Made by a program: the position numbers and the translations under genes
Shown: piece by piece, positions 1 to 26,694 of the stretch
Layout: every line of letters begins with the position of its first letter
Position numbering within the stretch: the first letter of the stretch is position 1
The notes under the pieces: model-generated
The model's input: the letters and a program-made list of their open reading frames with translations, nothing else
Databases searched by the model: none
What the model was told of the DNA's origin: nothing
NCBI GenBank assembly: GCA_038142325.1
Contig: JAYQJW010000005.1
Coordinates: 1-26,694, forward strand
Reading direction: 5' to 3'
Source of the DNA: Gammaproteobacteria bacterium
GTDB taxonomy: Bacteria > Pseudomonadota > Gammaproteobacteria > GCA-002705445 > GCA-002716945
DNA length: 26,694 nucleotides

Positions 1-26
1 TTGCTTATCTTTGTGAGTTTCATTAT
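1..26 (+). repeat. 26-bp terminal direct repeat (circular assembly overlap) with 26669-26694
   Basis: TTGCTTATCTTTGTGAGTTTCATTAT is identical at both ends. Confidence 0.97.
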
Positions 27-1200
27 ACCATCTACCATTTACAACTACACCATTTATTTTCTCACCCCAATATACATTTAGTTCTCCTTGCTTTGTTTTA
101 ATAATGTAATCACCGAACTCTTGTAAAAATCTATCCGCCAGACATTTTACACTCAATAAATCCTCCCATTCTTCTAATGATAGAACTTCTTGATGCTCTG
201 GTATTTCAATACCTTCATCAAAGGGTTTCTTGATCCACCCTACATCAATATTATACTTATCTTTAATAAGGATATTGAGTTCCTCACAAATAGTTTCATA
301 ATCAGTTTCTTTTAATATCATAAACCCATCTTGACAAGGGACAATATCTTCTATTCTGGTTATATCTTTATTGATAAGGTAAGTGATACATTCTTCTTGA
401 ATAATCTTCTCTATGGATTGCGACCATAGACCCATAACTCCTCTTTTTGCTTCGCCCTCGTTTTTCCATTTATGCTTATCTTGTTTCAATACATCTTTTT
501 TAATCTGTGGATTAGCATTATACACAATCTCAATAATCGTTTTCATAAAATCCTCTATTTCTACAAAATCCTTAATTCTATTGTTTTCATTCATAGTAAT
601 ATCTGCCTCCTTAATCCAAGTGCTATATGATCCACCAAACATAAGGATAATTGGTAATTGCTTTGCTGTATCCTTATTACAATTATGATGGTTCATAATA
701 AACTCCCTGTATTTTTTAGGATTTTTCACATATTTAGAAAGATATGTATTATTAAGGTTATGATGCTTACAGATTTCATTAATGATAGTTGGTTGTGCGT
801 TAATCATATCCAGATCCACATAACTACCCTCACAAAAAGTATGTCTGGTTGGTCTGTGAAATATACTTGTTGAAAGATAGTTGTGTGGTTGAGTTCTACC
901 CCATTTATGCTTTGCTAATTTATGTGCTACTTGGAAACGATTTAATTTACGATTATACAATTCCTTAAACTTTATCATCTGTTCTAATTCCGTCTTGTAG
1001 GTTTTACATACACCACCTTCATATCTGGGAACTGATTGGTATGATATACCCATCTCCGCTTTTATAAAACCATAGAGTTTCGCCACATCTATAAGTTCTA
1101 CACATTTCTTCTTCTCAAAGATAGTTGTTCTTACGATAGAAGAGTTTAAAGTCCATTCAAACTTGAAAGGTTGGTTTTCTGTTTCTGGATTTTCCGCCAT
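1..1200 (-). CDS. 5' part of TVpol (family A-derived primase-polymerase)-SF3 helicase fusion; continues at 26668
   Basis: Manual translation from ATG 1200 gives 400 codons with no stop (MAENPETENQ...). Motifs: KWGR, YVDLDMINAQPTI (motif A), AKQLPIILMFGG (motif B), SQSIE, PCQDGFMI (motif C). In frame with 25475..26602 across the junction. Missing from the ORF track. Confidence 0.88.
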   Translation of the reverse strand, partial: MAENPETENQPFKFEWTLNSSIVRTTIFEKKKCVELIDVAKLYGFIKAEMGISYQSVPRYEGGVCKTYKTELEQMIKFKELYNRKLNRFQVAHKLAKHKWGRTQPHNYLSTSIFHRPTRHTFCEGSYVDLDMINAQPTIINEICKHHNLNNTYLSKYVKNPKKYREFIMNHHNCNKDTAKQLPIILMFGGSYSTWIKEADITMNENNRIKDFVEIEDFMKTIIEIVYNANPQIKKDVLKQDKHKWKNEGEAKRGVMGLWSQSIEKIIQEECITYLINKDITRIEDIVPCQDGFMILKETDYETICEELNILIKDKYNIDVGWIKKPFDEGIEIPEHQEVLSLEEWEDLLSVKCLADRFLQEFGDYIIKTKQGELNVYWGEKINGVVVNGRWYNETHKDKQ

Positions 1201-1227
1201 TATAATATAGTAGTATATAATAATATT

Positions 1228-1244
1228 TCTTTATATTGTTTTTT
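1228..1244 (-). promoter_or_regulatory. Putative early promoter motif AAAAAACAATATAAAGA
   Basis: Near-identical copies lie 24-30 nt upstream of six ATGs: 1228, 1600, 2560, 3647, 4056 (minus strand) and 4103 (plus strand). Confidence 0.7.
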
Positions 1245-1308
1245 AATATAAAACTTAAAAATGATTTATATTAAAATATCCAAATATTCCTAAATGTTTT
1301 ATATAAAG

Positions 1309-1572
1309 TTAATGTATTTCTATATATTTTTGTAGAATATCTTGTATAAACTCTGGTTTCTCTTCCTTCAACTTATTCAAATTATCAAAGCATTTTGCTA
1401 CTAATGGTAAGTATATATCATACCTTTTCATATCATCACTATTTAGACCAAACTTGTTCTTATAATAATATGCTTTATTCTTTGCTTTTATTTTATCGCC
1501 ATTTTCAGCATAGTCCTTTCGTTTCCATTCTCTAATATAGGTTCTGCTTTTGGGTTCGTTTTCGTTCTCCAT
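1309..1572 (-). CDS. Small basic hypothetical protein, possibly DNA-binding
   Basis: 87 aa; K/R/Y-rich helix YIREWKRKDY...KNKAYYYKNK; promoter motif upstream. Confidence 0.75.
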   Translation of the reverse strand: MENENEPKSRTYIREWKRKDYAENGDKIKAKNKAYYYKNKFGLNSDDMKRYDIYLPLVAKCFDNLNKLKEEKPEFIQDILQKYIEIH

Positions 1573-1638
1573 TATAATATAAATAGATATATTAATATTT
1601 CTTTATATTATTTTTTATTATATATTTATATGAATTAT

Positions 1639-2535
1639 TCAATTACTATTATCTACACCAAATAGCATCTCATCATTCTCCACCACATAATTACACCCTA
1701 ATAGGTGTCCTAATCCGTCTGCTATTATTGATTGATCCACTAATGCGTTAATATCAACCATATCATATAACATATCATCTTCATTCTCAATCATATCATT
1801 AATATCTTCATCTCTTAATATGTGTGTGCTTTCATTAATATACACATCTCCACTTTCCTCATAATCGGTTCTACAACAAGGACACTTCACATTATTACTA
1901 TTACAGATTGTTTTAAAACAACCCAAGCAAATTGGGTGTCCGCAGAATGTATTTCTCTTTACACAGATGGTTTTGGTTCTTCTCAATATCTTCTTTGTAG
2001 GGTGATTTCCAATAAGTTCCTGACGCTCTGTAATCCCAAACTTCTCCATACATACAGGGCAATCATCAGTATCATATAAAGGTATATCTTCATCGCATTC
2101 CAAATCTGGTTCAGGATATTCAACTTCTTTTGTGTGATAAAATCTACTTTCATCTTTCACAAACCCTAAAATGTATATAGGGTTATAAGAGAATAATTTA
2201 CTCTCATCAACAATTTCATAAATCAAGTATTTTTTAAGGTGATCCTTCCTCTCACATACAAAATAGTAATATCTATCAAATATGAAGAGTTCGTAATTGT
2301 ATCTGGTTTCCAAATCGTCCGCATAGGAAATAGTAATCTTATTCAAGTCAAACTCTCCTTTATCTGGAAAGATAGTATGATAGTTCGCACAAAGATTATC
2401 AACGAAGTAGTTATGGATTTCAGGTTCTCCTAATACAACAAAATCAGGGTCATCATTCTTCGCACCATAAAGGCGGTATTTAAGTGTTGAGTTGAGTTCA
2501 GTAAGTAGCGTAGCAGTTTCAACCATAGTAGTCAT
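1639..2535 (-). CDS. RING-finger (C3HC4) protein, putative E3 ubiquitin ligase
   Basis: CPVC...CGHPICLGC...CPCCR with a long first loop; acidic tail. Confidence 0.8.
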   Translation of the reverse strand: MTTMVETATLLTELNSTLKYRLYGAKNDDPDFVVLGEPEIHNYFVDNLCANYHTIFPDKGEFDLNKITISYADDLETRYNYELFIFDRYYYFVCERKDHLKKYLIYEIVDESKLFSYNPIYILGFVKDESRFYHTKEVEYPEPDLECDEDIPLYDTDDCPVCMEKFGITERQELIGNHPTKKILRRTKTICVKRNTFCGHPICLGCFKTICNSNNVKCPCCRTDYEESGDVYINESTHILRDEDINDMIENEDDMLYDMVDINALVDQSIIADGLGHLLGCNYVVENDEMLFGVDNSN

Positions 2536-2612
2536 ATTATAATAGTATATAACCCTATCTCTTTATATTGTTTTTTCTTATAAATATATAATAATAATTC
2601 ATATAAAAGACC

Positions 2613-2763
2613 AAAAAGGTAGGAAAGTAGCAAACTGGGGCAGTAAATACACAATTTTCTTATTTCATTTTTTAAAAAAAAAAAGAGAACGCATCTTTTT
2701 TATATTTTTGATTTATAAAATCTTTGAAACTACCGCACAGGTTTGCTACTTTTCTACCTTTTT
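2613..2763. repeat. Palindromic element copy A (33-bp imperfect inverted arms, AT-rich core)
   Basis: 2613-2645 matches the reverse complement of 2731-2763 at 28/33 positions; arms contain tandem GTAGNAAA units. Confidence 0.9.
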
Positions 2764-2819
2764 CTACCCTTTATAATAAATATCCTTATAAAGATACTTA
2801 TTATAATATAATGATCCAC

Positions 2820-3617
2820 CTACCATACATAAGTAGGGGTGTTGTTGAATGTATTAGCATATGTATTTATGTGGTCGTTTAATCTTTTTTGTTGCTTTTT
2901 GAAGTTTTCTTTAATTTGCTTATCCATAGTTCCTGAATAATTACAACAAGTTTGGAATACATAATCCGCCCTATCAAGGAACTTTTTATAACATATCTTC
3001 ATTTTTATATCTTTCATATATCCTGCCTTAATTTTGATTGATTTTAGGTTCAATATATCATTAATCATATCCAAAGCATCTTTTTTACATAATCCAAAAA
3101 ACTTTTTCATAAAATACTCTTTGTCCCATCTACCCCATCTTTCTCTGGGATTAATGGGTTCTAAATTAGGAAGCACACTATAATAGAAGAAACATTTAAT
3201 ATATTGCTCCTTCATAGTTGCTACTTTACCCCACAGACATTTCTTCGCCAGTTCCTTACCAATTATGATGTCTGCTCTATAATTAAGGAACTTATTGATA
3301 TACCATACCATATCATAAGGTAATTTGGAAACCATTTCTATTTGAAAGTTCTGGGATCTATCAACCTGAAATGTAAGTGATGATTTATATTTATCACAGG
3401 TGATTACAAGTGAGTTCGCCCATCTCCTCAATTCATCAATATCCTTAATTAATAACTCGTTCCTTGCTGTATTTACAACGCTCATATTGAGTTGGTTGTT
3501 TGCTTGGATCATCATATTAATATGCTTTGGAATGTTCGCCACATTCGGTTTGGATTTACCCAATCTGTTCTCTACAACAGCGTCGCTCTCGGTAGTGTAA
3601 TAATAACCTTTACCCAT
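2820..3617 (-). CDS. Hypothetical protein with possible F-box-like motif
   Basis: 265 aa ORF with promoter motif; SKLPYDMVWYINKFL weakly resembles an F-box core. Confidence 0.7.
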   Translation of the reverse strand: MGKGYYYTTESDAVVENRLGKSKPNVANIPKHINMMIQANNQLNMSVVNTARNELLIKDIDELRRWANSLVITCDKYKSSLTFQVDRSQNFQIEMVSKLPYDMVWYINKFLNYRADIIIGKELAKKCLWGKVATMKEQYIKCFFYYSVLPNLEPINPRERWGRWDKEYFMKKFFGLCKKDALDMINDILNLKSIKIKAGYMKDIKMKICYKKFLDRADYVFQTCCNYSGTMDKQIKENFKKQQKRLNDHINTYANTFNNTPTYVW

Positions 3618-3770
3618 CTGCTTCTATATACTACTATAACAGCGTATCTTTATATTGTTTTTTCTTATAAATATATAAGAATAAATCATATAAAAGACCA
3701 AATCCAGTATAATAGAATAAGAAAAAATATGATATAATACCCATTACAGGCATTATATCATAAGATACTT

Positions 3771-4031
3771 TTACATACATTTCCACAACTCACCATACTC
3801 TTTTCTTAAACGAATAGGATAAGTCCAAGTATTCTTATAAGGTTTGATCCCCATAGCGTCCATAATCTCCCTGAACTCTTTTCTATCCATATACCCTTCT
3901 GGTCTATGGTGTTCTAAAATATGCTTACCTCTGTAATCATAAATGTTCGCCATCTCTGGTTTTCTACCATTATAACGAGGGGCAGGTTGAAAGAACTTCT
4001 CACACAAAGCAATATCGGTCTGTAATACCAT
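3771..4031 (-). CDS. Hypothetical protein
   Basis: 86 aa; promoter variant AAAAACCATTTAAAGA upstream; hairpin ATGATATAAT..ATTATATCAT downstream. Confidence 0.7.
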   Translation of the reverse strand: MVLQTDIALCEKFFQPAPRYNGRKPEMANIYDYRGKHILEHHRPEGYMDRKEFREIMDAMGIKPYKNTWTYPIRLRKEYGELWKCM

Positions 4032-4149
4032 TTTATAAATATCTATATCAACTCCTCTTTAAATGGTTTTTATACGAATTATTAATATAAATGATTTATA
4101 CGAAAAAACAATATAAAGGGACACTTCTATATATAATTATAATAGCAAG

Positions 4150-4536
4150 ATGAGTGGTAGGACGATTTCTATGACTATGACCGAGAAGCGAATGTTAGAG
4201 CAGAAGGCGAAAAGTGGTTGGCGTTGTTTCTTCATTATGAGGGACAATTATGATGACCTATGTGGTTATGTAGCACAACTACAAAATAGAAACAGAGCAA
4301 CCAGAGAGCAACTGCGAAATGGTGATGATGTGGATATTGATTTTTTGAAACAGCAGTTTATAGAAATGTATGATAAACTGAAAGAATATACAGAATGTCC
4401 TGTATGTATGGAAACCCTTACCAAAGATAATATTGAAGTCCCCAAATGCGGTCATACAATCTGTAAAACCTGTATTGAAAGGATTAAACAAGATCCAGAA
4501 CCGAAATGTCCCAATTGTAGAAAGAAATATTATTAA
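4150..4536 (+). CDS. Coiled-coil plus C-terminal RING-finger (C3HC4) protein
   Basis: CPVCMETL...CGHTICKTC...CPNCR. Confidence 0.88.
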   Translation: MSGRTISMTMTEKRMLEQKAKSGWRCFFIMRDNYDDLCGYVAQLQNRNRATREQLRNGDDVDIDFLKQQFIEMYDKLKEYTECPVCMETLTKDNIEVPKCGHTICKTCIERIKQDPEPKCPNCRKKYY

Positions 4537-4628
4537 ATGAAAAAACCATATAAAGACATACCACTATAATTTTTTGTAAAGGCATTTTATAAAGTATTTT
4601 TTTATATTTTATAAAATACTGATTTGAC

Positions 4629-5354
4629 CTAATATGAATGAATATTCAATATTTCTAATAATCCTTTTCTAAACCGCTTTGTTGCGTCTTCTTCCATATC
4701 AATTACTAATGGTGAGAACTTTTCGGCAGTAGCATACTTGTATAGTTCCAATAACTCTTCTTTTGTGATCCCCAAACCAAACTCACTTAAAATTAAATTG
4801 ACTTCTCTGTTTCCAGACAATTTCAGTAAAACCATATAACTACAATTATTTCTTATGATTTTTGGTATTTTAAAAAATGATTGACTAATGAATATAACTG
4901 ATACATTCAATTTTCTTGCTCTTATATAATAATTCTCAACCATACTTAAATCCTTTGCTAAAACTAAATCGTCCCATACTACCAAGTGGTTCAATTCTTT
5001 ATCAAACTTATCCAGAGGTGGAGTATTACTTAACCCTTCTTTAATAACAATCTGGTCGCTCTTTTGTGAGATCCACCGATACAAAGGTTCATCTTTATTA
5101 CGAGTTATGATTGTAATACTCTGGAATGTGCCTTTATTAGCACTAAATATGGAGATGAGATTTACGAGAAAGTTTGTCTTTCCTGATCCAGATGGAGCAA
5201 CTATACACATACGAAAAGGTAATTTTAACTGATGTAGATGGAAGTTGGGATTATCCACCTTATCCAGTAATTCCTTTGGTATTTTTTCATATAGGTTTTT
5301 AATTGTTCCATCTGGTTCATCTTCCTTCACAACCTTTTTCTTTTTAGGAGGCAT
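4629..5354 (-). CDS. A32-like (FtsK/HerA) DNA packaging ATPase
   Basis: Walker A APSGSGKT, Walker B LVVWDD, arginine finger region RARKLNVS, and ISQSFFKIPKIIRNN. Confidence 0.95.
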   Translation of the reverse strand: MPPKKKKVVKEDEPDGTIKNLYEKIPKELLDKVDNPNFHLHQLKLPFRMCIVAPSGSGKTNFLVNLISIFSANKGTFQSITIITRNKDEPLYRWISQKSDQIVIKEGLSNTPPLDKFDKELNHLVVWDDLVLAKDLSMVENYYIRARKLNVSVIFISQSFFKIPKIIRNNCSYMVLLKLSGNREVNLILSEFGLGITKEELLELYKYATAEKFSPLVIDMEEDATKRFRKGLLEILNIHSY

Positions 5355-5421
5355 CTATATATAATTAAGAAGAAAATATATTTTTGGAAATAATTTTAAT
5401 CTATACTTAATATATAGTAAA

Positions 5422-6564
5422 ATGAGTGCTTATCCACCACCAAAGGAGAATGTCCCTATTTACAATCCCAAAGATTTTGAGTTTGAAAATATACCATTAA
5501 CATTAGCAGATGCGAAGGATTATTATTTGGAATATCCAACAGCACAAGGCAAAGAAACCTTACAGGAAACAATAATAAATGGTGCTTTAACTTGTAATGA
5601 TGTTGCTACGATTAATGATAGTTTAGACATATCACAACCAACAAATACTTTAAATGCCCTAAATATAGAGCAAGATGAACCAGGATATACTATCAGGGCA
5701 ACCCAAAAAACAGGATCAGGTGGAACATTATTAGTATCTGCCTCATCATCAACAGGTAAAAGTAATGTAATAACCCAACAAGGAGATACTGAAATAGCAG
5801 GAAACACATTAACATTAGTCCCAATAACTCAACAAAACGGACAAGGTATAAGATTACGCTATATATCAAATGATATGTATGGTATTACCAGCATAAAAAA
5901 TAGTGGATCATCACAAGGTATATTAATATTTCCTGATAATTCACAACAAACTACGGCATATAAAGAACAAGTATATAATTTTCCTATGAATTGGAATAAT
6001 GGAAACTGGTATAGATTAGGAAGTCCAGTCCCTTTAAATGTAGGTTTTACATCTGCTTTTATAAATATACCATCATTAGCAGTAAGCGACCCATTATACC
6101 AATACGCAGGGTTCAGTATTACATTAGAAATAACATATAACCTGACTGGTTATGTAAATACAAGCACTAATTTAAATACTGCTAATGTTTATACAGGGTA
6201 TAATTTAGCAAGGTTTAGTATGAGTAGAGCAAATGGAGTAGTAGATATTCAAGATATACTTATGGTTGGTAATATGAGAACCCAACAAACAATAACAGCA
6301 AACGGACAATCTAATTCTAATTTTAAACCTTATTATATAGATTATGCCTCACAAACAAATAAAAATGGATTAGAAATATTCTTTTGGGACGGAACGCTTC
6401 CAGCAGGAGGTAGTCCAGCAGTTAATCCTTCTATTACGAGTTATGTGAGAAGTGTTAGAATTGTAAATACAACACCTACAACATTAACATCTAATCCTAT
6501 GACGAGAACTGAACCAAATAATAAAACAACAACGCCTTTTATTGCTTACTTTAATCCACAATAA
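5422..6564 (+). CDS. Fibre/spike-like virion protein 1
   Basis: T/N/S/G-rich; N-terminus MSAYPPPKENVPIYNP shared with the next two ORFs. Confidence 0.7.
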   Translation: MSAYPPPKENVPIYNPKDFEFENIPLTLADAKDYYLEYPTAQGKETLQETIINGALTCNDVATINDSLDISQPTNTLNALNIEQDEPGYTIRATQKTGSGGTLLVSASSSTGKSNVITQQGDTEIAGNTLTLVPITQQNGQGIRLRYISNDMYGITSIKNSGSSQGILIFPDNSQQTTAYKEQVYNFPMNWNNGNWYRLGSPVPLNVGFTSAFINIPSLAVSDPLYQYAGFSITLEITYNLTGYVNTSTNLNTANVYTGYNLARFSMSRANGVVDIQDILMVGNMRTQQTITANGQSNSNFKPYYIDYASQTNKNGLEIFFWDGTLPAGGSPAVNPSITSYVRSVRIVNTTPTTLTSNPMTRTEPNNKTTTPFIAYFNPQ

Positions 6565-6622
6565 TATAATGATTTAGTAATATTTAATTGGAAAAAAATA
6601 AAATCTTTATTAATTATATATA

Positions 6623-7990
6623 ATGAGTGCTTATCCACCGCCTAATGAGAACTTACCAATTTTTAATCCATTAGATTTTCAACGACCTAATATTCCTCTT
6701 ACTATCAACGATGCGAAGGATTATTTTTTAGAATATCCAACAGCACAAGGACAGGAAACATTAAGCAGTATAATAGTAAATGGATCATCAACTTTTAATG
6801 ATGTAGCAGATGTAAATGATACACTAACAATTAATCAACCAACATCATCTCTAAATGCCGTTCAAATAGTAAGTGATAATCCAGGTTATAGTTTAACCGC
6901 CACTTCAAGAACCAATCCAGGAACAGCAGGATTATTAACCATAACAGGTTCATCGTCAGTAGATAAAGAAAACCCAATAGTAGCGGATACGGATAGTGTT
7001 ATATCCACATCTATAAACGGACAAGATGATACAGGAAACTTATGTTTAACTGGTAAATCATCTACAAATGGAAATGGAATTAGAATATTAGCAGGAAGCG
7101 GTGTTTATAATTACGGACCATTTAAATTATTACAAGGAGCAGGTAATCAAAATGCCGAAATTGTTTTTAGTGATTTAACTACACAAACAACAGCATTTAA
7201 TAGCAGTTTATATGCCCCAATTAATTCACCAGTTTTTACAGGTGTTCCAGAAGCACCCACACCAACACAAGGAGATAATAGCACAAAATTAGCAACAACG
7301 AATTATGTAGATACAGCAGTAGGAGGTGGTGGTTCAGTTCATTATACTTATACTGAATTATTTACTAATGGATCATCAGGAACAAGTGTAAGTATAACTA
7401 TACCTGCTAATTGTATTAGATGTGATGTAATGACTTTTGGTAGGGGAGGTTCAGCAGGGCAAACGAATGCTTATGGTTCTTATGCGGTGAATGGAGGTAG
7501 TGGAGGTGGTGCTTCTATGGTATGTGCTTATGGAGTTCCTATCAATTCACTCTCTACATTAGACCTATATTGGACTGCTGGGACTACGAGTTCAGGAATA
7601 GCATATGTAATGTTAAATAGTGCTTTACCATTAGGTTCTGCTTATAATGGTGGAGATGGTGGAGCAGGACAAAGTAGCGGAACAGGAGCAAAAGGAATAG
7701 GTGCTACGGCAGTAGCAACTCAACCAAAGTTCCCCAATAGTTCTTTTGACGGAACAGACGGACAAGATGGTGGATCATCAGGATTTCCTAATAGTAATGT
7801 CCCACACGGCGGTAATCAACCTGTTAATGTAGGAAAGCAGGAAATTATTGGTGGATCACAGGGCGGACCAGGCATAGGACAGAAATATTCTGCTTTTAAT
7901 GACCCTTCTGTATCACCATCATTTTATTATAATGCTTCACCACATTTAAACGCTGGTAGTTGTCTTATAACTTGGTATATTAAACAATAG
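6623..7990 (+). CDS. Fibre/spike-like virion protein 2 with phage tail-fibre repeat and Gly-rich domain
   Basis: Paralogous N-terminus; YAPINSPVFTGVPEAPTPTQGDNSTKLATTNYV matches a tailed-phage fibre motif; Gly-rich C-terminus. Confidence 0.78.
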   Translation: MSAYPPPNENLPIFNPLDFQRPNIPLTINDAKDYFLEYPTAQGQETLSSIIVNGSSTFNDVADVNDTLTINQPTSSLNAVQIVSDNPGYSLTATSRTNPGTAGLLTITGSSSVDKENPIVADTDSVISTSINGQDDTGNLCLTGKSSTNGNGIRILAGSGVYNYGPFKLLQGAGNQNAEIVFSDLTTQTTAFNSSLYAPINSPVFTGVPEAPTPTQGDNSTKLATTNYVDTAVGGGGSVHYTYTELFTNGSSGTSVSITIPANCIRCDVMTFGRGGSAGQTNAYGSYAVNGGSGGGASMVCAYGVPINSLSTLDLYWTAGTTSSGIAYVMLNSALPLGSAYNGGDGGAGQSSGTGAKGIGATAVATQPKFPNSSFDGTDGQDGGSSGFPNSNVPHGGNQPVNVGKQEIIGGSQGGPGIGQKYSAFNDPSVSPSFYYNASPHLNAGSCLITWYIKQ

Positions 7991-8070
7991 ACCATTTAGA
8001 AGAATATTAAGGATTGATTGCTTAATTTTTATTAATATAATAAATTATTATCTTATTATATTATATATAG

Positions 8071-10365
8071 ATGGCGAATTATCAACCACCAACCGAAGAT
8101 GTGCCTATATTTAATGGTAAGTATTTCACCGCAGAAAACATAACAACAGCAAACGGAGATGGTAGATATTTAAAATTAATAGCACAAGGCGACGAAGATA
8201 TGAATAATTATGATATTCTTAATATCAACCAAGTAGATACTCAATCCGTAAAGTTTGGTGATGGGACTATACAAACAACAGCAGGAGGAGGAGGTGGAGG
8301 AGTTCAAAATCCTATGACTTCCAATTTAGATGCTGGTAATTTTTTTATACAGAATGCTGGTCTAATAGAAACATTTTATTTAGAAAATACAAAAGTAAAT
8401 AATGCTGATGCTATTAAGTATATTAATTTTGGTGCTATAACCGCTGGTGATAAATACTTAATTGGACGAAGTAATAATCGTCTTGCTATGGAAGGTAATA
8501 TTATGGTCTTAATTAGAACTTTGGACGCTGGTTTTAAACAAGAGTTTCTGGCGGAAGTTATAGCATTCCCAGATAGAAGTGTTATAAGAATTATCAATAA
8601 TGTATGTGAAAGCGATACAATACCCATTACTGAAATACTTTATGAAGATGACCCATTAGATCCACTACAATCTGTATTATGTTTTAAATGTGGTGTAAGT
8701 GCTACAAGATGCGATATTTTAGTTTATCAAAATGGTAATGATAATAACACATTAGGAAGTCAATTTTTAATACCTACTACAATAACATCTATACCAACAT
8801 CTACAAATGTATATACATCTGTATTATTGGAAGTCCAAACAGCAGGAACAAGTGGTAATTACAGAACAGCAGGAACAACCTTTTCAAGTGATACACAAAC
8901 TATTACATTAGCAACTAACGCAATAAGAGAATTAACAGCAACAGCAGACATTCAATTACTTAACAATATCAATCTTAATAATAATAGCATTAAAAATACA
9001 AATACAATATCAGTAGATAATATTGGTGTAAATCTCAATAGTGAAATACAATCCACAGCATCAATCAATCTCGGTGGAAATGACCTACAAAATACTAATA
9101 ATGTGTATGTTGATAGTTTAAGAGAGAATACACCAGGTAATAGTATTGTGGTTCATAATACCCTCAATATGAATAATAATCATATACATAATTTAAGTGA
9201 TCCAATACAAAATAAAGATGGTGCTAATAAGCAATATGTAGATACTGCCGTAGCAGGATTTTTAACCAATCCTTTAAATGCTAATTTAGATGGAGCATCA
9301 CTTTATAAAGGTATTAATTTTGTTGATCCAACTAACGCCCAAGATTTAGCAACCAAAAATTATGTGGATACAACAGGAGGAAGTGGAGTTCAAAATCCTA
9401 TGACTTCTAATTTAGATGGTGGGACTTTTAATATTACTAATGTTGGGAACTTCTCTAATGTTCCTACAACAGGTAATTTTTTCAGTAATGGACTATTTCA
9501 ACATTCTAACGGAGCATTCCAAATTGGAGGTTCAGGTATGACGACTGATACAGATGTTAATTTTAATGATAGTGCTACACCTATATTACAAATTAATAAA
9601 ACAGCAAGGCAAATTAATTTAGCGAATGGTTCAACAACATATATTAAACCAGGTGCGGTTTTATCAGCAGGACAAGGTGGAGCATTAATTACATACCAAA
9701 CATCAACACCAGCAACCGCTTATAATGGTGAAATAACAACATCATTTTACCCACCAAATCCAAATAGAAGAAATGATTTTTTGACCTTAACAGGATATAA
9801 TTATGGTAATTCAGTAATTCCTATGGCGATTTCACCGATGACTACACAACAATATTATACTGCTAATGTAGCGGATTATGTGCCTTTTACTGCTGGATTG
9901 GGGTGGAATGCTGGTAATAATGGTGATATAATCCCTCTGGTTCAACGAAATACATTAGTTCAATTGGACGGATTACCACCAGGAATTAATAATCACGATG
10001 CGAATGCGTTTCCGTTTGACGCTCATTTTATAGGAATTGGTTTAAATTGTGCCTCTCAATTAGGAGGTTGGGTATTGACTGGTGTAGCACAAGTAGAATT
10101 AGTTTATAGCATTATTGGTGCGAGTTATGTTTCATTTGTTCCCCCTGTAATAGTAGCACAATCAGGAGCAGGTGGTAATTTAACAATAGAAAATATAAGA
10201 TTACCACAAAGTAGTTGGGTGGAAGCATCTTCTTCCTCTTTTGGTGGTATTCAATTAGGATTACAATTAAACATATCAGGAGCAGATATTATTGATACAC
10301 AAGATCCAAGTAATAAATCTATAAATGCCTGTGGATATTTATTATGTAATATTCCTATCAATTAA
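8071..10365 (+). CDS. Fibre/spike-like virion protein 3
   Basis: Repeats GVQNPMTSNLD (x2), DPIQNKDGANKQYVD and DPTNAQDLATKNYVD; Asn-rich beta repeats. Confidence 0.75.
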   Translation: MANYQPPTEDVPIFNGKYFTAENITTANGDGRYLKLIAQGDEDMNNYDILNINQVDTQSVKFGDGTIQTTAGGGGGGVQNPMTSNLDAGNFFIQNAGLIETFYLENTKVNNADAIKYINFGAITAGDKYLIGRSNNRLAMEGNIMVLIRTLDAGFKQEFLAEVIAFPDRSVIRIINNVCESDTIPITEILYEDDPLDPLQSVLCFKCGVSATRCDILVYQNGNDNNTLGSQFLIPTTITSIPTSTNVYTSVLLEVQTAGTSGNYRTAGTTFSSDTQTITLATNAIRELTATADIQLLNNINLNNNSIKNTNTISVDNIGVNLNSEIQSTASINLGGNDLQNTNNVYVDSLRENTPGNSIVVHNTLNMNNNHIHNLSDPIQNKDGANKQYVDTAVAGFLTNPLNANLDGASLYKGINFVDPTNAQDLATKNYVDTTGGSGVQNPMTSNLDGGTFNITNVGNFSNVPTTGNFFSNGLFQHSNGAFQIGGSGMTTDTDVNFNDSATPILQINKTARQINLANGSTTYIKPGAVLSAGQGGALITYQTSTPATAYNGEITTSFYPPNPNRRNDFLTLTGYNYGNSVIPMAISPMTTQQYYTANVADYVPFTAGLGWNAGNNGDIIPLVQRNTLVQLDGLPPGINNHDANAFPFDAHFIGIGLNCASQLGGWVLTGVAQVELVYSIIGASYVSFVPPVIVAQSGAGGNLTIENIRLPQSSWVEASSSSFGGIQLGLQLNISGADIIDTQDPSNKSINACGYLLCNIPIN
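8299..8332 (+). repeat. 34-bp intragenic direct repeat (second copy 9385-9418)
   Basis: GGAGTTCAAAATCCTATGACTTC(C/T)AATTTAGATG, one mismatch. Confidence 0.9.
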
Positions 10366-10389
10366 TTAATCTCTCACTTATATATAGTG

Positions 10390-11061
10390 ATGAATAAATG
10401 GACAAGTGAAGTAGAAGATATATTGGAAAAATTACGAATAAATTGTGTTAATTTAAGTGAGTATCATAGAAAGCGATATTATCATTTTAAAGGTTATGGA
10501 AAGTGGTTCAGGTTGCCCTTAATTATATTGGCGAGTATAAACTCAACAGCATCAGTAGGTCTTCAACCAGTTTTGGATCAATCAGTTATATCTGGTATAA
10601 CCTGTATAATAGGTATGGCGATGGGAATTATTAGTGCTTATGAACTATATTTAGGGATACAAACAAATATGGAATTAGAACTAAAACAGAGTAAGGATTT
10701 TTACACTTTATCAATAGACCTATTTAAAACACTTTCCTTACGAAGAGAGAATAGAGGTGAAGATGGTAAAGATTATTTAAATAAAAAGTATAGTCATTAC
10801 ATAAAACTCACCGAAGCATCTAATTTATTGAAACGAAAGTTAAGTGTTGATACTTTAACCACTATACCAGCGGAGTTTATTGATAATACACCAAAGGGAA
10901 GTGATAGTGGAAGTGTGGAATTACAATTACCACAAGTATATTCACAACCAAGACCATCATACAGCGAAGAAGATTTAAGAGCAGTCAGTAATACTATTGA
11001 TGAAATATGTAATGATATTGTAGAAGGAGAAAAGAAAGAAAAATCTAATGATATTATATAA
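10390..11061 (+). CDS. Two-transmembrane SLATT-like protein
   Basis: W...H...Y helix, then two hydrophobic helices (LPLIILASINSTASVGL; ISGITCIIGMAMGIISAYELYL). ATG 10390 preferred over GTG 10387. Confidence 0.7.
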   Translation: MNKWTSEVEDILEKLRINCVNLSEYHRKRYYHFKGYGKWFRLPLIILASINSTASVGLQPVLDQSVISGITCIIGMAMGIISAYELYLGIQTNMELELKQSKDFYTLSIDLFKTLSLRRENRGEDGKDYLNKKYSHYIKLTEASNLLKRKLSVDTLTTIPAEFIDNTPKGSDSGSVELQLPQVYSQPRPSYSEEDLRAVSNTIDEICNDIVEGEKKEKSNDII

Positions 11062-11708
11062 TGCCTGAACCTTTGGATAAAGAGTTATACGAACAAGTAA
11101 GAAAATATGCGGATTTGGTATATGATAAACCAAGTGCTTATAAATCTGGATTTATTGTAAAAACCTACAAAGAATATGGAGGTAAATATAAAGGGAAACC
11201 TGATAATGAAGGGTTAGATAGATGGTTTGATGAAAAATGGGAAGATATAGGTAATGATGAAGATAAATACCCTACTTTTAGACCTACAATTAGAGTAAGT
11301 GAGAAAACACCTATTACAAAAGGAGAGTTGGATTATGATGAAAAGCGAAAGAAAATAAAAGAGAAACAGAAGATAAAAGGCAAGAAAAATCTACAACCTT
11401 TCGTCAGTAAGGAAAAGAAAGAACGATTAGAAAAGTATAGTGATCCAACACAAGTATTTAAAAAAGCGAGAGAATATCTGGGTAAAGATGTAATTATTGA
11501 AATATCTGGTAGGAAGGATAAAAAATATATGGTAAAAACACCAGAGGGTAAATGGGTTCATTTCGGTCAAATGGGATATGAAGATTTTACCAAGCATAAG
11601 AACCTGAAACGAAGAGAGAATTATTTAAATAGATCCACCAAAATAAAAGGGGATTGGAAAAGGAATAAATATAGTCCAAATAATTTATCTATCAATATAT
11701 TATGGTAG
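11061..11708 (+). CDS. Two-domain protein with C-terminal Tlr6F-like domain
   Basis: KDKKYMV...VHFGQMGYEDFTKHK..RR..YL.R...SPNNLSINILW resembles the Tlr6F family of PLVs, virophages and NCLDVs. N-terminal PSAYKSG...GLDRWFDEKW domain. Confidence 0.75.
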   Translation: MPEPLDKELYEQVRKYADLVYDKPSAYKSGFIVKTYKEYGGKYKGKPDNEGLDRWFDEKWEDIGNDEDKYPTFRPTIRVSEKTPITKGELDYDEKRKKIKEKQKIKGKKNLQPFVSKEKKERLEKYSDPTQVFKKAREYLGKDVIIEISGRKDKKYMVKTPEGKWVHFGQMGYEDFTKHKNLKRRENYLNRSTKIKGDWKRNKYSPNNLSINILW

Positions 11709-11819
11709 ATGCTATTTTATGGTTGTTGAAAATATGGATTAGCGAATTATTGTGGAAGTATTTAAGAATAAGTATATAATTTTTGGAAAATAAAATATTA
11801 TGTAATTATATAATATATT

Positions 11820-14135
11820 ATGCCGAGATTGAAAAAAAGCGGTGATGAAGTTGTAGCACCTGTATTTGGTGAAAGTGAATTAATCCTACCTGAATATTTT
11901 GTAATTCCTTTTGGAAAGCAAGGAAAATATAAATTGGTTAATCCTACCAGTCAAGAACGAGGATTAAGCACCAGAGGAAAAAAGAAAGCGTTGAAATTAA
12001 CAAGAAAACCAGTAAAAAATGCGGTTTTGGTTGAGGATATGAGTGATCCAATACCTTTGGAACTATTTAGCAAGAAAGATAGAACCATTATTAGAAATCA
12101 CTACAAGTTAGTAAAACAATTTGAAAACAGACCAGCGAAAGATGTTCCACAATTACAACATACCAAACCAAAAGAAAGAGGAAGACCTGAAACACTACCC
12201 AAAAATATAGAAATCAATAAAGCAAGAAAAGAACCACCAGCACCAGAACCAAAGAAAAGAGGAAGACCTACAAAATACCAAAGCGAAGAAGAAAAGAAAC
12301 AAAAGAAAAGAGAACAAACATTAGCATCTAATAAGCGAAAAAGAGAAGAAAAAAAGAAGGCAAAAGAAGCACAAGCAGAAGGAGGAAACATTATTACTGA
12401 TGTAATTAGAAATGTAAAGAACTATGGTATTAGAAAAGGTTTCACAGAAACCATACAAGATAAAGCACATCAAGCAAAAGCAGTCATAACAGGTAATATT
12501 ACACAATTATCACCAAGATTGAAAGAATTATTAAACCAATATGGATCATCAACTATTAAAGGAATAAGTATTAGGCGTAGTCCAGTATCAGGATTACTAA
12601 CAGGTGCTTTATCCTTCTTCTCTGGTGGTAAGTTTGGTGAAAGACAAAAGGAGCGAGAGTTTGATGAACTATTCCATTTATTTATGGTATTCAACCTTAA
12701 TGATGGTAAGCAAATGCTATTAGAGAAAAATGAGAGAATAAATATGGAGTTAAACCCCAAGAAAAGACCAAAAACAGAAGAAGAAATAGTCAGGGTTTTC
12801 CCTATTGATACTCTGGATCTTAATGGAGTATTAGGTAAAACCAAAGCATATATGGGTGATAAGAAGTTCTTTGGTTATTCAGCAAAAGACAACAACTGCC
12901 AGGACTTCATATTGGCGGTTATGAATGCTAATGATATAGGAGATGCTAATGATAGAAAGTTTGTAAAGCAAGATACAAAGGAATTATTTAGGGATTTACC
13001 TTATTTAAGAAAGTTGAGTAATACTTTAACCAATATAGGAGCAAGGGCAAATGTATTTATGGAAGGTGGAGATATTCATAAAGAATATCAAGACGAAGTT
13101 AAAGCACTATTGAATAAGAAAATGAATGCTTCTATTAAAGGTAGAAAGATGAATGAATTAACTGATAAATATAAAATGCTATGTTATAGTAAATCTATGG
13201 AAGGCAAGGGATTACATAGTGAGTATGCGAGTGATGATGAAGAAATTGAAGGTGATGGTATGGAGGAAAGTATAGATTTTGACGATATTAAATGGGGATC
13301 ATTCACCAAACAATATGAGAGATTTAAGAACCAACATAAAAACTCTAATATAAAAGATTTAGAAGATTTCGCCAGAATGCTATTGAAAGACCCCAGTAAG
13401 TATAATAAAACTACAATTAAAAGGGCAAGATTTTATTTAAATGTATTGCTTCCAAAGAAAAATAAAATCTCTGGTAATAGTATAAATATGGTGAAGAAAT
13501 TAACCAAAAAGCAGATGAAGGCATTAGAGAAGGAAACTGATGGAGAAGGCATTTATTTAAGTGGCGTTGGTGGAGATGGATTATATGCTGGTGAAGGTCT
13601 ATATGCTGGTGAAGGTATGTATGCTGGAAGTGGTTGTGCTATATGTGGTTCTGGAATGGAAGGTGGAGCAATCTACCACCCTATTTTAGCGGAAATTGAT
13701 GGCGGAAATATCTTTAAAAGTGCTGGAAGATGGTTCAGGAAAGCAGGAGATACTATTAACAAGGCAGTCATTAAACCAGTAGCAAAAGAGTTTAGTAAAA
13801 AAGGAACTATACAAAGGGGAGTAAATGACGGACTTAAAGAAGCATTCAAAAAGGGTGGTATTATGGAAAAAGCAGGAAGAACCGCTTTTAGAGAAGGTGT
13901 CCCAGTATTAACTGGTGCTTTAACTGGTGCTTTGGGTGGATTAGCAGGTGGTCCTGGTGGTGCTATGTTAGGGTCTTATGCTGGTTCAAAAGGAGGTCAA
14001 GAATTAGTCAAAATGAGTGGTGTAGGTGTTAAGAAAAGAAGTGCTTGGATAGACCAAGTTAAAGCAGTCCAAAAAAGAGATGGTATTTCTTACAAAGAAG
14101 CACTCAAAGTAGCATCAAGGGAACGAAAAAACTAA
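11820..14135 (+). CDS. Putative core polyprotein: AT-hooks, permuted papain-like domain, multiple adenain sites, Gly-zipper, basic tail
   Basis: ERGRP and KKRGRP; FHL...LEKN...YSAKDNNCQDF; MEGG, MEGKG, IEGDG, IDGG, MSGVG; GALTGALGGLAGG. Confidence 0.75.
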   Translation: MPRLKKSGDEVVAPVFGESELILPEYFVIPFGKQGKYKLVNPTSQERGLSTRGKKKALKLTRKPVKNAVLVEDMSDPIPLELFSKKDRTIIRNHYKLVKQFENRPAKDVPQLQHTKPKERGRPETLPKNIEINKARKEPPAPEPKKRGRPTKYQSEEEKKQKKREQTLASNKRKREEKKKAKEAQAEGGNIITDVIRNVKNYGIRKGFTETIQDKAHQAKAVITGNITQLSPRLKELLNQYGSSTIKGISIRRSPVSGLLTGALSFFSGGKFGERQKEREFDELFHLFMVFNLNDGKQMLLEKNERINMELNPKKRPKTEEEIVRVFPIDTLDLNGVLGKTKAYMGDKKFFGYSAKDNNCQDFILAVMNANDIGDANDRKFVKQDTKELFRDLPYLRKLSNTLTNIGARANVFMEGGDIHKEYQDEVKALLNKKMNASIKGRKMNELTDKYKMLCYSKSMEGKGLHSEYASDDEEIEGDGMEESIDFDDIKWGSFTKQYERFKNQHKNSNIKDLEDFARMLLKDPSKYNKTTIKRARFYLNVLLPKKNKISGNSINMVKKLTKKQMKALEKETDGEGIYLSGVGGDGLYAGEGLYAGEGMYAGSGCAICGSGMEGGAIYHPILAEIDGGNIFKSAGRWFRKAGDTINKAVIKPVAKEFSKKGTIQRGVNDGLKEAFKKGGIMEKAGRTAFREGVPVLTGALTGALGGLAGGPGGAMLGSYAGSKGGQELVKMSGVGVKKRSAWIDQVKAVQKRDGISYKEALKVASRERKN

Positions 14136-14180
14136 ATGGGGCGAGTATGCCCTCATCGTCCGTTAATATAATTGAGGGCA
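14126..14180 (+). promoter_or_regulatory. Predicted -1 programmed ribosomal frameshift signal (slippery heptamer plus H-type pseudoknot)
   Basis: A AAA AAC at 14126-14132, in frame just before TAA; 6-nt spacer. Stem 1 GGGCGA(14139-44)/TCGTCC(14156-61); stem 2 TGCCCTCA(14148-55)/TGAGGGCA(14173-80). The -1 frame is open into ORF 14147. Confidence 0.78.
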
Positions 14181-15484
14181 AAGGTGTAGGGAGCATAGAC
14201 AATTATTATCTAAAAATCCATTTTACAGATGCTAATAAGGATTATAGAAATCTAACAATACATACCCCAACGGAAGCACAGATGAAAACATTTCTAACCA
14301 AATTGAAACCAGTATTAAACAAATATAAAATAAGTGTTGATTTAAGTAAATTAAAAATTGGATCATCAAGATATAAAGACCAAGAGTTCTTTATAGAATG
14401 TTGTGAATGGTATGATATGCCTGAATATAAACAAAATCCAGCACTATTGAATACCAAGCATATAGTATTACAAATACAGAAAGGAAACCAAACTGAACCA
14501 TTCTTAACCGATATTAGCAAAATATTAGGTGAAAACATAAATAAAAAAACCTTTGGTTGGTTTCCAGAAAGACCTAATAAAATACTTAACCCTTATAAGG
14601 GTAAGATGTGGGAAAGTAAAGGACATATGCCGAAGTATCCTATTTACATATTATCCAAAGGTAGATGGGAAAGACGATTAACCAGTAAATATTTGGAATG
14701 GTGTGGAATACCATATAAGATTGTTGTTGAACCACAAGAATACGAAAAATACGCCGAACATATTGATAAGAGTAAAATATTGATTTTACCAAAGAAATAT
14801 CTGGGTAAAGACCAAGGAGGAATACCAGCAAGAAACTTCATAATGGATCACGCCAGAAGCAAAAGTAAAACTGGACGGCACTGGATATTGGACGATAATA
14901 TTGGTGATTGGAAAAGATTAAACAATAATGAAAGAGTTGTAGTCAAAGGTGGTTGTGTGTTTAAGGTAGTAGAAGATTATACAGATAGATATGTTGATGT
15001 GAAAATGAGCGGACATAACTACACTATGTTTGGTATGAACCCATCATTAGATCCAATAACAAAAAATACGAGGGTTTATTCTTCTATATTATTAAGCAAC
15101 GATATACCTGATAAAATAGGTGAAGGTTGGAGAGGTAAATATAATGAAGATACTGATTTATCCTTACGATTATTAAAGGCAGGATTTCCTACCATATTGT
15201 TTAATTGTATTATGGCGAATAAAGAAACTACATTAACAAATAAAGGAGGTAATGAGAAAATCTATAAAGAGAAAGATGGTCTTTATAAAAAGGCAAAGTC
15301 ATTAGCAGACCAGCACCCAGATGTCGCCAAAGTTAGTGAGCGTTATGGAAGAGTTCATCATATAGTAGATTATTCTGGATTTAAAAACCTACCATTAAAA
15401 TTAAAACCAGGTTTAAAAATACCTAAAAAAGTAAATAATTATGGAATGAAATTAGTTGATAAAGTCAAAAACCCTATACCATAA
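14147..15484 (+). CDS. TET/JBP-associated (TAGT/GREB1-like) GT-A glycosyltransferase with N-terminal accessory domain
   Basis: YPIYILSKGR, ARNFIMDH, HWILDDNI, TRVYSSIL, WRGKYNEDTDLSLRLLKAG, KGGN, YGRVHHIVDY. Confidence 0.85.
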   Translation: MPSSSVNIIEGKGVGSIDNYYLKIHFTDANKDYRNLTIHTPTEAQMKTFLTKLKPVLNKYKISVDLSKLKIGSSRYKDQEFFIECCEWYDMPEYKQNPALLNTKHIVLQIQKGNQTEPFLTDISKILGENINKKTFGWFPERPNKILNPYKGKMWESKGHMPKYPIYILSKGRWERRLTSKYLEWCGIPYKIVVEPQEYEKYAEHIDKSKILILPKKYLGKDQGGIPARNFIMDHARSKSKTGRHWILDDNIGDWKRLNNNERVVVKGGCVFKVVEDYTDRYVDVKMSGHNYTMFGMNPSLDPITKNTRVYSSILLSNDIPDKIGEGWRGKYNEDTDLSLRLLKAGFPTILFNCIMANKETTLTNKGGNEKIYKEKDGLYKKAKSLADQHPDVAKVSERYGRVHHIVDYSGFKNLPLKLKPGLKIPKKVNNYGMKLVDKVKNPIP

Positions 15485-15566
15485 TCTAAAAGTTAAGTAT
15501 ATAATAAACAATTATGTATATTATATAATTATTAAGATAAATTATGTATTAAAAGTGTATAAAACC

Positions 15567-15588
15567 TTAATAAAATTAATTTTATTAA
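15567..15588. terminator. Perfect 22-bp palindrome between convergent genes
   Basis: TTAATAAAATTAATTTTATTAA; a second hairpin ATTATATGAT..ATCATATAAT lies at 15613-15646. Confidence 0.6.
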
Positions 15589-15659
15589 TACTTTATATAG
15601 ATATTTTATAGTATTATATGATAATTAATATGAATAATCATATAATTCTGTATAAATCC

Positions 15660-16193
15660 TTAACATTCACTTAATATCATAGGTTCTCTTGGATCTTCTA
15701 TATCATCAGGACATTCTTTATACTTCATAAAACTTTCCACAGACGGAAACTTCATAACCCTAATGAGGTCTGTAAGTTTATCAACTGGAATATGGTAATG
15801 TGGTTTAGGTCTGTCCCTAATTCCATACCTATAAGTCATCACATCTTTTACTTCAAATGTATCCCATAACTCTTTATCATAATCCAGAGAGCAAGTAGCG
15901 TCTTTAAAATTAAATACGAATACCTGTTTTTTATCTGTATCTCTTACCTTACTAACTGGAACAATTGTAGTAGGGTATGTGTGCTTATTACATCTACGAG
16001 ATTTCAATTCCCAACTTGTTCCGCTGTTTGCTTCAAAGTCATATATGTAGTAATCGTCCCCATAAATGTCTTTGGTGTTCTTAATGTCCTCTTCATCTTC
16101 CCAATTCAGTTTTAGAATGTCTATGACTTCCAACTCTTTTTCTAACCCCATTTTTAGGTCGTTTTTAAAACTACGGATTTTATCACTTTCCAT
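15660..16193 (-). CDS. PD-(D/E)XK superfamily nuclease
   Basis: G..KE helix, then YDF...WELKSR, YPTTIV..SK, FVFNFKD. Confidence 0.75.
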   Translation of the reverse strand: MESDKIRSFKNDLKMGLEKELEVIDILKLNWEDEEDIKNTKDIYGDDYYIYDFEANSGTSWELKSRRCNKHTYPTTIVPVSKVRDTDKKQVFVFNFKDATCSLDYDKELWDTFEVKDVMTYRYGIRDRPKPHYHIPVDKLTDLIRVMKFPSVESFMKYKECPDDIEDPREPMILSEC

Positions 16194-16289
16194 TTATATA
16201 ATATAACTATATAAAAAATTATAGAAAATTAATCTAAATAATTAATTAAATCGCCTAAATATATTTTCTCTCTTAATATTATATATAGA

Positions 16290-17174
16290 ATGGAAAACAT
16301 TAAGGAATACATTTCTAAAAAGCGTCCCTCACTTTCTAAATCGTCCCTCACTACATACGGAAGTATTTTAAGAAACCTCTACAAGAGAGTTTATGAAGAT
16401 GATGATTATAATTTAGACAGATTTAATGTCCCTGCCCCTGTCCTTAAATATTTAGAAGGAATACCACCAAATAGAAGAAAGACCATTTTAAGTGCTTTGG
16501 TAATCATTACAGATAAAAAGGAATACCGAGATTTAATGCTAAAAGATGTAAGGGATTATAACGCCGACATTAATAAGCAAGAGAAGAATGAAAAACAAGA
16601 AGCAAGTTGGGTTGAGAAAGAAGCAGTCAATCAGGTTGTAGCAGAACTACGAAAGAATGCCGAAGCAATTATGAAGAAAGGACAGAAGACCATAAGTGAT
16701 TTACAAGAAATCCAAAATTACATTATTTTATGTGTTTTAGGTGGTGTATATATTTCACCCAGAAGATCCAAAGATTTTGTTGATTTTAAGATACGAAATA
16801 TTGATGTGAAGAAGGATAATTATATGGAGAAGAATAAGTTTATATTCAACTCTTATAAGACAGCAAAAACATACGGCAAACAAGTTGTAGATATACCAGT
16901 TCAATTGAAGAATATTGTAGCAAAGTGGATCAAGATTAACCCCACCGAGTATTTATTCTTTGATGCTAATATGAATAAGTTAAGTGCTGTGAAACTCAAC
17001 CAAAGGTTAAATAAAATCTTTAATGGTAAGAAGGTTGGTGTTAATCAACTGCGTCATACTTATCTTACTGATAAGTTCGCTGATACGATTAAGAAAGAGA
17101 AGGCAATAGCAGACACTATGGAAGATATGGGATCATCAAAAGAGATGTTAAAGACCTATGTAAAGAAAGAGTAG
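16290..17174 (+). CDS. Tyrosine recombinase (virophage/PLV OLV11-like type)
   Basis: PRRSKDF (Arg), YKTAKTYG (Lys), VNQLRH, MGSS...KTYVK (Tyr). Confidence 0.88.
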   Translation: MENIKEYISKKRPSLSKSSLTTYGSILRNLYKRVYEDDDYNLDRFNVPAPVLKYLEGIPPNRRKTILSALVIITDKKEYRDLMLKDVRDYNADINKQEKNEKQEASWVEKEAVNQVVAELRKNAEAIMKKGQKTISDLQEIQNYIILCVLGGVYISPRRSKDFVDFKIRNIDVKKDNYMEKNKFIFNSYKTAKTYGKQVVDIPVQLKNIVAKWIKINPTEYLFFDANMNKLSAVKLNQRLNKIFNGKKVGVNQLRHTYLTDKFADTIKKEKAIADTMEDMGSSKEMLKTYVKKE

Positions 17175-17308
17175 CAAAGTAGCAAACTTGTGCGGTAATT
17201 ACAAAGATTTTATAAATAATTTTTTAATAATTAATTATGATTATTAAAAAATGAAAAATGTTTTTAAGAAAATATCTAAAACACCGCCCCACTTTGCTAC
17301 TTTTCTAC
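17171..17308. repeat. Palindromic element copy B, inverted relative to copy A
   Basis: Arms 17171-17196 and 17283-17308 match at 22/26. 17171-17217 matches the reverse complement of 2711-2757 at 43/47. Confidence 0.9.
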
Positions 17309-17920
17309 CATTTTCATACCTACTGGTATTTTGGTAAGGTCTAATCTATTACCTTCTTCTTTCTCTACGATGGGTTCTAAATCAATATCTATGGCGTTCC
17401 TTTTCTTTGGATCACTACTACGGAAGAAGTGCTTTAATATGTATTCATTCTTCTTAAAATCAACACTTTCATTTAAATCATCAAACATATCCAAGAATGT
17501 AGATACATCTTGGTATAAATCCTTACTTCTATATTTACTACTATTTATGAAGTGTAATAAAGCACAACAAAACCAACCACAGGCATTATTCATAAGGGAT
17601 TGAATATCCTTTGTGGTTTCTGGAATATTCTTACCAATTGTTCTCTCAACTGCTTTCTTAACATCACTCGGTTTTCCAACCCCATAAGGATCAAAGTAAA
17701 TACCTTCTGTTTTACCATTTGGATACTTATTAATCTGTAAGCAGACCCAGTGTGTTCCACCATTCTTTTTACCATCTTCGTCATACTCGTCTTCTAAATT
17801 AATTATGTATGCTTTGTTAAACTCTAACTTGTTAGGCAGTTCATCTTTAAAGCAAATATCCGCTAATGGTATTTCCATTCTTTTACAAAGTTCCCTTAAT
17901 GCGACATCTGTTAAACTCAT
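17297..17920 (-). CDS. Adenain-like (clan CE) cysteine maturation protease
   Basis: YIINL, GTHWV (His), YFDPYG (Asp), IQSLMNNACGWFC (Gln, Cys). Confidence 0.93.
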   Translation of the reverse strand: MSLTDVALRELCKRMEIPLADICFKDELPNKLEFNKAYIINLEDEYDEDGKKNGGTHWVCLQINKYPNGKTEGIYFDPYGVGKPSDVKKAVERTIGKNIPETTKDIQSLMNNACGWFCCALLHFINSSKYRSKDLYQDVSTFLDMFDDLNESVDFKKNEYILKHFFRSSDPKKRNAIDIDLEPIVEKEEGNRLDLTKIPVGMKMVEK

Positions 17921-17967
17921 CTTATATATTATAAACAGAGAAAATTAATTTTATAATTAATTCTAAA

Positions 17968-19058
17968 TTATTTTTGCCCTGCTTTATGAATGTGTTGATA
18001 TTGTGGTGGAAGAGTTGCTCCAAATTGGAAATTAGCAGAATAGGGTTGAGATTGAAGAGCAGGTGGTAATACTCTTTGTCCCATTCCTCCAATTTGTCCT
18101 CCACTTGCCCTAAATCCTCGTCCAGCATATCCACAGCAACCTCTACCTTGACGACCAGCATATATTCCTTCACCACTTCCTCCAATCCATCTCATACTTC
18201 CTCTATTACCTAACATATTACTACTAAATTGGGATCTATCTGGTTGGTCTATGGTAGTAGGTCTATTCATCTGTGCTTGTCTTGCTTGGTCTGCTAATGC
18301 TTGTAAAGTCATATAATCCAACCCTGCTAAACCTTGTCGTCCCATATATCCATAGTTAGTTCCCATTAGTTCGTTCATTTGCCCTAAACTTCTTTCATAA
18401 AGTTCTTGTCCTTCTAATGAGTTAGGGAAACTTGCTCTTGCTGGGACATTTGTAGTTCCTACATTTGTAGTTTTCTTTCGTTTGGGTGCTAATGCGTCAT
18501 CACCTCTTTCTACTAATTTGTCTTTCTGTTTCTTTGCTTCTTTTCCTGCTAATTTTCCTAATGCCTTTCCTGCCTGTTGCCCTGCTATTCCTGCTAATGG
18601 GACTAATTCAGGTTGTCCTATCGCCATAGCACCAGCGGACAAAGCACCAGATAAAAGTTCAGGGGCATAATCAACACCCGTATCAATTAATTTGTCTGCT
18701 CCTTGACTGATGCTAATTTCAATCCTGCTCTTCCTGCTTCTTTTGCTATTGGTAGTGCTACTTTTCCAACTGCTTTTGCTCCTTTGGAAATTGCTTTACC
18801 TATATCGTCAAAAATACCCTCACCTTCCATTCCTCCTTGTGCTTGTTGATTTTGTAATATTTCCTCTGGTGATAGTGCTAATTCAACACCTTTACCTCTA
18901 CCAAATGAACGAGAAATAGAAGAATAGTGTGATGGATCAACTATCATACAATAACCCTTACCGCTCATTCTGGGTTTAATTCTAACTCTATGTCCGTTTC
19001 TCAACCTACTAATTTGTTTTGGTGAAGCACCAAACTTGATGACTTTGAACTCTTCCAT
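17968..19058 (-). CDS. Putative core/membrane-active protein; one gene split by a 1-nt frame break near 18710
   Basis: ORFs 18687..19058 and 17968..18642 join as ..LKLA(I)SQGADKLIDTGVDYAPELLSGALSAGA..; sites MSGKG and MEGEG; amphipathic helix. Confidence 0.7.
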
Positions 19059-19263
19059 ATTTATATAATAAGGTGAGATAATAATAATTCCTAAATGATT
19101 AAATAATGTATATTGAATACATTATCTAATAATTAATAAAAGATGGTTAAATGATCCCAGAAAAAGCACCATTTTTTAAATCTAACTTTCTTATATTTCT
19201 TTTTATTGATTTTTGGAATGAGTATATCTACTTCATATCTATTCATAATATTACACTATATAA

Positions 19264-21045
19264 TTAAGTTCTTACACCTGTAAGAGCATCAATATCAACA
19301 CTTACTCCGTATTCAATAAAGACGAAAAGGTCTAATTCCTTTTGTGATGTGTTTTGTCCTACAAGTTGAACCGATTTTGGGACACTTTCTTCAACAGGAA
19401 GCATTCTTGATAAATCAACATAGTAGAAAGAGTATTCCATATCAAAACCCAATCTATCAATAAGTCCGCTTGTTAGTCCGTCAGTCATACCACCATTAAC
19501 AGCATTAACGCCGTAAAATTGGTTGTTGAACTCTTCAAAGGCGTATCTTTGTGTGTTATAGATGGCGTTTTGTCCTGATACAACAACATTAAAGTTGGTA
19601 AGACCAGTAAGAGGTGAAACAGCACCACAACCAGCAGGGTCAAATGGCGACTGATATACAGGCATACCAGTAGGAAGACCAGCATTTACTACACCAGAAG
19701 AGAAGAATGGAAGAACAAGAATGGACTTAATATTAGCAATACCATTTGTAATAAGGTTATTAACTTGTCCTGATCCACCACCGACTTTAAGCACTTGGTA
19801 TTGGTAGATGTCTGTGTATTTTATGCTCTTAATTGGTGAAGATAGGTATGATTGCTCAAAGACAGGATTGAAGGTATATGAAGGAACATATAGGTAAATG
19901 GATTTACCAACACTACCATCATTAACAACACCACTAATAGCAGGGTCAAGACATTTAGCACCAACAGACAAGTTGGCGGTATAATTACAAGCACCAAGAG
20001 CAAGAGAAGAACCATTAAGAGTTTTACCAGAAGCAATCATAATAGGAACAACACCACCAACGGCATTAGAAGATCCAGTAAGGGTGATTGTCTTTTCAAT
20101 AGGAGGACCAACAATATCGGTTGTTGTGAAACTGGTAGAGCAGTTATTTAAGTTAAGGGTCATCTTCATATAAGCACCTTTAAGCAAAGGACACATAGCG
20201 AAGAATGAATGAAGGTGTTTAAGATAAATTGTTGCTTGGATAGAAATAGCGAAAACACCTTGATTACCAGCATTAGCACCATCGGTCTTTTGGGAAATGT
20301 ATGATTTCCAGATTTGGGAAGTGGTGGAAGCAGAAAGCAATTGAGAAAACTTGGCGTTGGCGGCGTTGGTAGTTCCACCAATAGAAGTTCCAGCAGTAGC
20401 GTCAGGGTCGTAGTTGATGTATCGTTGTCTTTTCAATAGACCTTCATTACCTTCGGTTTGTCTGTATCTGTTGAATATGGTAAGATTGGAATTGGAAATA
20501 AGGTTGGTGTTATTACATACACCACTTCCATTTTTGTCGGCAACCAAAGCACCAGCATTAGAACCTACAAAAGTCCAAGAAAGTGGATCATCAGGATAGA
20601 AACCGATTGTTGCTCCTTGTGTATCTACATCGTCCCAACTTAAAGAAGTCATAAGTTTAAAGGAGTTCCACATATTACACCAAGGCGTTTGTTGAATAAT
20701 GGTTGTTCCATTATAATCCAAAGTTAAGGAATGGACGATTTGACCGAACCAATTTTTAAGACCAATAGCATAGTCCGCACTTGTAGCGTCTGTATTAGGT
20801 GTAAATCCACCAGCAGTAGCAAGGTCAGTAGTAGCAAGAGAAAGCAACATAGGAACGCTTAAATATGCTTCTCGGTAGGACATCCATTTATTACTATTGG
20901 AAAGTTGGGAAGTATCTATAACCGACTGATTGGAGTTGTAATTGGCGTTTTGGTTATCCAAAATGTTTAACCAATCCTTCTTGACGAAAACGGAGGGTGA
21001 TCCCTCTACCTCTTGGGATAAGTCAAAAACGAGTTTATCACACAT
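19264..21045 (-). CDS. Major capsid protein (double jelly-roll, Polinton-related type)
   Basis: 593 aa, beta-rich; DNQNANYNSNQSVIDTSQLSNSNKWMSYREAYLSVP and YYVDLSR...FVFIEY; lies in the structural cluster with the penton. Confidence 0.88.
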   Translation of the reverse strand: MCDKLVFDLSQEVEGSPSVFVKKDWLNILDNQNANYNSNQSVIDTSQLSNSNKWMSYREAYLSVPMLLSLATTDLATAGGFTPNTDATSADYAIGLKNWFGQIVHSLTLDYNGTTIIQQTPWCNMWNSFKLMTSLSWDDVDTQGATIGFYPDDPLSWTFVGSNAGALVADKNGSGVCNNTNLISNSNLTIFNRYRQTEGNEGLLKRQRYINYDPDATAGTSIGGTTNAANAKFSQLLSASTTSQIWKSYISQKTDGANAGNQGVFAISIQATIYLKHLHSFFAMCPLLKGAYMKMTLNLNNCSTSFTTTDIVGPPIEKTITLTGSSNAVGGVVPIMIASGKTLNGSSLALGACNYTANLSVGAKCLDPAISGVVNDGSVGKSIYLYVPSYTFNPVFEQSYLSSPIKSIKYTDIYQYQVLKVGGGSGQVNNLITNGIANIKSILVLPFFSSGVVNAGLPTGMPVYQSPFDPAGCGAVSPLTGLTNFNVVVSGQNAIYNTQRYAFEEFNNQFYGVNAVNGGMTDGLTSGLIDRLGFDMEYSFYYVDLSRMLPVEESVPKSVQLVGQNTSQKELDLFVFIEYGVSVDIDALTGVRT

Positions 21046-21119
21046 TATATAATATAATAAGATAAAAAATATTATATAATCTCTAAATCAAAAAAAATAC
21101 TAAAAGTTTTTATATTCTC

Positions 21120-21422
21120 TTAAAGGGTGAAATTGATATTTTGGGGTTTTCTCTTCGTTGGTGGTTTTTGTATGGATAATCCAGATAATTTACTGGTTAT
21201 ACTTTTTCCTAAACCACTACCCTTGATTGATCCAGGATTTACACCAGTAGTTCTAATATAATCATCTACACCATCATAAGAAGAAGCACCACCCATTCCA
21301 CCATCTAAAAGAACAGCACCTATACCTTTCCCTTCCATTCTTCCCCTTGTATGTCTTGCTAAACCAAAATGCTTCATACCAGGAATATACGCTCTGTGAG
21401 TTGTGATAGTCCTACTAACCAT
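21120..21422 (-). CDS. Small basic Gly-rich putative core protein
   Basis: MEGKG, LDGG and IKGSG protease-type sites; basic C-terminus; late-type motif upstream. Confidence 0.75.
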   Translation of the reverse strand: MVSRTITTHRAYIPGMKHFGLARHTRGRMEGKGIGAVLLDGGMGGASSYDGVDDYIRTTGVNPGSIKGSGLGKSITSKLSGLSIQKPPTKRKPQNINFTL

Positions 21423-21451
21423 TATTATACTATATATAGAGATAATTAATA

Positions 21452-21667
21452 TTAATCATCTTTCTTTTTTTCTATACTTTTCTTTAAGTTTCTAAATCTC
21501 ATTATGCCGAGTGTTAGTTTATTCAATTCGGTTATTTGCTTGGTAGTATCTTTATCGTCTTCCTGTCCGTTTTTCAGGTCAGTCATAAGTTTCATTTGCT
21601 CTTGTTGGAGTTTGTTATACATATCCATAAGGTCTTGTTCCCTTAACTCGTTATTCATATTATACAT
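21452..21667 (-). CDS. Small coiled-coil hypothetical protein
   Basis: 71 aa helical ORF collinear with the capsid genes. Confidence 0.7.
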   Translation of the reverse strand: MYNMNNELREQDLMDMYNKLQQEQMKLMTDLKNGQEDDKDTTKQITELNKLTLGIMRFRNLKKSIEKKKDD

Positions 21668-21700
21668 TATAATTAGAAAAAAATAATTATAATATTAATA
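21666..21700. repeat. 35-bp exact repeat (second copy 25237-25271) with internal hairpin
   Basis: ATTATAATTAGAAAAAAATAATTATAATATTAATA at both sites, each just upstream of a minus-strand gene. Confidence 0.85.
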
Positions 21701-21714
21701 ATTCCTAAATATTT

Positions 21715-22602
21715 TTATTCACCTTTATCCTTAATCACTAAAAGAAAAGTAATTGCTGGATCATTAATCTGGATTGGTTGAAGGTTTGTTCCTAATATAG
21801 TAAGACGAAGTTGGTTATATGTTCCAGGCAGAAGTTTATTCCAAGCAAATTGAGGTGGTTTTTCATTAATTAATGCCCCAATAGCAACAGAAGGAACAAT
21901 AGAATAAATTACTGATGTTGGATTAGCATACTTATTATCAATACCAGAAAGAGATACTAAAATACTACTATTAGGTTGAATATCTGGTGCTGTTGTAGAA
22001 ATATAGGATAATGTGCCGTTTGCTAATTTACTTACATAATCATCATTAGCAGGAGGAACATAAGCGTTATTTGTATTGGCGTTTGTAGTAAAGTTAGGAA
22101 CAAAACCTAAAATAGTATTGATATTTGTGGGTAGAATAAATTGTGGGTTAAATGTTTGTGTTGGATAACCAACCCAGGAAGCAGGTTCAGTAAAACCAGC
22201 AGGTAAAGAAGTTGGGACTAAAAAGGTATTCAACTGAACGGCATACCTACTTGGATTGACTATCATTTCTAAATAATATACATTTTCACCAGCACTATTA
22301 ACTAAATAATGTCCGTTCTGTATTAGAGCAAATTGTAGATATTCGTTTAATCTTGCTACTTCATAAAGACCATCTGGAATATCTATTGTGTATGTGGTTG
22401 TGGTTGCTCCCACTGTCCAAGTATATTGGATAATATTGTTGTTATATCTTTCGCTAATATTAAACCAACTATAATACATAGAAACTTGTGATAGAGCAAC
22501 ATAACTATCCTTAAACTCAACAGAACCAGGAAAATTGTAAATCATTTTATTATTCTGTCCATCTGGAACAAGATTACTACGATTTAAGACAATTGTTCGC
22601 AT
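21715..22602 (-). CDS. Minor capsid (penton) protein, single jelly-roll
   Basis: VALSQVSMYYSWFNIS..YNNN, IDIPDGLYEV..LN, ILGF, and a terminal LRLTIL...INDP strand pattern typical of Polinton/PLV pentons. Confidence 0.88.
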   Translation of the reverse strand: MRTIVLNRSNLVPDGQNNKMIYNFPGSVEFKDSYVALSQVSMYYSWFNISERYNNNIIQYTWTVGATTTTYTIDIPDGLYEVARLNEYLQFALIQNGHYLVNSAGENVYYLEMIVNPSRYAVQLNTFLVPTSLPAGFTEPASWVGYPTQTFNPQFILPTNINTILGFVPNFTTNANTNNAYVPPANDDYVSKLANGTLSYISTTAPDIQPNSSILVSLSGIDNKYANPTSVIYSIVPSVAIGALINEKPPQFAWNKLLPGTYNQLRLTILGTNLQPIQINDPAITFLLVIKDKGE

Positions 22603-22655
22603 TTATATATTATAAATAGATATTATTTTTTTCCAATAAAACATTACTAAATACT

Positions 22656-22996
22656 TTACTTTCTCATAACTCTCCCTAATTTTTTATAGGGTCTAAAAGG
22701 CATCGCTATAAAATGTCCGTCCCTATGGAATACTTTATCACCCTTTTGGTAGTAAAATCCATATCGCCAGGGTGCGTTTTAGATGGTGAAAACTTCATAA
22801 ACTCACCTCTCATTCTTCTACCAATTTCTTCATTTTTTCTTGCTATAACTGGATCACCAGTAGGATTGTAGATTGCTCCACCAGTCATAATTGTATTAGG
22901 AACTTGACTACCTCCAAAATAGAATGGTGCTTGAATATCGCTCGTCTGTGGTCTTACACCAGGACTAACAACAACAGGAAAATATCCGCTATTCAT
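22656..22996 (-). CDS. Small putative structural protein; as sequenced ends at 22706, probably extends to 22656
   Basis: PFYFGGSQVP, MTGGA. One extra A near 22745 gives ..DFTTKKGDKVFHRDGHFIAMPFRPYKKLGRVMRK*. Confidence 0.65.
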
Positions 22997-23016
22997 TATA
23001 TATTATACATAGAAAA

Positions 23017-24700
23017 TTAAAAACCCATTTCTGTTAATTCTAAAAGTAATTCTTTTACTTGTGATTTTGGTATAACACCTTTATTACTCAATTTCATTAT
23101 TGTTGATTTAAACTTTCTTACTAAATCTTTATTATCATTACCAGACATAATTTGCCCCTTCATAATCTCAAACTCATCAATTTCCTTATCAATATCACTC
23201 TTTTTTGGTGCTGGTAAAATCAATCTGTCTTTAAGGTTGCTCTTCTCTGCTAATTTATTGAGATAGACCTTTTCACCATCATCTAAATCTTGTAAATCCT
23301 CAAAATCAGGCATTTCATTATTGGTAATTCCTCTTATGATGTGTCCCAATTTTCTTGAAACTCTCTCACTTGGAAAATCCTTAATTGATGATCCAGCAGG
23401 TCTTTTTACTGCTATTACATTATTTTCTAAACGATGCTTATTAATTATATACTTACCAAAAGGAACATATTTAGGTGTAGGTGCTACACCACCAAACCAA
23501 TCAATAGTAGGTTTTTTCTGGACTTTCTTTTGGACTTTTCTAACCAATCCCTTACCTTCTATTTTTCCTAATGCCTTTTCATCTGCTATATCACTAAACT
23601 CTTCTCTCCAATTTTGGTTCAACCAACCAATTAAATTATTTTTACTTCCTTGTTCTAATTGCTTACTTACCCTTAATCCATTATCTCTGGCGAACTTAAT
23701 TAGATCCGCTTTTGTGAATAATTTAAAATTACCAGGTAAAGGAACATCACCAGGATACTTTAATTGACTTCCACTTCGTCCAGGAACAAGTAATTCACCA
23801 CTTTCATCAGTAGGTAGTTGGACTAACACTTGTTCTAATTGTCCCACCAAGTTTTCGGTTTCTGGTTGAAGTTGAAATAAACTAATACCTTTTACCAGAT
23901 GGTCGTTCATTCCTCCCTTATCCTTTGCTCTCGCATACATAAAAGCACCATCTAACCATCTTTTCATAACTATTGATGTAGGTAATTCACCACCAATATC
24001 ATTTGCTAATTTCAATCCAGTATTTACAGCGTCGGCATCAATAAATCTACCTTGTGAAGTTAAATCCGCTACTGCTCCTCTAATAAGTGGATATAGTCCC
24101 ATTAATCTCATTACTGATTGTTGGAAACGACCACTAACACCTCGTTCTACACCTAACCCATTATAAGCGTCATAAGCACTCTTCATAAATGATTGTAATT
24201 CACTTACAGAAGGGAACGCTTTTACCATATCCCTACTATTGAGTTCTACATTTCGTCCTGATGTTTGTTGTAATCCTGTTTCAATTCCATTCACATTCGC
24301 CTGTGTATTCATATAATTCACCAAAAAGGGTTCAAAAATCTCCGCATAAATACCTAATCTATATTTTTGGTTTAAGTTCCTTGTTAATAGCATCGGCACT
24401 CTGGGCGTAGAATAGCATTTGTTTTGGTGTTAATTCTTGGACGATTTTGTTTGCTTCTTTTCCGTCCGTAATCTCGCTTAACTTTGACCTAACTTCTACT
24501 TTCAATCTCTCAATATCCGCTAATTTCTCTTCGGTTGTTCTAAAATCACTTGGTTCTACTGGTAGTTGTCCTGTTCGTTTATAGACCTTATTTGCCTGTA
24601 AATTAACATCATCTAACCTTGCTCGTAGATCCAAGTTTGCTAAATACTGCTGTCTAAACTTATCAGCGTCGCTGGGGTTTCTGTTCGGTTGTCCGCTCAT
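23017..24700 (-). CDS. Conserved Polinton/PLV-type protein; one gene split by a 1-nt frame break near 24365
   Basis: Overlapping ORFs 24359..24700 and 23017..24399 join as ..AINKELKPKYRLGIYAEIF..; IEGKG site; C-terminal KGQIMSGNDN motif. Confidence 0.72.
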
Positions 24701-24794
24701 ATCTATACTATTAGGAAAGAAAATAATAATATATTAATTTATGAAAATCGGTTTATAAATTAATAATTTGGTCTAAACTATTTTGTTTGTGAAA

Positions 24795-25229
24795 TTAGTT
24801 TTTAAATATTTCCTCATTCGTTTCTCTTATTTGTTTATTCAATTCCTCGCTTGTGAAGGTATTTCCTGCTACATCGTATATAACCATATCATCAGGCATT
24901 AGTGGTTGCCCTATTCTATTGCCTTCTACTCTGTATTTGGTATAGTCATCAGTTTCATTCAATACTTTTTCCAATACTATATCATTAAACTCTTCTTGGA
25001 TCTCTTGTTCGCTTTTTGTATGAAACCATTTCGTCATAACATCTAATACCTTCTTCTTGTCCCTTTTATTCATTTGTGAAGGGTTGGTTAGTGGGTGATG
25101 CCCTAAACTTTCTAATGCTATTATCTTACATTTCATCGCCTTTTCCTTCATATCCAGTAATTCCAATTCTTCTTGGGAAACCAATTTGGTAGTTTCCTCC
25201 CTTTTCAATTCTGGTTTTGCTAAACTCAT
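24795..25229 (-). CDS. Hypothetical protein
   Basis: 144 aa ORF with late-type upstream motif and a downstream hairpin (TATTAATTTAT..ATAAATTAATA). Confidence 0.75.
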   Translation of the reverse strand: MSLAKPELKREETTKLVSQEELELLDMKEKAMKCKIIALESLGHHPLTNPSQMNKRDKKKVLDVMTKWFHTKSEQEIQEEFNDIVLEKVLNETDDYTKYRVEGNRIGQPLMPDDMVIYDVAGNTFTSEELNKQIRETNEEIFKN

Positions 25230-25281
25230 TATATATATTATAATTAGAAAAAAATAATTATAATATTAATATTCTCTATTT

Positions 25282-26694
25282 TTAATCACTATCACTATCA
25301 TCACCAGTATCTAACATACAACCTGTTTGTTGTTGTTCTTTAACTGATACACCTACCATCATTTTACCAGTTTTACTATTGCCTTCTATTCTAAATTGTT
25401 CTTCACACCATTTATAAAACTCATCTCTACCATACTGCCTTCTTTCTCTGTAAGGCATTCTCTTATATTCATCATCATAAGTTAATAGTATCCCACATAT
25501 CCTTTAATCTTATTGTCTTTGCTTTCTTATCTTGCTTACTATCGTTTTCTTCTACTGGGTTCTTAATATAATGATTGTTGAATAGTTTTAAGAATAGATT
25601 TTGGTTTTCAATAAACTTCTCGGTTCTATCTCTAATAGATTTTGGAATAGTAAAAATAATACCTTTATCGCCATCTGGATCTTTAAAATGTCTATATACA
25701 CCCAACAACATATCTAAAAAGCAATCTCTTACCCTCTGGATAAACTCTTGGGTTTCATAATAGGTATTACCTTCTTTGTATTGTATTCCATCAAAGGTTT
25801 TACCGATTTTCTCTGGATCATCTGTAAAATTAACAGGGAAGAATAAATCTACCAATCTTCTATAATCCGCCCTTTGTGGTTTTCCATCTAAATCTGGTGA
25901 ATTATTGAACTCCATAACAAAAGTAGCACTCATATAGAAACTTTCTGGATTACAATTCAACAATCTACCACAGAACTTACCACCACCAGTAAGGTTTCTT
26001 AACATAGCAACTCTAATAGCACCTGCTACTTCCTTGAAGTTGATATATCTTTTATTCTTTAAATTAAACATATCTGGTGAAGGTGTATTCGCCCTCTCTA
26101 CATCTTTCAATATACCATTACCAGGTTGAAAGTAATACTCACCTAATACTGCGTCCATTAATGAACCAGTAAGACCCTTACCATTACCACCTTGTCCGTT
26201 GAATAAAAATAACTTCTGGTATGCTCTACCATCTAACCCACTCGCCAATACTTTCAAAAATAATTCTCTGTGTTCTGGATCTGGGTGTATATCTTCAAAT
26301 ATCTTCGCCAACATTTCTTTTGTTTCTTGATTATGTTTATCTGTATAATCTACTTCTTTGTAATCGTATTTTGTTGATAAGGTAATATAGTCATCAAAAG
26401 TGTAATCTCTAAACTCGTCTTTTCTTAAATCATACACACCATTATTGAAACCTAATAAGAATGGATCACTATTAAAATCAGTTTCTATTTCCTTTGCTTT
26501 GGTGAGAATATGCTTAATTATATCATTCATTTTGTTAGATACACTACAATTGGTTCTTAATGTTTTTAACAACTTGTTTATATCCTTCTCATCTAACTCC
26601 ACAGCACCAACAATTTCATTATGAATAATATTAAATAAATCCTCACTTATATATCTGTATAATTTATATTGCTTATCTTTGTGAGTTTCATTAT
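25282..26694 (-). CDS. 3' part of TVpol-SF3 (D5-like) helicase; as sequenced stops at 25475, +1 frame continues to 25282
   Basis: LLGFNNGVYDL (D5-N), Walker A GQGGNGKG, Walker B YINFKE, NLTGG, MEFNN, ADYRRLV..FPVNF. Confidence 0.9.

Follow-up and report, generated by a model that had tools for sequence, protein, structure and literature searches.

The 26,694-nt stretch of DNA analysed here (the window) represents the entire genome of a marine virophage, a circular dsDNA molecule in which about 40 words of restriction type are missing altogether or very nearly so. Virophages are small viruses that parasitise giant viruses. We consider it probable that this genome was purged by numerous and diverse sequence-specific endonucleases, with the pooled restriction-modification (R-M) arsenals of its giant-virus helpers as the leading source. 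That about forty words have lost every copy points to enzymes that cut DNA as a major weapon against virophages.

The virophage identity is supported by the major capsid protein (MCP), the penton, the A32 ATPase, the clan CE protease, a RING domain and the circular genome of 26.7 kb. The unique length is about 26,668 bp and the GC content 32.5%. The primase-helicase frame reads across the circular junction, and the residues ...NETHKDKQ are common to both end ORFs. The features are, in plain terms:

1 to 26, plus strand: 26-bp exact direct repeat, identical to the final 26 bases (26669-26694); assembly overlap of a circular contig
1 to 1200, minus strand: D5-like primase-helicase, C-terminal part of the ORF that is also listed at 25475 to 26692 (open-ended ORF, residues common at the junction, terminal repeat)
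1639 to 2535, minus strand: second protein with a weak RING/U-box-like match (PF14570, E 3e-4, under cut-off)
4150 to 4536, plus strand: RING-finger protein with a eukaryote-type E3 ligase domain (several RING Pfam families over cut-off, best E 9e-9)
4629 to 5354, minus strand: FtsK/HerA-type packaging ATPase, Pox_A32 (PF04665, E 1e-12, 48.5 bits versus a cut-off of 22.8)
5422 to 10365, plus strand: three fibre-like ORFs in a row (380, 455 and 764 aa) that have an N-terminal motif in common and bodies rich in Gly/Ser/Thr/Asn; no Pfam family matched
11061 to 11708, plus strand: DUF5872 + DUF5754 protein (E 7e-30 and 6e-19)
14147 to 15484, plus strand: TET-associated glycosyltransferase (TAGT) domain protein (PF20691, E 6e-33)
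15660 to 16193, minus strand: conserved 177-aa ORF (23 of 81 sequences have a homologue), matching neither Pfam nor PADLOC families
17297 to 17920, minus strand: cysteine protease of clan CE, adenain/Ulp-like (sub-threshold Pfam matches: ElaD/SseL-like E 6e-5, Peptidase_C5 E 7e-4)
19264 to 21045, minus strand: MCP, double jelly-roll, virophage type (AF2 model, pLDDT 66)
21715 to 22602, minus strand: penton (minor capsid) protein (AF2 model, pLDDT 86)
25475 to 26692, minus strand: D5-like primase-helicase, N-terminal part (PF08706 D5_N, E 1e-12); the ORF runs over the junction into 1-1200

The MCP model is of middling confidence (pLDDT 66, TM 0.33-0.38). Its top PDB matches are the MCPs of mavirus (6g45, E 2e-8) and Sputnik (3j26, E 3e-8), and its top BFVD matches are capsid proteins of the Sissi and Qinghai Lake virophages. 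For the penton model, mavirus penton 6g41 (E 2e-7) is followed by adenovirus penton bases and Sputnik penton 3j26_N. Mavirus and Sputnik thus provide the nearest structures and have a four-gene morphogenesis module in common with the window, although identity to its capsid proteins is only about 9-11% in structural alignments. At the sequence level, searching PDB gave no match, profile included. In the protease family, 21 of 24 members have the ElaD/SseL-like match, H57, D77, Q107 and C114 are invariant, and the gene adjoins that of the MCP in 78 of 81 sequences.

The MCP has 2381 homologues, and the longest contig among the matches listed is 27.7 kb; the DUF5872 + DUF5754 family has 223, which among the matches listed lie exclusively on virophage-sized contigs (up to 26 kb). 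Homologues of the TAGT-domain protein, possibly a DNA-hypermodification enzyme judging by its domain, are confined to the window's clade (the window and relatives L002, L005 and L029; 4 of 81 sequences). No recognisable DNA methylase is encoded in the genome. Near-identical DNA is present in estuary, seawater and marine metagenomes, and the contig is mis-binned into a marine bacterial assembly.

The sequence-only reading had reported RGCY, TGCA, CATG, GTAC, TCGA, ACGT, CTAG, CCGG and GANTC as missing. Full counts bear this out and reveal a much broader purge: AGCT, AGCC, GGCT and GGCC (hence RGCY) and each of the other words have zero copies, as do GCGC, CGCG, CGGG and CGTG. In total 15 of 256 4-mers are absent, including 11 of the 16 palindromic ones. 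A dinucleotide model expects between 4 and 90 copies per absent word (CATG 90, CTAG 77, TGCA 76, GANTC 76, AGCT 69, GTAC 64), with Poisson probabilities down to 1e-40; Markov(k-2) expectations are similar. The CpG observed/expected ratio is 0.51, largely because the NCGN words ACGT, TCGA, CCGG and GCGC are missing.

Interrupted words are purged selectively. With a single N, CTNAG, GTNAC, TCNGA and AGNCT are at zero, and ACNGT (1), TGNCA (2) and CANTG (3) nearly so. With two, GTNNAC, CTNNAG, GGNNCC and GCNNGC are at zero, whereas ACNNGT (79), CANNTG (86), GANNTC (52), TCNNGA (61) and AGNNCT (68) stand near expectation. Longer gaps are also affected, with observed versus expected counts of 2 versus 89 for CAN5TG, 1 versus 76 for GAN6TC, 10 versus 89 for CAN6TG, 0 versus 41 for GGAN7TG and 0 versus 23 for CAAN7TTC. 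Among 1360 words of the form 2-N(1-10)-2, near-total purges are exclusively palindromic, with gaps of 1, 2, 5 and 6. Furthermore, AAATTT is missing (44 expected), as is the non-palindromic GTCTC/GAGAC, and GGATG/CATCC occurs once versus about 45 expected. A/T-only palindromes occur at expectation, as do five gapped GC-containing palindromes.

Selection against these words acts on the DNA itself and is ongoing. In 300 synonymous-codon shuffles, which preserve every protein and per-gene codon usage, the purged words all reappear in 300 of 300 (TGCA 75, range 59-91; CTAG 46; CATG 28). Shuffled counts of control words agree with the observed ones (ACNNGT, 71 versus 65; CCWGG, 21 versus 22). The earlier reading had listed CCWGG and GGWCC as present; CCWGG does match the shuffles, but GGWCC is strongly depleted (4 copies versus 21-30 expected). 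Its alanine-codon rule is exact: after A, GCA (152) and GCG (15) are used and GCT/GCC never, and after T, GCT (105), GCC (18) and GCG (16) are used and GCA never. The dipeptide M[HQ], which forces ATGCA, is missing (9.8 expected), and [HQ]xM, which forces CAN5TG, occurs once versus 9.7 expected; control dipeptides are normal. Between the window and L002, 1934 substitutions are accompanied by 1 purged-set site versus 351 (range 292-395) when substitutions equal in number and spectrum are placed at random; the comparison with L003 gives 0 versus 219. Within its assembly, the purge is confined to the virophage contig: co-binned contigs of equal GC (937, 80 and 42 kb; C2, C7 and C8) have observed/expected ratios of 0.60 to 1.62, mostly 0.8-1.2, for the purged words. 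The suggestion that restriction-type words were removed by selection on DNA is therefore upheld by expectations, shuffles, dipeptides and substitutions alike, and dinucleotide bias offers no explanation.

Two oddities mark the window's clade. GATC has 57 copies, surviving only in the context GGATCW/WGATCC, and WGATCW is at zero versus about 22 in shuffles; CCWGG reads CCAGG on one strand at 20 of 21 sites, regardless of gene direction. Phage T7 escapes the Type III enzyme EcoP15I by carrying its recognition sites in one orientation, as the CCWGG sites of the window are. However, no Type III enzyme is known to recognise CCWGG, which is a quasi-palindrome, and the comparison is an analogy only.

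Purges vary between lineages. Across 48 related loci the purged subsets differ, from 0 to 32 words; across 49 sequences, 0 to 35 of 47-48 testable words are purged, with at least 10 in 23 of the 49. In a quick tree, L010, with 32 purged words, groups as sister to L026-L028, with 3 each, and L009 (29) as sister to L018 (12) and L019 (10). Words also switch singly, as seen from observed versus expected counts for TGCA in L010 (92 versus 53), CTNNAG in L004 (50 versus 48) and ACGT in L009 (35 versus 38). Of 39 virophage lineages, 5 have CAN6TG purged and another 8 have it strongly depleted. Such changes between close kin are as expected for a record of the enzymes which each lineage met. They agree with the earlier proposal that the missing words may fingerprint the helper, though not to the point of naming it. 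One prediction, that carriers of the D12 (Dam-like) methylase keep GATC more often, failed: GATC is purged in 9 of 26 small contigs with D12 versus 31 of 67 without it (Fisher p = 0.36), a weak test since D12 enzymes need not be GATC-specific.

From these patterns we infer nucleases, encoded by giant viruses, as the agent. Strong, continuing selection against endonuclease cleavage would shape the virophage sequence, with enzymes probably including Type II-like ones for palindromic or interrupted sites, Type IIS-like ones for asymmetric sites and Type I/IIB-like ones for bipartite sites. Target words would be removed mainly through synonymous codon choice and, when every synonymous codon would retain the word, at the cost of the amino-acid pair. 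Avoidance is presumably the virophage's main protection, given that it encodes no recognisable DNA methylase. The source would be the combined R-M arsenal of co-infecting giant-virus strains, which may use these enzymes against virophages or for degrading foreign and host DNA. About 40 specificities exceed those of any single virus in the cited papers (at least 8 predicted R-M systems in CpV-BQ2, PMC6459981), so that a pooled repertoire over many helper strains must be assumed. The link of the purge to giant viruses is circumstantial. The earlier claim that this DNA replicates beside a giant virus holds if the element, a virophage by its gene content and folds, behaves like known virophages.

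Small competitors, namely other virophages or polinton-like viruses that are free or reside in a protist genome, might instead supply the nucleases, a reading which we regard as unlikely but the most serious rival. Methylase-nuclease pairs in some virophage relatives make small viruses another possible source: the D12 methylase of L060 and L064 has a GIY-YIG nuclease ORF directly after it, L026 carries an N6_N4 methylase beside an HNH_3/NUMOD4 endonuclease, and L028 has a GIY-YIG nuclease close to methylase-like ORFs. The annotation of CpV-PLV Curly includes an HNH endonuclease as well as a DNA methyltransferase (PMC6459981), and a 2026 preprint remarks that nucleases and methyltransferases occur commonly in viruses of this kind and suggests that they form R-M systems (10.64898/2026.10.13.758929). 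However, these GIY-YIG and HNH ORFs may be homing endonucleases rather than restriction enzymes, and no such pair was found in the window's own lineage. Moreover, a genome of 20-30 kb fits one or two systems, so about 40 words would require a still larger pool of competitors.

It is improbable that the words are avoided as methylase targets, the harm being methylation by the helper (silencing or methylation-dependent nucleases) and not cleavage of unmethylated sites. The purged words are of a type recognised by methylases, and many orphan DNA methyltransferases without endonuclease partners are described in giant viruses (PMC6459981, PMC7253447). Yet some virophage relatives have DNA methylases of their own, which would be odd if methylation were harmful, and an all-or-none loss with dipeptides sacrificed is more in keeping with a lethal double-strand cut than with a graded effect.

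Still less credible is a bacterial or archaeal double-jelly-roll virus or plasmid under ordinary prokaryotic R-M, despite the binning with a marine bacterial genome and weaker fold matches of the capsid model to tectivirus capsid proteins. The top folds of both capsid proteins are those of virophage (mavirus, Sputnik, Sissi, Qinghai Lake) and adenovirus proteins, the clan CE protease adjoins the MCP in nearly all relatives, the RING finger exceeds Pfam cut-offs and the co-binned bacterial contigs avoid none of the words. The nearest Atlas clusters are Preplasmiviricota, one with Sputnik MCP families, which serves as a lead only. Finally, an origin without selection on words, through composition, mutation bias, general avoidance of hairpin palindromes or assembly artefact, can practically be dismissed: low CpG and the mostly palindromic nature of the words would suit it, but the Markov, dinucleotide and codon-shuffle nulls all fail, A/T-only and five gapped GC-containing palindromes are spared, non-palindromic words are purged as well, relatives differ word by word and independent assemblies have the purge in common.

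The endonuclease purge which we favour has its closest parallel in bacteriophage and plasmid genomes, where avoidance of restriction sites (short palindromes) was reportedly described by Sharp in 1986, Karlin in 1992, Rocha in 2001 and Rusinov in 2018. There too, recognition words are under-represented beyond composition, through codon choice and with variation between related viruses, most strongly in genomes which, like the window, lack their own methylases. In contrast, the window belongs to a satellite of eukaryotic giant viruses, and our literature search found no paper reporting site avoidance in virophages. For a genome of 26.7 kb the purge is extremely broad, comprising about 40 words and leaving exactly no copy of 11 of the 16 palindromic 4-mers.

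Chloroviruses, to which the earlier reading had matched the missing words, are giant algal viruses with 4-base restriction enzymes, among them CviJI (RGCY), CviRI (TGCA), CviQI (GTAC) and CviBI (GANTC). They are freshwater viruses, and we know of no virophage of a chlorovirus. PBCV-1 has the R-M systems CviAI (GATC) and CviAII (CATG), as described in PMC7248222. CATG, RGCY, TGCA, GTAC and GANTC are indeed at zero in the window, but the match is too narrow: GATC is kept, more than 30 further words are purged, so that most of the roughly 40 lie outside that list, and the DNA is marine/estuarine.

R-M as an anti-virophage measure has been proposed in the literature without demonstration. For Acanthamoeba mimiviruses and the zamilon virophage, the account in PMC7253447 is of no DNA methylation and no support for R-M. 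In the marine chlorarachniophyte giant viruses ChlorV, CAN6TG and TGCA are methylated strain-specifically and one methylase adjoins an endonuclease; the authors speculate that R-M could suppress virophages (PMC13196603). Both words are depleted in the window, but RCGY, the third ChlorV motif, is retained in part (ACGC 19, GCGT 34), and any tie of these viruses to this virophage would be hypothetical. Chrysochromulina parva virus BQ2 (CpV-BQ2), an algal mimivirid from a freshwater system, unlike the window, is reported with 13-14 DNA methyltransferases alongside its predicted R-M systems; its virophage-like satellites (PLVs) have genes for a methyltransferase, an HNH endonuclease and an E3 ligase (PMC6459981), and so do some relatives of the window.

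Fifteen of the 256 possible 4-mers are at zero copies in the window, including 11 of the 16 palindromic ones; the only palindromic 4-mers remaining are AATT, ATAT, TATA, TTAA and GATC. Inspection of the sequence alone had listed RGCY, TGCA, CATG, GTAC, TCGA, ACGT, CTAG, CCGG and GANTC as absent, with alanine codons limited to GCA or GCG after A and to GCT, GCC or GCG after T. All these words are indeed at zero, the codon rule has no exceptions, and GCGC, CGCG, CGGG and CGTG are missing as well. For each absent word, a dinucleotide model predicts 4 to 90 copies.

The purge extends to interrupted palindromes. With one free position, GANTC, CTNAG, GTNAC, TCNGA and AGNCT are at zero, and ACNGT (1 copy), TGNCA (2), CANTG (3), GCNGC (1) and GGNCC (4) are nearly gone. 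CCSGG is at 0 versus 21 for CCWGG, a word correctly reported as present. With two free positions, GTNNAC, CTNNAG, GGNNCC and GCNNGC are all at 0, TGNNCA and CCNNGG are at 4 each, and ACNNGT, CANNTG, GANNTC, TCNNGA and AGNNCT stand at expectation. The purge among longer-gap words is highly specific, with 2 copies of CAN5TG versus 89 expected, 10 versus 89 for CAN6TG and 1 versus 76 for GAN6TC. Longer words are affected too: AAATTT and AAATTC/GAATTT are at 0 versus 41–45 expected, and GAATTC, AGATCT and GATATC are at 0 with ~9 expected each. Furthermore, GGAN7TG (0 of 41 expected), CAAN7TTC (0 of 23) and AGCNTG (0 of 24) are absent, and non-palindromic words are purged, namely GGATG/CATCC (1 versus ~45), GTCTC/GAGAC (0 versus 15–23), CACG/CGTG (3 versus 38) and CCCG/CGGG (1 versus 20–36). 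By our count, about 40 separate words are purged.

The sequence-only reading matched the missing words to the enzyme repertoire of chloroviruses. That match holds for CATG, RGCY, TGCA, GTAC and GANTC, all at zero, and fails for GATC, which is kept at 57 copies, all of them GGATCW. Nor is the purge confined to this repertoire: it takes in over 30 other words, for example CTAG, ACGT, CTNAG, GTNNAC, CAN5TG, GAN6TC, GGAN7TG and GGATG.

The purge stands when observed counts are compared with Markov and codon models, and dinucleotide bias does not explain it. Expectations from maximal-order Markov models are close to those of the dinucleotide model. For the codon null, synonymous codons were shuffled 300 times within each of the 25 ORFs, preserving the proteins and the per-gene codon usage. 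All purged words return in 300 of 300 shuffles, with counts of 75 for TGCA (range 59–91), 69 for CTNNAG and 92 for CAN5TG (range 71–120), and shuffle counts of control words match those observed. In the co-binned contigs, which have equal GC, the observed/expected ratios of the purged words lie between 0.60 and 1.62, mostly 0.8–1.2. The purge exceeds chance or composition; the Markov, shuffle and co-binned-contig controls exclude composition, generic palindrome avoidance and artefact. Generic avoidance of palindromes or hairpins is also ruled out by normal counts of gapped palindrome controls, by the purge of non-palindromes and by differences between relatives.

Selection reaches the protein level, where the proteome all but excludes Met-His, Met-Gln and [His/Gln]-x-Met. 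The first two entail ATGCA and are absent versus 9.8 expected; 0 of 1000 protein shuffles gave so low a count. [His/Gln]-x-Met entails CAN5TG and is seen a single time versus 9.7 expected. In the proteome of the 25 ORFs, Trp-Pro (0 versus 3.1) and Trp-His/Gln (0 versus 3.5) are also missing, and each would force a purged word. Control amino-acid pairs are at normal counts.

By its genes, the sequence carrying this purge is the complete genome of a virophage. The first 26 bp of the window are repeated exactly at its end, and the window is therefore a circular contig of ~26,668 bp. Its circular form, size and low GC (32.5%) fit the virophage criterion of dsDNA of roughly 17–30 kb; the coding share is ~88%. 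Three of its genes are located as follows:

14147–15484, plus strand: protein with a TET-associated glycosyltransferase (TAGT) domain (PF20691, E 6e-33)
19264–21045, minus strand: major capsid protein (MCP), alignment-based AlphaFold (AF2) model with pLDDT 66
21715–22602: penton (minor capsid) protein, AF2 model with pLDDT 86

Among solved structures, the MCP model best matches the capsid proteins of mavirus (E 2e-8) and Sputnik (E 3e-8); in BFVD, a collection of predicted viral structures, those of the Sissi and Qinghai Lake virophages come first. Since the structural TM scores are low (0.33–0.38), a double jelly-roll of the virophage type is assigned with moderate confidence. By sequence, the MCP found no match in the PDB, either as a single sequence or as a profile. 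Its 2381 homologues have no informative names (six NCBI-sourced clusters carry just ‘hypothetical protein’) and, among those listed, lie on contigs of 27.7 kb at most. For the penton model, the top match is the mavirus penton 6g41 (E 2e-7); adenovirus penton bases come next, along with the Sputnik penton 3j26_N. In addition, the window encodes a packaging ATPase of the FtsK/HerA A32 type (PF04665, 48.5 bits versus a cut-off of 22.8) and, according to Pfam, a RING-finger protein and a D5-like primase-helicase whose ORF runs through the circular junction. For a putative cysteine protease, every Pfam and PDB match is under the curated thresholds; 21 of 24 members of its family match the clan CE family ElaD/SseL-like, and H57, D77, Q107 and C114 are invariant, presumably the catalytic pattern of clan CE (adenain-like). 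Of 81 sequences, 78 have the protease gene next to the MCP gene and 59 have the penton gene there, many loci being truncated. The DUF5872/DUF5754 gene gives no clue to the helper, as its homologues, among those listed, are solely on contigs of up to 26 kb.

Three consecutive fibre-like ORFs on the plus strand (5422–6564, 6623–7990 and 8071–10365) start with the N-terminal motif MSAYPPP.EN.PI.NP.DF, or one near it, but differ further on. In appearance they are paralogous receptor-binding or fibre proteins.

The contig is one of nine in an assembly of 1.10 Mb that is catalogued as prokaryotic; this marine bacterial MAG has a GC similar to that of the window and is 98% complete, with 5.3% contamination. 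Near-identical DNA occurs in 14 runs from five studies (estuary, seawater and marine metagenomes), and the sequencing runs with window DNA are metagenomes only, with no culture among them. Six RNA runs contain small shares (0.10–0.17) of window DNA, which are not counted as evidence of expression or habitat. Given its virophage-type genes and its metagenome-only occurrence, the contig is a binning passenger in the MAG and no part of the bacterium.

The MCP has 101 confirmed relatives in IMG/VR, for which 80 loci were fetched; 48 words were scored in 49 sequences, the window and the 48 loci of at least 9 kb. The number of purged words ranges from 0 (locus L067) to 35 of 47 testable words in the window, the maximum; at least 10 are purged in 23 of the 49 sequences and at least two in 48. 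Retaining one sequence per near-identical group removed 10 and left 39. The purge of CATG and that of AGCT each cover 20 of the 39 sequences in this non-redundant set; for GGCC, GATC and CTAG the number is 19 each, and for CAN6TG it is five, with strong depletion in eight more. No sequence of the set has purged AATT, TTAA or any of the five gapped control words.

Words switch on and off independently across these relatives. GATC is also missing from L004 (0 versus 42 expected), yet CTNNAG is at 50 versus 48. L010 holds 92 copies of TGCA versus 53 expected, and L009 retains ACGT (35 versus 38) and GTNAC (30 versus 38). L036–L038 have no CATG (71–93 expected) and no RGCY (140–185 expected), with TGCA and CANTG above expectation. 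On a quick maximum-likelihood tree of the MCP (48 rows, the partial L033 being dropped), L010 with 32 purged words is sister to L026–L028 with three each, and L009 with 29 is sister to L018 (12) and L019 (10). The avoided set thus differs between related genomes. Total purges of CATG, AGCT, CTAG or GATC, in differing combinations, are also seen in L083–L108, small viral contigs (4–31 kb, one of 59 kb) found via a Dam-like methylase, and the phenomenon therefore extends past the sampled capsid family.

Selection against the purged words is continuing. Between the window and its relative L002, 1934 substitutions are counted across 13.5 kb; one purged-set site is present, versus 351 (range 292–395) when as many substitutions with an identical spectrum are placed at random. 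The corresponding values, present versus expected at random, are 0 versus 219 for L003, 1 versus 256 for L005, 2 versus 58 for L001 and 4 versus 87 for L029.

The capsid-gene match at L026:10001-12115 is 2115 bases long and meets 11 stops when translated in the frame given; the gene may be interrupted (by an insertion, intron or intein) or frameshifted. L033:4592-6631 and L034:12216-14255 encode a virophage protein of 680 aa in which a SET domain is fused with a pyridoxal-phosphate-dependent enzyme domain.

Two words are retained under strict rules. GATC occurs exclusively as GGATCW/WGATCC, with WGATCW and all other contexts at zero. Within ORFs, 54 GGATCW are observed versus 34 (range 23–48) in codon shuffles; the shuffles yield 22.5 WGATCW and 14.3 GATC in other contexts versus 0 observed for both. 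The rule is shared by the clade of the window (L002 35/35, L003 18/18, L005 28/28, L029 16/16) and not by other relatives. The TAGT gene was detected in no sequences other than the window, L002, L005 and L029, the L003 locus not covering that region; no TET/JBP or cytosine methylase was detected alongside the TAGT domain in the window genome. This clade-restricted protein might carry out a context-specific DNA hypermodification that would shield GATC only inside GGATCW. The association amounts to one phylogenetic event and is for this reason a lead only.

The second rule concerns the orientation of CCWGG (sites for example at 5680, 21232 and 23732): on the plus strand, 20 of the 21 sites are CCAGG. 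Overall the CCAGG:CCTGG ratio is 20:1, to which the block of plus-strand genes contributes 9:1 and that of minus-strand genes 11:0. Pro-Gly is encoded as CCA-GG in 8 of 9 cases in plus-strand genes and as CCT-GG in 10 of 10 in minus-strand genes; since this codon choice flips with the gene strand, the rule tracks the DNA strand, not transcription. Among 1199 asymmetric 4- to 6-mers, CCWGG alone shows a bias of the same sign in both blocks. The clade relatives share the orientation bias (0:13, 0:10, 0:5 and 1:6), and in many other lineages CCWGG is purged altogether. Placement in one orientation would evade an enzyme requiring two opposed sites.

The word set is specific, all-or-none, kept at a cost to proteins and variable between close relatives, the hallmark of sequence-specific endonucleases that make even a single site fatal. 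Neither PADLOC nor relaxed Pfam scans recognised a DNA methylase or nuclease in the window ORFs; a self-inflicted purge is therefore rejected, and avoidance is the main protection of this genome.

The endonucleases probably come from restriction-modification (R-M) systems of giant viruses. Such systems are known from algal giant viruses; those of PBCV-1 target GATC and CATG (PMC7248222). CpV-BQ2, a mimivirid with virophage-like satellites, is described with 13–14 DNA methyltransferases and at least eight predicted R-M systems (PMC6459981), and the marine ChlorV with strain-specific methylation of CAN6TG, TGCA and RCGY (PMC13196603). The motif CAN6TG is unusual, and its depletion both in the window and across further marine virophage lineages provides the most specific link found; RCGY, taken as one degenerate motif, escapes the purge in the window. 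In Acanthamoeba, mimiviruses and zamilon are unmethylated, and the one experimental study at hand found no support there for R-M against virophages (PMC7253447). The purged words in the window outnumber any published single-virus repertoire reviewed, which suggests exposure to a pooled, strain-variable arsenal.

Competing small viruses are a credible alternative source of the enzymes, on account of methylase-nuclease pairs in the relatives. A methylase of the Dam-like D12 family is directly followed by a GIY-YIG nuclease ORF at L060:1233-2415 and L064:4298-5399, an N6_N4 methylase lies next to an HNH endonuclease ORF at L026:6149-8398, and methylase-like ORFs lie near a GIY-YIG nuclease at L028:417-3245. 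These pairs may form entire R-M-like modules, or the nucleases may be homing enzymes. When D12 methylase relatives were sought, a one-sequence scan matched only the query itself, and an alignment scan gave mostly contigs of 4–31 kb, none clearly giant-virus-sized. That a Dam-like methylase of its own lets a genome keep GATC was suggested by the MCP set, where three of three D12 carriers keep the word, and was not supported in 26 further carriers: in this wider set GATC is purged in 9 of 26 carriers versus 31 of 67 non-carriers (p = 0.36), and D12 methylases may have targets other than GATC. A prokaryotic host for the element, as the filing of the contig would have it, is unlikely: its capsid folds, its protease and its RING domain speak against one, as does the co-binned bacterium, in which word counts are normal.

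With giant viruses as the source, virophage purge sets might be a readable record of marine giant-virus R-M arsenals, together with two clade escape routes (GGATCW modification and CCWGG orientation), a proposal that we advance tentatively and with more doubt than conviction. If it is true, each lineage's purged set lists the specificities it has met, and restriction is a principal front in the arms race of virophages with giant viruses. The recorded specificities would include CAN5TG, GAN6TC, GGAN7TG, CAAN7TTC, AGNCT and TGNCA, for which we know of no described enzyme counterpart. The purge profiles predict motifs that co-occurring giant viruses should methylate and cut, making the question testable; they could also pair uncultured virophages with their helpers and reveal new enzyme specificities.

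R-M as a giant-virus weapon against virophages is suggested in the discussions and reviews at hand, where it is put forward without evidence (PMC7253447, PMC13196603). In the full-text literature searched, with subscription journals mostly outside it, no paper was found to describe virophages or polinton-like viruses that avoid recognition sites. The loss of CATG, AGCT, GGCC, GATC or CTAG from half of the lineages would be the first genomic footprint of R-M in conflict with virophages, with erased sets that turn over between close relatives and some 40 words at or near zero in one genome. The window also shows how far evasion of defence at the DNA level can constrain proteins.

Phage T7 evades the Type III enzyme EcoP15I through sites in one orientation. 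The likeness is one of pattern, as the window holds an asymmetric site in nearly a single orientation. Restriction avoidance is known from phages, and what we describe is this classical phenomenon in an unreported biological setting, the virophage, and at an extreme breadth.

Follow-up and report, generated by a model that had tools for sequence, protein, structure and literature searches.

A virophage genome purged of restriction-type words keeps GATC only as evenly spaced GGATC(A/T) sites

Why does a genome keep GATC in a single sequence context, and at regular distances? The question is raised by a stretch of DNA of 26,694 nt (the whole of it is called the window here), in which all 57 GATC sites are GGATCW or its complement WGATCC (W being A or T). 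The exact count was GGATCA 22, TGATCC 17, AGATCC 11 and GGATCT 7, that is, 39 sites of the GGATCA type and 18 of the GGATCT type. AGATCT, TGATCA, AGATCA/TGATCT, CGATCN and GGATCC were counted exactly as well and have 0 copies each in the window.

Judged from its sequence, the window represents an entire, circular genome of a virophage that was mis-binned into a bacterial MAG (26,694 bp, GC 32.5%; Table 1). Virophages have small dsDNA genomes (about 17–30 kb) and depend on a giant virus. Its termini have a 26-bp direct overlap, and therefore the genome is circular. The D5-like primase-helicase gene runs over the circle junction into positions 1–1200 (minus strand), and the two ends of the window encode one identical peptide. 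The remaining contigs of the assembly belong to an unrelated bacterium, and no giant-virus capsid gene was found in this assembly (a 98% complete bacterial MAG). The window sequence occurs in sequencing runs from 5 studies. The major capsid protein (MCP) had no Pfam match and no sequence match to the PDB. Its atlas neighbours are Preplasmiviricota clusters, in one of which 29% of the members carry Sputnik_MCP domains, and its best Foldseek matches were 3j26_A of Sputnik (E 4.3e-8) and 6g44/6g45 of mavirus; the TM scores are low (0.18–0.26) and the model is poor (pLDDT 51.5). These predictions suggest an MCP of the virophage-type double jelly-roll fold. A packaging ATPase and a putative adenain-like protease, the pair expected of a virophage, are also encoded, the protease being recognised by sub-threshold matches only; it matches the adenovirus proteinase 1avp_A with E 0.0038.

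Table 1. Features of the window and positions of its GATC sites
Feature	Position	Strand	Basis or remark
Packaging ATPase, A32/FtsK-type	4629..5354	-	PF04665 Pox_A32, E 1e-12
TAGT, TET-associated glycosyltransferase homologue	14147..15484	+	PF20691, E 5.9e-33, residues 164-368, whole profile
o177, conserved 177-aa ORF adjoining the modification slot	15660..16193	-	no Pfam or PHROG match
Tyrosine-recombinase-like integrase	16290..17174	+	phrog_216 integrase, E 1.9e-4; no Pfam match
Adenain-like cysteine protease	17297..17920	-	Peptidase_C5, E 6.8e-4; ElaD/SseL-like, E 6e-5; both below the curated cut-off
Major capsid protein (MCP)	19264..21045	-	Preplasmiviricota neighbours and Foldseek matches
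Putative penton (minor capsid) protein	21715..22602	-	size, position adjoining MCP, conserved in 65/80 loci
D5-like primase-helicase, N-terminal part	25475..26692	-	PF08706 D5_N, E 1.3e-12
GATC sites overall	232..26467	GGATC on + strand 29, - strand 28	55 genic, 2 intergenic
GATC starts, part 1	232, 629, 813, 1734, 2241, 2813, 3355, 3507, 3846, 4492, 4767, 5070, 5185, 5714, 5906, 6783, 7371, 7773, 7854, 8659		
GATC starts, part 2	9199, 9325, 10303, 10576, 11442, 11632, 12045, 12544, 12816, 13297, 14361, 14846, 15050, 15692, 16765, 16928, 17131, 17410, 17689, 18233		
GATC starts, part 3	18935, 19153, 19772, 20072, 20586, 20999, 21229, 21759, 22852, 23390, 23703, 24628, 24999, 25678, 25816, 26278, 26464		

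From base composition, 80 GATC sites are expected in the window, and 72 from the density of a 937-kb bacterial contig of the same assembly (C2). In C2, GGATCW makes up 688 of the 2530 GATC sites (27%; about 20 when scaled to the window), and other contigs of this assembly have ordinary GATC context spectra. Shuffling synonymous codons within genes (1000 replicates; genes hand-picked from the ORF list) left 37.5±4.9 GATC sites in other contexts (minimum 23), and a constrained resampling, where the other purged words were forbidden and GATC was free, left 32.9±5.0 (minimum 18). As none was observed against the 33–37 expected from these codon-aware nulls, the elimination is far beyond chance, and the claim of the first-pass annotation that GATC is present solely as GGATC(A/T) is borne out. 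The same annotation had put the enrichment of GGATC at 2–3-fold; this holds with respect to base composition, but comes down to 1.2–1.5-fold with respect to the codon-aware nulls. The codon shuffle gave 36.9±4.2 GGATCW sites (maximum 53), and the resampling with the other GATC contexts also forbidden gave 48.9±4.7 (maximum 60), compared to the 57 observed. The excess of GGATCW is thus largely a compensation for the other forbidden words.

The rule is also evident from the choice of codons. When an Asp codon stands before a C-W codon, it is GAC 19 times and never GAT after a base other than G, but GAT 7 times and never GAC after G; Asp codons overall in the window are GAT 375 times and GAC 86 times. 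Arg-Ser pairs are written AGA-TCC 4 times and never AGA-TCW.

GATC is one of many words affected, a wider purge that the first-pass annotation had overlooked. Among the 12 G/C-containing 4-bp palindromes, 11 are absent (TGCA, AGCT, CATG, GTAC, CTAG, TCGA, ACGT, GCGC, GGCC, CCGG and CGCG). Counts are near zero for words with a 1-nt spacer (ACNGT, AGNCT, CANTG, CTNAG, GANTC, GCNGC, GTNAC, TCNGA, TGNCA), for words with a 2-nt spacer (CTNNAG, GTNNAC, GCNNGC, GGNNCC, TGNNCA; TGATCA and GGATCC are members of the TGNNCA and GGNNCC families, respectively) and for RAATTY, AGCC, CCCG, GGATG and GAGAC. Ten families of the type XY-N-Y'X' and five or six of the type XY-NN-Y'X' are absent or almost so, and those with spacers of 3–4 nt are normal. 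Beyond the palindromes, ∼20 further restriction-type word families are missing, bringing the total to ∼30 or more, with GATC among them. The few residual sites of the other purged families contain CC or CCA. In bacterial contigs of that run, these words occur at normal levels. The depletion goes beyond codon-aware expectation and is achieved by synonymous choice, and the avoided words have the shape of restriction targets, in sets that are specific to lineages, as is typical of restriction-site avoidance. The purge was very probably driven by nucleases.

Lineage-specific purges were observed in 74 of 80 related loci (at least one purged palindrome), with more than three purged palindromes in 46 and more than eight in 17. 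In the clade of the window, the context rule holds across independent IMG/VR, JGI and TARA assemblies: GGATCW accounts for 12/12 GATC sites in L001, 35/35 in L002, 18/18 in L003, 28/28 in L005, 16/16 in L081, 47/47 in L083 and 26/27 in L082, where the exception is one GGATCC. GATC density in this clade is 2.1 per kb, all as GGATCW but for that site. The sisters (L084–L088 and L090–L093; 71–86% MCP identity) lack all 12 palindromes, GATC included, and therefore the window clade has regained GATC, as GGATCW only. The words tolerated are CCAGA and GGATCW in the window clade, and CTNNAG and GAGAC in the sisters. As these tolerances differ both ways, they fit different nuclease sets, and not one gained protection. 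A G-flank rule is also present in distant lineages (L028, 21/21 GGATCN; L070, 13/14; L089, 5/5; L099, 26/33, with a CV of 0.61), and 7/8 and 11/13 GATC sites are G-flanked in L064 and L080, respectively. In L060, WGATCW is absent (0/17) and C-flanked sites are present.

The sites are also spaced evenly. Circular gaps between them range from 81 to 1093 bp (CV 0.57), and GGATCW is present in 26 of 28 genes. Random placement gave a CV of 0.98±0.12 and a mean maximum gap of 2168 bp, and reached the observed CV or maximum gap in 0/5000 trials; among the 274 words with 40–80 copies, GATC is the most even. A null that preserved the proteins, the codon usage and the full set of forbidden words (n=150) gave a CV of 0.89±0.08 (minimum 0.73) and a maximum gap of 2249±380 bp (minimum 1369), and a null with exclusion only (80 bp) gave 44.5±3.4 sites, a CV of 0.78 and a maximum gap of at least 1406 bp. 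The relative L083 has a CV of 0.58 despite turnover of its sites (22 common to both, 16 in the window only and 19 in L083 only); that is, the even spacing survives 40% site turnover. Among 42 non-redundant loci (≥14 kb), there are 6 in which a 4-bp palindrome is the most even word after adjustment for counts (GATC, TCGA twice, AGCT, TGCA and a weak TTAA), where ∼0.3 would be expected by chance; none of 30 bacterial control segments had a 4-bp palindrome as its most even word. In L059 and L066, which have an L070-type MTase and free GATC, the spacing is Poisson (CV 1.10 and 0.99), which means that methylated GATC need not be even.

The sole tolerated context and the abnormal evenness argue for a function over mere tolerance, and the spacing of GGATCW is likely to be under positive selection. 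The pattern fits 'one site per gene' as well as it fits 'one site per kb'. Even coverage with no long site-free stretch is the distribution expected of a Dam-mismatch-repair type of system; MutS, MutL or MutH-type partners were not found among the Pfam matches of the window. GGATC had earlier been read as a modified, protected or recognised word. It does behave as a special, recognised or protected one, being the only context kept and evenly spread; the AlwI-like methylation in trans that was proposed for it is a candidate explanation.

The loss of words and the regular GGATC(A/T) sites of this virophage point to a protected, useful mark in an arms race with DNA-cutting enzymes. In the reading that we favour, the genome would have been shaped by DNA endonucleases met in cells co-infected with giant viruses, and GGATC would be a word modified by an enzyme that the cell or its helper giant virus supplies, most simply a GGATC-specific adenine methyltransferase. 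Methyltransferases of the AlwI type are known to recognise GGATC, and methylation of its adenine would block m6A-sensitive GATC cutters. If GGATC were modified in trans, the sites in this context would be immune to the GATC-cutting nuclease(s), which would remove all other contexts; TGATCA and GGATCC are removed independently, through the purged TGNNCA and GGNNCC families. No enzyme cutting HGATCD is known to us. The modified sites might then serve a function that needs one of them near every part of the genome, for example in nicking, in telling the strands apart or in marking the DNA as 'self', much as Dam-GATC does in E. coli. Because each site would be a liability and coverage would be needed, selection would keep few, evenly spread sites. 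We put the protection of GGATCW by a modification made in trans at slightly short of an even chance, and any one named function of the sites is unlikely. As a whole, the proposal of a purge by nucleases, from which a single word is protected in trans and retained for a function across the genome, is tentative; it is the best of the readings considered, but somewhat less likely than not.

No methyltransferase was found in the window by Pfam, nor an amino-MTase catalytic motif in any real ORF, in agreement with the first-pass annotation, which had recognised no such gene. Genes for DNA modification do circulate within the family: D12/Dam-class MTases are present in the relatives L070, L059, L066, L017, L080, L064 and L052, and the sisters L085 and L087 have a DNA methyltransferase in the slot that TAGT occupies in the window.

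Several observations count against protection of GGATC in trans combined with a genome-wide function. Local compensation is weak (p about 0.2), and conservation of single sites is mild (17/28 vs a background of 0.44). GGATCG is absent, though simple GGATC methylation should leave it safe, and AGGATC is depleted (3 vs 63 AGGATW, where TGGATC is 45 vs 72 TGGATW). The elimination of AGATCW and CGATC has no agent assigned to it.

GGATCW could instead be a direct binding, priming or nicking site of a protein encoded by the virophage or its helper (candidates are the D5-like primase-helicase, a nickase with site specificity and a protein that organises the genome), with no methylation involved and with nucleases removing the other contexts. 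Evenness and presence in nearly every gene agree with this, as does an asymmetric preference for TGGATCW (T at −1 in 45/57 sites vs 28.6±3.1 expected), and the virophage does encode a primase-helicase and an uncharacterised nuclease-like ORF, o177, which from a D...ExK motif noted by eye (no tool result) may be a PD-(D/E)XK nuclease. However, o177 is 84–85% identical in the GATC-free sisters and so cannot set the GATC rule. The polarity of the asymmetric word is not conserved either: there are 18 orientation runs in the window vs 31 in L083, where neighbours in opposite orientation lie 25–55 bp apart. Moreover, the even words elsewhere are 4-bp palindromes typical of restriction-modification enzymes, and not priming sites. 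We consider such direct use unlikely.

The exemption of GGATCW could equally stem from nuclease specificity alone, if the GATC nucleases spared G-flanked sites and GGATCW were a neutral, functionless leftover. The effective targets would be WGATCW/AGATCW and CGATC, with TGNNCA and GGNNCC enzymes in addition; we know of no enzyme with the specificity demanded. In line with this, TGATCA and GGATCC fall in independently purged families, L060 is devoid of WGATCW only, no MTase is encoded in the window, the vocabularies of clade and sisters differ both ways as for different enzyme sets, and the 57 sites are within reach of the constrained null. Neutral sites, however, should be Poisson, and the observed CV and the gap limits of 81 and 1093 bp are outside all the nulls, including the exclusion-only one. 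The evenness also outlasts the turnover of sites, and other lineages are equally even for true palindromes. A leftover of nuclease specificity is thus quite improbable.

The first-pass annotation had further connected GGATC with the glycosyltransferase pathway, and cytosine hypermodification through the genome's own TAGT might shield the C of GATCC. TAGT matches phrog_842 (E 7.5e-41), the family of the T2/T6 beta-glucosyl-HMC-alpha-glucosyltransferase, and sits in a variable slot between o771 and o177. Among close relatives it is confined to the window clade (window, L002, L005, L081 and L083; the slot in L085 and L087 is without it), so that TAGT and the regain of GGATCW are on the same branch. 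All the tolerated sites carry CC on one of their strands, and CC or CCA is also present in the residual sites of other families described above. The correlation, however, consists of one branch, which gained o265, o86 and RING128 as well. TAGT-type genes are very common among virophage-sized contigs, L022, L025, L027, L031 and L032 carry a TAGT-like gene with zero GATC, and L070 obeys the rule without TAGT; the proposed link is weakened by all three. The pathway is also incomplete, as no match to a TET/JBP dioxygenase (PF12851) or a C5-MTase (PF00145) was found in the assembly or the window ORFs, and words that place the same C in the site (GANTC-C, GGCC-A, AGCC-A and GTAC-C) are still absent. 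The link between the glycosyltransferase and GATC appears weak, and shielding by TAGT is very unlikely. TAGT is described as the second glucosyltransferase of T2/T6 in the T-even hydroxymethylcytosine glucosylation (PMC13216743, in part). The window resembles that system in encoding a strong PF20691/phrog_842 member, but differs in having no hmC-producing enzyme and in that tolerance of GATC within the family does not follow the presence of TAGT. The virophage genome avoids sites and hence does not rely on global modification, unlike the T-even phages.

Finally, an artefact or ordinary codon and amino-acid usage has next to no probability: virophage coding does favour GGATCW (Gly-Ser GGA-TCA, Asp-Pro GAT-CCA), which is about half of GATC in the shuffles and in free-GATC relatives, but the normal bacterial contigs, the absence of other contexts under codon-aware nulls, the independent clade assemblies and the recurrence of the sequence across studies refute it.

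In the literature searched, we found no earlier report of such a pattern. The tolerated word is exactly that of AlwI-type GGATC restriction-modification. The window departs from such a system in that no gene of this kind was found, neither GGATCC nor GGATCG occurs, T is favoured at −1 and AGGATC is underrepresented. With Dam-GATC of E. coli the window shares the tetranucleotide core, the lack of long site-free stretches and a coverage-type logic, but it is without Dam, MutH and MutS and has one flank context at minimal density, and nothing in the virophage data shows involvement in repair. GATC sites of E. coli are stated to be never >2 kb apart and are thought to serve methyl-directed mismatch repair (part of PMC7248222).

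Chlorovirus enzymes have the specificities GATC, CATG, TGCA, GTAC, TCGA, RGCY and GANTC, and many of the words purged here are equal to these. PBCV-1 is described as methylating GATC and CATG. The pandoravirus 4-mer anomaly is reportedly an absence of AGCT, which would be, as here, the total loss of a 4-bp palindrome, in a eukaryotic large DNA virus, but without a retained, spaced word. The title of bioRxiv 10.1101/712018 refers to a single anomaly in how very large genomes are composed of 4-mers. Restriction-modification by giant viruses has been proposed, as a hypothesis only, to be a defence against virophages (Jeudy 2020, PMC7253447, citing Filee 2018), and the virophage Zamilon is described there as unmethylated. 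ChlorV strains methylate TGCA and RCGY, with an anti-virophage role that is only hypothesised in the relevant part of PMC13196603. Different from these papers, the present case is a footprint of selection in the virophage genome itself, with no enzyme found.

Bacteriophage genomes are described as avoiding restriction sites, which are short palindromes (parts of Rusinov et al. 2018, PMC6286503; PMC4687349). The window is similar in the synonymous removal, the lineage-specific sets and the mixture of palindromic 4–6-mers with interrupted palindromes. It is different in belonging to a virophage of eukaryotic giant viruses, in the extreme breadth of the purge (11/12 palindromes and ∼20 families), and in retaining one word, in a single flank context and with even spacing.

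GATC was found 57 times in the 26,694 bases of the window (exact scan), and all 57 sites were GGATCW (W, A or T) or its complement: GGATCA 22, TGATCC 17, AGATCC 11 and GGATCT 7. AGATCT, TGATCA, AGATCA/TGATCT, CGATCN and GGATCC had no copies in the same scan. The first-pass annotation, which from a manual reading had described GATC as restricted to GGATC(A/T) at about 57 sites, was therefore exact. The expected number of GATC sites is 80 by base composition and 72 by the density in C2, a 937-kb bacterial contig of the same assembly, where GGATCW makes up 688 of 2530 GATC sites (27%). The base 5' of GGATC was T at 45 of the 57 sites (G 8, A 3, C 1); AGGATC was depleted (3 copies vs 63 of AGGATW), the figures for TGGATC and TGGATW being 45 and 72.

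We permuted synonymous codons gene by gene in 28 genes picked by hand (1000 replicates), a check proposed in that annotation, and the pattern was not reproduced. The shuffles contained 37.5±4.9 GATC sites in other contexts (minimum 23) vs 0 observed, and 36.9±4.2 GGATCW sites (maximum 53) vs 57 observed. Constrained synonymous resampling, with all other purged words forbidden and GATC left free, gave 32.9±5.0 other-context sites (minimum 18). When the other GATC contexts were also forbidden, GGATCW reached 48.9±4.7 (maximum 60), and hence its apparent enrichment is largely compensation for the forbidden words. The 2-3-fold enrichment suggested earlier holds only against base composition; against the codon-aware nulls it is 1.2-1.5-fold. 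The constrained resampling left over an excess of TGGATCW (45 vs 28.6±3.1, maximum 34).

The rule is carried out through synonymous codon choice. Asp before a C-W codon was written GAC 19 times and GAT never if the preceding base was not G, and GAT 7 times and GAC never if it was G; the window genes overall have 375 GAT and 86 GAC. Arg-Ser was AGA-TCC four times and never AGA-TCW, and Gly-Ser was GGA-TCW 17 times. Codon usage as the cause is ruled out by the shuffles, the constrained resampling and this Asp/Arg-Ser codon switch. Some of the missing contexts belong to larger purged families, TGATCA to TGNNCA (4 observed vs 86 expected) and GGATCC to GGNNCC (0 vs 14). The GATC-specific remainder is the loss of AGATCT, AGATCA/TGATCT and CGATC, the last being absent while CGATA, CGATG and CGATT occur 20, 15 and 25 times.

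GATC context spectra were ordinary in all eight other contigs of the assembly. In independent assemblies of the window clade (virophage loci designated by L-numbers, mutually non-independent as relatives), GGATCW accounted for all GATC sites in L001 (12/12), L002 (35/35), L003 (18/18), L005 (28/28), L081 (16/16) and L083 (47/47), and for 26 of 27 in L082, the exception being one GGATCC. Near-identical sequence also occurs in sequencing runs from five studies of estuary, marine or seawater samples. A sequencing or assembly artefact is ruled out by the normal co-assembled contigs and by the repetition of the rule in independent assemblies.

GATC is the sole surviving G/C-containing 4-bp palindrome in the window. 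TGCA, AGCT, CATG, GTAC, CTAG, TCGA, ACGT, GCGC, GGCC, CCGG and CGCG were all absent, with C2-scaled expectations of 7 to 116. Also absent or nearly absent were words with a one-base spacer (ACNGT, AGNCT, CANTG, CTNAG, GANTC, GCNGC, GTNAC, TCNGA, TGNCA), words with a two-base spacer (CTNNAG, 0 vs 103; GTNNAC, GCNNGC, GGNNCC, TGNNCA), and AGCC, CCCG, RAATTY, GATATC, GGATG, GAGAC and GCAGC. As the identical half-sites with spacers of 3-4 are at normal level and AT-only palindromes are present, the purge bears the mark of many separate recognition specificities; general avoidance of hairpins or palindromes is ruled out, specific families alone being missing. Among 80 related IMG/VR loci (major capsid protein, MCP, 50-99% identical; mostly partial contigs), at least one palindrome was purged in 74, more than three in 46 and more than eight in 17. 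The surviving words vary by lineage, so that the purge is both family-wide and lineage-specific. We consider a nuclease-type purge of the window genome very likely.

AGCA was over-represented in the window (351 vs 165 expected, both strands), likely because AGCT and AGCC are forbidden; the purge thus distorts neighboring words. CCCG/CGGG had one copy in the window vs about 20 expected and none in the close sisters (including L085 and L087); it is abundant only in L091-L094, at 3.8-7.6 per kb, 5-10 times the bacterial density, with Poisson-like spacing.

The first-pass annotation had also named spacing as a property to be checked, and here the GATC sites fell outside both the random and the constrained expectations. 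Circular gaps between sites had a mean of 468 bp, a minimum of 81, a maximum of 1093 and a coefficient of variation (CV) of 0.57. With sites placed at random, the CV was 0.98±0.12 and the maximum gap averaged 2168; none of 5000 trials reached either observed value. GATC ranked first of 274 words with 40-80 copies (next CV 0.74, mean 1.03±0.15), and second of 996 in a wider scan, after a 21-copy word; CVs are comparable only at matched copy number, as low-copy words in bacterial control segments give 0.46-0.51. A site was present in 26 of the 28 genes; of the nine genes under 450 bp, seven had exactly one.

One main rival explanation is that GGATCW sites are neutral leftovers of nucleases with flank specificity only. 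The even spacing contradicts it. In a constrained null that kept proteins, codon usage and forbidden words (n=150), the CV was 0.89±0.08 (minimum 0.73), the maximum gap 2249±380 (minimum 1369) and the median minimum gap 9. When pairs less than 80, 150 or 250 bp apart were also strictly forbidden, the site count fell to 44.5, 40.9 and 33.1, and maximum gaps were still at least 1406; close-pair exclusion as the sole cause is thereby ruled out. Because both tails of the gap distribution are trimmed while the count is high, selection for coverage is required. The spacing signal is not accounted for by avoidance alone, and implies a sequence-specific partner acting genome-wide.

Comparable CVs were obtained for L083 (0.58), L002 (0.60), L005 (0.56), L082 (0.56) and L099 (0.61); lineages with unconstrained GATC gave 1.10 (L059, L063), 1.01 (L069) and 0.99 (L066). 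Individual sites are gained and lost. Comparison with L083 (84% nucleotide identity) gave 22 common sites, 16 present in the window only and 19 in L083 only, and single-site conservation was mild (17/28 vs a background of 0.44; L002). Loss of the flanking G was accompanied by loss of GATC (GGATCT to AGATTT). Local compensatory turnover was weak (6 of 16 replacements within 100 bp vs about 3 expected; median test p 0.2). A second rival is that GGATCW is a direct binding, priming or nicking site. In the window, GGATC sites of like orientation were clustered (18 runs, p 0.0015); L083 showed no such clustering (31 runs vs 24.4 expected), and opposite-orientation neighbors can be close; the asymmetric word thus has no conserved polarity, and a polar, nickase-type role of its G is unsupported.

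Nine metagenome relatives (L084-L088 and L090-L093; MCP 71-86% identical) had no GATC and none of all twelve palindromes. Within that neighborhood GATC, always as GGATCW, is found only in the window clade (MCP 95% or more). The simplest reading is that GATC was regained in this clade, limited to one context. The regained GATC is under stabilizing selection on density and spacing, and we regard positive selection on spacing as likely. Each group also allows words that the other avoids, GGATCW and CCAGA in the window clade, CTNNAG and GAGAC in the sisters. CCAGA/TCTGG abounds in the window clade, with 72 copies of ACCAGA over 48 kb, and has at most one copy in the close sisters (L084-L090). G-flanked GATC was dominant in unrelated lineages as well (L028, 21/21 GGATCN; L070, 13/14; L089, 5/5; L099, 26/33). 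In L024 all 11 ACGT sites were GACGTW, the same rule of one G flank and one W flank, with uneven spacing (CV 1.06).

Other palindromes were evenly spaced in other lineages, in which the rest were purged: TCGA in L027 and L031 (CV 0.45 and 0.47; gaps 163-1422), AGCT and GTAC in L025 (0.49 and 0.62), and TGCA in L098 and L007 (0.55 and 0.67). CCCG, CCGG, CGCG, and TCGA in L026, were retained with Poisson-like spacing. When evenness was scored with adjustment for copy number in 42 non-redundant loci (14 kb or longer), a 4-bp palindrome ranked first in six (GATC, TCGA twice, AGCT, TGCA and a weak TTAA) and in none of 30 bacterial control segments. Such palindromes are 0.8% of the words tested, and the generality of their spacing rests on four lineages.

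A 26-bp terminal direct overlap at the ends of the whole contig indicates that the window is circular, and a D5-like primase-helicase gene (Pfam) crosses the junction. Pfam also matched a Pox_A32-type ATPase, RING proteins, DUF5872/DUF5754 and the TET-associated glycosyltransferase homologue (TAGT); an integrase is encoded, and an adenain-like protease was seen at sub-threshold scores. The nearest atlas neighbors of the 593-aa capsid protein were Preplasmiviricota clusters. Sputnik and mavirus capsid proteins ranked top by fold, the model being poor (pLDDT 51.5) and the match usable as a ranking only. The remaining assembly is a bacterial genome of about 1.1 Mb (98.5% complete), in which giant-virus capsid, TET and C5-methylase had no match. 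The virophage contig is a mis-binned passenger in a bacterial MAG, and the bacterial contigs therefore serve solely as a same-run control.

The window had no Pfam match to a methyltransferase and no amino-methyltransferase catalytic motif in any real ORF, in agreement with the earlier statement that no such gene was recognized. In relatives, the Pfam scan of ORFs (92 of 100 accessory-cluster representatives and 48 ORFs of four loci) revealed Dam-class methyltransferases of two types, one in L070, L059, L066, L017, L077 and L079, the other in L080, L064 and L052. Among the carriers, GATC was G-flanked in L064 (7/8) and L080 (11/13) and free in L059, L066 and L017. The complete genomes L027 and L031 had no D12, N6_N4 or C5 methyltransferase match.

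The window TAGT strongly matches the family that includes the T2/T6 second glucosyltransferase. It occupies, in the window clade, the junction between ORFs o177 and o771, a swap slot for DNA-modification genes, which in the GATC-free sisters L085 and L087 holds the gene of a small DNA methyltransferase of 218-235 aa (phrog_757, E 5e-15; PF00145 match below cut-off). The window-clade branch also acquired the ORFs o265, o86 and RING128. TAGT-dependent cytosine hypermodification, the third rival, is disfavored by an incomplete pathway and a poor correlation across relatives, and the earlier suggestion that GGATC is the target of the glycosyltransferase pathway is weakened with it. TAGT alone does not account for the GATC rule, because virophage-sized contigs very often carry TAGT-like genes, and L022, L025, L027, L031 and L032 have them with no GATC. 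A protective CCA/CC-linked cytosine modification, considered for GATCCA and for residual sites of other families, is unsupported: purged words holding the same C are still absent, and 12 of the 57 sites have a context other than GATCCA.

Coordinates of sites and genes in the window and in related virophage loci
Feature	Sequence	Positions	Strand
GATC sites (57), first to last	window	232 to 26464	
CCWGG sites (21)	window	5680 ... 26121	
Three adjacent large ORFs	window	5422-10365	+
TAGT in the o177/o771 slot	window	14147-15484	+
o177	window	15660-16193	-
Slot methyltransferase	L085	15835-16491	
Slot methyltransferase	L087	9755-10462	
Cargo gene	L017	1063-2019	
Cargo gene	L075	15024-15659	
Cargo gene	L074	15008-15403	
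Cargo gene	L024	12216-14255	

The reading that we prefer is modification in trans. A helper or host enzyme may modify GGATC, an AlwI-type specificity; the modified sites would escape the GATC cutters that eliminate other contexts; and the marked sites would serve a function needing reach to every part of the genome. We hold protection by modification in trans to be a serious candidate, somewhat short of probable, and any single named function to be improbable. More broadly, and on balance doubtfully, virophage genomes may register which nucleases and modification enzymes their helper giant viruses possess: every word cut by some helper strain would be purged, and precisely the word modified by the virophage's own helper (GGATC here; TCGA, AGCT or TGCA elsewhere) would be retained at minimal even spacing as a genome-wide functional mark. 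If true, this mark would play in a eukaryotic virus the part of Dam-GATC, in strand discrimination, nicking or recognition of self, and virophage vocabularies could predict the restriction-modification repertoires of the helpers with which they are paired. Marine giant viruses carry MutS7 repair genes. The closest analogue of the GATC coverage is E. coli Dam-GATC, whose sites are reported (PMC7248222) never to be more than 2 kb apart.

That the genomes of this virophage family have lost as many as all twelve G/C-containing 4-bp palindromes, each lineage its own set, is direct evidence at the genome level for strong and diverse endonuclease pressure in this three-way system. One word in one context, evenly spaced, and other palindromes likewise in other lineages, constitute a new type of signal. 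Restriction-site avoidance is classical for phages. Among giant viruses the nearest case is that of the pandoraviruses, whose genomes reportedly have an anomaly in 4-mer composition, the word being presumably AGCT. Literature searches (supplementary files outside scope) turned up no description of virophages that avoid restriction sites or palindromes. Giant-virus restriction-modification (or host nucleases) acting against virophages appears as a hypothesis only in the accessible parts of PMC7253447 and PMC13196603, and the purge makes this hypothesis testable. The vocabularies could also link uncultured virophages to helpers and flag virophage contigs mis-binned in bacterial MAGs, as here.

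Some further features of these genomes were observed. Unexpected cargo genes of the relatives L017, L075, L074 and L024 encode a ribonucleotide reductase small subunit (E 2.5e-100), the thymidylate synthase ThyX (E 1.3e-41), a protein resembling eIF-1A and a fusion of a SET domain with a PLP enzyme. The conserved 177-aa o177 adjoins the integrase and by eye has a D...ExK motif typical of PD-(D/E)XK nucleases, with no Pfam or PHROG match; the window-clade-specific o265 had no family match and no informative atlas neighbor. The three adjacent large ORFs (380, 455 and 764 aa) have a common N-terminal 'MSAYPPP.ENVPIFNP' module and a high content of Gly, Ser, Thr and Asn; they probably encode surface proteins of a fibre or tail-like type. 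The third, of 764 aa, had one homologue only among the 80 loci. The CCWGG sites of the window were 20 CCAGG to 1 CCTGG on the + strand, irrespective of gene orientation. This polarity was mirrored in relatives of opposite locus orientation (L083, 0:14; L085, 2:14; L087, 2:6) and could reflect a process that runs with one polarity along the whole genome, for instance replication or packaging.

What the first reader, a model, noticed from the sequence alone, without database searches (positions are those of the whole stretch)
2613..17308. Two inverted palindromic elements on opposite sides of the circle, one touching the recombinase gene
Seen: elements A (2613-2763) and B (17171-17308) each have inverted arms built of tandem GTAGNAAA octamers plus a GC-rich cap (TGTGCGGT or GGGGC(A/G)GT) around an AT-rich core. 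A and B are mutually inverted and split the circle into about 14.5 and 12 kb. B overlaps the stop codons of both the recombinase and the protease. Known: the yeast 2-micron circle uses a tyrosine recombinase on two inverted sites to flip and amplify; SF3 helicase origins have inverted iterons flanking AT-rich DNA. Inference: either an Flp/FRT-like inversion/amplification or integration system, or twin replication origins.
Basis: partly seen in the sequence, partly recalled or inferred. Interest (0 to 1): 0.75.

Follow-up and report, generated by a model that had tools for sequence, protein, structure and literature searches.

The report
Twin palindromic iteron sites, circular virophage
A circular 26.7-kb virophage-like genome carries two related 150-bp palindromic DNA elements on opposite sides of the circle; they are probably protein-binding sites for genome replication or site-specific recombination, but nothing here shows which.

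Summary
The window is a circle of 26,668 bp: a 26-nt end overlap, with the helicase ORF in frame across the joint. Elements A (2613-2767) and B (17166-17314) each have two inverted arms. Each arm has 2-3 tandem GTAGNAAA octamers plus a cap, either TGTGCGGT or GGGGCRGT. The arms flank an 87- or 86-nt core of 16% or 9% GC. An 18-nt arm pattern hits exactly these four arms (0.05 expected). A and B are inverted relative to each other and lie 14.55 and 12.12 kb apart. B overlaps the TAG stops of a Cre/Xer-fold tyrosine recombinase and of the cysteine protease.

Function is unresolved. My best reading (0.4) is twin origin-type sites for the D5/P4-family SF3 helicase protein. Eight-bp tandem repeats in inverted sets around easily melted DNA fit such origins and do not fit a simple recombinase core. 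The main rival (0.25) is a recombinase target for inversion, resolution or integration. The nested central dyads have lox-like geometry but differ between A and B, and B's dyad looks like an ordinary post-gene terminator hairpin.

I found no printed description of this architecture.

The parts
2613..2767 (.). Element A, a quasi-palindromic unit in the 284-nt gap between ORF 1639-2535(-) and ORF 2820-3617(-)
2613..2644 (+). A left arm, G-type: octamers at 2619 and 2627 plus cap GGGGCAGT; faces the 12.1-kb arc
2645..2731 (.). A core, 87 nt, 16% GC
2674..2706 (.). A central nested dyad, 13-7-13 with 2 mismatches
2732..2767 (-). A right arm, T-type: cap TGTGCGGT plus octamers at 2742, 2750 and 2760; faces the 14.4-kb arc
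17166..17314 (.). Element B; fills the whole 122-nt gap between the convergent recombinase and protease genes and runs into both
17166..17196 (+). B left arm, T-type: octamers at 17171 and 17179 plus cap TGTGCGGT; holds the recombinase stop 17172-17174
17197..17282 (.). B core, 86 nt, 9% GC; sixth least stable 86-nt locus of the circle
17219..17252 (.). B central nested dyad, a perfect 13-8-13, lying 45 nt after both stop codons; the same class as the post-gene hairpins of other genes
17283..17314 (-). B right arm, G-type: cap GGGGCGGT plus octamers at 17293 and 17301; holds the protease stop 17297-17299
16290..17174 (+). Tyrosine recombinase (OLV11-like Yrec), 294 aa, two-domain Cre/Xer-type fold; catalytic Tyr290 lies 4 residues from the stop
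17297..17920 (-). Cysteine protease, 207 aa (weak adenain/ElaD-like matches below Pfam cut-offs; 1203 homologues)
1..1200 (-). N-terminal 400 aa of the replication protein ('TVpol' part); no family match with the tools used
25475..26668 (-). C-terminal part of the same protein: D5_N plus a P4/D5-family SF3 helicase
26669..26694 (.). 26-nt repeat of window positions 1-26 (circular assembly overlap)
2548..2615 (-). Copy of the upstream repeat D1, a putative promoter of ORF 1639-2535, abutting A's left arm
   Evidence: D1, D11
2771..2806 (.). AT-rich hairpin 14 nt after the stop of ORF 2820-3617, between that gene and A
   Evidence: (I12)

Best explanation
A and B are two copies of one composite cis-acting element. 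Most likely they are replication-origin-type sites (a pair of 'homologous regions') for the virophage's own primase/polymerase-SF3 helicase. Inferred mechanism: the tandem GTAGNAAA octamers plus cap on each arm bind several copies of a sequence-specific protein, most simply the D5/P4-family helicase protein. This places two oppositely oriented assemblies on either side of an 86-87-bp AT-rich stretch that melts or extrudes a hairpin. Priming and bidirectional replication start there. Shown here: the anatomy, its non-random nature, the conserved arm spacing, and the presence of the helicase gene. Inferred: binding, melting and initiation. The recombinase next to B may act on the replicated products at or beside the same site, for example in resolution, but that link is not shown.
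For: (1) Short-period tandem repeats in inverted sets flank AT-rich DNA. Four arms match one 18-nt pattern against 0.05 expected. The arms are 42-50% GC and the cores 9-16% GC. (2) The cap-to-cap distance is kept at 87 and 86 nt although the centre has diverged, with an 8-column and a 9-column gap that offset each other. This points to a constraint on arm spacing. (3) Conservation between A and B is uneven. Arms and inner flanks are 88% alike, while the cores align only marginally better than shuffles (score 16 against mean 2.5, sd 5.0, max 15 in 300 shuffles). (4) The only replication protein has a P4/D5-family SF3 helicase half: TIGR01613 at 3.1e-18 (65.7 bits, below that model's curated cut-off of 108.7), D5_N at 1.3e-12, ASFV C962R at 5.6e-11, vaccinia D5 at 2.2e-10. 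(5) Precedent exists for this protein class. The pRN1 prim-pol/SF3 helicase protein needs a roughly 100-bp stem-loop with an unconserved interior and conserved flanks. P4 alpha binds repeats at its origin through a winged helix (PMC4234260, passages). (6) The B core is about 3 sd less stable than the genome mean and the A core about 1.8 sd. (7) An 8-bp period is too short for side-by-side tyrosine-recombinase monomers (established knowledge of Cre/Flp/Xer sites, recalled).
Against: One origin would do, so two copies need a further explanation. Base skew follows the coding strand, with no effect of the A-B arcs, so it gives no sign of origins. Several other intergenic stretches are as unstable or more so. 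The G-type/T-type asymmetry of the arms is kept in both elements, which a symmetric bidirectional origin does not require. B sits exactly at the end of the recombinase gene, the classic place for a recombinase site. For PgVV a recombination hotspot was mapped beside the homologous gene (PMC4642659, passages). No DNA-binding domain was shown in the helicase protein: the single-sequence model failed at pLDDT 34.6. Conservation in relatives is unknown.
Confidence: 0.4

Rival explanations
1. A and B are targets of the neighbouring Cre/Xer-type tyrosine recombinase. Because they are inverted, recombination would flip the 14.4-kb arc against the 12.1-kb arc, giving 2-micron-like isomerisation and possibly fork reversal and amplification. 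Alternatively B alone serves as a resolution or integration (attP) site and A is a second copy.
For: The recombinase is real and of the simple two-domain type. Its stop codon lies inside B. A circle, a recombinase, and two inverted sites at nearly opposite positions copy the layout of the 2-micron family (PMC6594588, passages; Futcher model recalled). This recombinase family is 'near-core' in freshwater virophages, present in 16 of 25 contigs (PMC5636890, passages). It also correlates with PolA/AEP replicases (preprint 10.64898/2026.10.13.758929, passages), which hints at a role beyond integration. The PgVV recombination hotspot lies next to the homologous gene (PMC4642659). Identical blocks of 16, 13, 12 and 11 nt exist between A and inverted B that could hold a crossover. 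Two contig lengths in relatives, 14,517 and 12,253, equal the two arcs; the sequences were not seen.
Against: The arms are 8-bp tandem direct repeats 86-87 bp apart, not a 13-8-13 core. The only dyads with that geometry differ in sequence between A and B, and B's dyad matches the ordinary post-gene hairpins. A and B are 70-80% alike, with no sign of the homogenisation that frequent exchange gives. An attP is normally single. Near-symmetric sites would also permit deletion into two defective circles.
Confidence: 0.25
2. A and B are transcription punctuation: compound hairpin terminators or insulators used by the giant-virus transcription and 3'-end processing machinery. They would stop read-through between convergent genes (B) and between neighbouring units (A).
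For: Fifteen of 26 genes have an AT-rich hairpin of at least 10 pairs within 140 nt after the stop. B's central dyad lies 45 nt after both stops and is the best of them, with 13 perfect pairs. Mimiviridae transcripts end at hairpin-forming palindromes (PMC4402537, abstract start in the listing). Both elements lie at 3' ends of genes.
Against: The gene upstream of A already has its own hairpin at 2771-2806, between its stop and A. The convergent RING/ATPase pair makes do with a plain shared hairpin and no arms. Nothing in this role calls for GC-containing caps, tandem octamers, or a conserved 86-87-nt spacing. Only 2 of about 24 gene junctions carry arms.
Confidence: 0.12
3. A and B are relics or selfish DNA with no present function. 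They could be two copies of a MITE-like element, or junction scars left where terminal inverted repeats of linear ancestors or modules were joined.
For: Each element has terminal-inverted-repeat-like arms, and there are two copies in opposite orientation. Each arc is bracketed by one arm type, as if it had its own terminal repeats. Endogenous virophages with non-pPolB replicases carry palindromes within their terminal repeats (preprint 10.64898/2026.07.28.741278, passages). Internal inverted and palindromic repeats bracket modules in some related genomes (preprint 10.64898/2026.10.13.758929, section 13).
Against: No target-site duplication is visible at either element (by eye). B's arms are woven into the last codons and stops of two conserved genes. 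The recombinase tail length is constant in the 120 sequences compared (the window's own protein plus 119 homologues, 67-100% identity). Arms and spacing are better kept than the core. Core virion genes are split between the two arcs, so neither arc looks like an inserted unit.
Confidence: 0.1
4. A and B are loading or polarity signals for the FtsK/HerA-family packaging ATPase: converging polar octamers, as KOPS converge on dif. They may be coupled to Xer-like resolution by the recombinase.
For: The octamers on the two arms point towards the core from both sides. The genome encodes an A32-type ATPase (PF04665, 1e-12) and a Xer/Cre-fold recombinase. The KOPS/dif comparison is recalled, not tested.
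Against: The 241-aa ATPase shows no extra DNA-recognition domain. Outside A and B there are 10 octamer hits, against 5.56 expected for the whole window; their orientation relative to A and B was not analysed. There is no precedent in this virus group.
Confidence: 0.05

Closest known systems
Origins of SF3-helicase initiators (SV40 site II pentanucleotides, papillomavirus E1 sites; recalled)
   Same: Short tandem recognition repeats in inverted sets next to AT-rich, easily melted DNA; the initiator is an SF3 helicase encoded by the same small circular dsDNA genome.
   Different: In those origins the inverted sets adjoin each other and the origin is single. Here the sets are 86-87 bp apart, the element occurs twice, and the helicase is of the D5/P4 branch. 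Binding is untested.
pRN1 ORF904 stem-loop origin and the phage P4 alpha origin (PMC4234260, passages)
   Same: The replication protein is a primase/polymerase fused to an SF3 helicase. The cis site is a roughly 100-bp stem-loop whose interior is poorly conserved while its flanks are conserved (pRN1), or repeats bound by the protein's winged helix (P4). That P4 also needs a second distant repeat-bearing site, crr, is recalled and was not read.
   Different: pRN1 lacks iterons and its stem-loop lies just after the replication gene. Here A is 1.4 kb upstream of that gene and B is 9 kb from it. No winged helix has been shown here.
Yeast 2-micron family Flp/FRT (PMC6594588, passages; amplification model recalled)
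   Same: A circle split into two arcs by two head-to-head sites, with a simple tyrosine recombinase gene beside one of them.
   Different: The 2-micron repeats are a 599-bp pair with 13-8-13 FRT cores (the core geometry is recalled). Here the elements are 150 bp and 70-80% alike, the arms are built of 8-bp repeats, and no shared 13-8-13 core was found. Isomers were not examined.
Baculovirus homologous regions and the HSV oriL/oriS palindromes (recalled)
   Same: Several copies of imperfect palindromes dispersed around a viral dsDNA genome, with binding sites for a viral protein flanking an AT-rich centre; they act as origins and/or enhancers.
   Different: Unrelated viruses and proteins, and different repeat units. 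This is a resemblance only, recalled and not tested.
Terminal palindromes in the TIRs of endogenous virophages (preprint 10.64898/2026.07.28.741278, passages)
   Same: Same virus group. The palindromes are associated with non-pPolB replication genes, and a role in replication (hairpin priming) is proposed.
   Different: Those are 52-nt palindromes at the ends of linear integrated elements. Here the elements are internal to a circular map and carry iteron arms.

Membership tests
Tyrosine recombinase (Cre/Xer-type), for the gene touching B | Two-domain tyrosine-recombinase fold | tested here: met
   Model pLDDT 93.6, pTM 0.82. Foldseek: Cre 1ma7_B at E 9.1e-5 with TM 0.56, then XerA, XerH and lambda Int; 31 hits at E <= 0.001.
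Tyrosine recombinase (Cre/Xer-type), for the gene touching B | Catalytic Arg, Lys, Arg and the C-terminal nucleophile Tyr conserved | tested here: met
   R158, R159, K190, R255 and Y290 are invariant in 38 family members of 35-52% identity. Assigning these residues to catalytic roles is my own reading.
Tyrosine recombinase (Cre/Xer-type), for the gene touching B | Match to a curated integrase sequence model | tested here: inconclusive
   No Pfam family at E <= 0.01. No NCBIfam hit. No PDB sequence hit, even with a profile. Only PHROG 216 'integrase' at 1.9e-4.
Flp/FRT-like inversion (2-micron type) | Circular replicon that encodes the recombinase | tested here: met
Flp/FRT-like inversion (2-micron type) | Two sites in inverted orientation | tested here: met
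   Inverted matches at 88% against direct matches at 74-75%; the margin is modest because each site is a quasi-palindrome.
Flp/FRT-like inversion (2-micron type) | Both sites share a core of two inverted roughly 13-bp elements around an identical 6-8-bp spacer | tested here: not met
   Dyads with this geometry exist at 2674-2706 and 17219-17252, but they differ in both arms and spacer. No other dyad is shared. A non-canonical core in the conserved 16-nt block cannot be excluded.
Flp/FRT-like inversion (2-micron type) | Both inversion isomers are present in the population | not testable with these tools
Iteron-type replication origin | Clustered repeats of a short recognition motif | tested here: met
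   2-3 tandem octamers on each of the four arms.
Iteron-type replication origin | Adjacent AT-rich region of low helical stability | tested here: inconclusive
   Cores are 9% and 16% GC. B ranks sixth among non-overlapping 86-nt loci and A ranks 1314 of 26,668 windows. Other intergenic regions are as unstable.
Iteron-type replication origin | An initiator/helicase is encoded by the replicon | tested here: met
   D5_N plus a P4/D5-family SF3 helicase.
Iteron-type replication origin | The initiator binds the repeats and replication starts there | not testable with these tools
   This needs EMSA or footprinting and origin mapping. The model of the helicase half failed at pLDDT 34.6.
Iteron-type replication origin | Strand-composition switch at the site | tested here: inconclusive
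   Third-position skew follows gene direction (GC3 coefficient 0.135) and not the arc (-0.060).
Mimiviridae-type hairpin terminator | AT-rich palindrome with a short loop shortly after the stop codon | tested here: met
   This holds for B's central dyad only: 13 pairs, 8-nt loop, 45 nt after both stops. Fifteen of 26 genes have a comparable hairpin. The arms are not explained by it.
MITE / small non-autonomous transposon | Terminal inverted repeats | tested here: met
MITE / small non-autonomous transposon | Flanking target-site duplication | tested here: not met
   No direct repeat is seen at any plausible boundary of A or B (by eye).
attP of an integrative element | A single site adjacent to the integrase gene, sharing a core with a host attB (often a tRNA gene) | tested here: inconclusive
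   B is adjacent to the gene, but there are two copies. The window has no tRNA gene and no Rfam family match. No host or giant-virus sequence was available to compare.

The most novel reading that the evidence does not exclude
The virophage runs a 2-micron-like module. Its near-core Cre/Xer-type recombinase exchanges strands between A and B, which double as or sit beside origins. This flips one replication fork, so a single initiation yields long multimers for packaging inside the giant-virus factory. It would be an independent invention of Flp/FRT-style amplification in a virus, and it would explain why this recombinase travels with PolA/AEP-type replicases.
Probability: 0.12. Interest if true: 0.85.

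Novelty: new variant of a known kind. Interest (0 to 1): 0.55.

Why it matters
I know of no mapped cis-acting replication, recombination or packaging site for any virophage, and the searches listed under Tried and rejected found none. This MCP family is abundant in metagenomes (2381 homologues), and its OLV11-type recombinase is called near-core without a known job (PMC5636890). A recent preprint calls the link between these recombinases and PolA/AEP replicases 'elusive'. Two sharply defined 150-bp elements, one touching the recombinase gene and one in the cluster of genes carrying the D1 upstream repeat that holds the replicase, give concrete substrates. Binding and recombination assays, and read-level isomer searches, can use them directly. 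That makes the question testable.

Tried and rejected
Relatives' DNA:
- tblastn of the MCP and the recombinase against the phage collection found nothing.
- The single genome-contig scan, with an MCP alignment, gave only a 1575-nt MCP fragment with no flanks (L001).

Synteny from protein records:
- The listing of cluster members returned no accessions.
- Tara gene coordinates give one possible pair: protease + strand 24-683 and recombinase - strand 809-1693, a 125-nt gap. I could not show that they share a contig.

C-terminal tails as a proxy for arm conservation:
- Recombinase tails are near-constant (…YVKK, with or without D/E) in 120 sequences.
- The protease tail of the type encoded by the arm (MV[EG]K) occurs in only 6 of the 120 sequences compared. 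This is uninformative beyond those relatives.

Other analyses:
- Skew analysis was uninformative.
- A bacterial promoter/terminator scan around A found nothing and is not suited to this system.
- No tRNA genes and no Rfam families were found.
- Atlas look-ups of the two genes flanking A gave only weak RING-finger leads for ORF 1639-2535 and nothing for ORF 2820-3617.
- The single-sequence model of the helicase half was useless (pLDDT 34.6), so no fold search was run on it.
- The recombinase profile against PDB sequences gave no true hit.

Literature:
- Searches for the motif strings returned only unrelated primer hits.
- Searches for virophage with replication origin, iteron, palindrome or inversion, and for virophage recombinase integration sites, found no description of these elements.

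Readings rejected:
- Assembly artefact. The ORF runs in frame across the joint, and MCPs in the same 90%-identity cluster come from contigs of 26,674, 26,694 and 26,921 nt.
- Hairpin-telomere or protelomerase site. The two arcs are unique sequence, and the recombinase is a 294-aa Cre/Xer type.

Full report
WHAT THE WINDOW IS. The last 26 nt repeat the first 26 nt, so the sequence is a circular or circularly permuted assembly of 26,668 bp. A minus-strand ORF that starts at 1200 runs off position 1 and continues in frame at 26668 down to 25475, giving 797 aa (coordinates).

The gene set is that of a virophage:
- an A32-type packaging ATPase (PF04665, 1e-12);
- a cysteine protease with weak adenain-like matches;
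- a 593-aa capsid protein with 2381 homologues, many from contigs of about 26 kb;
- a TET-associated glycosyltransferase;
- a clear RING protein at 4150-4536 and a second ORF (1639-2535) with only a weak RING-like match;
- a replication protein whose C-terminal half is D5_N plus a P4/D5-family SF3 helicase.
The N-terminal 400 aa of the replication protein matched nothing in Pfam, PHROGs, NCBIfam or PDB sequences. The 'TVpol' label therefore rests on the literature for this gene type (PMC4642659, passages). MCPs in the same 90%-identity cluster come from contigs of 26,674, 26,694 and 26,921 nt.

THE OBSERVATION. It is correct in every particular I could check.
- GTAGNAAA occurs 19 times against 5.6 expected, and 9 of the 19 lie in A or B.
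- An 18-nt octamer-plus-cap pattern, with up to 3 mismatches, hits only the four arms against 0.05 expected.
- Each arm has two perfect octamers. A's right arm has a third, and the other arms have degenerate outer copies.
- Each arm ends in one of two caps, TGTGCGGT ('T-type') or GGGGC(A/G)GT ('G-type').
- The arms are 42-50% GC and enclose cores of 87 nt (A, 16% GC) and 86 nt (B, 9% GC).
- As single strands both elements fold far better than shuffles, with z = -6.7 and -6.1.

A carries a G-type arm on the left and a T-type arm on the right; B is the reverse. The inverted matches are 52 nt and 32 nt at 88%, while the direct matches reach 74-75%. Because each element is itself nearly two-fold symmetric, the whole-element margin is modest: 115 of 164 columns against 107 of 158. 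The orientation call is carried by the caps, a 1-nt indel, and inner blocks of 16, 13 and 9 identical nt.

The centres lie 14,551.5 and 12,116.5 bp apart. Both T-type arms face the 14.4-kb arc and both G-type arms face the 12.1-kb arc. The TAG stops of the recombinase and the protease both lie within GTAG of an octamer. TAG is not unusual in this genome, being used by 8 of 26 genes.

FINER ANATOMY.

First, the cap-to-cap spacing is kept (87 against 86 nt) although the centres have diverged, with an 8-column and a 9-column gap that offset each other. Arms and inner flanks are much better conserved than the cores. The cores align only marginally better than shuffles: score 16 against mean 2.5, sd 5.0, max 15.

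Second, each element has a nested central dyad with lox/FRT-like geometry. B has a perfect 13-8-13 at 17219-17252 and A has a 13-7-13 with 2 mismatches at 2674-2706. The two differ in sequence.

Third, AT-rich hairpins of at least 10 pairs follow 15 of 26 genes within 140 nt of the stop. B's central dyad, 45 nt after both stops, belongs to this class. This matches the hairpin-end rule of Mimiviridae transcripts (PMC4402537, abstract start seen). The gene upstream of A has its own hairpin at 2771-2806, between its stop and A. A is therefore not needed as that gene's terminator.

THE NEIGHBOURING RECOMBINASE. The 294-aa protein has no Pfam, NCBIfam or PDB sequence match and only a weak PHROG integrase hit. 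Its family is nonetheless large, with 2333 representatives at E <= 0.001. The residues R158, R159, K190, R255 and Y290 are invariant in a 38-sequence alignment. The alignment-based model (pLDDT 93.6) matches Cre, XerA, XerH and lambda Int.

It is thus a simple two-domain tyrosine recombinase with no arm-binding domain. Such enzymes use compact sites of two inverted half-sites around a 6-8-bp spacer (established knowledge, recalled). The protein is not truncated by B. All 120 sequences compared (the window's own protein plus 119 homologues, 67-100% identity) end 3-6 residues after the Tyr. The family is the OLV11-like 'Yrec', which is reported as near-core in freshwater virophages (PMC5636890, passages). 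A recombination hotspot was mapped beside the gene in PgVV (PMC4642659, passages).

WHAT IT MOST LIKELY IS. I favour origin-type initiator-binding sites, at 0.4. The design is inverted sets of short-period tandem repeats on either side of easily melted DNA, at a fixed spacing, in a small circular genome whose one replication protein is an SF3 helicase fusion. That design is the hallmark of such origins (recalled for SV40 and papillomavirus).

The closest experimental parallels are two. The first is the roughly 100-bp stem-loop required by the pRN1 prim-pol/SF3 helicase protein, whose interior is poorly conserved while its flanks are conserved. The second is the repeat-binding winged helix of P4 alpha (PMC4234260, passages). 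An 8-bp repeat period is too short for adjacent tyrosine-recombinase monomers.

Several points weigh against this reading:
- Two copies are not required.
- Skew is uninformative: it follows gene direction, with coefficients of 0.135 for direction and -0.060 for arc.
- The cores are not uniquely unstable. B is the sixth least stable locus, and A ranks 1314 of 26,668 windows.
- The kept G/T asymmetry is unexplained.
- Binding is untested.

RIVALS.
- A recombinase target, at 0.25. This is favoured by B's position, by the 2-micron-like layout (PMC6594588, passages), and by the reported association of these recombinases with PolA/AEP replicases, which the authors call elusive (preprint 10.64898/2026.10.13.758929). 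It is weakened by the arm architecture, by the unshared central dyads and by the 70-80% identity between A and B.
- Transcription punctuation, at 0.12. This explains B's centre but not the arms, the caps, the spacing or A.
- A relic or selfish element, at 0.1. No target-site duplication is seen, the arms are woven into two conserved gene ends, and the core virion genes are split across both arcs. Still, terminal palindromes and internal repeats have been reported in this virus group.
- A KOPS/dif-like packaging signal, at 0.05. This is a recalled analogy only.
These readings are not exclusive. An origin whose products are resolved by the adjacent recombinase would satisfy both main ideas.

WHAT COULD NOT BE DONE. 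The decisive tests were out of reach. These are conservation of the arms in relatives, inversion differences between relatives, and isomer reads. The phage collection holds no relative. The one genome-contig scan returned a 1.6-kb MCP fragment. Cluster look-ups gave no accessions.

Two contig lengths in relatives, 14,517 (recombinase-bearing, 92% identity) and 12,253 (MCP-bearing, 86%), equal the two arcs. This is a lead only, because I could not see those contigs.

NOVELTY. Searches of the held literature found no description of paired internal iteron-palindromes in a circular virophage. These covered the motif strings, virophage with origin, iteron, palindrome or inversion, and virophage recombinase integration sites. 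The nearest reports are terminal palindromes in endogenous virophages and unspecified internal repeats in multi-replicase genomes. bioRxiv supplements were closed and could hold relevant maps. I rate this a new variant of a known kind of cis element, with interest 0.55.

Noticed in passing
window 1216-1283, 1588-1655, 2548-2615, 3635-3702 (minus-sense) and 4081-4144 (plus-sense): A shared upstream repeat (D1; core reads AAAAAACAATATAAAG in gene sense) precedes the replication protein, ORFs 1309-1572, 1639-2535 and 2820-3617, and the RING gene. It looks like one promoter class for a regulatory/replication gene cluster. Element A sits in the middle of this cluster.
   Followed up: partly
window 17917-17969, 21040-21092, 21655-21707, 22603-22632, 25226-25278; also 5377-5416, 6581-6620, 11773-11812: A second family of AT-rich upstream repeats, several with a TCTA-like core, precedes the structural and late-looking genes. 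This suggests a second promoter class. The resemblance to giant-virus late promoters is recalled, not tested.
   Followed up: no
whole window; e.g. 2771-2806, 15604-15655, 17219-17252, 19079-19149: Fifteen of 26 genes are followed within 140 nt by an AT-rich hairpin of at least 10 pairs with a 4-12-nt loop. Convergent pairs (RING/ATPase, recombinase/protease) share one. This is consistent with giant-virus-style hairpin 3'-end formation.
   Followed up: yes
window 2560-2584 and 2770-2794: A further 25-nt inverted repeat (80%) lies outside both arms of A. The left copy is part of the D1 promoter repeat, so the quasi-palindrome around A extends to about 235 nt. B has no such outer pair.
   Followed up: no
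window 5418-5478, 6619-6679, 8067-8127 (starts of ORFs 5422-6564, 6623-7990, 8071-10365): Three consecutive genes share their first roughly 20 codons (62-79% nt identity) and further internal repeats (8289-8360 and 9375-9446). They form a paralogous family of unknown function, possibly surface or fibre proteins.
   Followed up: no
That would be expected if some assemblies of relatives break at the elements, through repeats or isomers.
   Followed up: no
L001 (1575 nt): A virophage MCP fragment (46% identity to the window's MCP) sits as a short contig in a metagenome bin labelled Legionella. This is most simply a mis-binned virophage contig.
   Followed up: no
window 21423-21714, 25230-25474, 19059-19263: Three other long non-coding gaps (292, 245 and 205 nt) carry no arm motifs. 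Their content, beyond promoter-like repeats and hairpins, was not examined.
   Followed up: no
window 11061-11708 and 14147-15484: One protein combines DUF5872 (6.9e-30) and DUF5754 (6.3e-19). Another carries a TET-associated glycosyltransferase domain (5.9e-33) with no TET/JBP gene seen in the window.
   Followed up: no

What the first reader, a model, noticed from the sequence alone, without database searches (positions are those of the whole stretch)
14126..14180. Retrovirus-like -1 frameshift pseudoknot fusing a core polyprotein to a DNA-base glycosyltransferase (Gag-Pol-like)
Seen: the 771-aa ORF ends CGA AAA AAC TAA, placing A AAA AAC in the correct X XXY YYZ phase. Six nt later a GC-rich island can fold as an H-type pseudoknot: S1 GGGCGA/UCGUCC, 3-nt loop, S2 UGCCCUCA/UGAGGGCA, 11-nt loop. 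A -1 slip reads CTA AAT GGG GCG AGT ATG directly into ORF 14147, giving a fusion of about 1221 aa. That ORF lacks the upstream promoter motif other genes have, and an adenain-type site IEGKG follows at once, encoded by the S2 strand. Known: A AAA AAC plus a pseudoknot is the MMTV gag-pro signal. Inference: a minority of core proteins carry the enzyme into the capsid, where the protease frees it. I know of no such system in PLVs or virophages. Caveat: this contig has other apparent homopolymer errors, so a true A7 (constitutive fusion) must be excluded.
Basis: partly seen in the sequence, partly recalled or inferred. Interest (0 to 1): 0.95.

Follow-up and report, generated by a model that had tools for sequence, protein, structure and literature searches.

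The report
Frameshift cassette in a polinton-like virus
A small DNA virus of microbial eukaryotes appears to use a retrovirus-style ribosomal slip to attach a DNA-modifying enzyme to the end of its internal virion polyprotein, a trick not described before for this kind of virus.

Summary
The 771-aa ORF ends CGA AAA AAC TAA, with A_AAA_AAC in phase. Six nt later lies a predicted H-type pseudoknot (S1 6 bp, S2 8 bp). The 445-aa TAGT glycosyltransferase ORF follows in the -1 frame.

It is not a sequencing error: 8 other public contigs keep the same frame break, two of them with an A9 run that is still in phase.

The pseudoknot is the second strongest of 53,208 anchor positions in the window. Its stems are built from rare GC-rich codons. 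TAGT is the only intact gene without the TATA motif found before 24 of 27 ORFs.

The decisive evidence is a distant relative, L186 (35-51% identical core protein). It keeps the heptamer, stop, 6-nt spacer, S1 and S2 (two compensatory pairs). It also keeps the -1-frame linker ...SSSVNRIEGSG, but has no ATG for that linker, and the cargo is a C5 DNA-methylase-like gene instead of TAGT. Three core homologues without such a downstream gene lack the signal.

Best reading (0.7): programmed -1 frameshifting makes a core-polyprotein-enzyme fusion that is cut at an adenain-type site. Virion packaging, frameshift efficiency and cleavage are inferred, not shown.

The parts
11820..14135 (+). 771-aa internal ('core'/minor virion) polyprotein ORF, 0 frame. 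It has AT-hook-like RGRP repeats, a folded H...NC-type domain, a Gly-rich region and a basic C-terminal helix hairpin.
   Evidence: ORF list. Six conserved adenain-type (M/I/L)xGG-x or (M/I/L)xGx-G motifs across 20 homologues, e.g. IDGG at residue 626 in 20 of 20 and MSGVG at 732 in 16 of 20. The AF2 model is mostly disordered, with folded parts at about 230-390, 490-545 and 741-771.
14126..14132 (+). Slippery heptamer A AAA AAC in X XXY YYZ phase.
   Evidence: Invariant in 8 relatives of the clade. L002 and L017 have AGA AAA AAA AAC, still in phase. L186 has AGA AAA AAC.
14133..14135 (+). 0-frame stop TAA directly after the heptamer. It forms the first half of the 6-nt spacer 14133-14138.
14139..14161 (+). 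Pseudoknot stem S1: GGGCGA (14139-44) paired with UCGUCC (14156-61). It encloses L1 (14145-47) and the 5' strand of S2.
   Evidence: -11.6 kcal/mol stacking. All 6 pairs invariant in 7 aligned sequences including L186.
14148..14180 (+). Pseudoknot stem S2: UGCCCUCA (14148-55) paired with UGAGGGCA (14173-80). L3 is 14162-72.
   Evidence: -17.7 kcal/mol. Two pairs change on both sides in L186 (G-C to A-U, C-G to U-A), with one mismatch. The terminal A-U is lost in the L003 group. Built from rare codons: CCC 8%, TCG 1.4%, TCC 8.6%, GGC 3.5%.
14132..14185 (+). -1-frame linker L N G A S M P S S S V N I I E G K G. The adenain-type motif IEGK/G is at 14171-14185.
   Evidence: Translation. L186 reads L T G A I T S S S V N R I E G S G with no ATG. 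The motif [IM]EG[KDE]G[LMIV] occurs 6 times in 7999 aa.
14147..15484 (+). 445-aa ORF in the -1 frame: an N-terminal domain of unknown function plus a TAGT glycosyltransferase domain (residues 164-368, nt 14636-15250).
   Evidence: Pfam PF20691, E 5.9e-33, 115 bits against a cut-off of 27.5. No TATA motif upstream.
17297..17920 (-). 207-aa adenain-like cysteine protease, the presumed enzyme for the (M/I)xGx-G sites.
   Evidence: Weak Pfam hits: PF00770 Peptidase_C5 E 6.8e-4 (19.8 bits, below the 21.3 cut-off) and PF22102 E 6.1e-5.

Best explanation
The window is a circular genome of about 26.7 kb from a polinton-like virus or virophage-like virus (Preplasmiviricota).

Proposed mechanism. Ribosomes translating the 771-aa internal polyprotein reach A_AAA_AAC immediately before the stop. 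An H-type pseudoknot starts 6 nt downstream. A fraction of ribosomes slip back one base. They read a short linker (LNGASMPSSSVNIIEGKG) and continue through the TAGT DNA-glycosyltransferase ORF, giving a fusion of about 1221 aa.

The linker carries the same (M/I)-E-G-x-G motif that recurs in the virus's putative virion proteins and matches the adenain type-2 consensus. The virus's adenain-like protease would therefore free the enzyme. The cassette (heptamer, stop, pseudoknot, linker) is modular: a distant relative uses it with a DNA-methylase-like cargo.

Shown by sequence and comparison: the signal anatomy, its statistical rarity, its conservation, covariation in S2, the missing promoter, and the linker without an ATG in L186.

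Inferred: that slippage happens in vivo, its efficiency, cleavage at the linker, and delivery of the enzyme into the capsid. The conserved ATG at 14147 means some independent initiation in the TAGT clade is not excluded.
For: (1) Anatomy. Heptamer in phase, 0-frame stop adjacent, 6-nt spacer, S1 6 bp, L1 3 nt, S2 8 bp, L3 11 nt.

(2) Rarity. The pseudoknot stacking sum of -29.3 kcal/mol is matched at only 10 of 53,208 anchors, from 2 sites. The homologous sites in L006 and L186 are in the top 0.017% and 0.07% of their loci.

(3) Codon choice. The stems use codons that are 1.4-8.6% of their synonymous sets. The product over 6 codons is 2.3e-7, and genome GC3 is 24%.

(4) Not an error. L001-L006 (IMG/VR) and L017, L018 (metagenomes) have the same junction. 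The core proteins of L001-L006 are 77-93% identical. L002 and L017 changed the preceding codons (AGA AAA AAA AAC) and kept the phase.

(5) Promoter. 24 of 27 ORFs have TATA within 25 nt of the ATG. TAGT does not. The other two exceptions are halves of genes that are intact in relatives. In L186 five genes have the motif and the post-core ORF does not.

(6) L186. Its core homologue is 35-51% identical in three segments. It ends AGA AAA AAC TAA. Then come the same S1, a 5-bp S2 core with C-G to U-A, the same L1 = 3, L3 = 11 and spacer = 6. Across S2, two pairs are compensatory; 13 of 500 shuffles do as well, and slid controls give 0.
- The -1 frame is closed by TGA 10 nt before the heptamer. It has no ATG until after ...SSSVNRIEGSG (my reading of the sequence).
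- Changes in the linker are mostly synonymous third positions (GTT to GTA, GAG to GAA, GGC to GGT).
- The cargo is a 213-aa ORF matching PF00145 C-5 DNA methylase (E 8.6e-5, 22.5 bits against a cut-off of 22).
- Nucleotide identity between window and L186: cassette 78%, last 105 nt of core 64%, the 105 nt before that 54%, unrelated cargo 52%.

(7) Negative controls. Three core homologues lack both heptamer and GC-rich element. L187 ends CGT CGT TAA with no tandem gene. L024 ends AAG AAG AAA TAA with TAGT elsewhere. L027 has TAGT 19 nt downstream in the +1 frame with its own 'gaatatatATG' and no linker.

(8) Stand-alone TAGT homologues P0004, P0005, L023, L024, L025 and L027 start at or after the position following IEGKG. 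Polyprotein forms P0009, P0028, P0043 and L020 have Gly-Gly linkers at that same position.

(9) Weak. A 275-nt contig from an RNA library bridges the junction, in the L002-type variant. It is contigs only, and DNA carry-over is not excluded.
Against: - No experimental or raw-read evidence of a transframe product or of transcript ends. RNA-library data were contigs only.
- An ATG sits exactly at the start of the -1 ORF in all 9 contigs of the TAGT clade and in P0002, which is what an independently initiated gene looks like.
- Short N-terminal leaders with GG sites also occur in homologues that are not behind a core gene: L019 MSSIHLCGG and P0021 MSYENVLNGG. The leader does not by itself require a fusion.
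- Covariation rests on a single divergent sequence (L186). Within the TAGT clade the stems are simply invariant. S2 loses one pair in the L003 group and has one mismatch in L186.
- L186 is one assembly, so its A6 run is not independently confirmed.
- No natural in-frame core-TAGT fusion was found among 46 homologues of the core C-terminus or in the 'longer' search (weak evidence by the tool's own statement).
- In-phase heptamers at ORF ends occur by chance in this genome, e.g. G GGT TTT TAA at the end of the 458-aa ORF, where the -1 frame closes after 5 codons (my reading).
- Conservation against L006 is high but not unique: the junction is a 44-nt identical run, third longest in 6.8 kb.
- AAAAAAC is also the start of the early-promoter-like motif AAAAAACAATATAAAG seen upstream of six ORFs.
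Confidence: 0.7

Rival explanations
1. Two separate genes. TAGT is translated from its own ATG at 14147. This would happen either on a transcript from an unrecognised promoter inside the 3' end of the core gene, or by termination-reinitiation after the TAA 11 nt upstream. The GC-rich structure would be a translational or transcript-end regulator. The heptamer would be a by-product of a Lys/Asn-rich C-terminus or part of a promoter-like AAAAAAC element.
For: - The ATG at 14147 is conserved in all 9 contigs of the clade.
- The -3 position is a purine.
- Promoters can lie inside upstream coding sequence in these viruses: ORF 11061 and L025.
- AAAAAAC matches the first 7 nt of the early-type motif.
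- Heptamers at ORF ends occur by chance, 3 of 28 ORFs.
- Short cleavable leaders exist on stand-alone homologues.
Against: - No TATA or early motif lies upstream, unlike 24 of 27 ORFs.
- The start codon's UG lies inside the 8-bp S2, which would hinder scanning initiation (inference).
- It does not explain L186: a conserved open -1-frame linker with the protease motif, no ATG, mostly synonymous changes, an in-frame 3-nt indel and compensatory S2 pairs.
- It does not explain why the heptamer stays in phase when the preceding codons change.
- It does not explain why three core homologues without -1 cargo lack both elements.
- No conserved upstream motif of the kind recalled for calicivirus or influenza B reinitiation is visible; the 40 nt upstream differ between lineages.
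Confidence: 0.17
2. Transcriptional slippage. The viral or helper RNA polymerase stutters on the A6-A9 run and adds one A to a fraction of mRNAs, which puts TAGT in frame with the core ORF. Potyvirus P3N-PIPO and paramyxovirus P-gene editing work this way (recalled).
For: The homopolymer A run is conserved and lengthened to A9 in L002 and L017. One added A gives exactly the required frame (my reading).
Against: - It needs no downstream structure. Yet a top-0.02% pseudoknot sits at a canonical 6-nt spacing, is built from rare codons and is conserved with compensatory changes.
- The C at the end of the heptamer and the phase are conserved, which slippage on a plain A run would not require.
- The RNA-library contig across the junction showed no indel. 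However, contigs drop rare variants, so this is weak.
Confidence: 0.06
3. Nothing programmed. The arrangement is a chance juxtaposition or an assembly error; the true sequence has A7 (constitutive fusion) or A5.
For: The window carries two other homopolymer-linked frame breaks relative to intact genes in relatives: 113+458 aa against 555 aa in L174, and 123+219 aa against 357 aa in L006.
Against: - Eight other contigs from public assemblies show the identical frame relation.
- The A9 variant keeps the stop in frame.
- L186 keeps AAC TAA.
- Joint rarity of the pseudoknot and codon usage.
Confidence: 0.02

Closest known systems
Retroviral gag-pro/pro-pol -1 PRF signals (e.g. MMTV gag-pro: A AAA AAC plus H-type pseudoknot; recalled, not checked in a call)
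   Same: Same heptamer, a spacer of 6-7 nt and a compact H-type pseudoknot. The 0-frame stop lies close to the slip site. The product is a structural polyprotein extended by an enzyme and resolved by a viral protease.
   Different: This is a dsDNA virus transcribed from DNA. The cargo is a DNA-modifying enzyme (TAGT, or a methylase-like protein in L186), not protease/RT. The protease is adenain-like and encoded elsewhere on the opposite strand. The -1 ORF begins with an ATG in the TAGT clade. There is no experimental evidence.
Conserved -1 PRF in dsDNA tailed phages (tail assembly chaperone G/GT; T7 capsid 10A/10B; recalled)
   Same: A -1 PRF in a dsDNA virus structural module that yields a minor C-terminally extended isoform at a fixed ratio.
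   Different: Those act on bacterial ribosomes, mostly without a pseudoknot of this type. The extension is a structural domain, not an enzyme. No protease-site linker is involved.
Hypothesised -1 PRF near the 3' end of adintovirus Penton ORFs (PMC11071296; passages read with 'find')
   Same: It is also in Preplasmiviricota-related eukaryotic dsDNA viruses. It was also predicted computationally (KnotInFrame) and would give an alternative C-terminus on a virion protein.
   Different: It concerns a different gene (penton), with cysteine-rich alternative tails rather than an enzyme. The passages I read report no comparative covariation or cargo swap. It concerns animal adintoviruses, not PLVs.
Adenovirus maturation by adenain at (M/I/L)XGG-X and (M/I/L)XGX-G sites (consensus recalled)
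   Same: The motif I/M-E-G-x-G fits the type-2 consensus. It recurs in Gly/Lys-rich putative internal proteins. An adenain-like protease gene is present. An IDGG/NIFKSAGRWF... site precedes an amphipathic stretch that resembles the protein VI arrangement (recalled resemblance).
   Different: Cleavage is untested here. The protease matches Pfam Peptidase_C5 only below the curated cut-off. Adenoviruses are not known to join precursors to enzymes by frameshifting.
In-frame TAGT polyproteins of other PLVs (P0009, P0028, P0043, P0021, P0105, L020)
   Same: The same TAGT with its N-terminal domain is flanked by Gly-Gly linkers. It is fused to small virion-type domains (DUF5872/DUF5754-like) or to the protease itself. 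So making TAGT as part of a cleavable polyprotein is common in this virus group.
   Different: Those fusions are constitutive and in frame. Here the join needs a frame change, which would make the enzyme sub-stoichiometric.

Membership tests
Canonical eukaryotic -1 programmed ribosomal frameshift signal | X XXY YYZ heptamer in the 0-frame phase | tested here: met
   A AAA AAC at 14126-14132. In phase in 8 relatives and in L186.
Canonical eukaryotic -1 programmed ribosomal frameshift signal | Spacer of about 5-9 nt followed by a stable stimulatory structure (pseudoknot or hairpin) | tested here: met
   The spacer is 6 nt. The predicted H-type pseudoknot scores -29.3 kcal/mol stacking, and 10 of 53,208 anchors do as well. 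The same spacer and loop lengths occur in L186. The structure is predicted, not probed.
Canonical eukaryotic -1 programmed ribosomal frameshift signal | Evolutionary support for the structure (compensatory changes) | tested here: inconclusive
   Two S2 pairs change on both sides, both in the one divergent sequence L186. S1 is invariant. 13 of 500 shuffles reach the observed value, and slid controls give 0.
Canonical eukaryotic -1 programmed ribosomal frameshift signal | The -1 ORF is open across the site and depends on the shift for its expression | tested here: inconclusive
   The frame is open in all contigs. In L186 the conserved linker has no ATG, since the -1 frame is closed by TGA 10 nt upstream of the heptamer. 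In the window clade an ATG at 14147 could also initiate.
Canonical eukaryotic -1 programmed ribosomal frameshift signal | Demonstrated transframe protein or measured shift efficiency | not testable with these tools
   Only Logan contigs of RNA libraries were available. No proteomics.
TAGT (TET-associated glycosyltransferase, Pfam PF20691) | Full-length match to the family profile above the curated cut-off | tested here: met
   E 5.9e-33, 115 bits against 27.5, profile positions 1-205 of 205, residues 164-368. 6294 homologues with E <= 1e-5 among 8000 scored candidates.
TAGT (TET-associated glycosyltransferase, Pfam PF20691) | Association with a TET/JBP hydroxylase that makes the 5hmC substrate (the family's name-giving context; recalled) | tested here: not met
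   No TET/JBP family hit among the 20 window ORFs scanned against Pfam. Smaller ORFs were not scanned. The substrate base is therefore unknown.
Adenain-type maturation cleavage site | (M/I/L)XGX-G or (M/I/L)XGG-X consensus in precursor proteins (consensus recalled) | tested here: met
   IEGKG at TAGT residues 9-13. [IM]EG[KDE]G[LMIV] occurs 6 times in 7999 aa. Conserved sites in 13-20 of 20 core homologues.
Adenain-type maturation cleavage site | A cognate C5-family protease encoded by the virus | tested here: inconclusive
   The 207-aa ORF 17297..17920(-) matches PF00770 at E 6.8e-4, 19.8 bits, below the 21.3 cut-off. It matches PF22102 at E 6.1e-5, below the cut-off of 27.
Adenain-type maturation cleavage site | Observed cleavage | not testable with these tools
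   This needs virion proteomics or an in-vitro protease assay.
Polinton-like virus / virophage-like Preplasmiviricota | Double jelly-roll MCP, penton, A32-type ATPase, adenain-like protease, replication module | tested here: met
   - A32 ATPase: PF04665, E 1e-12.
- D5_N primase-helicase: E 3.7e-11.
- RING fingers above cut-off.
- The MCP's nearest Atlas clusters are Preplasmiviricota, scores 0.97-0.98. The tool calls these leads, and recognition was below its benchmark.
- No MCP match in 50,697 phage records.
- MCP fold and penton were not modelled.

The most novel reading that the evidence does not exclude
PLVs of this group carry a portable 'frameshift cassette' at the end of their internal polyprotein gene. 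It consists of A_AAA_AAC, a stop, a pseudoknot and a protease-cleavable linker. The cassette loads interchangeable DNA-modification enzymes (a TAGT base glycosyltransferase in one lineage, a C5-methylase-like enzyme in another) into the virion in sub-stoichiometric amounts. The adenain-like protease then releases them. This would be Gag-Pol logic evolved independently in a eukaryotic dsDNA virus. It would let the particle bring its own genome-marking enzyme into the giant-virus factory.
Probability: 0.4. Interest if true: 0.88.

Novelty: new variant of a known kind. Interest (0 to 1): 0.76.

Why it matters
Programmed -1 frameshifting is a hallmark of RNA viruses, retroelements and phages. For eukaryotic dsDNA viruses it is essentially undocumented. 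My library searches found no paper describing it for virophages or PLVs. The only related item was a speculative KnotInFrame remark on adintovirus penton genes.

If real, this finding would do four things:
- It would show that small DNA viruses of protists use recoding to set a fixed ratio between a structural polyprotein and an enzyme.
- It would point to virion-associated DNA glycosylation or methylation as part of the PLV/giant-virus/host arms race.
- It would define a compact, modular signal that can be searched for in other Preplasmiviricota.
- It would explain 'promoter-less' genes that current annotation treats as ordinary ORFs.

It is directly testable with a reporter assay and with virion proteomics in cultured PLV systems.

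Tried and rejected
- Nested RNA folding of 14133-14185 gave -14.5 kcal/mol, z -1.7, with 14 of 200 shuffles as good. Nested folding cannot score the pseudoknot. The hairpins alone give S1 -8.3 and S2 -13.1 kcal/mol.
- Rfam had no match at E <= 1 in 13900-14400.
- Search for natural in-frame fusions: TAGT residues 1-170 against proteins of 780-2225 aa gave no hit (the tool calls this weak evidence). The core C-terminus (residues 480-771) against proteins of 424-1350 aa gave 46 hits, none with PF20691.
- C-termini of core homologues vary: RKN, RKK, RRR, RRK, GKK, KGH, GKN. Their DNA could not be fetched, so it is unknown which carry the cassette.
- P0002 (TAGT, 68% identical, same MPSSS..IEGKG start): its contig is not in IMG/VR, and the single metagenome scan did not return it. 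This was a missed chance for covariation.
- Pattern scans of IMG/VR for the junction: 17 stretches, of which 7 belong to the known clade or L186. The other 10 are unrelated matches (GC 31-43%) that lack the S1 3' strand. The looser S1/linker pattern gave 25 stretches. The 18 new ones lack the slippery heptamer and were judged unrelated; 17 are from GC-rich (53-56%) contigs and one (L225) has 36% GC. A search with the L186 core protein found only L186's own contig.
- Distant hits to the core's IDFDDIKWGSF...KRARFYLNVL domain (L007-L012, L181-L200) sit in other architectures. They say nothing about the junction.
- Phage TAGT loci (L013-L016) are stand-alone genes of 250-310 aa.
- RNA libraries: four metatranscriptome runs hold 6-14% of the sampled words. 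When laid, they give only low-depth contigs. Parts of the core ORF have no cover, and one contig begins at 14129. Because strains diverge just upstream of the junction, this cannot be read as a transcript start. Depth cannot rank the genes.
- Stop-codon readthrough was rejected: the 0 frame after TAA closes after 11 codons (my reading).
- Termination-reinitiation was considered: no conserved upstream motif.
- An SD-like reading of GGGG before the ATG was considered because the contig sits in a prokaryote-labelled assembly. It was rejected because the other genes have no SD-like sequence, the gene content includes RING fingers and D5/A32 hallmarks, and the MCP has no match among phage records.
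- Structure of the core protein: mean pLDDT 52. The Foldseek PDB search gave no hit at E <= 0.001. The top hit was the Aichivirus 2A H-box/NC protein at E 0.47, a lead only. PDB sequence searches with the MCP and with the core profile found nothing.
- Pfam on P0150 did not explain the precomputed PF26363 label.
- Literature: 'TET-associated glycosyltransferase' with 'virophage' gave 0 papers. The polyprotein/cleavage-site search returned only RNA-virus papers. Supplementary files were not consulted.

Full report
WHAT THE WINDOW IS

The 26,694-nt window is a circular element. Its ends overlap by 26 nt, and a D5-type primase-helicase ORF runs across the join. It encodes:
- an A32-type packaging ATPase (PF04665, E 1e-12);
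- an adenain-like protease (weak C5 hits);
- a D5_N primase-helicase (E 3.7e-11);
- RING-finger proteins above Pfam cut-offs;
- a tyrosine-recombinase-sized ORF;
- a 593-aa capsid protein whose nearest Atlas clusters are Preplasmiviricota.

The capsid protein has no match among 50,697 phage records. I therefore read the element as a polinton-like or virophage-like virus genome. It sits as contig C5 in a 1.1-Mb, 9-contig assembly held as a prokaryote genome, with all contigs at 29-33% GC. The PLV genes occur only on C5, so it is most simply a mis-binned viral contig. Sixteen DNA-labelled runs from five studies of estuary, sea or marine water hold 45-95% of the sampled words of the 3.9-kb region.

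THE OBSERVATION

- The 771-aa ORF (11820..14135) ends CGA AAA AAC TAA, so A_AAA_AAC (14126-14132) is in X_XXY_YYZ phase.
- After a 6-nt spacer, GGGCGA (14139-44) can pair with UCGUCC (14156-61).
- UGCCCUCA (14148-55) can pair with UGAGGGCA (14173-80). This gives an H-type pseudoknot with L1 = 3 nt and L3 = 11 nt.
- A -1 slip reads CTA AAT GGG GCG AGT and then the ATG of the 445-aa ORF 14147..15484. The translated junction is ...KN/LNGASMPSSSVNIIEGKGVGSI....
- The downstream ORF is a bona fide TAGT glycosyltransferase (PF20691, E 5.9e-33, residues 164-368) with an N-terminal domain of about 150 aa of unknown function.

IS IT MORE THAN CHANCE?

The heptamer alone is not remarkable. The genome has 32 in-phase slippery heptamers in 8026 codons, and 3 of 28 ORFs have one within three codons of the stop. 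One of these is G GGT TTT TAA at the end of the 458-aa ORF, where the -1 frame closes after five codons. Plain MFE folding is also unremarkable (z -1.7).

The pseudoknot is exceptional. I scanned every position on both strands for H-type knots (perfect stems of 5-10 bp, L1 1-6, L2 0-2, L3 3-30, spacer 5-9) and scored them by Turner stacking. The site scores -29.3 kcal/mol. Only 10 of 53,208 anchors, from two sites, reach that value.

The stems are written in codons that this 24%-GC3 genome avoids: CCC (8% of Pro), TCG (1.4% of Ser), TCC (8.6%), GGC (3.5% of Gly). The product over six codons is 2.3e-7.

TAGT is also the only intact gene without the promoter-like TATA motif that lies within 25 nt of the ATG in 24 of 27 ORFs. 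The other two exceptions (17968.., 23017..) are downstream halves of genes that are single ORFs in relatives, 357 aa in L006 and 555 aa in L174. So in this genome a 'promoter-less' ORF otherwise means 'continuation of the upstream reading frame'.

NOT A SEQUENCING ERROR

Six IMG/VR contigs (L001-L006) and two metagenome contigs (L017, L018) carry the same frame relation. They also share an invariant stretch from the A run through S1. The core proteins of L001-L006 are 77-93% identical to the window's.

In L002 and L017 the preceding codons differ (AGA AAA AAA AAC TAA, an A9 run), yet heptamer and stop stay in phase.

Within the 55-nt signal, the only differences in the clade are at 14164 and 14169 (both in L3) and at 14173 (the terminal pair of S2).

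Against L006 the junction lies in a 44-nt identical run. That is the third longest in 6.8 kb at 83% overall identity. The signal is 94.5% identical, against 72% for the last 300 nt of the core gene. This is supportive, but not unique.

THE DECISIVE COMPARISON

An alignment-based scan with 20 core-protein homologues found L186. Its 717-aa core homologue matches the window's in three segments at 35-51% identity. It ends AGA AAA AAC TAA.

Downstream, L186 has:
- the same 6-nt spacer;
- an identical S1;
- L1 = 3 nt;
- a 5-bp S2 core (CUUCA/UGAAG);
- L3 = 11 nt.

This scores in the top 0.07% of anchors in that locus. Across S2, two pairs have changed on both sides (G-C to A-U, C-G to U-A) and one is mismatched. 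13 of 500 column shuffles do as well, and slid controls give none.

The -1 frame reads L T G A I T S S S V N R I E G S G and then the ATG of a 213-aa ORF. In this frame a TGA lies 10 nt before the heptamer, and there is no ATG before the end of the linker.

Compared with the window, the linker differs by an in-frame 3-nt deletion, by ATG to ATA and CCC to ACT, and otherwise mainly by synonymous third-position changes (GTT to GTA, GAG to GAA, GGC to GGT). The protease motif is kept.

The ORF after the linker is not TAGT. It is a C5 DNA-methylase-like protein (PF00145, E 8.6e-5, just above the cut-off). Like TAGT, it lacks the TATA motif that five other genes of that contig have.

Nucleotide identity between window and L186:
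- cassette: 78%;
- last 105 nt of the core gene: 64%;
- the 105 nt before that: 54%;
- the unrelated cargo genes (baseline): 52%.

A conserved, translatable, protease-site-bearing linker that has no start codon and joins a conserved upstream gene to a swapped downstream gene is hard to explain without frameshifting.

NEGATIVE CONTROLS

Three other core homologues whose 3' ends I read have neither heptamer nor GC-rich element.
- L187 ends CGT CGT TAA. An AT-rich intergenic region follows, with no tandem gene.
- L024 ends AAG AAG AAA TAA, and its TAGT lies elsewhere.
- L027 is syntenic. Its core homologue matches at E 1e-59. TAGT lies 19 nt downstream in the +1 frame, with its own 'gaatatatATG' and no linker.

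So the signal is present in the two lineages that have a promoter-less -1 ORF after the core gene, and absent in the three that do not.

THE PROTEASE-SITE LINKER

[IM]EG[KDE]G[LMIV] occurs six times in 7999 residues: twice in the core polyprotein, and once each in TAGT (residues 9-13), the 123-aa, the 100-aa and the 458-aa ORFs. By my rough residue-frequency estimate about 0.01 would be expected. It fits the adenain type-2 consensus (recalled).

The core protein is clearly a polyprotein. Adenain-type sites are conserved at window residues 414, 460, 476, 613, 626 (20 of 20) and 732 (16 of 20). AlphaFold models it as folded islands in disorder.

An alignment of 15 TAGT homologues shows the following.
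- Stand-alone genes (P0004, P0005, L023, L024, L025, L027) start at or after the residue following IEGKG.
- In-frame polyprotein forms (P0009, P0028, P0043, L020) have a small N-terminal domain joined by a Gly-Gly linker at exactly that position.
- Some forms continue C-terminally, through further GG linkers, into DUF5872-like domains or the protease itself.

Making TAGT as a cleavable part of a polyprotein is thus common in this virus group. The window clade would do it through a frame change.

A caution: L019 and P0021 have short leaders with GG sites although they are not behind a core gene. A leader alone does not prove a fusion.

RIVALS

Independent initiation at the conserved ATG 14147, from an unrecognised internal promoter or by reinitiation, remains possible for the TAGT clade. 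It may coexist with frameshifting. It does not account for L186, for the phase conservation in the A9 variant, for the rare-codon stems that bury the start codon, or for the negative controls (0.17).

Transcriptional slippage on the A run would give the right frame but needs no pseudoknot (0.06).

Artefact or chance is excluded for practical purposes (0.02).

RNA-library data were only contigs. One 275-nt contig bridges the junction in the L002-type strain. Another begins at 14129, where strains diverge. Neither settles transcript structure.

COMPARISON WITH WHAT IS KNOWN

The signal works like the retroviral gag-pro type: same heptamer, same class of stimulator, and a structural polyprotein extended by an enzyme that a viral protease releases (recalled knowledge).

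It meets the sequence-level criteria of a canonical -1 PRF site. Covariation is limited to one sequence, and there is no functional measurement.

In the paper library I found no description of frameshifting in virophages or PLVs. The nearest item is a speculative KnotInFrame remark on adintovirus penton genes (PMC11071296; passages only).

VERDICT

The most likely mechanism is a programmed -1 frameshift cassette that appends a DNA-modifying enzyme to the internal polyprotein through a protease-cleavable linker (confidence 0.7).

Packaging into the capsid and release there are reasonable inferences from the polyprotein context, but they are untested.

It is a new variant of a known kind: a canonical mechanism in an unprecedented viral context with a modular cargo. 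Interest 0.76.

Noticed in passing
window 24359-24393 (- strand) and 18627-18687 (- strand): Two genes are broken in the window relative to relatives. ORFs of 113 aa and 458 aa form one 555-aa ORF in L174; the window has an extra A in ccaaaaata near 24363. ORFs of 123 aa and 219 aa form one 357-aa ORF in L006. These are homopolymer-type indels, either assembly errors or real mutations.
   Followed up: partly
whole window; assembly G000 contig C5: The PLV genome is circular (26-nt terminal overlap). It is one of 9 contigs of a 1.1-Mb assembly held as a prokaryote genome (completeness 98.46). All contigs have 29-33% GC, and PLV genes are found only on C5. This is probably a binning artefact by composition.
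   Followed up: partly
window 1-4536 versus the rest: There are two promoter-like classes. Six ORFs (1..1200, 1309.., 1639.., 2820.., 3771.., 4150..) have AAAAA(A/C)CAATATAAAG about 30-50 nt upstream of the ATG. Most other ORFs have TATATA directly before the ATG. This may reflect early versus late classes.
   Followed up: no
window 23017-23026 (- strand): The 458-aa ORF ends G GGT TTT TAA, another in-phase slippery heptamer right at a stop. The next ORF (22706..22996) is also in the -1 frame. However, the -1 frame closes after 5 codons and that ORF has its own TATA motif, so this is a chance example.
   Followed up: yes
window 7623-7670 (+): This is the only other site in the window with an H-type pseudoknot score as good as the junction: -29.5 kcal/mol, S1 10 bp, S2 9 bp. 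It lies inside the Gly-rich 455-aa ORF 6623..7990. The context was not examined.
   Followed up: no
window 12660-12990 (core protein residues about 280-390): The folded domain has a His (ELFHLF) and an NC motif (DNNCQDF) about 75 residues apart, and it is conserved in homologues. The best Foldseek PDB hit is the Aichivirus A 2A H-box/NC protein, but only at E 0.47 and TM 0.44. It may be an LRAT/PLAAT-like lipid-acting domain of a virion protein. L186's core protein lacks this domain.
   Followed up: partly
loci L020 (3827..6598), L025; proteins P0009, P0021, P0028, P0043, P0091, P0105: In other PLV-like contigs TAGT is part of in-frame polyproteins. These carry an MPYxIK small domain, DUF5872-like ends (…YSPNELAINILW) or a C-terminal adenain-like protease, joined by GG linkers. 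In L025 the next gene overlaps the TAGT end and has a TATATA motif embedded in the TAGT coding sequence.
   Followed up: partly
window 13750-14132 (core protein residues 626-771): After the universally conserved IDGG site comes NIFKSAGRWFRKAG..., an amphipathic basic stretch. After MSGV/G comes a basic 33-aa C-terminal helix hairpin (pLDDT 74-84). This is reminiscent of adenovirus protein VI and its C-terminal cofactor peptide (recalled resemblance, untested).
   Followed up: no
window 14136-14171: The stop TAA is followed at once by an ATG in the 0 frame (TAAATG). It opens an 11-codon ORF that overlaps the TAGT start. TAAATG also resembles the poxvirus late initiator (recalled). In L186 this is TAACTG, so the ATG is not conserved.
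   Followed up: partly

What the first reader, a model, noticed from the sequence alone, without database searches (positions are those of the whole stretch)
14147..15484. Phage-type TAGT glycosyltransferase with no TET/JBP or methylase partner
Seen: complete TAGT/GREB1-like motifs, plus an N-terminal EWYDMPEY...WFPER segment resembling (from memory) a small protein encoded next to such genes in phages. No dioxygenase, hydroxymethylase or methyltransferase was recognised in the genome. Known: this family glycosylates hydroxymethylated pyrimidines (e.g. base J synthesis). Inference: the substrate must come from the host or helper (e.g. hmU/hmC-containing DNA), the enzyme may act on foreign DNA, or it has shifted to a non-DNA acceptor.
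Basis: partly seen in the sequence, partly recalled or inferred. Interest (0 to 1): 0.72.

Follow-up and report, generated by a model that had tools for sequence, protein, structure and literature searches.

The report
Orphan DNA-type sugar transferase in virophage
A small virus that parasitises giant viruses carries a sugar-adding enzyme of the kind that decorates DNA bases but lacks the partner enzyme that prepares the base, while sister viruses carry both enzymes fused in the same genomic spot.

Summary
ORF 14147-15484 is a full-length TAGT glycosyltransferase (Pfam 115 bits, GT-A fold). Residues ~86-160 are homologous to a small protein encoded just upstream of TAGT in many phages, where it is sometimes fused to ParB_N. 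No dioxygenase, ThyA-type hydroxymethylase or DNA methylase was found in the element.

The window is a complete circular virophage-like genome of about 26.7 kb, binned with a 1.1-Mb bacterial assembly. Its TAGT belongs to a large virophage clade, sister to phage split and short forms.

New here:
- The gene sits in a variable slot behind orf771. In sister virophages that slot holds a TAGT fused to a divergent TET/JBP-type dioxygenase.
- One virophage of the window's own TAGT clade (L002) has that dioxygenase as a separate gene directly upstream of its TAGT.
- TAGT repeatedly adjoins or fuses to DUF5872, a module also fused to DNA methylases.

Best reading (0.45): it is the sugar-adding half of a hydroxylate-then-glycosylate DNA-base pathway and depends on a hydroxylase supplied in trans. 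Protein glycosylation (0.28) is not excluded.

The scan earlier noted orphan, partnered TAGTs on phage DNA, but none on a virophage.

The parts
14147..15484 (+). TAGT glycosyltransferase gene, 445 aa, basic (pI 9.5)
   Evidence: Pfam TAGT 115 bits; PHROG 842; AF2 pLDDT 89, GT-A fold; pI
14147..14401 (+). residues 1-85: N-terminal segment conserved only among long (virophage-type) homologs (ITIHT...M..F)
   Evidence: alignment A1; no Pfam hit at E<=1
14402..14626 (+). residues 86-160: adaptor module (W88, MPEY, WFPERP). In phages this is a separate small protein or the C-terminus of a ParB_N protein
   Evidence: With residues ~30-85 it models as a generic alpha+beta sandwich (best Z 5.6)
14627..15256 (+). 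residues 161-370: TAGT catalytic core (YPIY..SKGR, GIPxRN, HW.LDDN, GHNY, WRGxYNEDxD)
15257..15481 (+). residues 371-445: conserved C-terminal tail (HPDV...RxGRxHHxVxY), shared with the phage forms
   Evidence: phage matches run to residues 436-445
14136..14146 (+). 11-nt G+C-rich spacer between the orf771 stop codon and the TAGT start. No promoter-like motif of either class seen elsewhere in the genome
   Evidence: junction identical in L001, L192, L168 and L165
11820..14135 (+). orf771: basic 771-aa modular protein with two RGRP motifs and a Gly-rich C-terminus. It is the conserved left border of the variable glycosyltransferase slot
11061..11708 (+). DUF5872 + DUF5754 protein (215 aa). This module is adjacent to or fused with TAGT in other virophages
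15660..17174 (.). orf177 (-) and integrase-like ORF 16290-17174 (+): the conserved right border of the slot

Best explanation
The gene encodes the sugar-adding half of a two-step 'hydroxylate, then glycosylate' DNA-pyrimidine hypermodification pathway.

The protein is a natural fusion of four parts:
- a virophage-specific N-terminus;
- an adaptor module that in phages is a separate subunit, sometimes joined to a ParB-type domain;
- a GT-A TAGT catalytic core;
- a conserved basic tail.

It is probably expressed as a unit with the upstream gene orf771. I propose that it transfers a sugar from an NDP-sugar onto 5-hydroxymethyl-uracil or -cytosine in DNA, or onto a sugar already attached there as T6-type TAGTs do, inside the giant-virus factory.

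This virophage has no hydroxylase. The acceptor would therefore have to be made in trans by the helper giant virus, a co-infecting virophage that carries the dioxygenase-TAGT fusion, or the host.

Shown: family membership, architecture, absence of a partner in this genome, and presence of the partner in relatives. Inferred: DNA as acceptor, the source of the hydroxylated base, and the biological role (shielding or marking DNA in the virophage/giant-virus conflict).
For: - Full-length TAGT with invariant catalytic motifs and a GT-A fold.
- In 18 syntenic relatives the slot between orf771 and orf177/integrase-like holds the window-type TAGT in 3 and a TAGT-dioxygenase fusion in 5.
- The fusions are TAGT above Pfam's cutoff (29.5, 48.9 and 43.5 bits). 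Their C-terminal domain has an invariant HxD...H triad, and across 123 representatives H, D and H are the only invariant columns.
- Of those 123, 22 match Tet_JBP (best E 1.4e-10), 10 match 2OG-FeII_Oxy_3 (best 5.8e-5) and 40 carry TAGT.
- In L002, a virophage with a Sputnik-type MCP and a TAGT of the window's clade, a stand-alone copy of the dioxygenase (E 7.8e-42) lies about 30 nt upstream of the TAGT.
- The sister phage clade couples the same adaptor module to ParB_N (2 of 8 long partners above cutoff, 1 just below). ParB homologs activate phage DNA thymine dioxygenases (PMC13229309, passages read).
- DUF5872, which neighbours or fuses to TAGT, is also fused to D12 and N6/N4 DNA methylases.
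- The protein is basic throughout (pI 9.5).
- The closest cultured fused form is a tandem pair in Vibrio phage Kuja (Ackermannviridae), which also has a ThyA-family gene. Genes for 5-hmdU-derived bases are reported as conserved across that family (PMC6336734, passage read).
- T6-type TAGT works without TET (PMC13390438, passages read).
- RNA-library contigs from four studies cover the gene in close relatives.
Against: - No source of a hydroxylated base in this genome or in a complete 31-kb TAGT-bearing relative.
- The giant-virus bin holding one TAGT-bearing virophage contig has no Tet_JBP and no match to the virophage dioxygenase profile.
- Only 1 contig among the window-type lineages with visible context shows the dioxygenase next to the TAGT, and 0 of 148 window-type homologs are fused to it.
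- The dioxygenase family is only weakly assigned. The virophage copies themselves score Tet_JBP at 16 bits (cutoff 34.9) or 2OG-FeII_Oxy_3 at E 0.075, and the Atlas neighbours are split between Tet_JBP and P4H-type clusters.
- The same slot holds a GT32-type DXD transferase in L193, and the dioxygenase also fuses to GT32. That family is not known to act on DNA (my own knowledge).
- DUF5872 also fuses to a lipase-like hydrolase, so it is not DNA-specific.
- A TAGT domain can glycosylate protein, as in GREB1 (PMC7968844, abstract).
- No biochemical data exist for any member of this clade.
Confidence: 0.45

Rival explanations
1. Protein glycosylation. The enzyme decorates a virophage protein: the acidic, Ser/Thr-rich fibre-like proteins at 6623-7990 and 8071-10365, orf771, or the DUF5872 protein. 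In relatives the fused dioxygenase would then be a protein hydroxylase, giving a hydroxylate-then-glycosylate logic like that of collagen lysyl hydroxylase/glycosyltransferases.
For: - GREB1's TAGT domain O-GlcNAcylates a protein (PMC7968844, abstract).
- In 9 of 18 syntenic relatives the slot directly behind orf771 is filled by one of three glycosyltransferase types, including a GT32-type DXD enzyme.
- The dioxygenase family also matches P4H-type 2OG-FeII_Oxy_3 (10 of 123) and has NCLDV P4H-like neighbours in the Atlas.
- GT-then-DSBH is also the domain order of LH3, which heads the Foldseek list (E about 5e-6).
- The two fibre-like proteins are 16-22% Ser+Thr.
- Real collagen genes occur in some TAGT-bearing relatives (L003, L075).
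Against: - The Foldseek matches are generic GT-A (TM 0.28-0.33).
- The window has no Pfam Collagen hit, and its 'collagen-like' ORFs are tail-fibre-like.
- Glycosyltransferase presence does not track G-X-Y repeat genes (1 repeat-bearing locus among 80; Fisher p 0.16-0.36).
- orf771 is not Ser/Thr-rich (9.3%).
- Tet_JBP is the better match for the dioxygenase family (22 against 10 members; best E 1.4e-10 against 5.8e-5).
- The phage sister clade is wired to ParB_N and lies among replication and packaging genes.
Confidence: 0.28
2. DNA glycosylation on an acceptor that needs no known hydroxylase. The adaptor-bearing TAGT clade, phage and virophage, would attach sugar to a DNA position that no TET/JBP or ThyA-type enzyme has to prepare first, or one prepared by an enzyme family not yet recognised.
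For: - The whole clade is 'orphan' in the records tested: Tet_JBP 0 of 8 (three of them 100% complete), ThyA 0 of 5, C5 methylase 1 of 5.
- Earlier notes of this scan report the same for several phages (unchecked leads).
- Radical SAM/SPASM genes recur next to phage members (4 loci; L094).
Against: - Canonical DNA bases offer no hydroxyl for O-glycosylation, and I know of no precedent (my own knowledge).
- The window has no radical SAM gene or other candidate enzyme.
- L002 and Kuja show that members of the clade can sit beside hydroxymethyl-pyrimidine-type enzymes.
Confidence: 0.12
3. Functionless passenger. The gene is a recently acquired or decaying accessory gene left without its pathway.
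For: - It is sporadic: the window-type TAGT is in only 3 of 80 loci of related virophages.
- It has no partner enzyme.
Against: - The frame is intact and every family-invariant residue is kept.
- It is 87-99% identical across contigs from many samples, with an unchanged junction to orf771.
- The long clade is large and old (114 of 185 rows in the tree).
- RNA-library contigs cover it.
Confidence: 0.05

Closest known systems
T2/T6 beta-glucosyl-HMC-alpha-glucosyltransferase (TAGT, PF20691; PHROG 842)
   Same: Same Pfam and PHROG family. Like the window enzyme, it works without a TET partner, adding a second glucose to glucosyl-hmC (PMC13390438, passages read).
   Different: T-even phages make hmC themselves with a ThyA-family enzyme and also have a first glucosyltransferase (my own knowledge). 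The window has neither. The adaptor module and the N-terminal segment were not compared with the T6 protein here.
Phage 'small partner + TAGT' cassettes, including ParB_N-adaptor fusions and short fused forms
   Same: 50-55% identity over core and tail. The adaptor module is homologous. No TET/ThyA in the records tested.
   Different: In the window the adaptor is fused to the enzyme and preceded by a virophage-specific 85-residue segment in place of ParB_N. It falls in a separate clade (SH-like 89/99, SH-aLRT 99). The host element is a virophage, not a tailed phage.
Phage C5-methylase / TET (5mYOX) / glycosyltransferase clusters, and kinetoplastid JBP + JGT (base J)
   Same: The two-step hydroxylate-then-glycosylate logic. 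Relatives of the window carry TAGT fused to a TET/JBP-type domain in the same slot.
   Different: The window has only the transferase. The virophage dioxygenase is a divergent family below Pfam's Tet_JBP cutoff in the copies tested. No C5 methylase was seen in the virophage loci.
GREB1 (animal TAGT-domain protein O-GlcNAc transferase)
   Same: TAGT catalytic domain with a non-DNA acceptor as precedent (PMC7968844, abstract; PMC6163654, passages read).
   Different: GREB1 joins TAGT to a permuted SF2 helicase module (PMC6163654). No such domain is present here.
Collagen lysyl hydroxylase/glycosyltransferases (human LH3; Mimivirus L230, recalled)
   Same: GT-A domain followed by a 2OG dioxygenase, as in the virophage fusion proteins. 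LH3 heads the Foldseek list for the window model.
   Different: The match is generic (TM about 0.3, 10-11% identity). The window has no dioxygenase and no Pfam Collagen gene.

Membership tests
TAGT (Pfam PF20691) | Full-length match to the family profile above the curated cutoff | tested here: met
   115 bits against 27.5, profile positions 1-205 of 205
TAGT (Pfam PF20691) | GT-A fold with conserved acidic (DxD-type) motifs | tested here: met
   AF2 pLDDT 89; only GT-A enzymes among Foldseek hits; D249-D250-N251 and N333-E334-D335-x-D337 invariant in 31 homologs
TAGT (Pfam PF20691) | Genomic association with a TET/JBP dioxygenase | tested here: not met
   None in the window or its assembly. 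It is met in relatives: L002 by adjacency and slot-mates by fusion.
TAGT (Pfam PF20691) | Sugar transfer to hydroxymethyl-pyrimidine (or its glucoside) in DNA | not testable with these tools
   Needs enzyme assays or nucleoside LC-MS
Phage partnered TAGT (adaptor + TAGT) | Presence of the W..MPEF...W[FY]P adaptor module | tested here: met
   Residues 86-160
Phage partnered TAGT (adaptor + TAGT) | Adaptor linked to a ParB_N domain | tested here: not met
   No Pfam hit on residues 1-163 at E<=1. Even among phages only 2 of 8 long partners pass the cutoff.
Virophage (Preplasmiviricota, Sputnik-type capsid) | Sputnik-type double jelly-roll major capsid protein | tested here: inconclusive
   The 593-aa ORF has no Pfam or PDB sequence hit. 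Its nearest Atlas clusters are Preplasmiviricota, and one has Sputnik MCP domains in 29% of members (lead only).
Virophage (Preplasmiviricota, Sputnik-type capsid) | A32-type packaging ATPase, adenain-like cysteine protease and primase-helicase on a genome of about 17-30 kb | tested here: met
   Pox_A32 48.5 bits, D5_N 48.6 bits. The protease is only sub-threshold (ElaD/SseL-like E 6e-5, Peptidase_C5 E 7e-4). The contig is circular at about 26.7 kb.
GREB1-type protein glycosyltransferase | TAGT joined to a circularly permuted SF2 helicase module | tested here: not met
   TAGT is the only Pfam family on the protein at E<=1
LH3 / L230-type collagen hydroxylase-glycosyltransferase | GT-A domain joined to a lysyl hydroxylase domain, with collagen substrates encoded | tested here: not met
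   No dioxygenase domain in the protein or the genome and no Pfam Collagen ORF in the window. The structural similarity to LH3 is generic.

The most novel reading that the evidence does not exclude
Virophages run a base-J-like DNA hypermodification system, a TET/JBP-type dioxygenase plus a TAGT, that is swapped in and out of one genomic slot. This lineage keeps only the transferase, fused to its docking adaptor, and so relies on a hydroxylation step performed by its giant-virus helper or by a co-infecting virophage. DNA glycosylation would then be a shield or a mark in the three-way conflict between host, giant virus and virophage. To my knowledge this would be the first hypermodified DNA proposed for a satellite virus of eukaryotic viruses.
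Probability: 0.25. Interest if true: 0.85.

Novelty: new variant of a known kind. Interest (0 to 1): 0.62.

Why it matters
Glycosylated DNA bases are well documented in tailed phages and in kinetoplastid base J. Four full-text searches pairing 'virophage' with TAGT, glycosyltransferase, glucosyltransferase or GREB1 terms found no paper linking TAGT to virophages.

If these enzymes act on DNA, virophages would join that list. The orphan transferase would then be a concrete case of one virus depending on another's DNA-modifying enzyme.

The work also defines three testable objects:
- a large family of divergent TET/JBP-type dioxygenases fused to TAGT (2,563 representatives at E<=1e-3);
- a docking adaptor shared by phage and virophage TAGTs;
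- a promiscuous DUF5872/DUF5754 module attached to DNA methylases, TAGT and a hydrolase.

Such transferases could also be useful for labelling 5hmC or 5hmU.

A practical point: a complete virophage-like genome is sitting as one contig of a bacterial genome assembly.

Tried and rejected
- PDB sequence search with the TAGT gave 0 hits at E<=1. With the putative MCP it also gave 0. With the fusion-protein profile it gave nothing relevant.
- The N-terminal 163 residues modelled alone (pLDDT 71) gave only generic alpha+beta sandwich matches (best Z 5.6, DCoH-like), and no Foldseek hit at E<=0.001. No function could be read from the fold.
- Complex prediction on TAGT with the DUF5872/DUF5754 protein returned 'no answer' (score 0.01 against a mark of 0.32). 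This counts neither for nor against binding.
- Collagen idea: my early label 'collagen-like' for ORFs 6623-7990 and 8071-10365 was wrong; they are tail-fibre-like. Glycosyltransferase presence did not track G-X-Y repeat genes.
- Helper-supply idea: giant-virus bin G009 has no Tet_JBP and no match to the virophage dioxygenase profile. L006, L075, L085, L086 and L165 could not be searched as whole records.
- I could not settle whether the dioxygenase is TET/JBP-like or P4H-like. Pfam on single virophage copies is sub-threshold for both, and the Atlas neighbours are mixed.
- The paper that defined TAGT (Iyer et al. 2013, cited in PMC6163654) is not held, so I could not check whether it mentions virophage members or the adaptor.
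- RNA-library contigs do not prove transcription.
Full report
**What the window is.** The two ends of the window share a 26-base direct overlap. With the overlap removed, a single 807-aa ORF on the minus strand crosses the junction. Its C-terminal half (ORF 25475-26692) carries D5_N and matches phage primase families. The contig is therefore a complete circular genome of about 26,668 bp.

Its genes include:
- a Pox_A32-type packaging ATPase (48.5 bits);
- an adenain/Ulp-like protease, below Pfam cutoffs;
- two RING-finger proteins;
- a DUF5872+DUF5754 protein;
- a weak integrase-like ORF;
- a 593-aa ORF whose nearest ESM-Atlas clusters are Preplasmiviricota, one of them with Sputnik MCP domains in 29% of members (lead only).

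The capsid ORF has 101 relatives in IMG/VR, of which 80 were fetched, all on contigs of about 4-27 kb. The element is thus virophage-like. It is contig C5 of a 1.10-Mb, 9-contig, 98.5%-complete assembly, which earlier notes describe as a tiny marine gammaproteobacterium. A mis-binned virus is the simplest reading. DNA runs from estuary, seawater and marine metagenomes of five studies hold at least half of the sampled words of the TAGT region.

**The observation.** ORF 14147-15484 (445 aa) matches Pfam TAGT over the whole profile (115 bits, cutoff 27.5) and PHROG 842. A word-indexed search found 6,294 proteins at E<=0.001 among the 8,000 candidates scored. The top hits were 42-68% identical, mostly covered more than 90% of the query, and many lay on contigs of 15-37 kb. 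Near-identical copies (99%) occur on several contigs of 26.5-26.9 kb.

In 31 aligned homologs the catalytic-type motifs are invariant. The AlphaFold model is confident (pLDDT 89, pTM 0.87) and resembles only GT-A enzymes (E about 5e-6, TM about 0.3). No relative has a solved structure by sequence search.

- 37 of these small ORFs align to residues ~74-152 of the window protein (26 at E<=0.1).
- A 46-sequence alignment shows a shared module, EWxGMPEF...VHF...FAxLIGQ...KTxSIWxP.
- Of 8 long partners scanned, 2 carry ParB_N above cutoff and 1 just below it.
- These loci are tailed phages, with terminase, portal, capsid, ERF, Sak, RecA and SSB genes.

There are three architectures: split; short fusion (84-96 residues before the YPIY motif), found in loci with phage genes; and long fusion (108-197 residues). 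The fold of the N-terminal region is a generic alpha+beta sandwich.

**Phylogeny.** A FastTree of 185 TAGT cores gives:
- a clade of 114 rows (111 long forms, support 89) that contains the window;
- a phage clade of 67 rows (46 split, 19 short, 2 long; support 99);
- a group of 3 long forms apart from both.

IQ-TREE on a 67-row subsample puts the window in a 32-row set of 31 long forms plus 1 short (SH-aLRT 99). One very long branch and one row of odd composition were left out of that subsample.

Long-clade loci with context are virophages. L002 has Sputnik_MCP_1st (E 8.9e-93), MCP_V20_C and V18/19. L003, L085 and L086 have D5-type primase-helicases. L085, L060 and L075 have A32-like ATPases.

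**Missing partners are the rule.**
- Tet_JBP: 0 of 8 whole records, including two virophage-type records and one phage record rated 100% complete.
- ThyA: 0 of 5.
- C5 methylase: 1 of 5, a provirus.
- No such family among 115 ORFs of 10 loci at E<=1e-4.

**The slot.** Among 80 loci of capsid relatives (at least 49% identity), the window-type TAGT occurs in 3, DUF5872/5754 in 16 and orf771 in 26. In the 18 loci where orf771 and orf177/integrase-like flank one slot, the contents are:

| Slot content | Loci |
|---|---|
| window-type TAGT | 3 |
| 418-471-aa TAGT-dioxygenase protein | 5 |
| GT32-type DXD transferase plus a 382-aa ORF | 1 |
| unknown 401-aa protein | 3 |
| 213-aa ORF | 1 |
| nothing, or only a small ORF | 5 |

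The 418-471-aa protein is a TAGT above cutoff in its full-length copies. It is joined to a C-terminal domain with an invariant HxD...H triad.

**The dioxygenase family.** Homologs of that domain number 73 in the indexed search. None has a precomputed Tet_JBP label. Many are fused to TAGT, four to GT32 (two of those also with TAGT) and one to DUF5872.

A profile search of 1.84 billion representatives finds 2,563 at E<=1e-3. I aligned 123 of the 144 newly listed hits; 21 were dropped for a size limit. In that alignment only H, D and H are invariant. Pfam finds TAGT in 40, Tet_JBP in 22 (best E 1.4e-10) and 2OG-FeII_Oxy_3 in 10 (best 5.8e-5).

Single virophage copies remain sub-threshold (Tet_JBP 16 bits), and the Atlas neighbours are mixed. 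The TET/JBP assignment is therefore probable, not settled.

An HMM of the domain run over all loci held found a stand-alone 223-aa copy in L002 (E 7.8e-42), about 30 nt upstream of its long-clade TAGT. That copy keeps every family-invariant residue. The HMM found nothing in the window, the assembly, a complete TAGT virophage record or a 955-kb giant-virus bin.

None of 148 window-type homologs carries the domain. Of 21 IMG/VR loci with the domain:
- 19 have it inside ORFs of 430 aa or more (18 at the C-terminal end, and L247 mid-protein);
- 1 has a short partial ORF;
- 1, the L002 contig, has it stand-alone beside a window-type TAGT.

L245 is TAGT+dioxygenase, and L247 is TAGT (weak)+dioxygenase+DUF5872.

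**DUF5872.** TAGT is followed, with an 8-nt overlap, by a 587- or 652-aa DUF5872 protein in L003 and L086. It is fused to DUF5872 in L085, and preceded by DUF5754 and DUF5872 ORFs in L060.

Longer homologs of the window's DUF5872/5754 protein carry:
- D12 adenine methylase (two, E about 1e-22);
- N6_N4 methylase (two, near cutoff);
- an Mbeg1-like hydrolase (three, near cutoff);
- DUF5661.

I read the module as a general targeting or docking device. This is inference. orf771 shares segments with such proteins.

**Expression hints.** A 16-base motif, AAAAAMYAWTWTAAAG, occurs 6 times against 0.17 expected, five of them upstream of the primase-helicase, the RING genes and neighbouring ORFs. A TCTx...TATATA pattern precedes capsid, protease, ATPase and fibre-like genes (by eye).

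TAGT has neither pattern. It starts 11 nt after the orf771 stop codon, and this junction is identical in four relatives of 87-97% protein identity.

RNA-library contigs about 95% alike, from four studies, cover 14126-15455, and one bridges the orf771 end into TAGT. DNA carry-over cannot be excluded.

**Cultured relatives.** 23 phage records match at 34-42% identity: T4-like Aeromonas phages, and Vibrio, Pectobacterium, Tenacibaculum and Paraglaciecola phages. Vibrio phage Kuja (Ackermannviridae) has two adjacent ~450-aa copies that align from residue 37, and a ThyA-family gene about 7 kb away. Genes for 5-hmdU-derived bases are reported as conserved in that family (PMC6336734, passage read).

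**Verdict.** The enzyme most likely acts on DNA as the second step of a pathway whose first enzyme is present in relatives but absent here (0.45). Protein glycosylation (0.28), a new DNA acceptor (0.12) and a functionless passenger (0.05) remain as rivals.

I rate it a new variant of a known kind. The broader pattern, TAGT and TET/JBP-type genes cycling through one virophage slot, is the more interesting result.

Noticed in passing
window 1-26694: The contig is a complete circular virophage-like genome (26-base terminal overlap; an 807-aa primase-helicase ORF crosses the junction). It is filed as one of 9 contigs of a 1.1-Mb bacterial assembly, so it is probably mis-binned.
   Followed up: partly
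window 1229-1244, 1601-1616, 2561-2576, 3648-3663, 4103-4118, 4540-4555: A 16-base motif, AAAAAMYAWTWTAAAG, occurs 6 times against 0.17 expected by shuffling. Five copies lie upstream of the primase-helicase, orf87, two RING-type ORFs and orf265, like an early promoter. Structural genes instead show a TCTx...TATATA pattern, seen by eye.
   Followed up: partly
window 14133-14149: The orf771 stop codon, an 11-nt G+C-rich spacer and the TAGT start are identical in four relatives, although the flanking coding sequence varies. No promoter-like motif is present. This could be a stop-restart or co-transcription signal.
   Followed up: partly
window 11820-14135: orf771 has two RGRP (AT-hook-like) motifs at residues 120 and 147, a central FHLFMVF...NNCQDFI stretch that from memory resembles H-box/NC (LRAT-like) enzymes, and a glycine-rich C-terminus. 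It shares segments with proteins carrying DUF5872, DUF5754 or DUF5661.
   Followed up: partly
window 11061-11708; P0154, P0173, P0178, P0194, P0179, P0186, P0192: DUF5872/DUF5754 is a promiscuous module on virophage-size contigs, fused to D12 and N6/N4 DNA methylases, to TAGT and to an Mbeg1-like hydrolase.
   Followed up: partly
L199:11549-12802, L203:13391-14767, L205:16869-18281, L245:5149-6684, L247:1418-3766: A large family of TAGT fused to a divergent TET/JBP-type dioxygenase (2,563 representatives of the dioxygenase domain at E<=1e-3). L247 adds DUF5872 as a third part.
   Followed up: yes
L243:15024-15659; L181:1063-2019: Related virophage contigs encode ThyX (E 1.3e-41) and a ribonucleotide reductase small subunit (E 2.5e-100).
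   Followed up: no
window 6623-7990 and 8071-10365: Two acidic (pI 4.3), Ser/Thr/Gly/Asn-rich fibre-like proteins carry the TTNYVDTAV motif of phage tail fibres (PHROG tail-fibre hits). They are not collagen.
   Followed up: partly
L004, L014, L021, L022, L042, L046; L266 (Vibrio phage Kuja): Tandem pairs of TAGT paralogues occur in several phage loci and in a cultured Ackermannviridae phage.
   Followed up: no
L035:4303-5586 and 23 other phage loci: A 428-aa protein with no Pfam hit is the commonest neighbour of the phage partner-TAGT pair (24 loci). It lies just downstream and is often near packaging genes.
   Followed up: no
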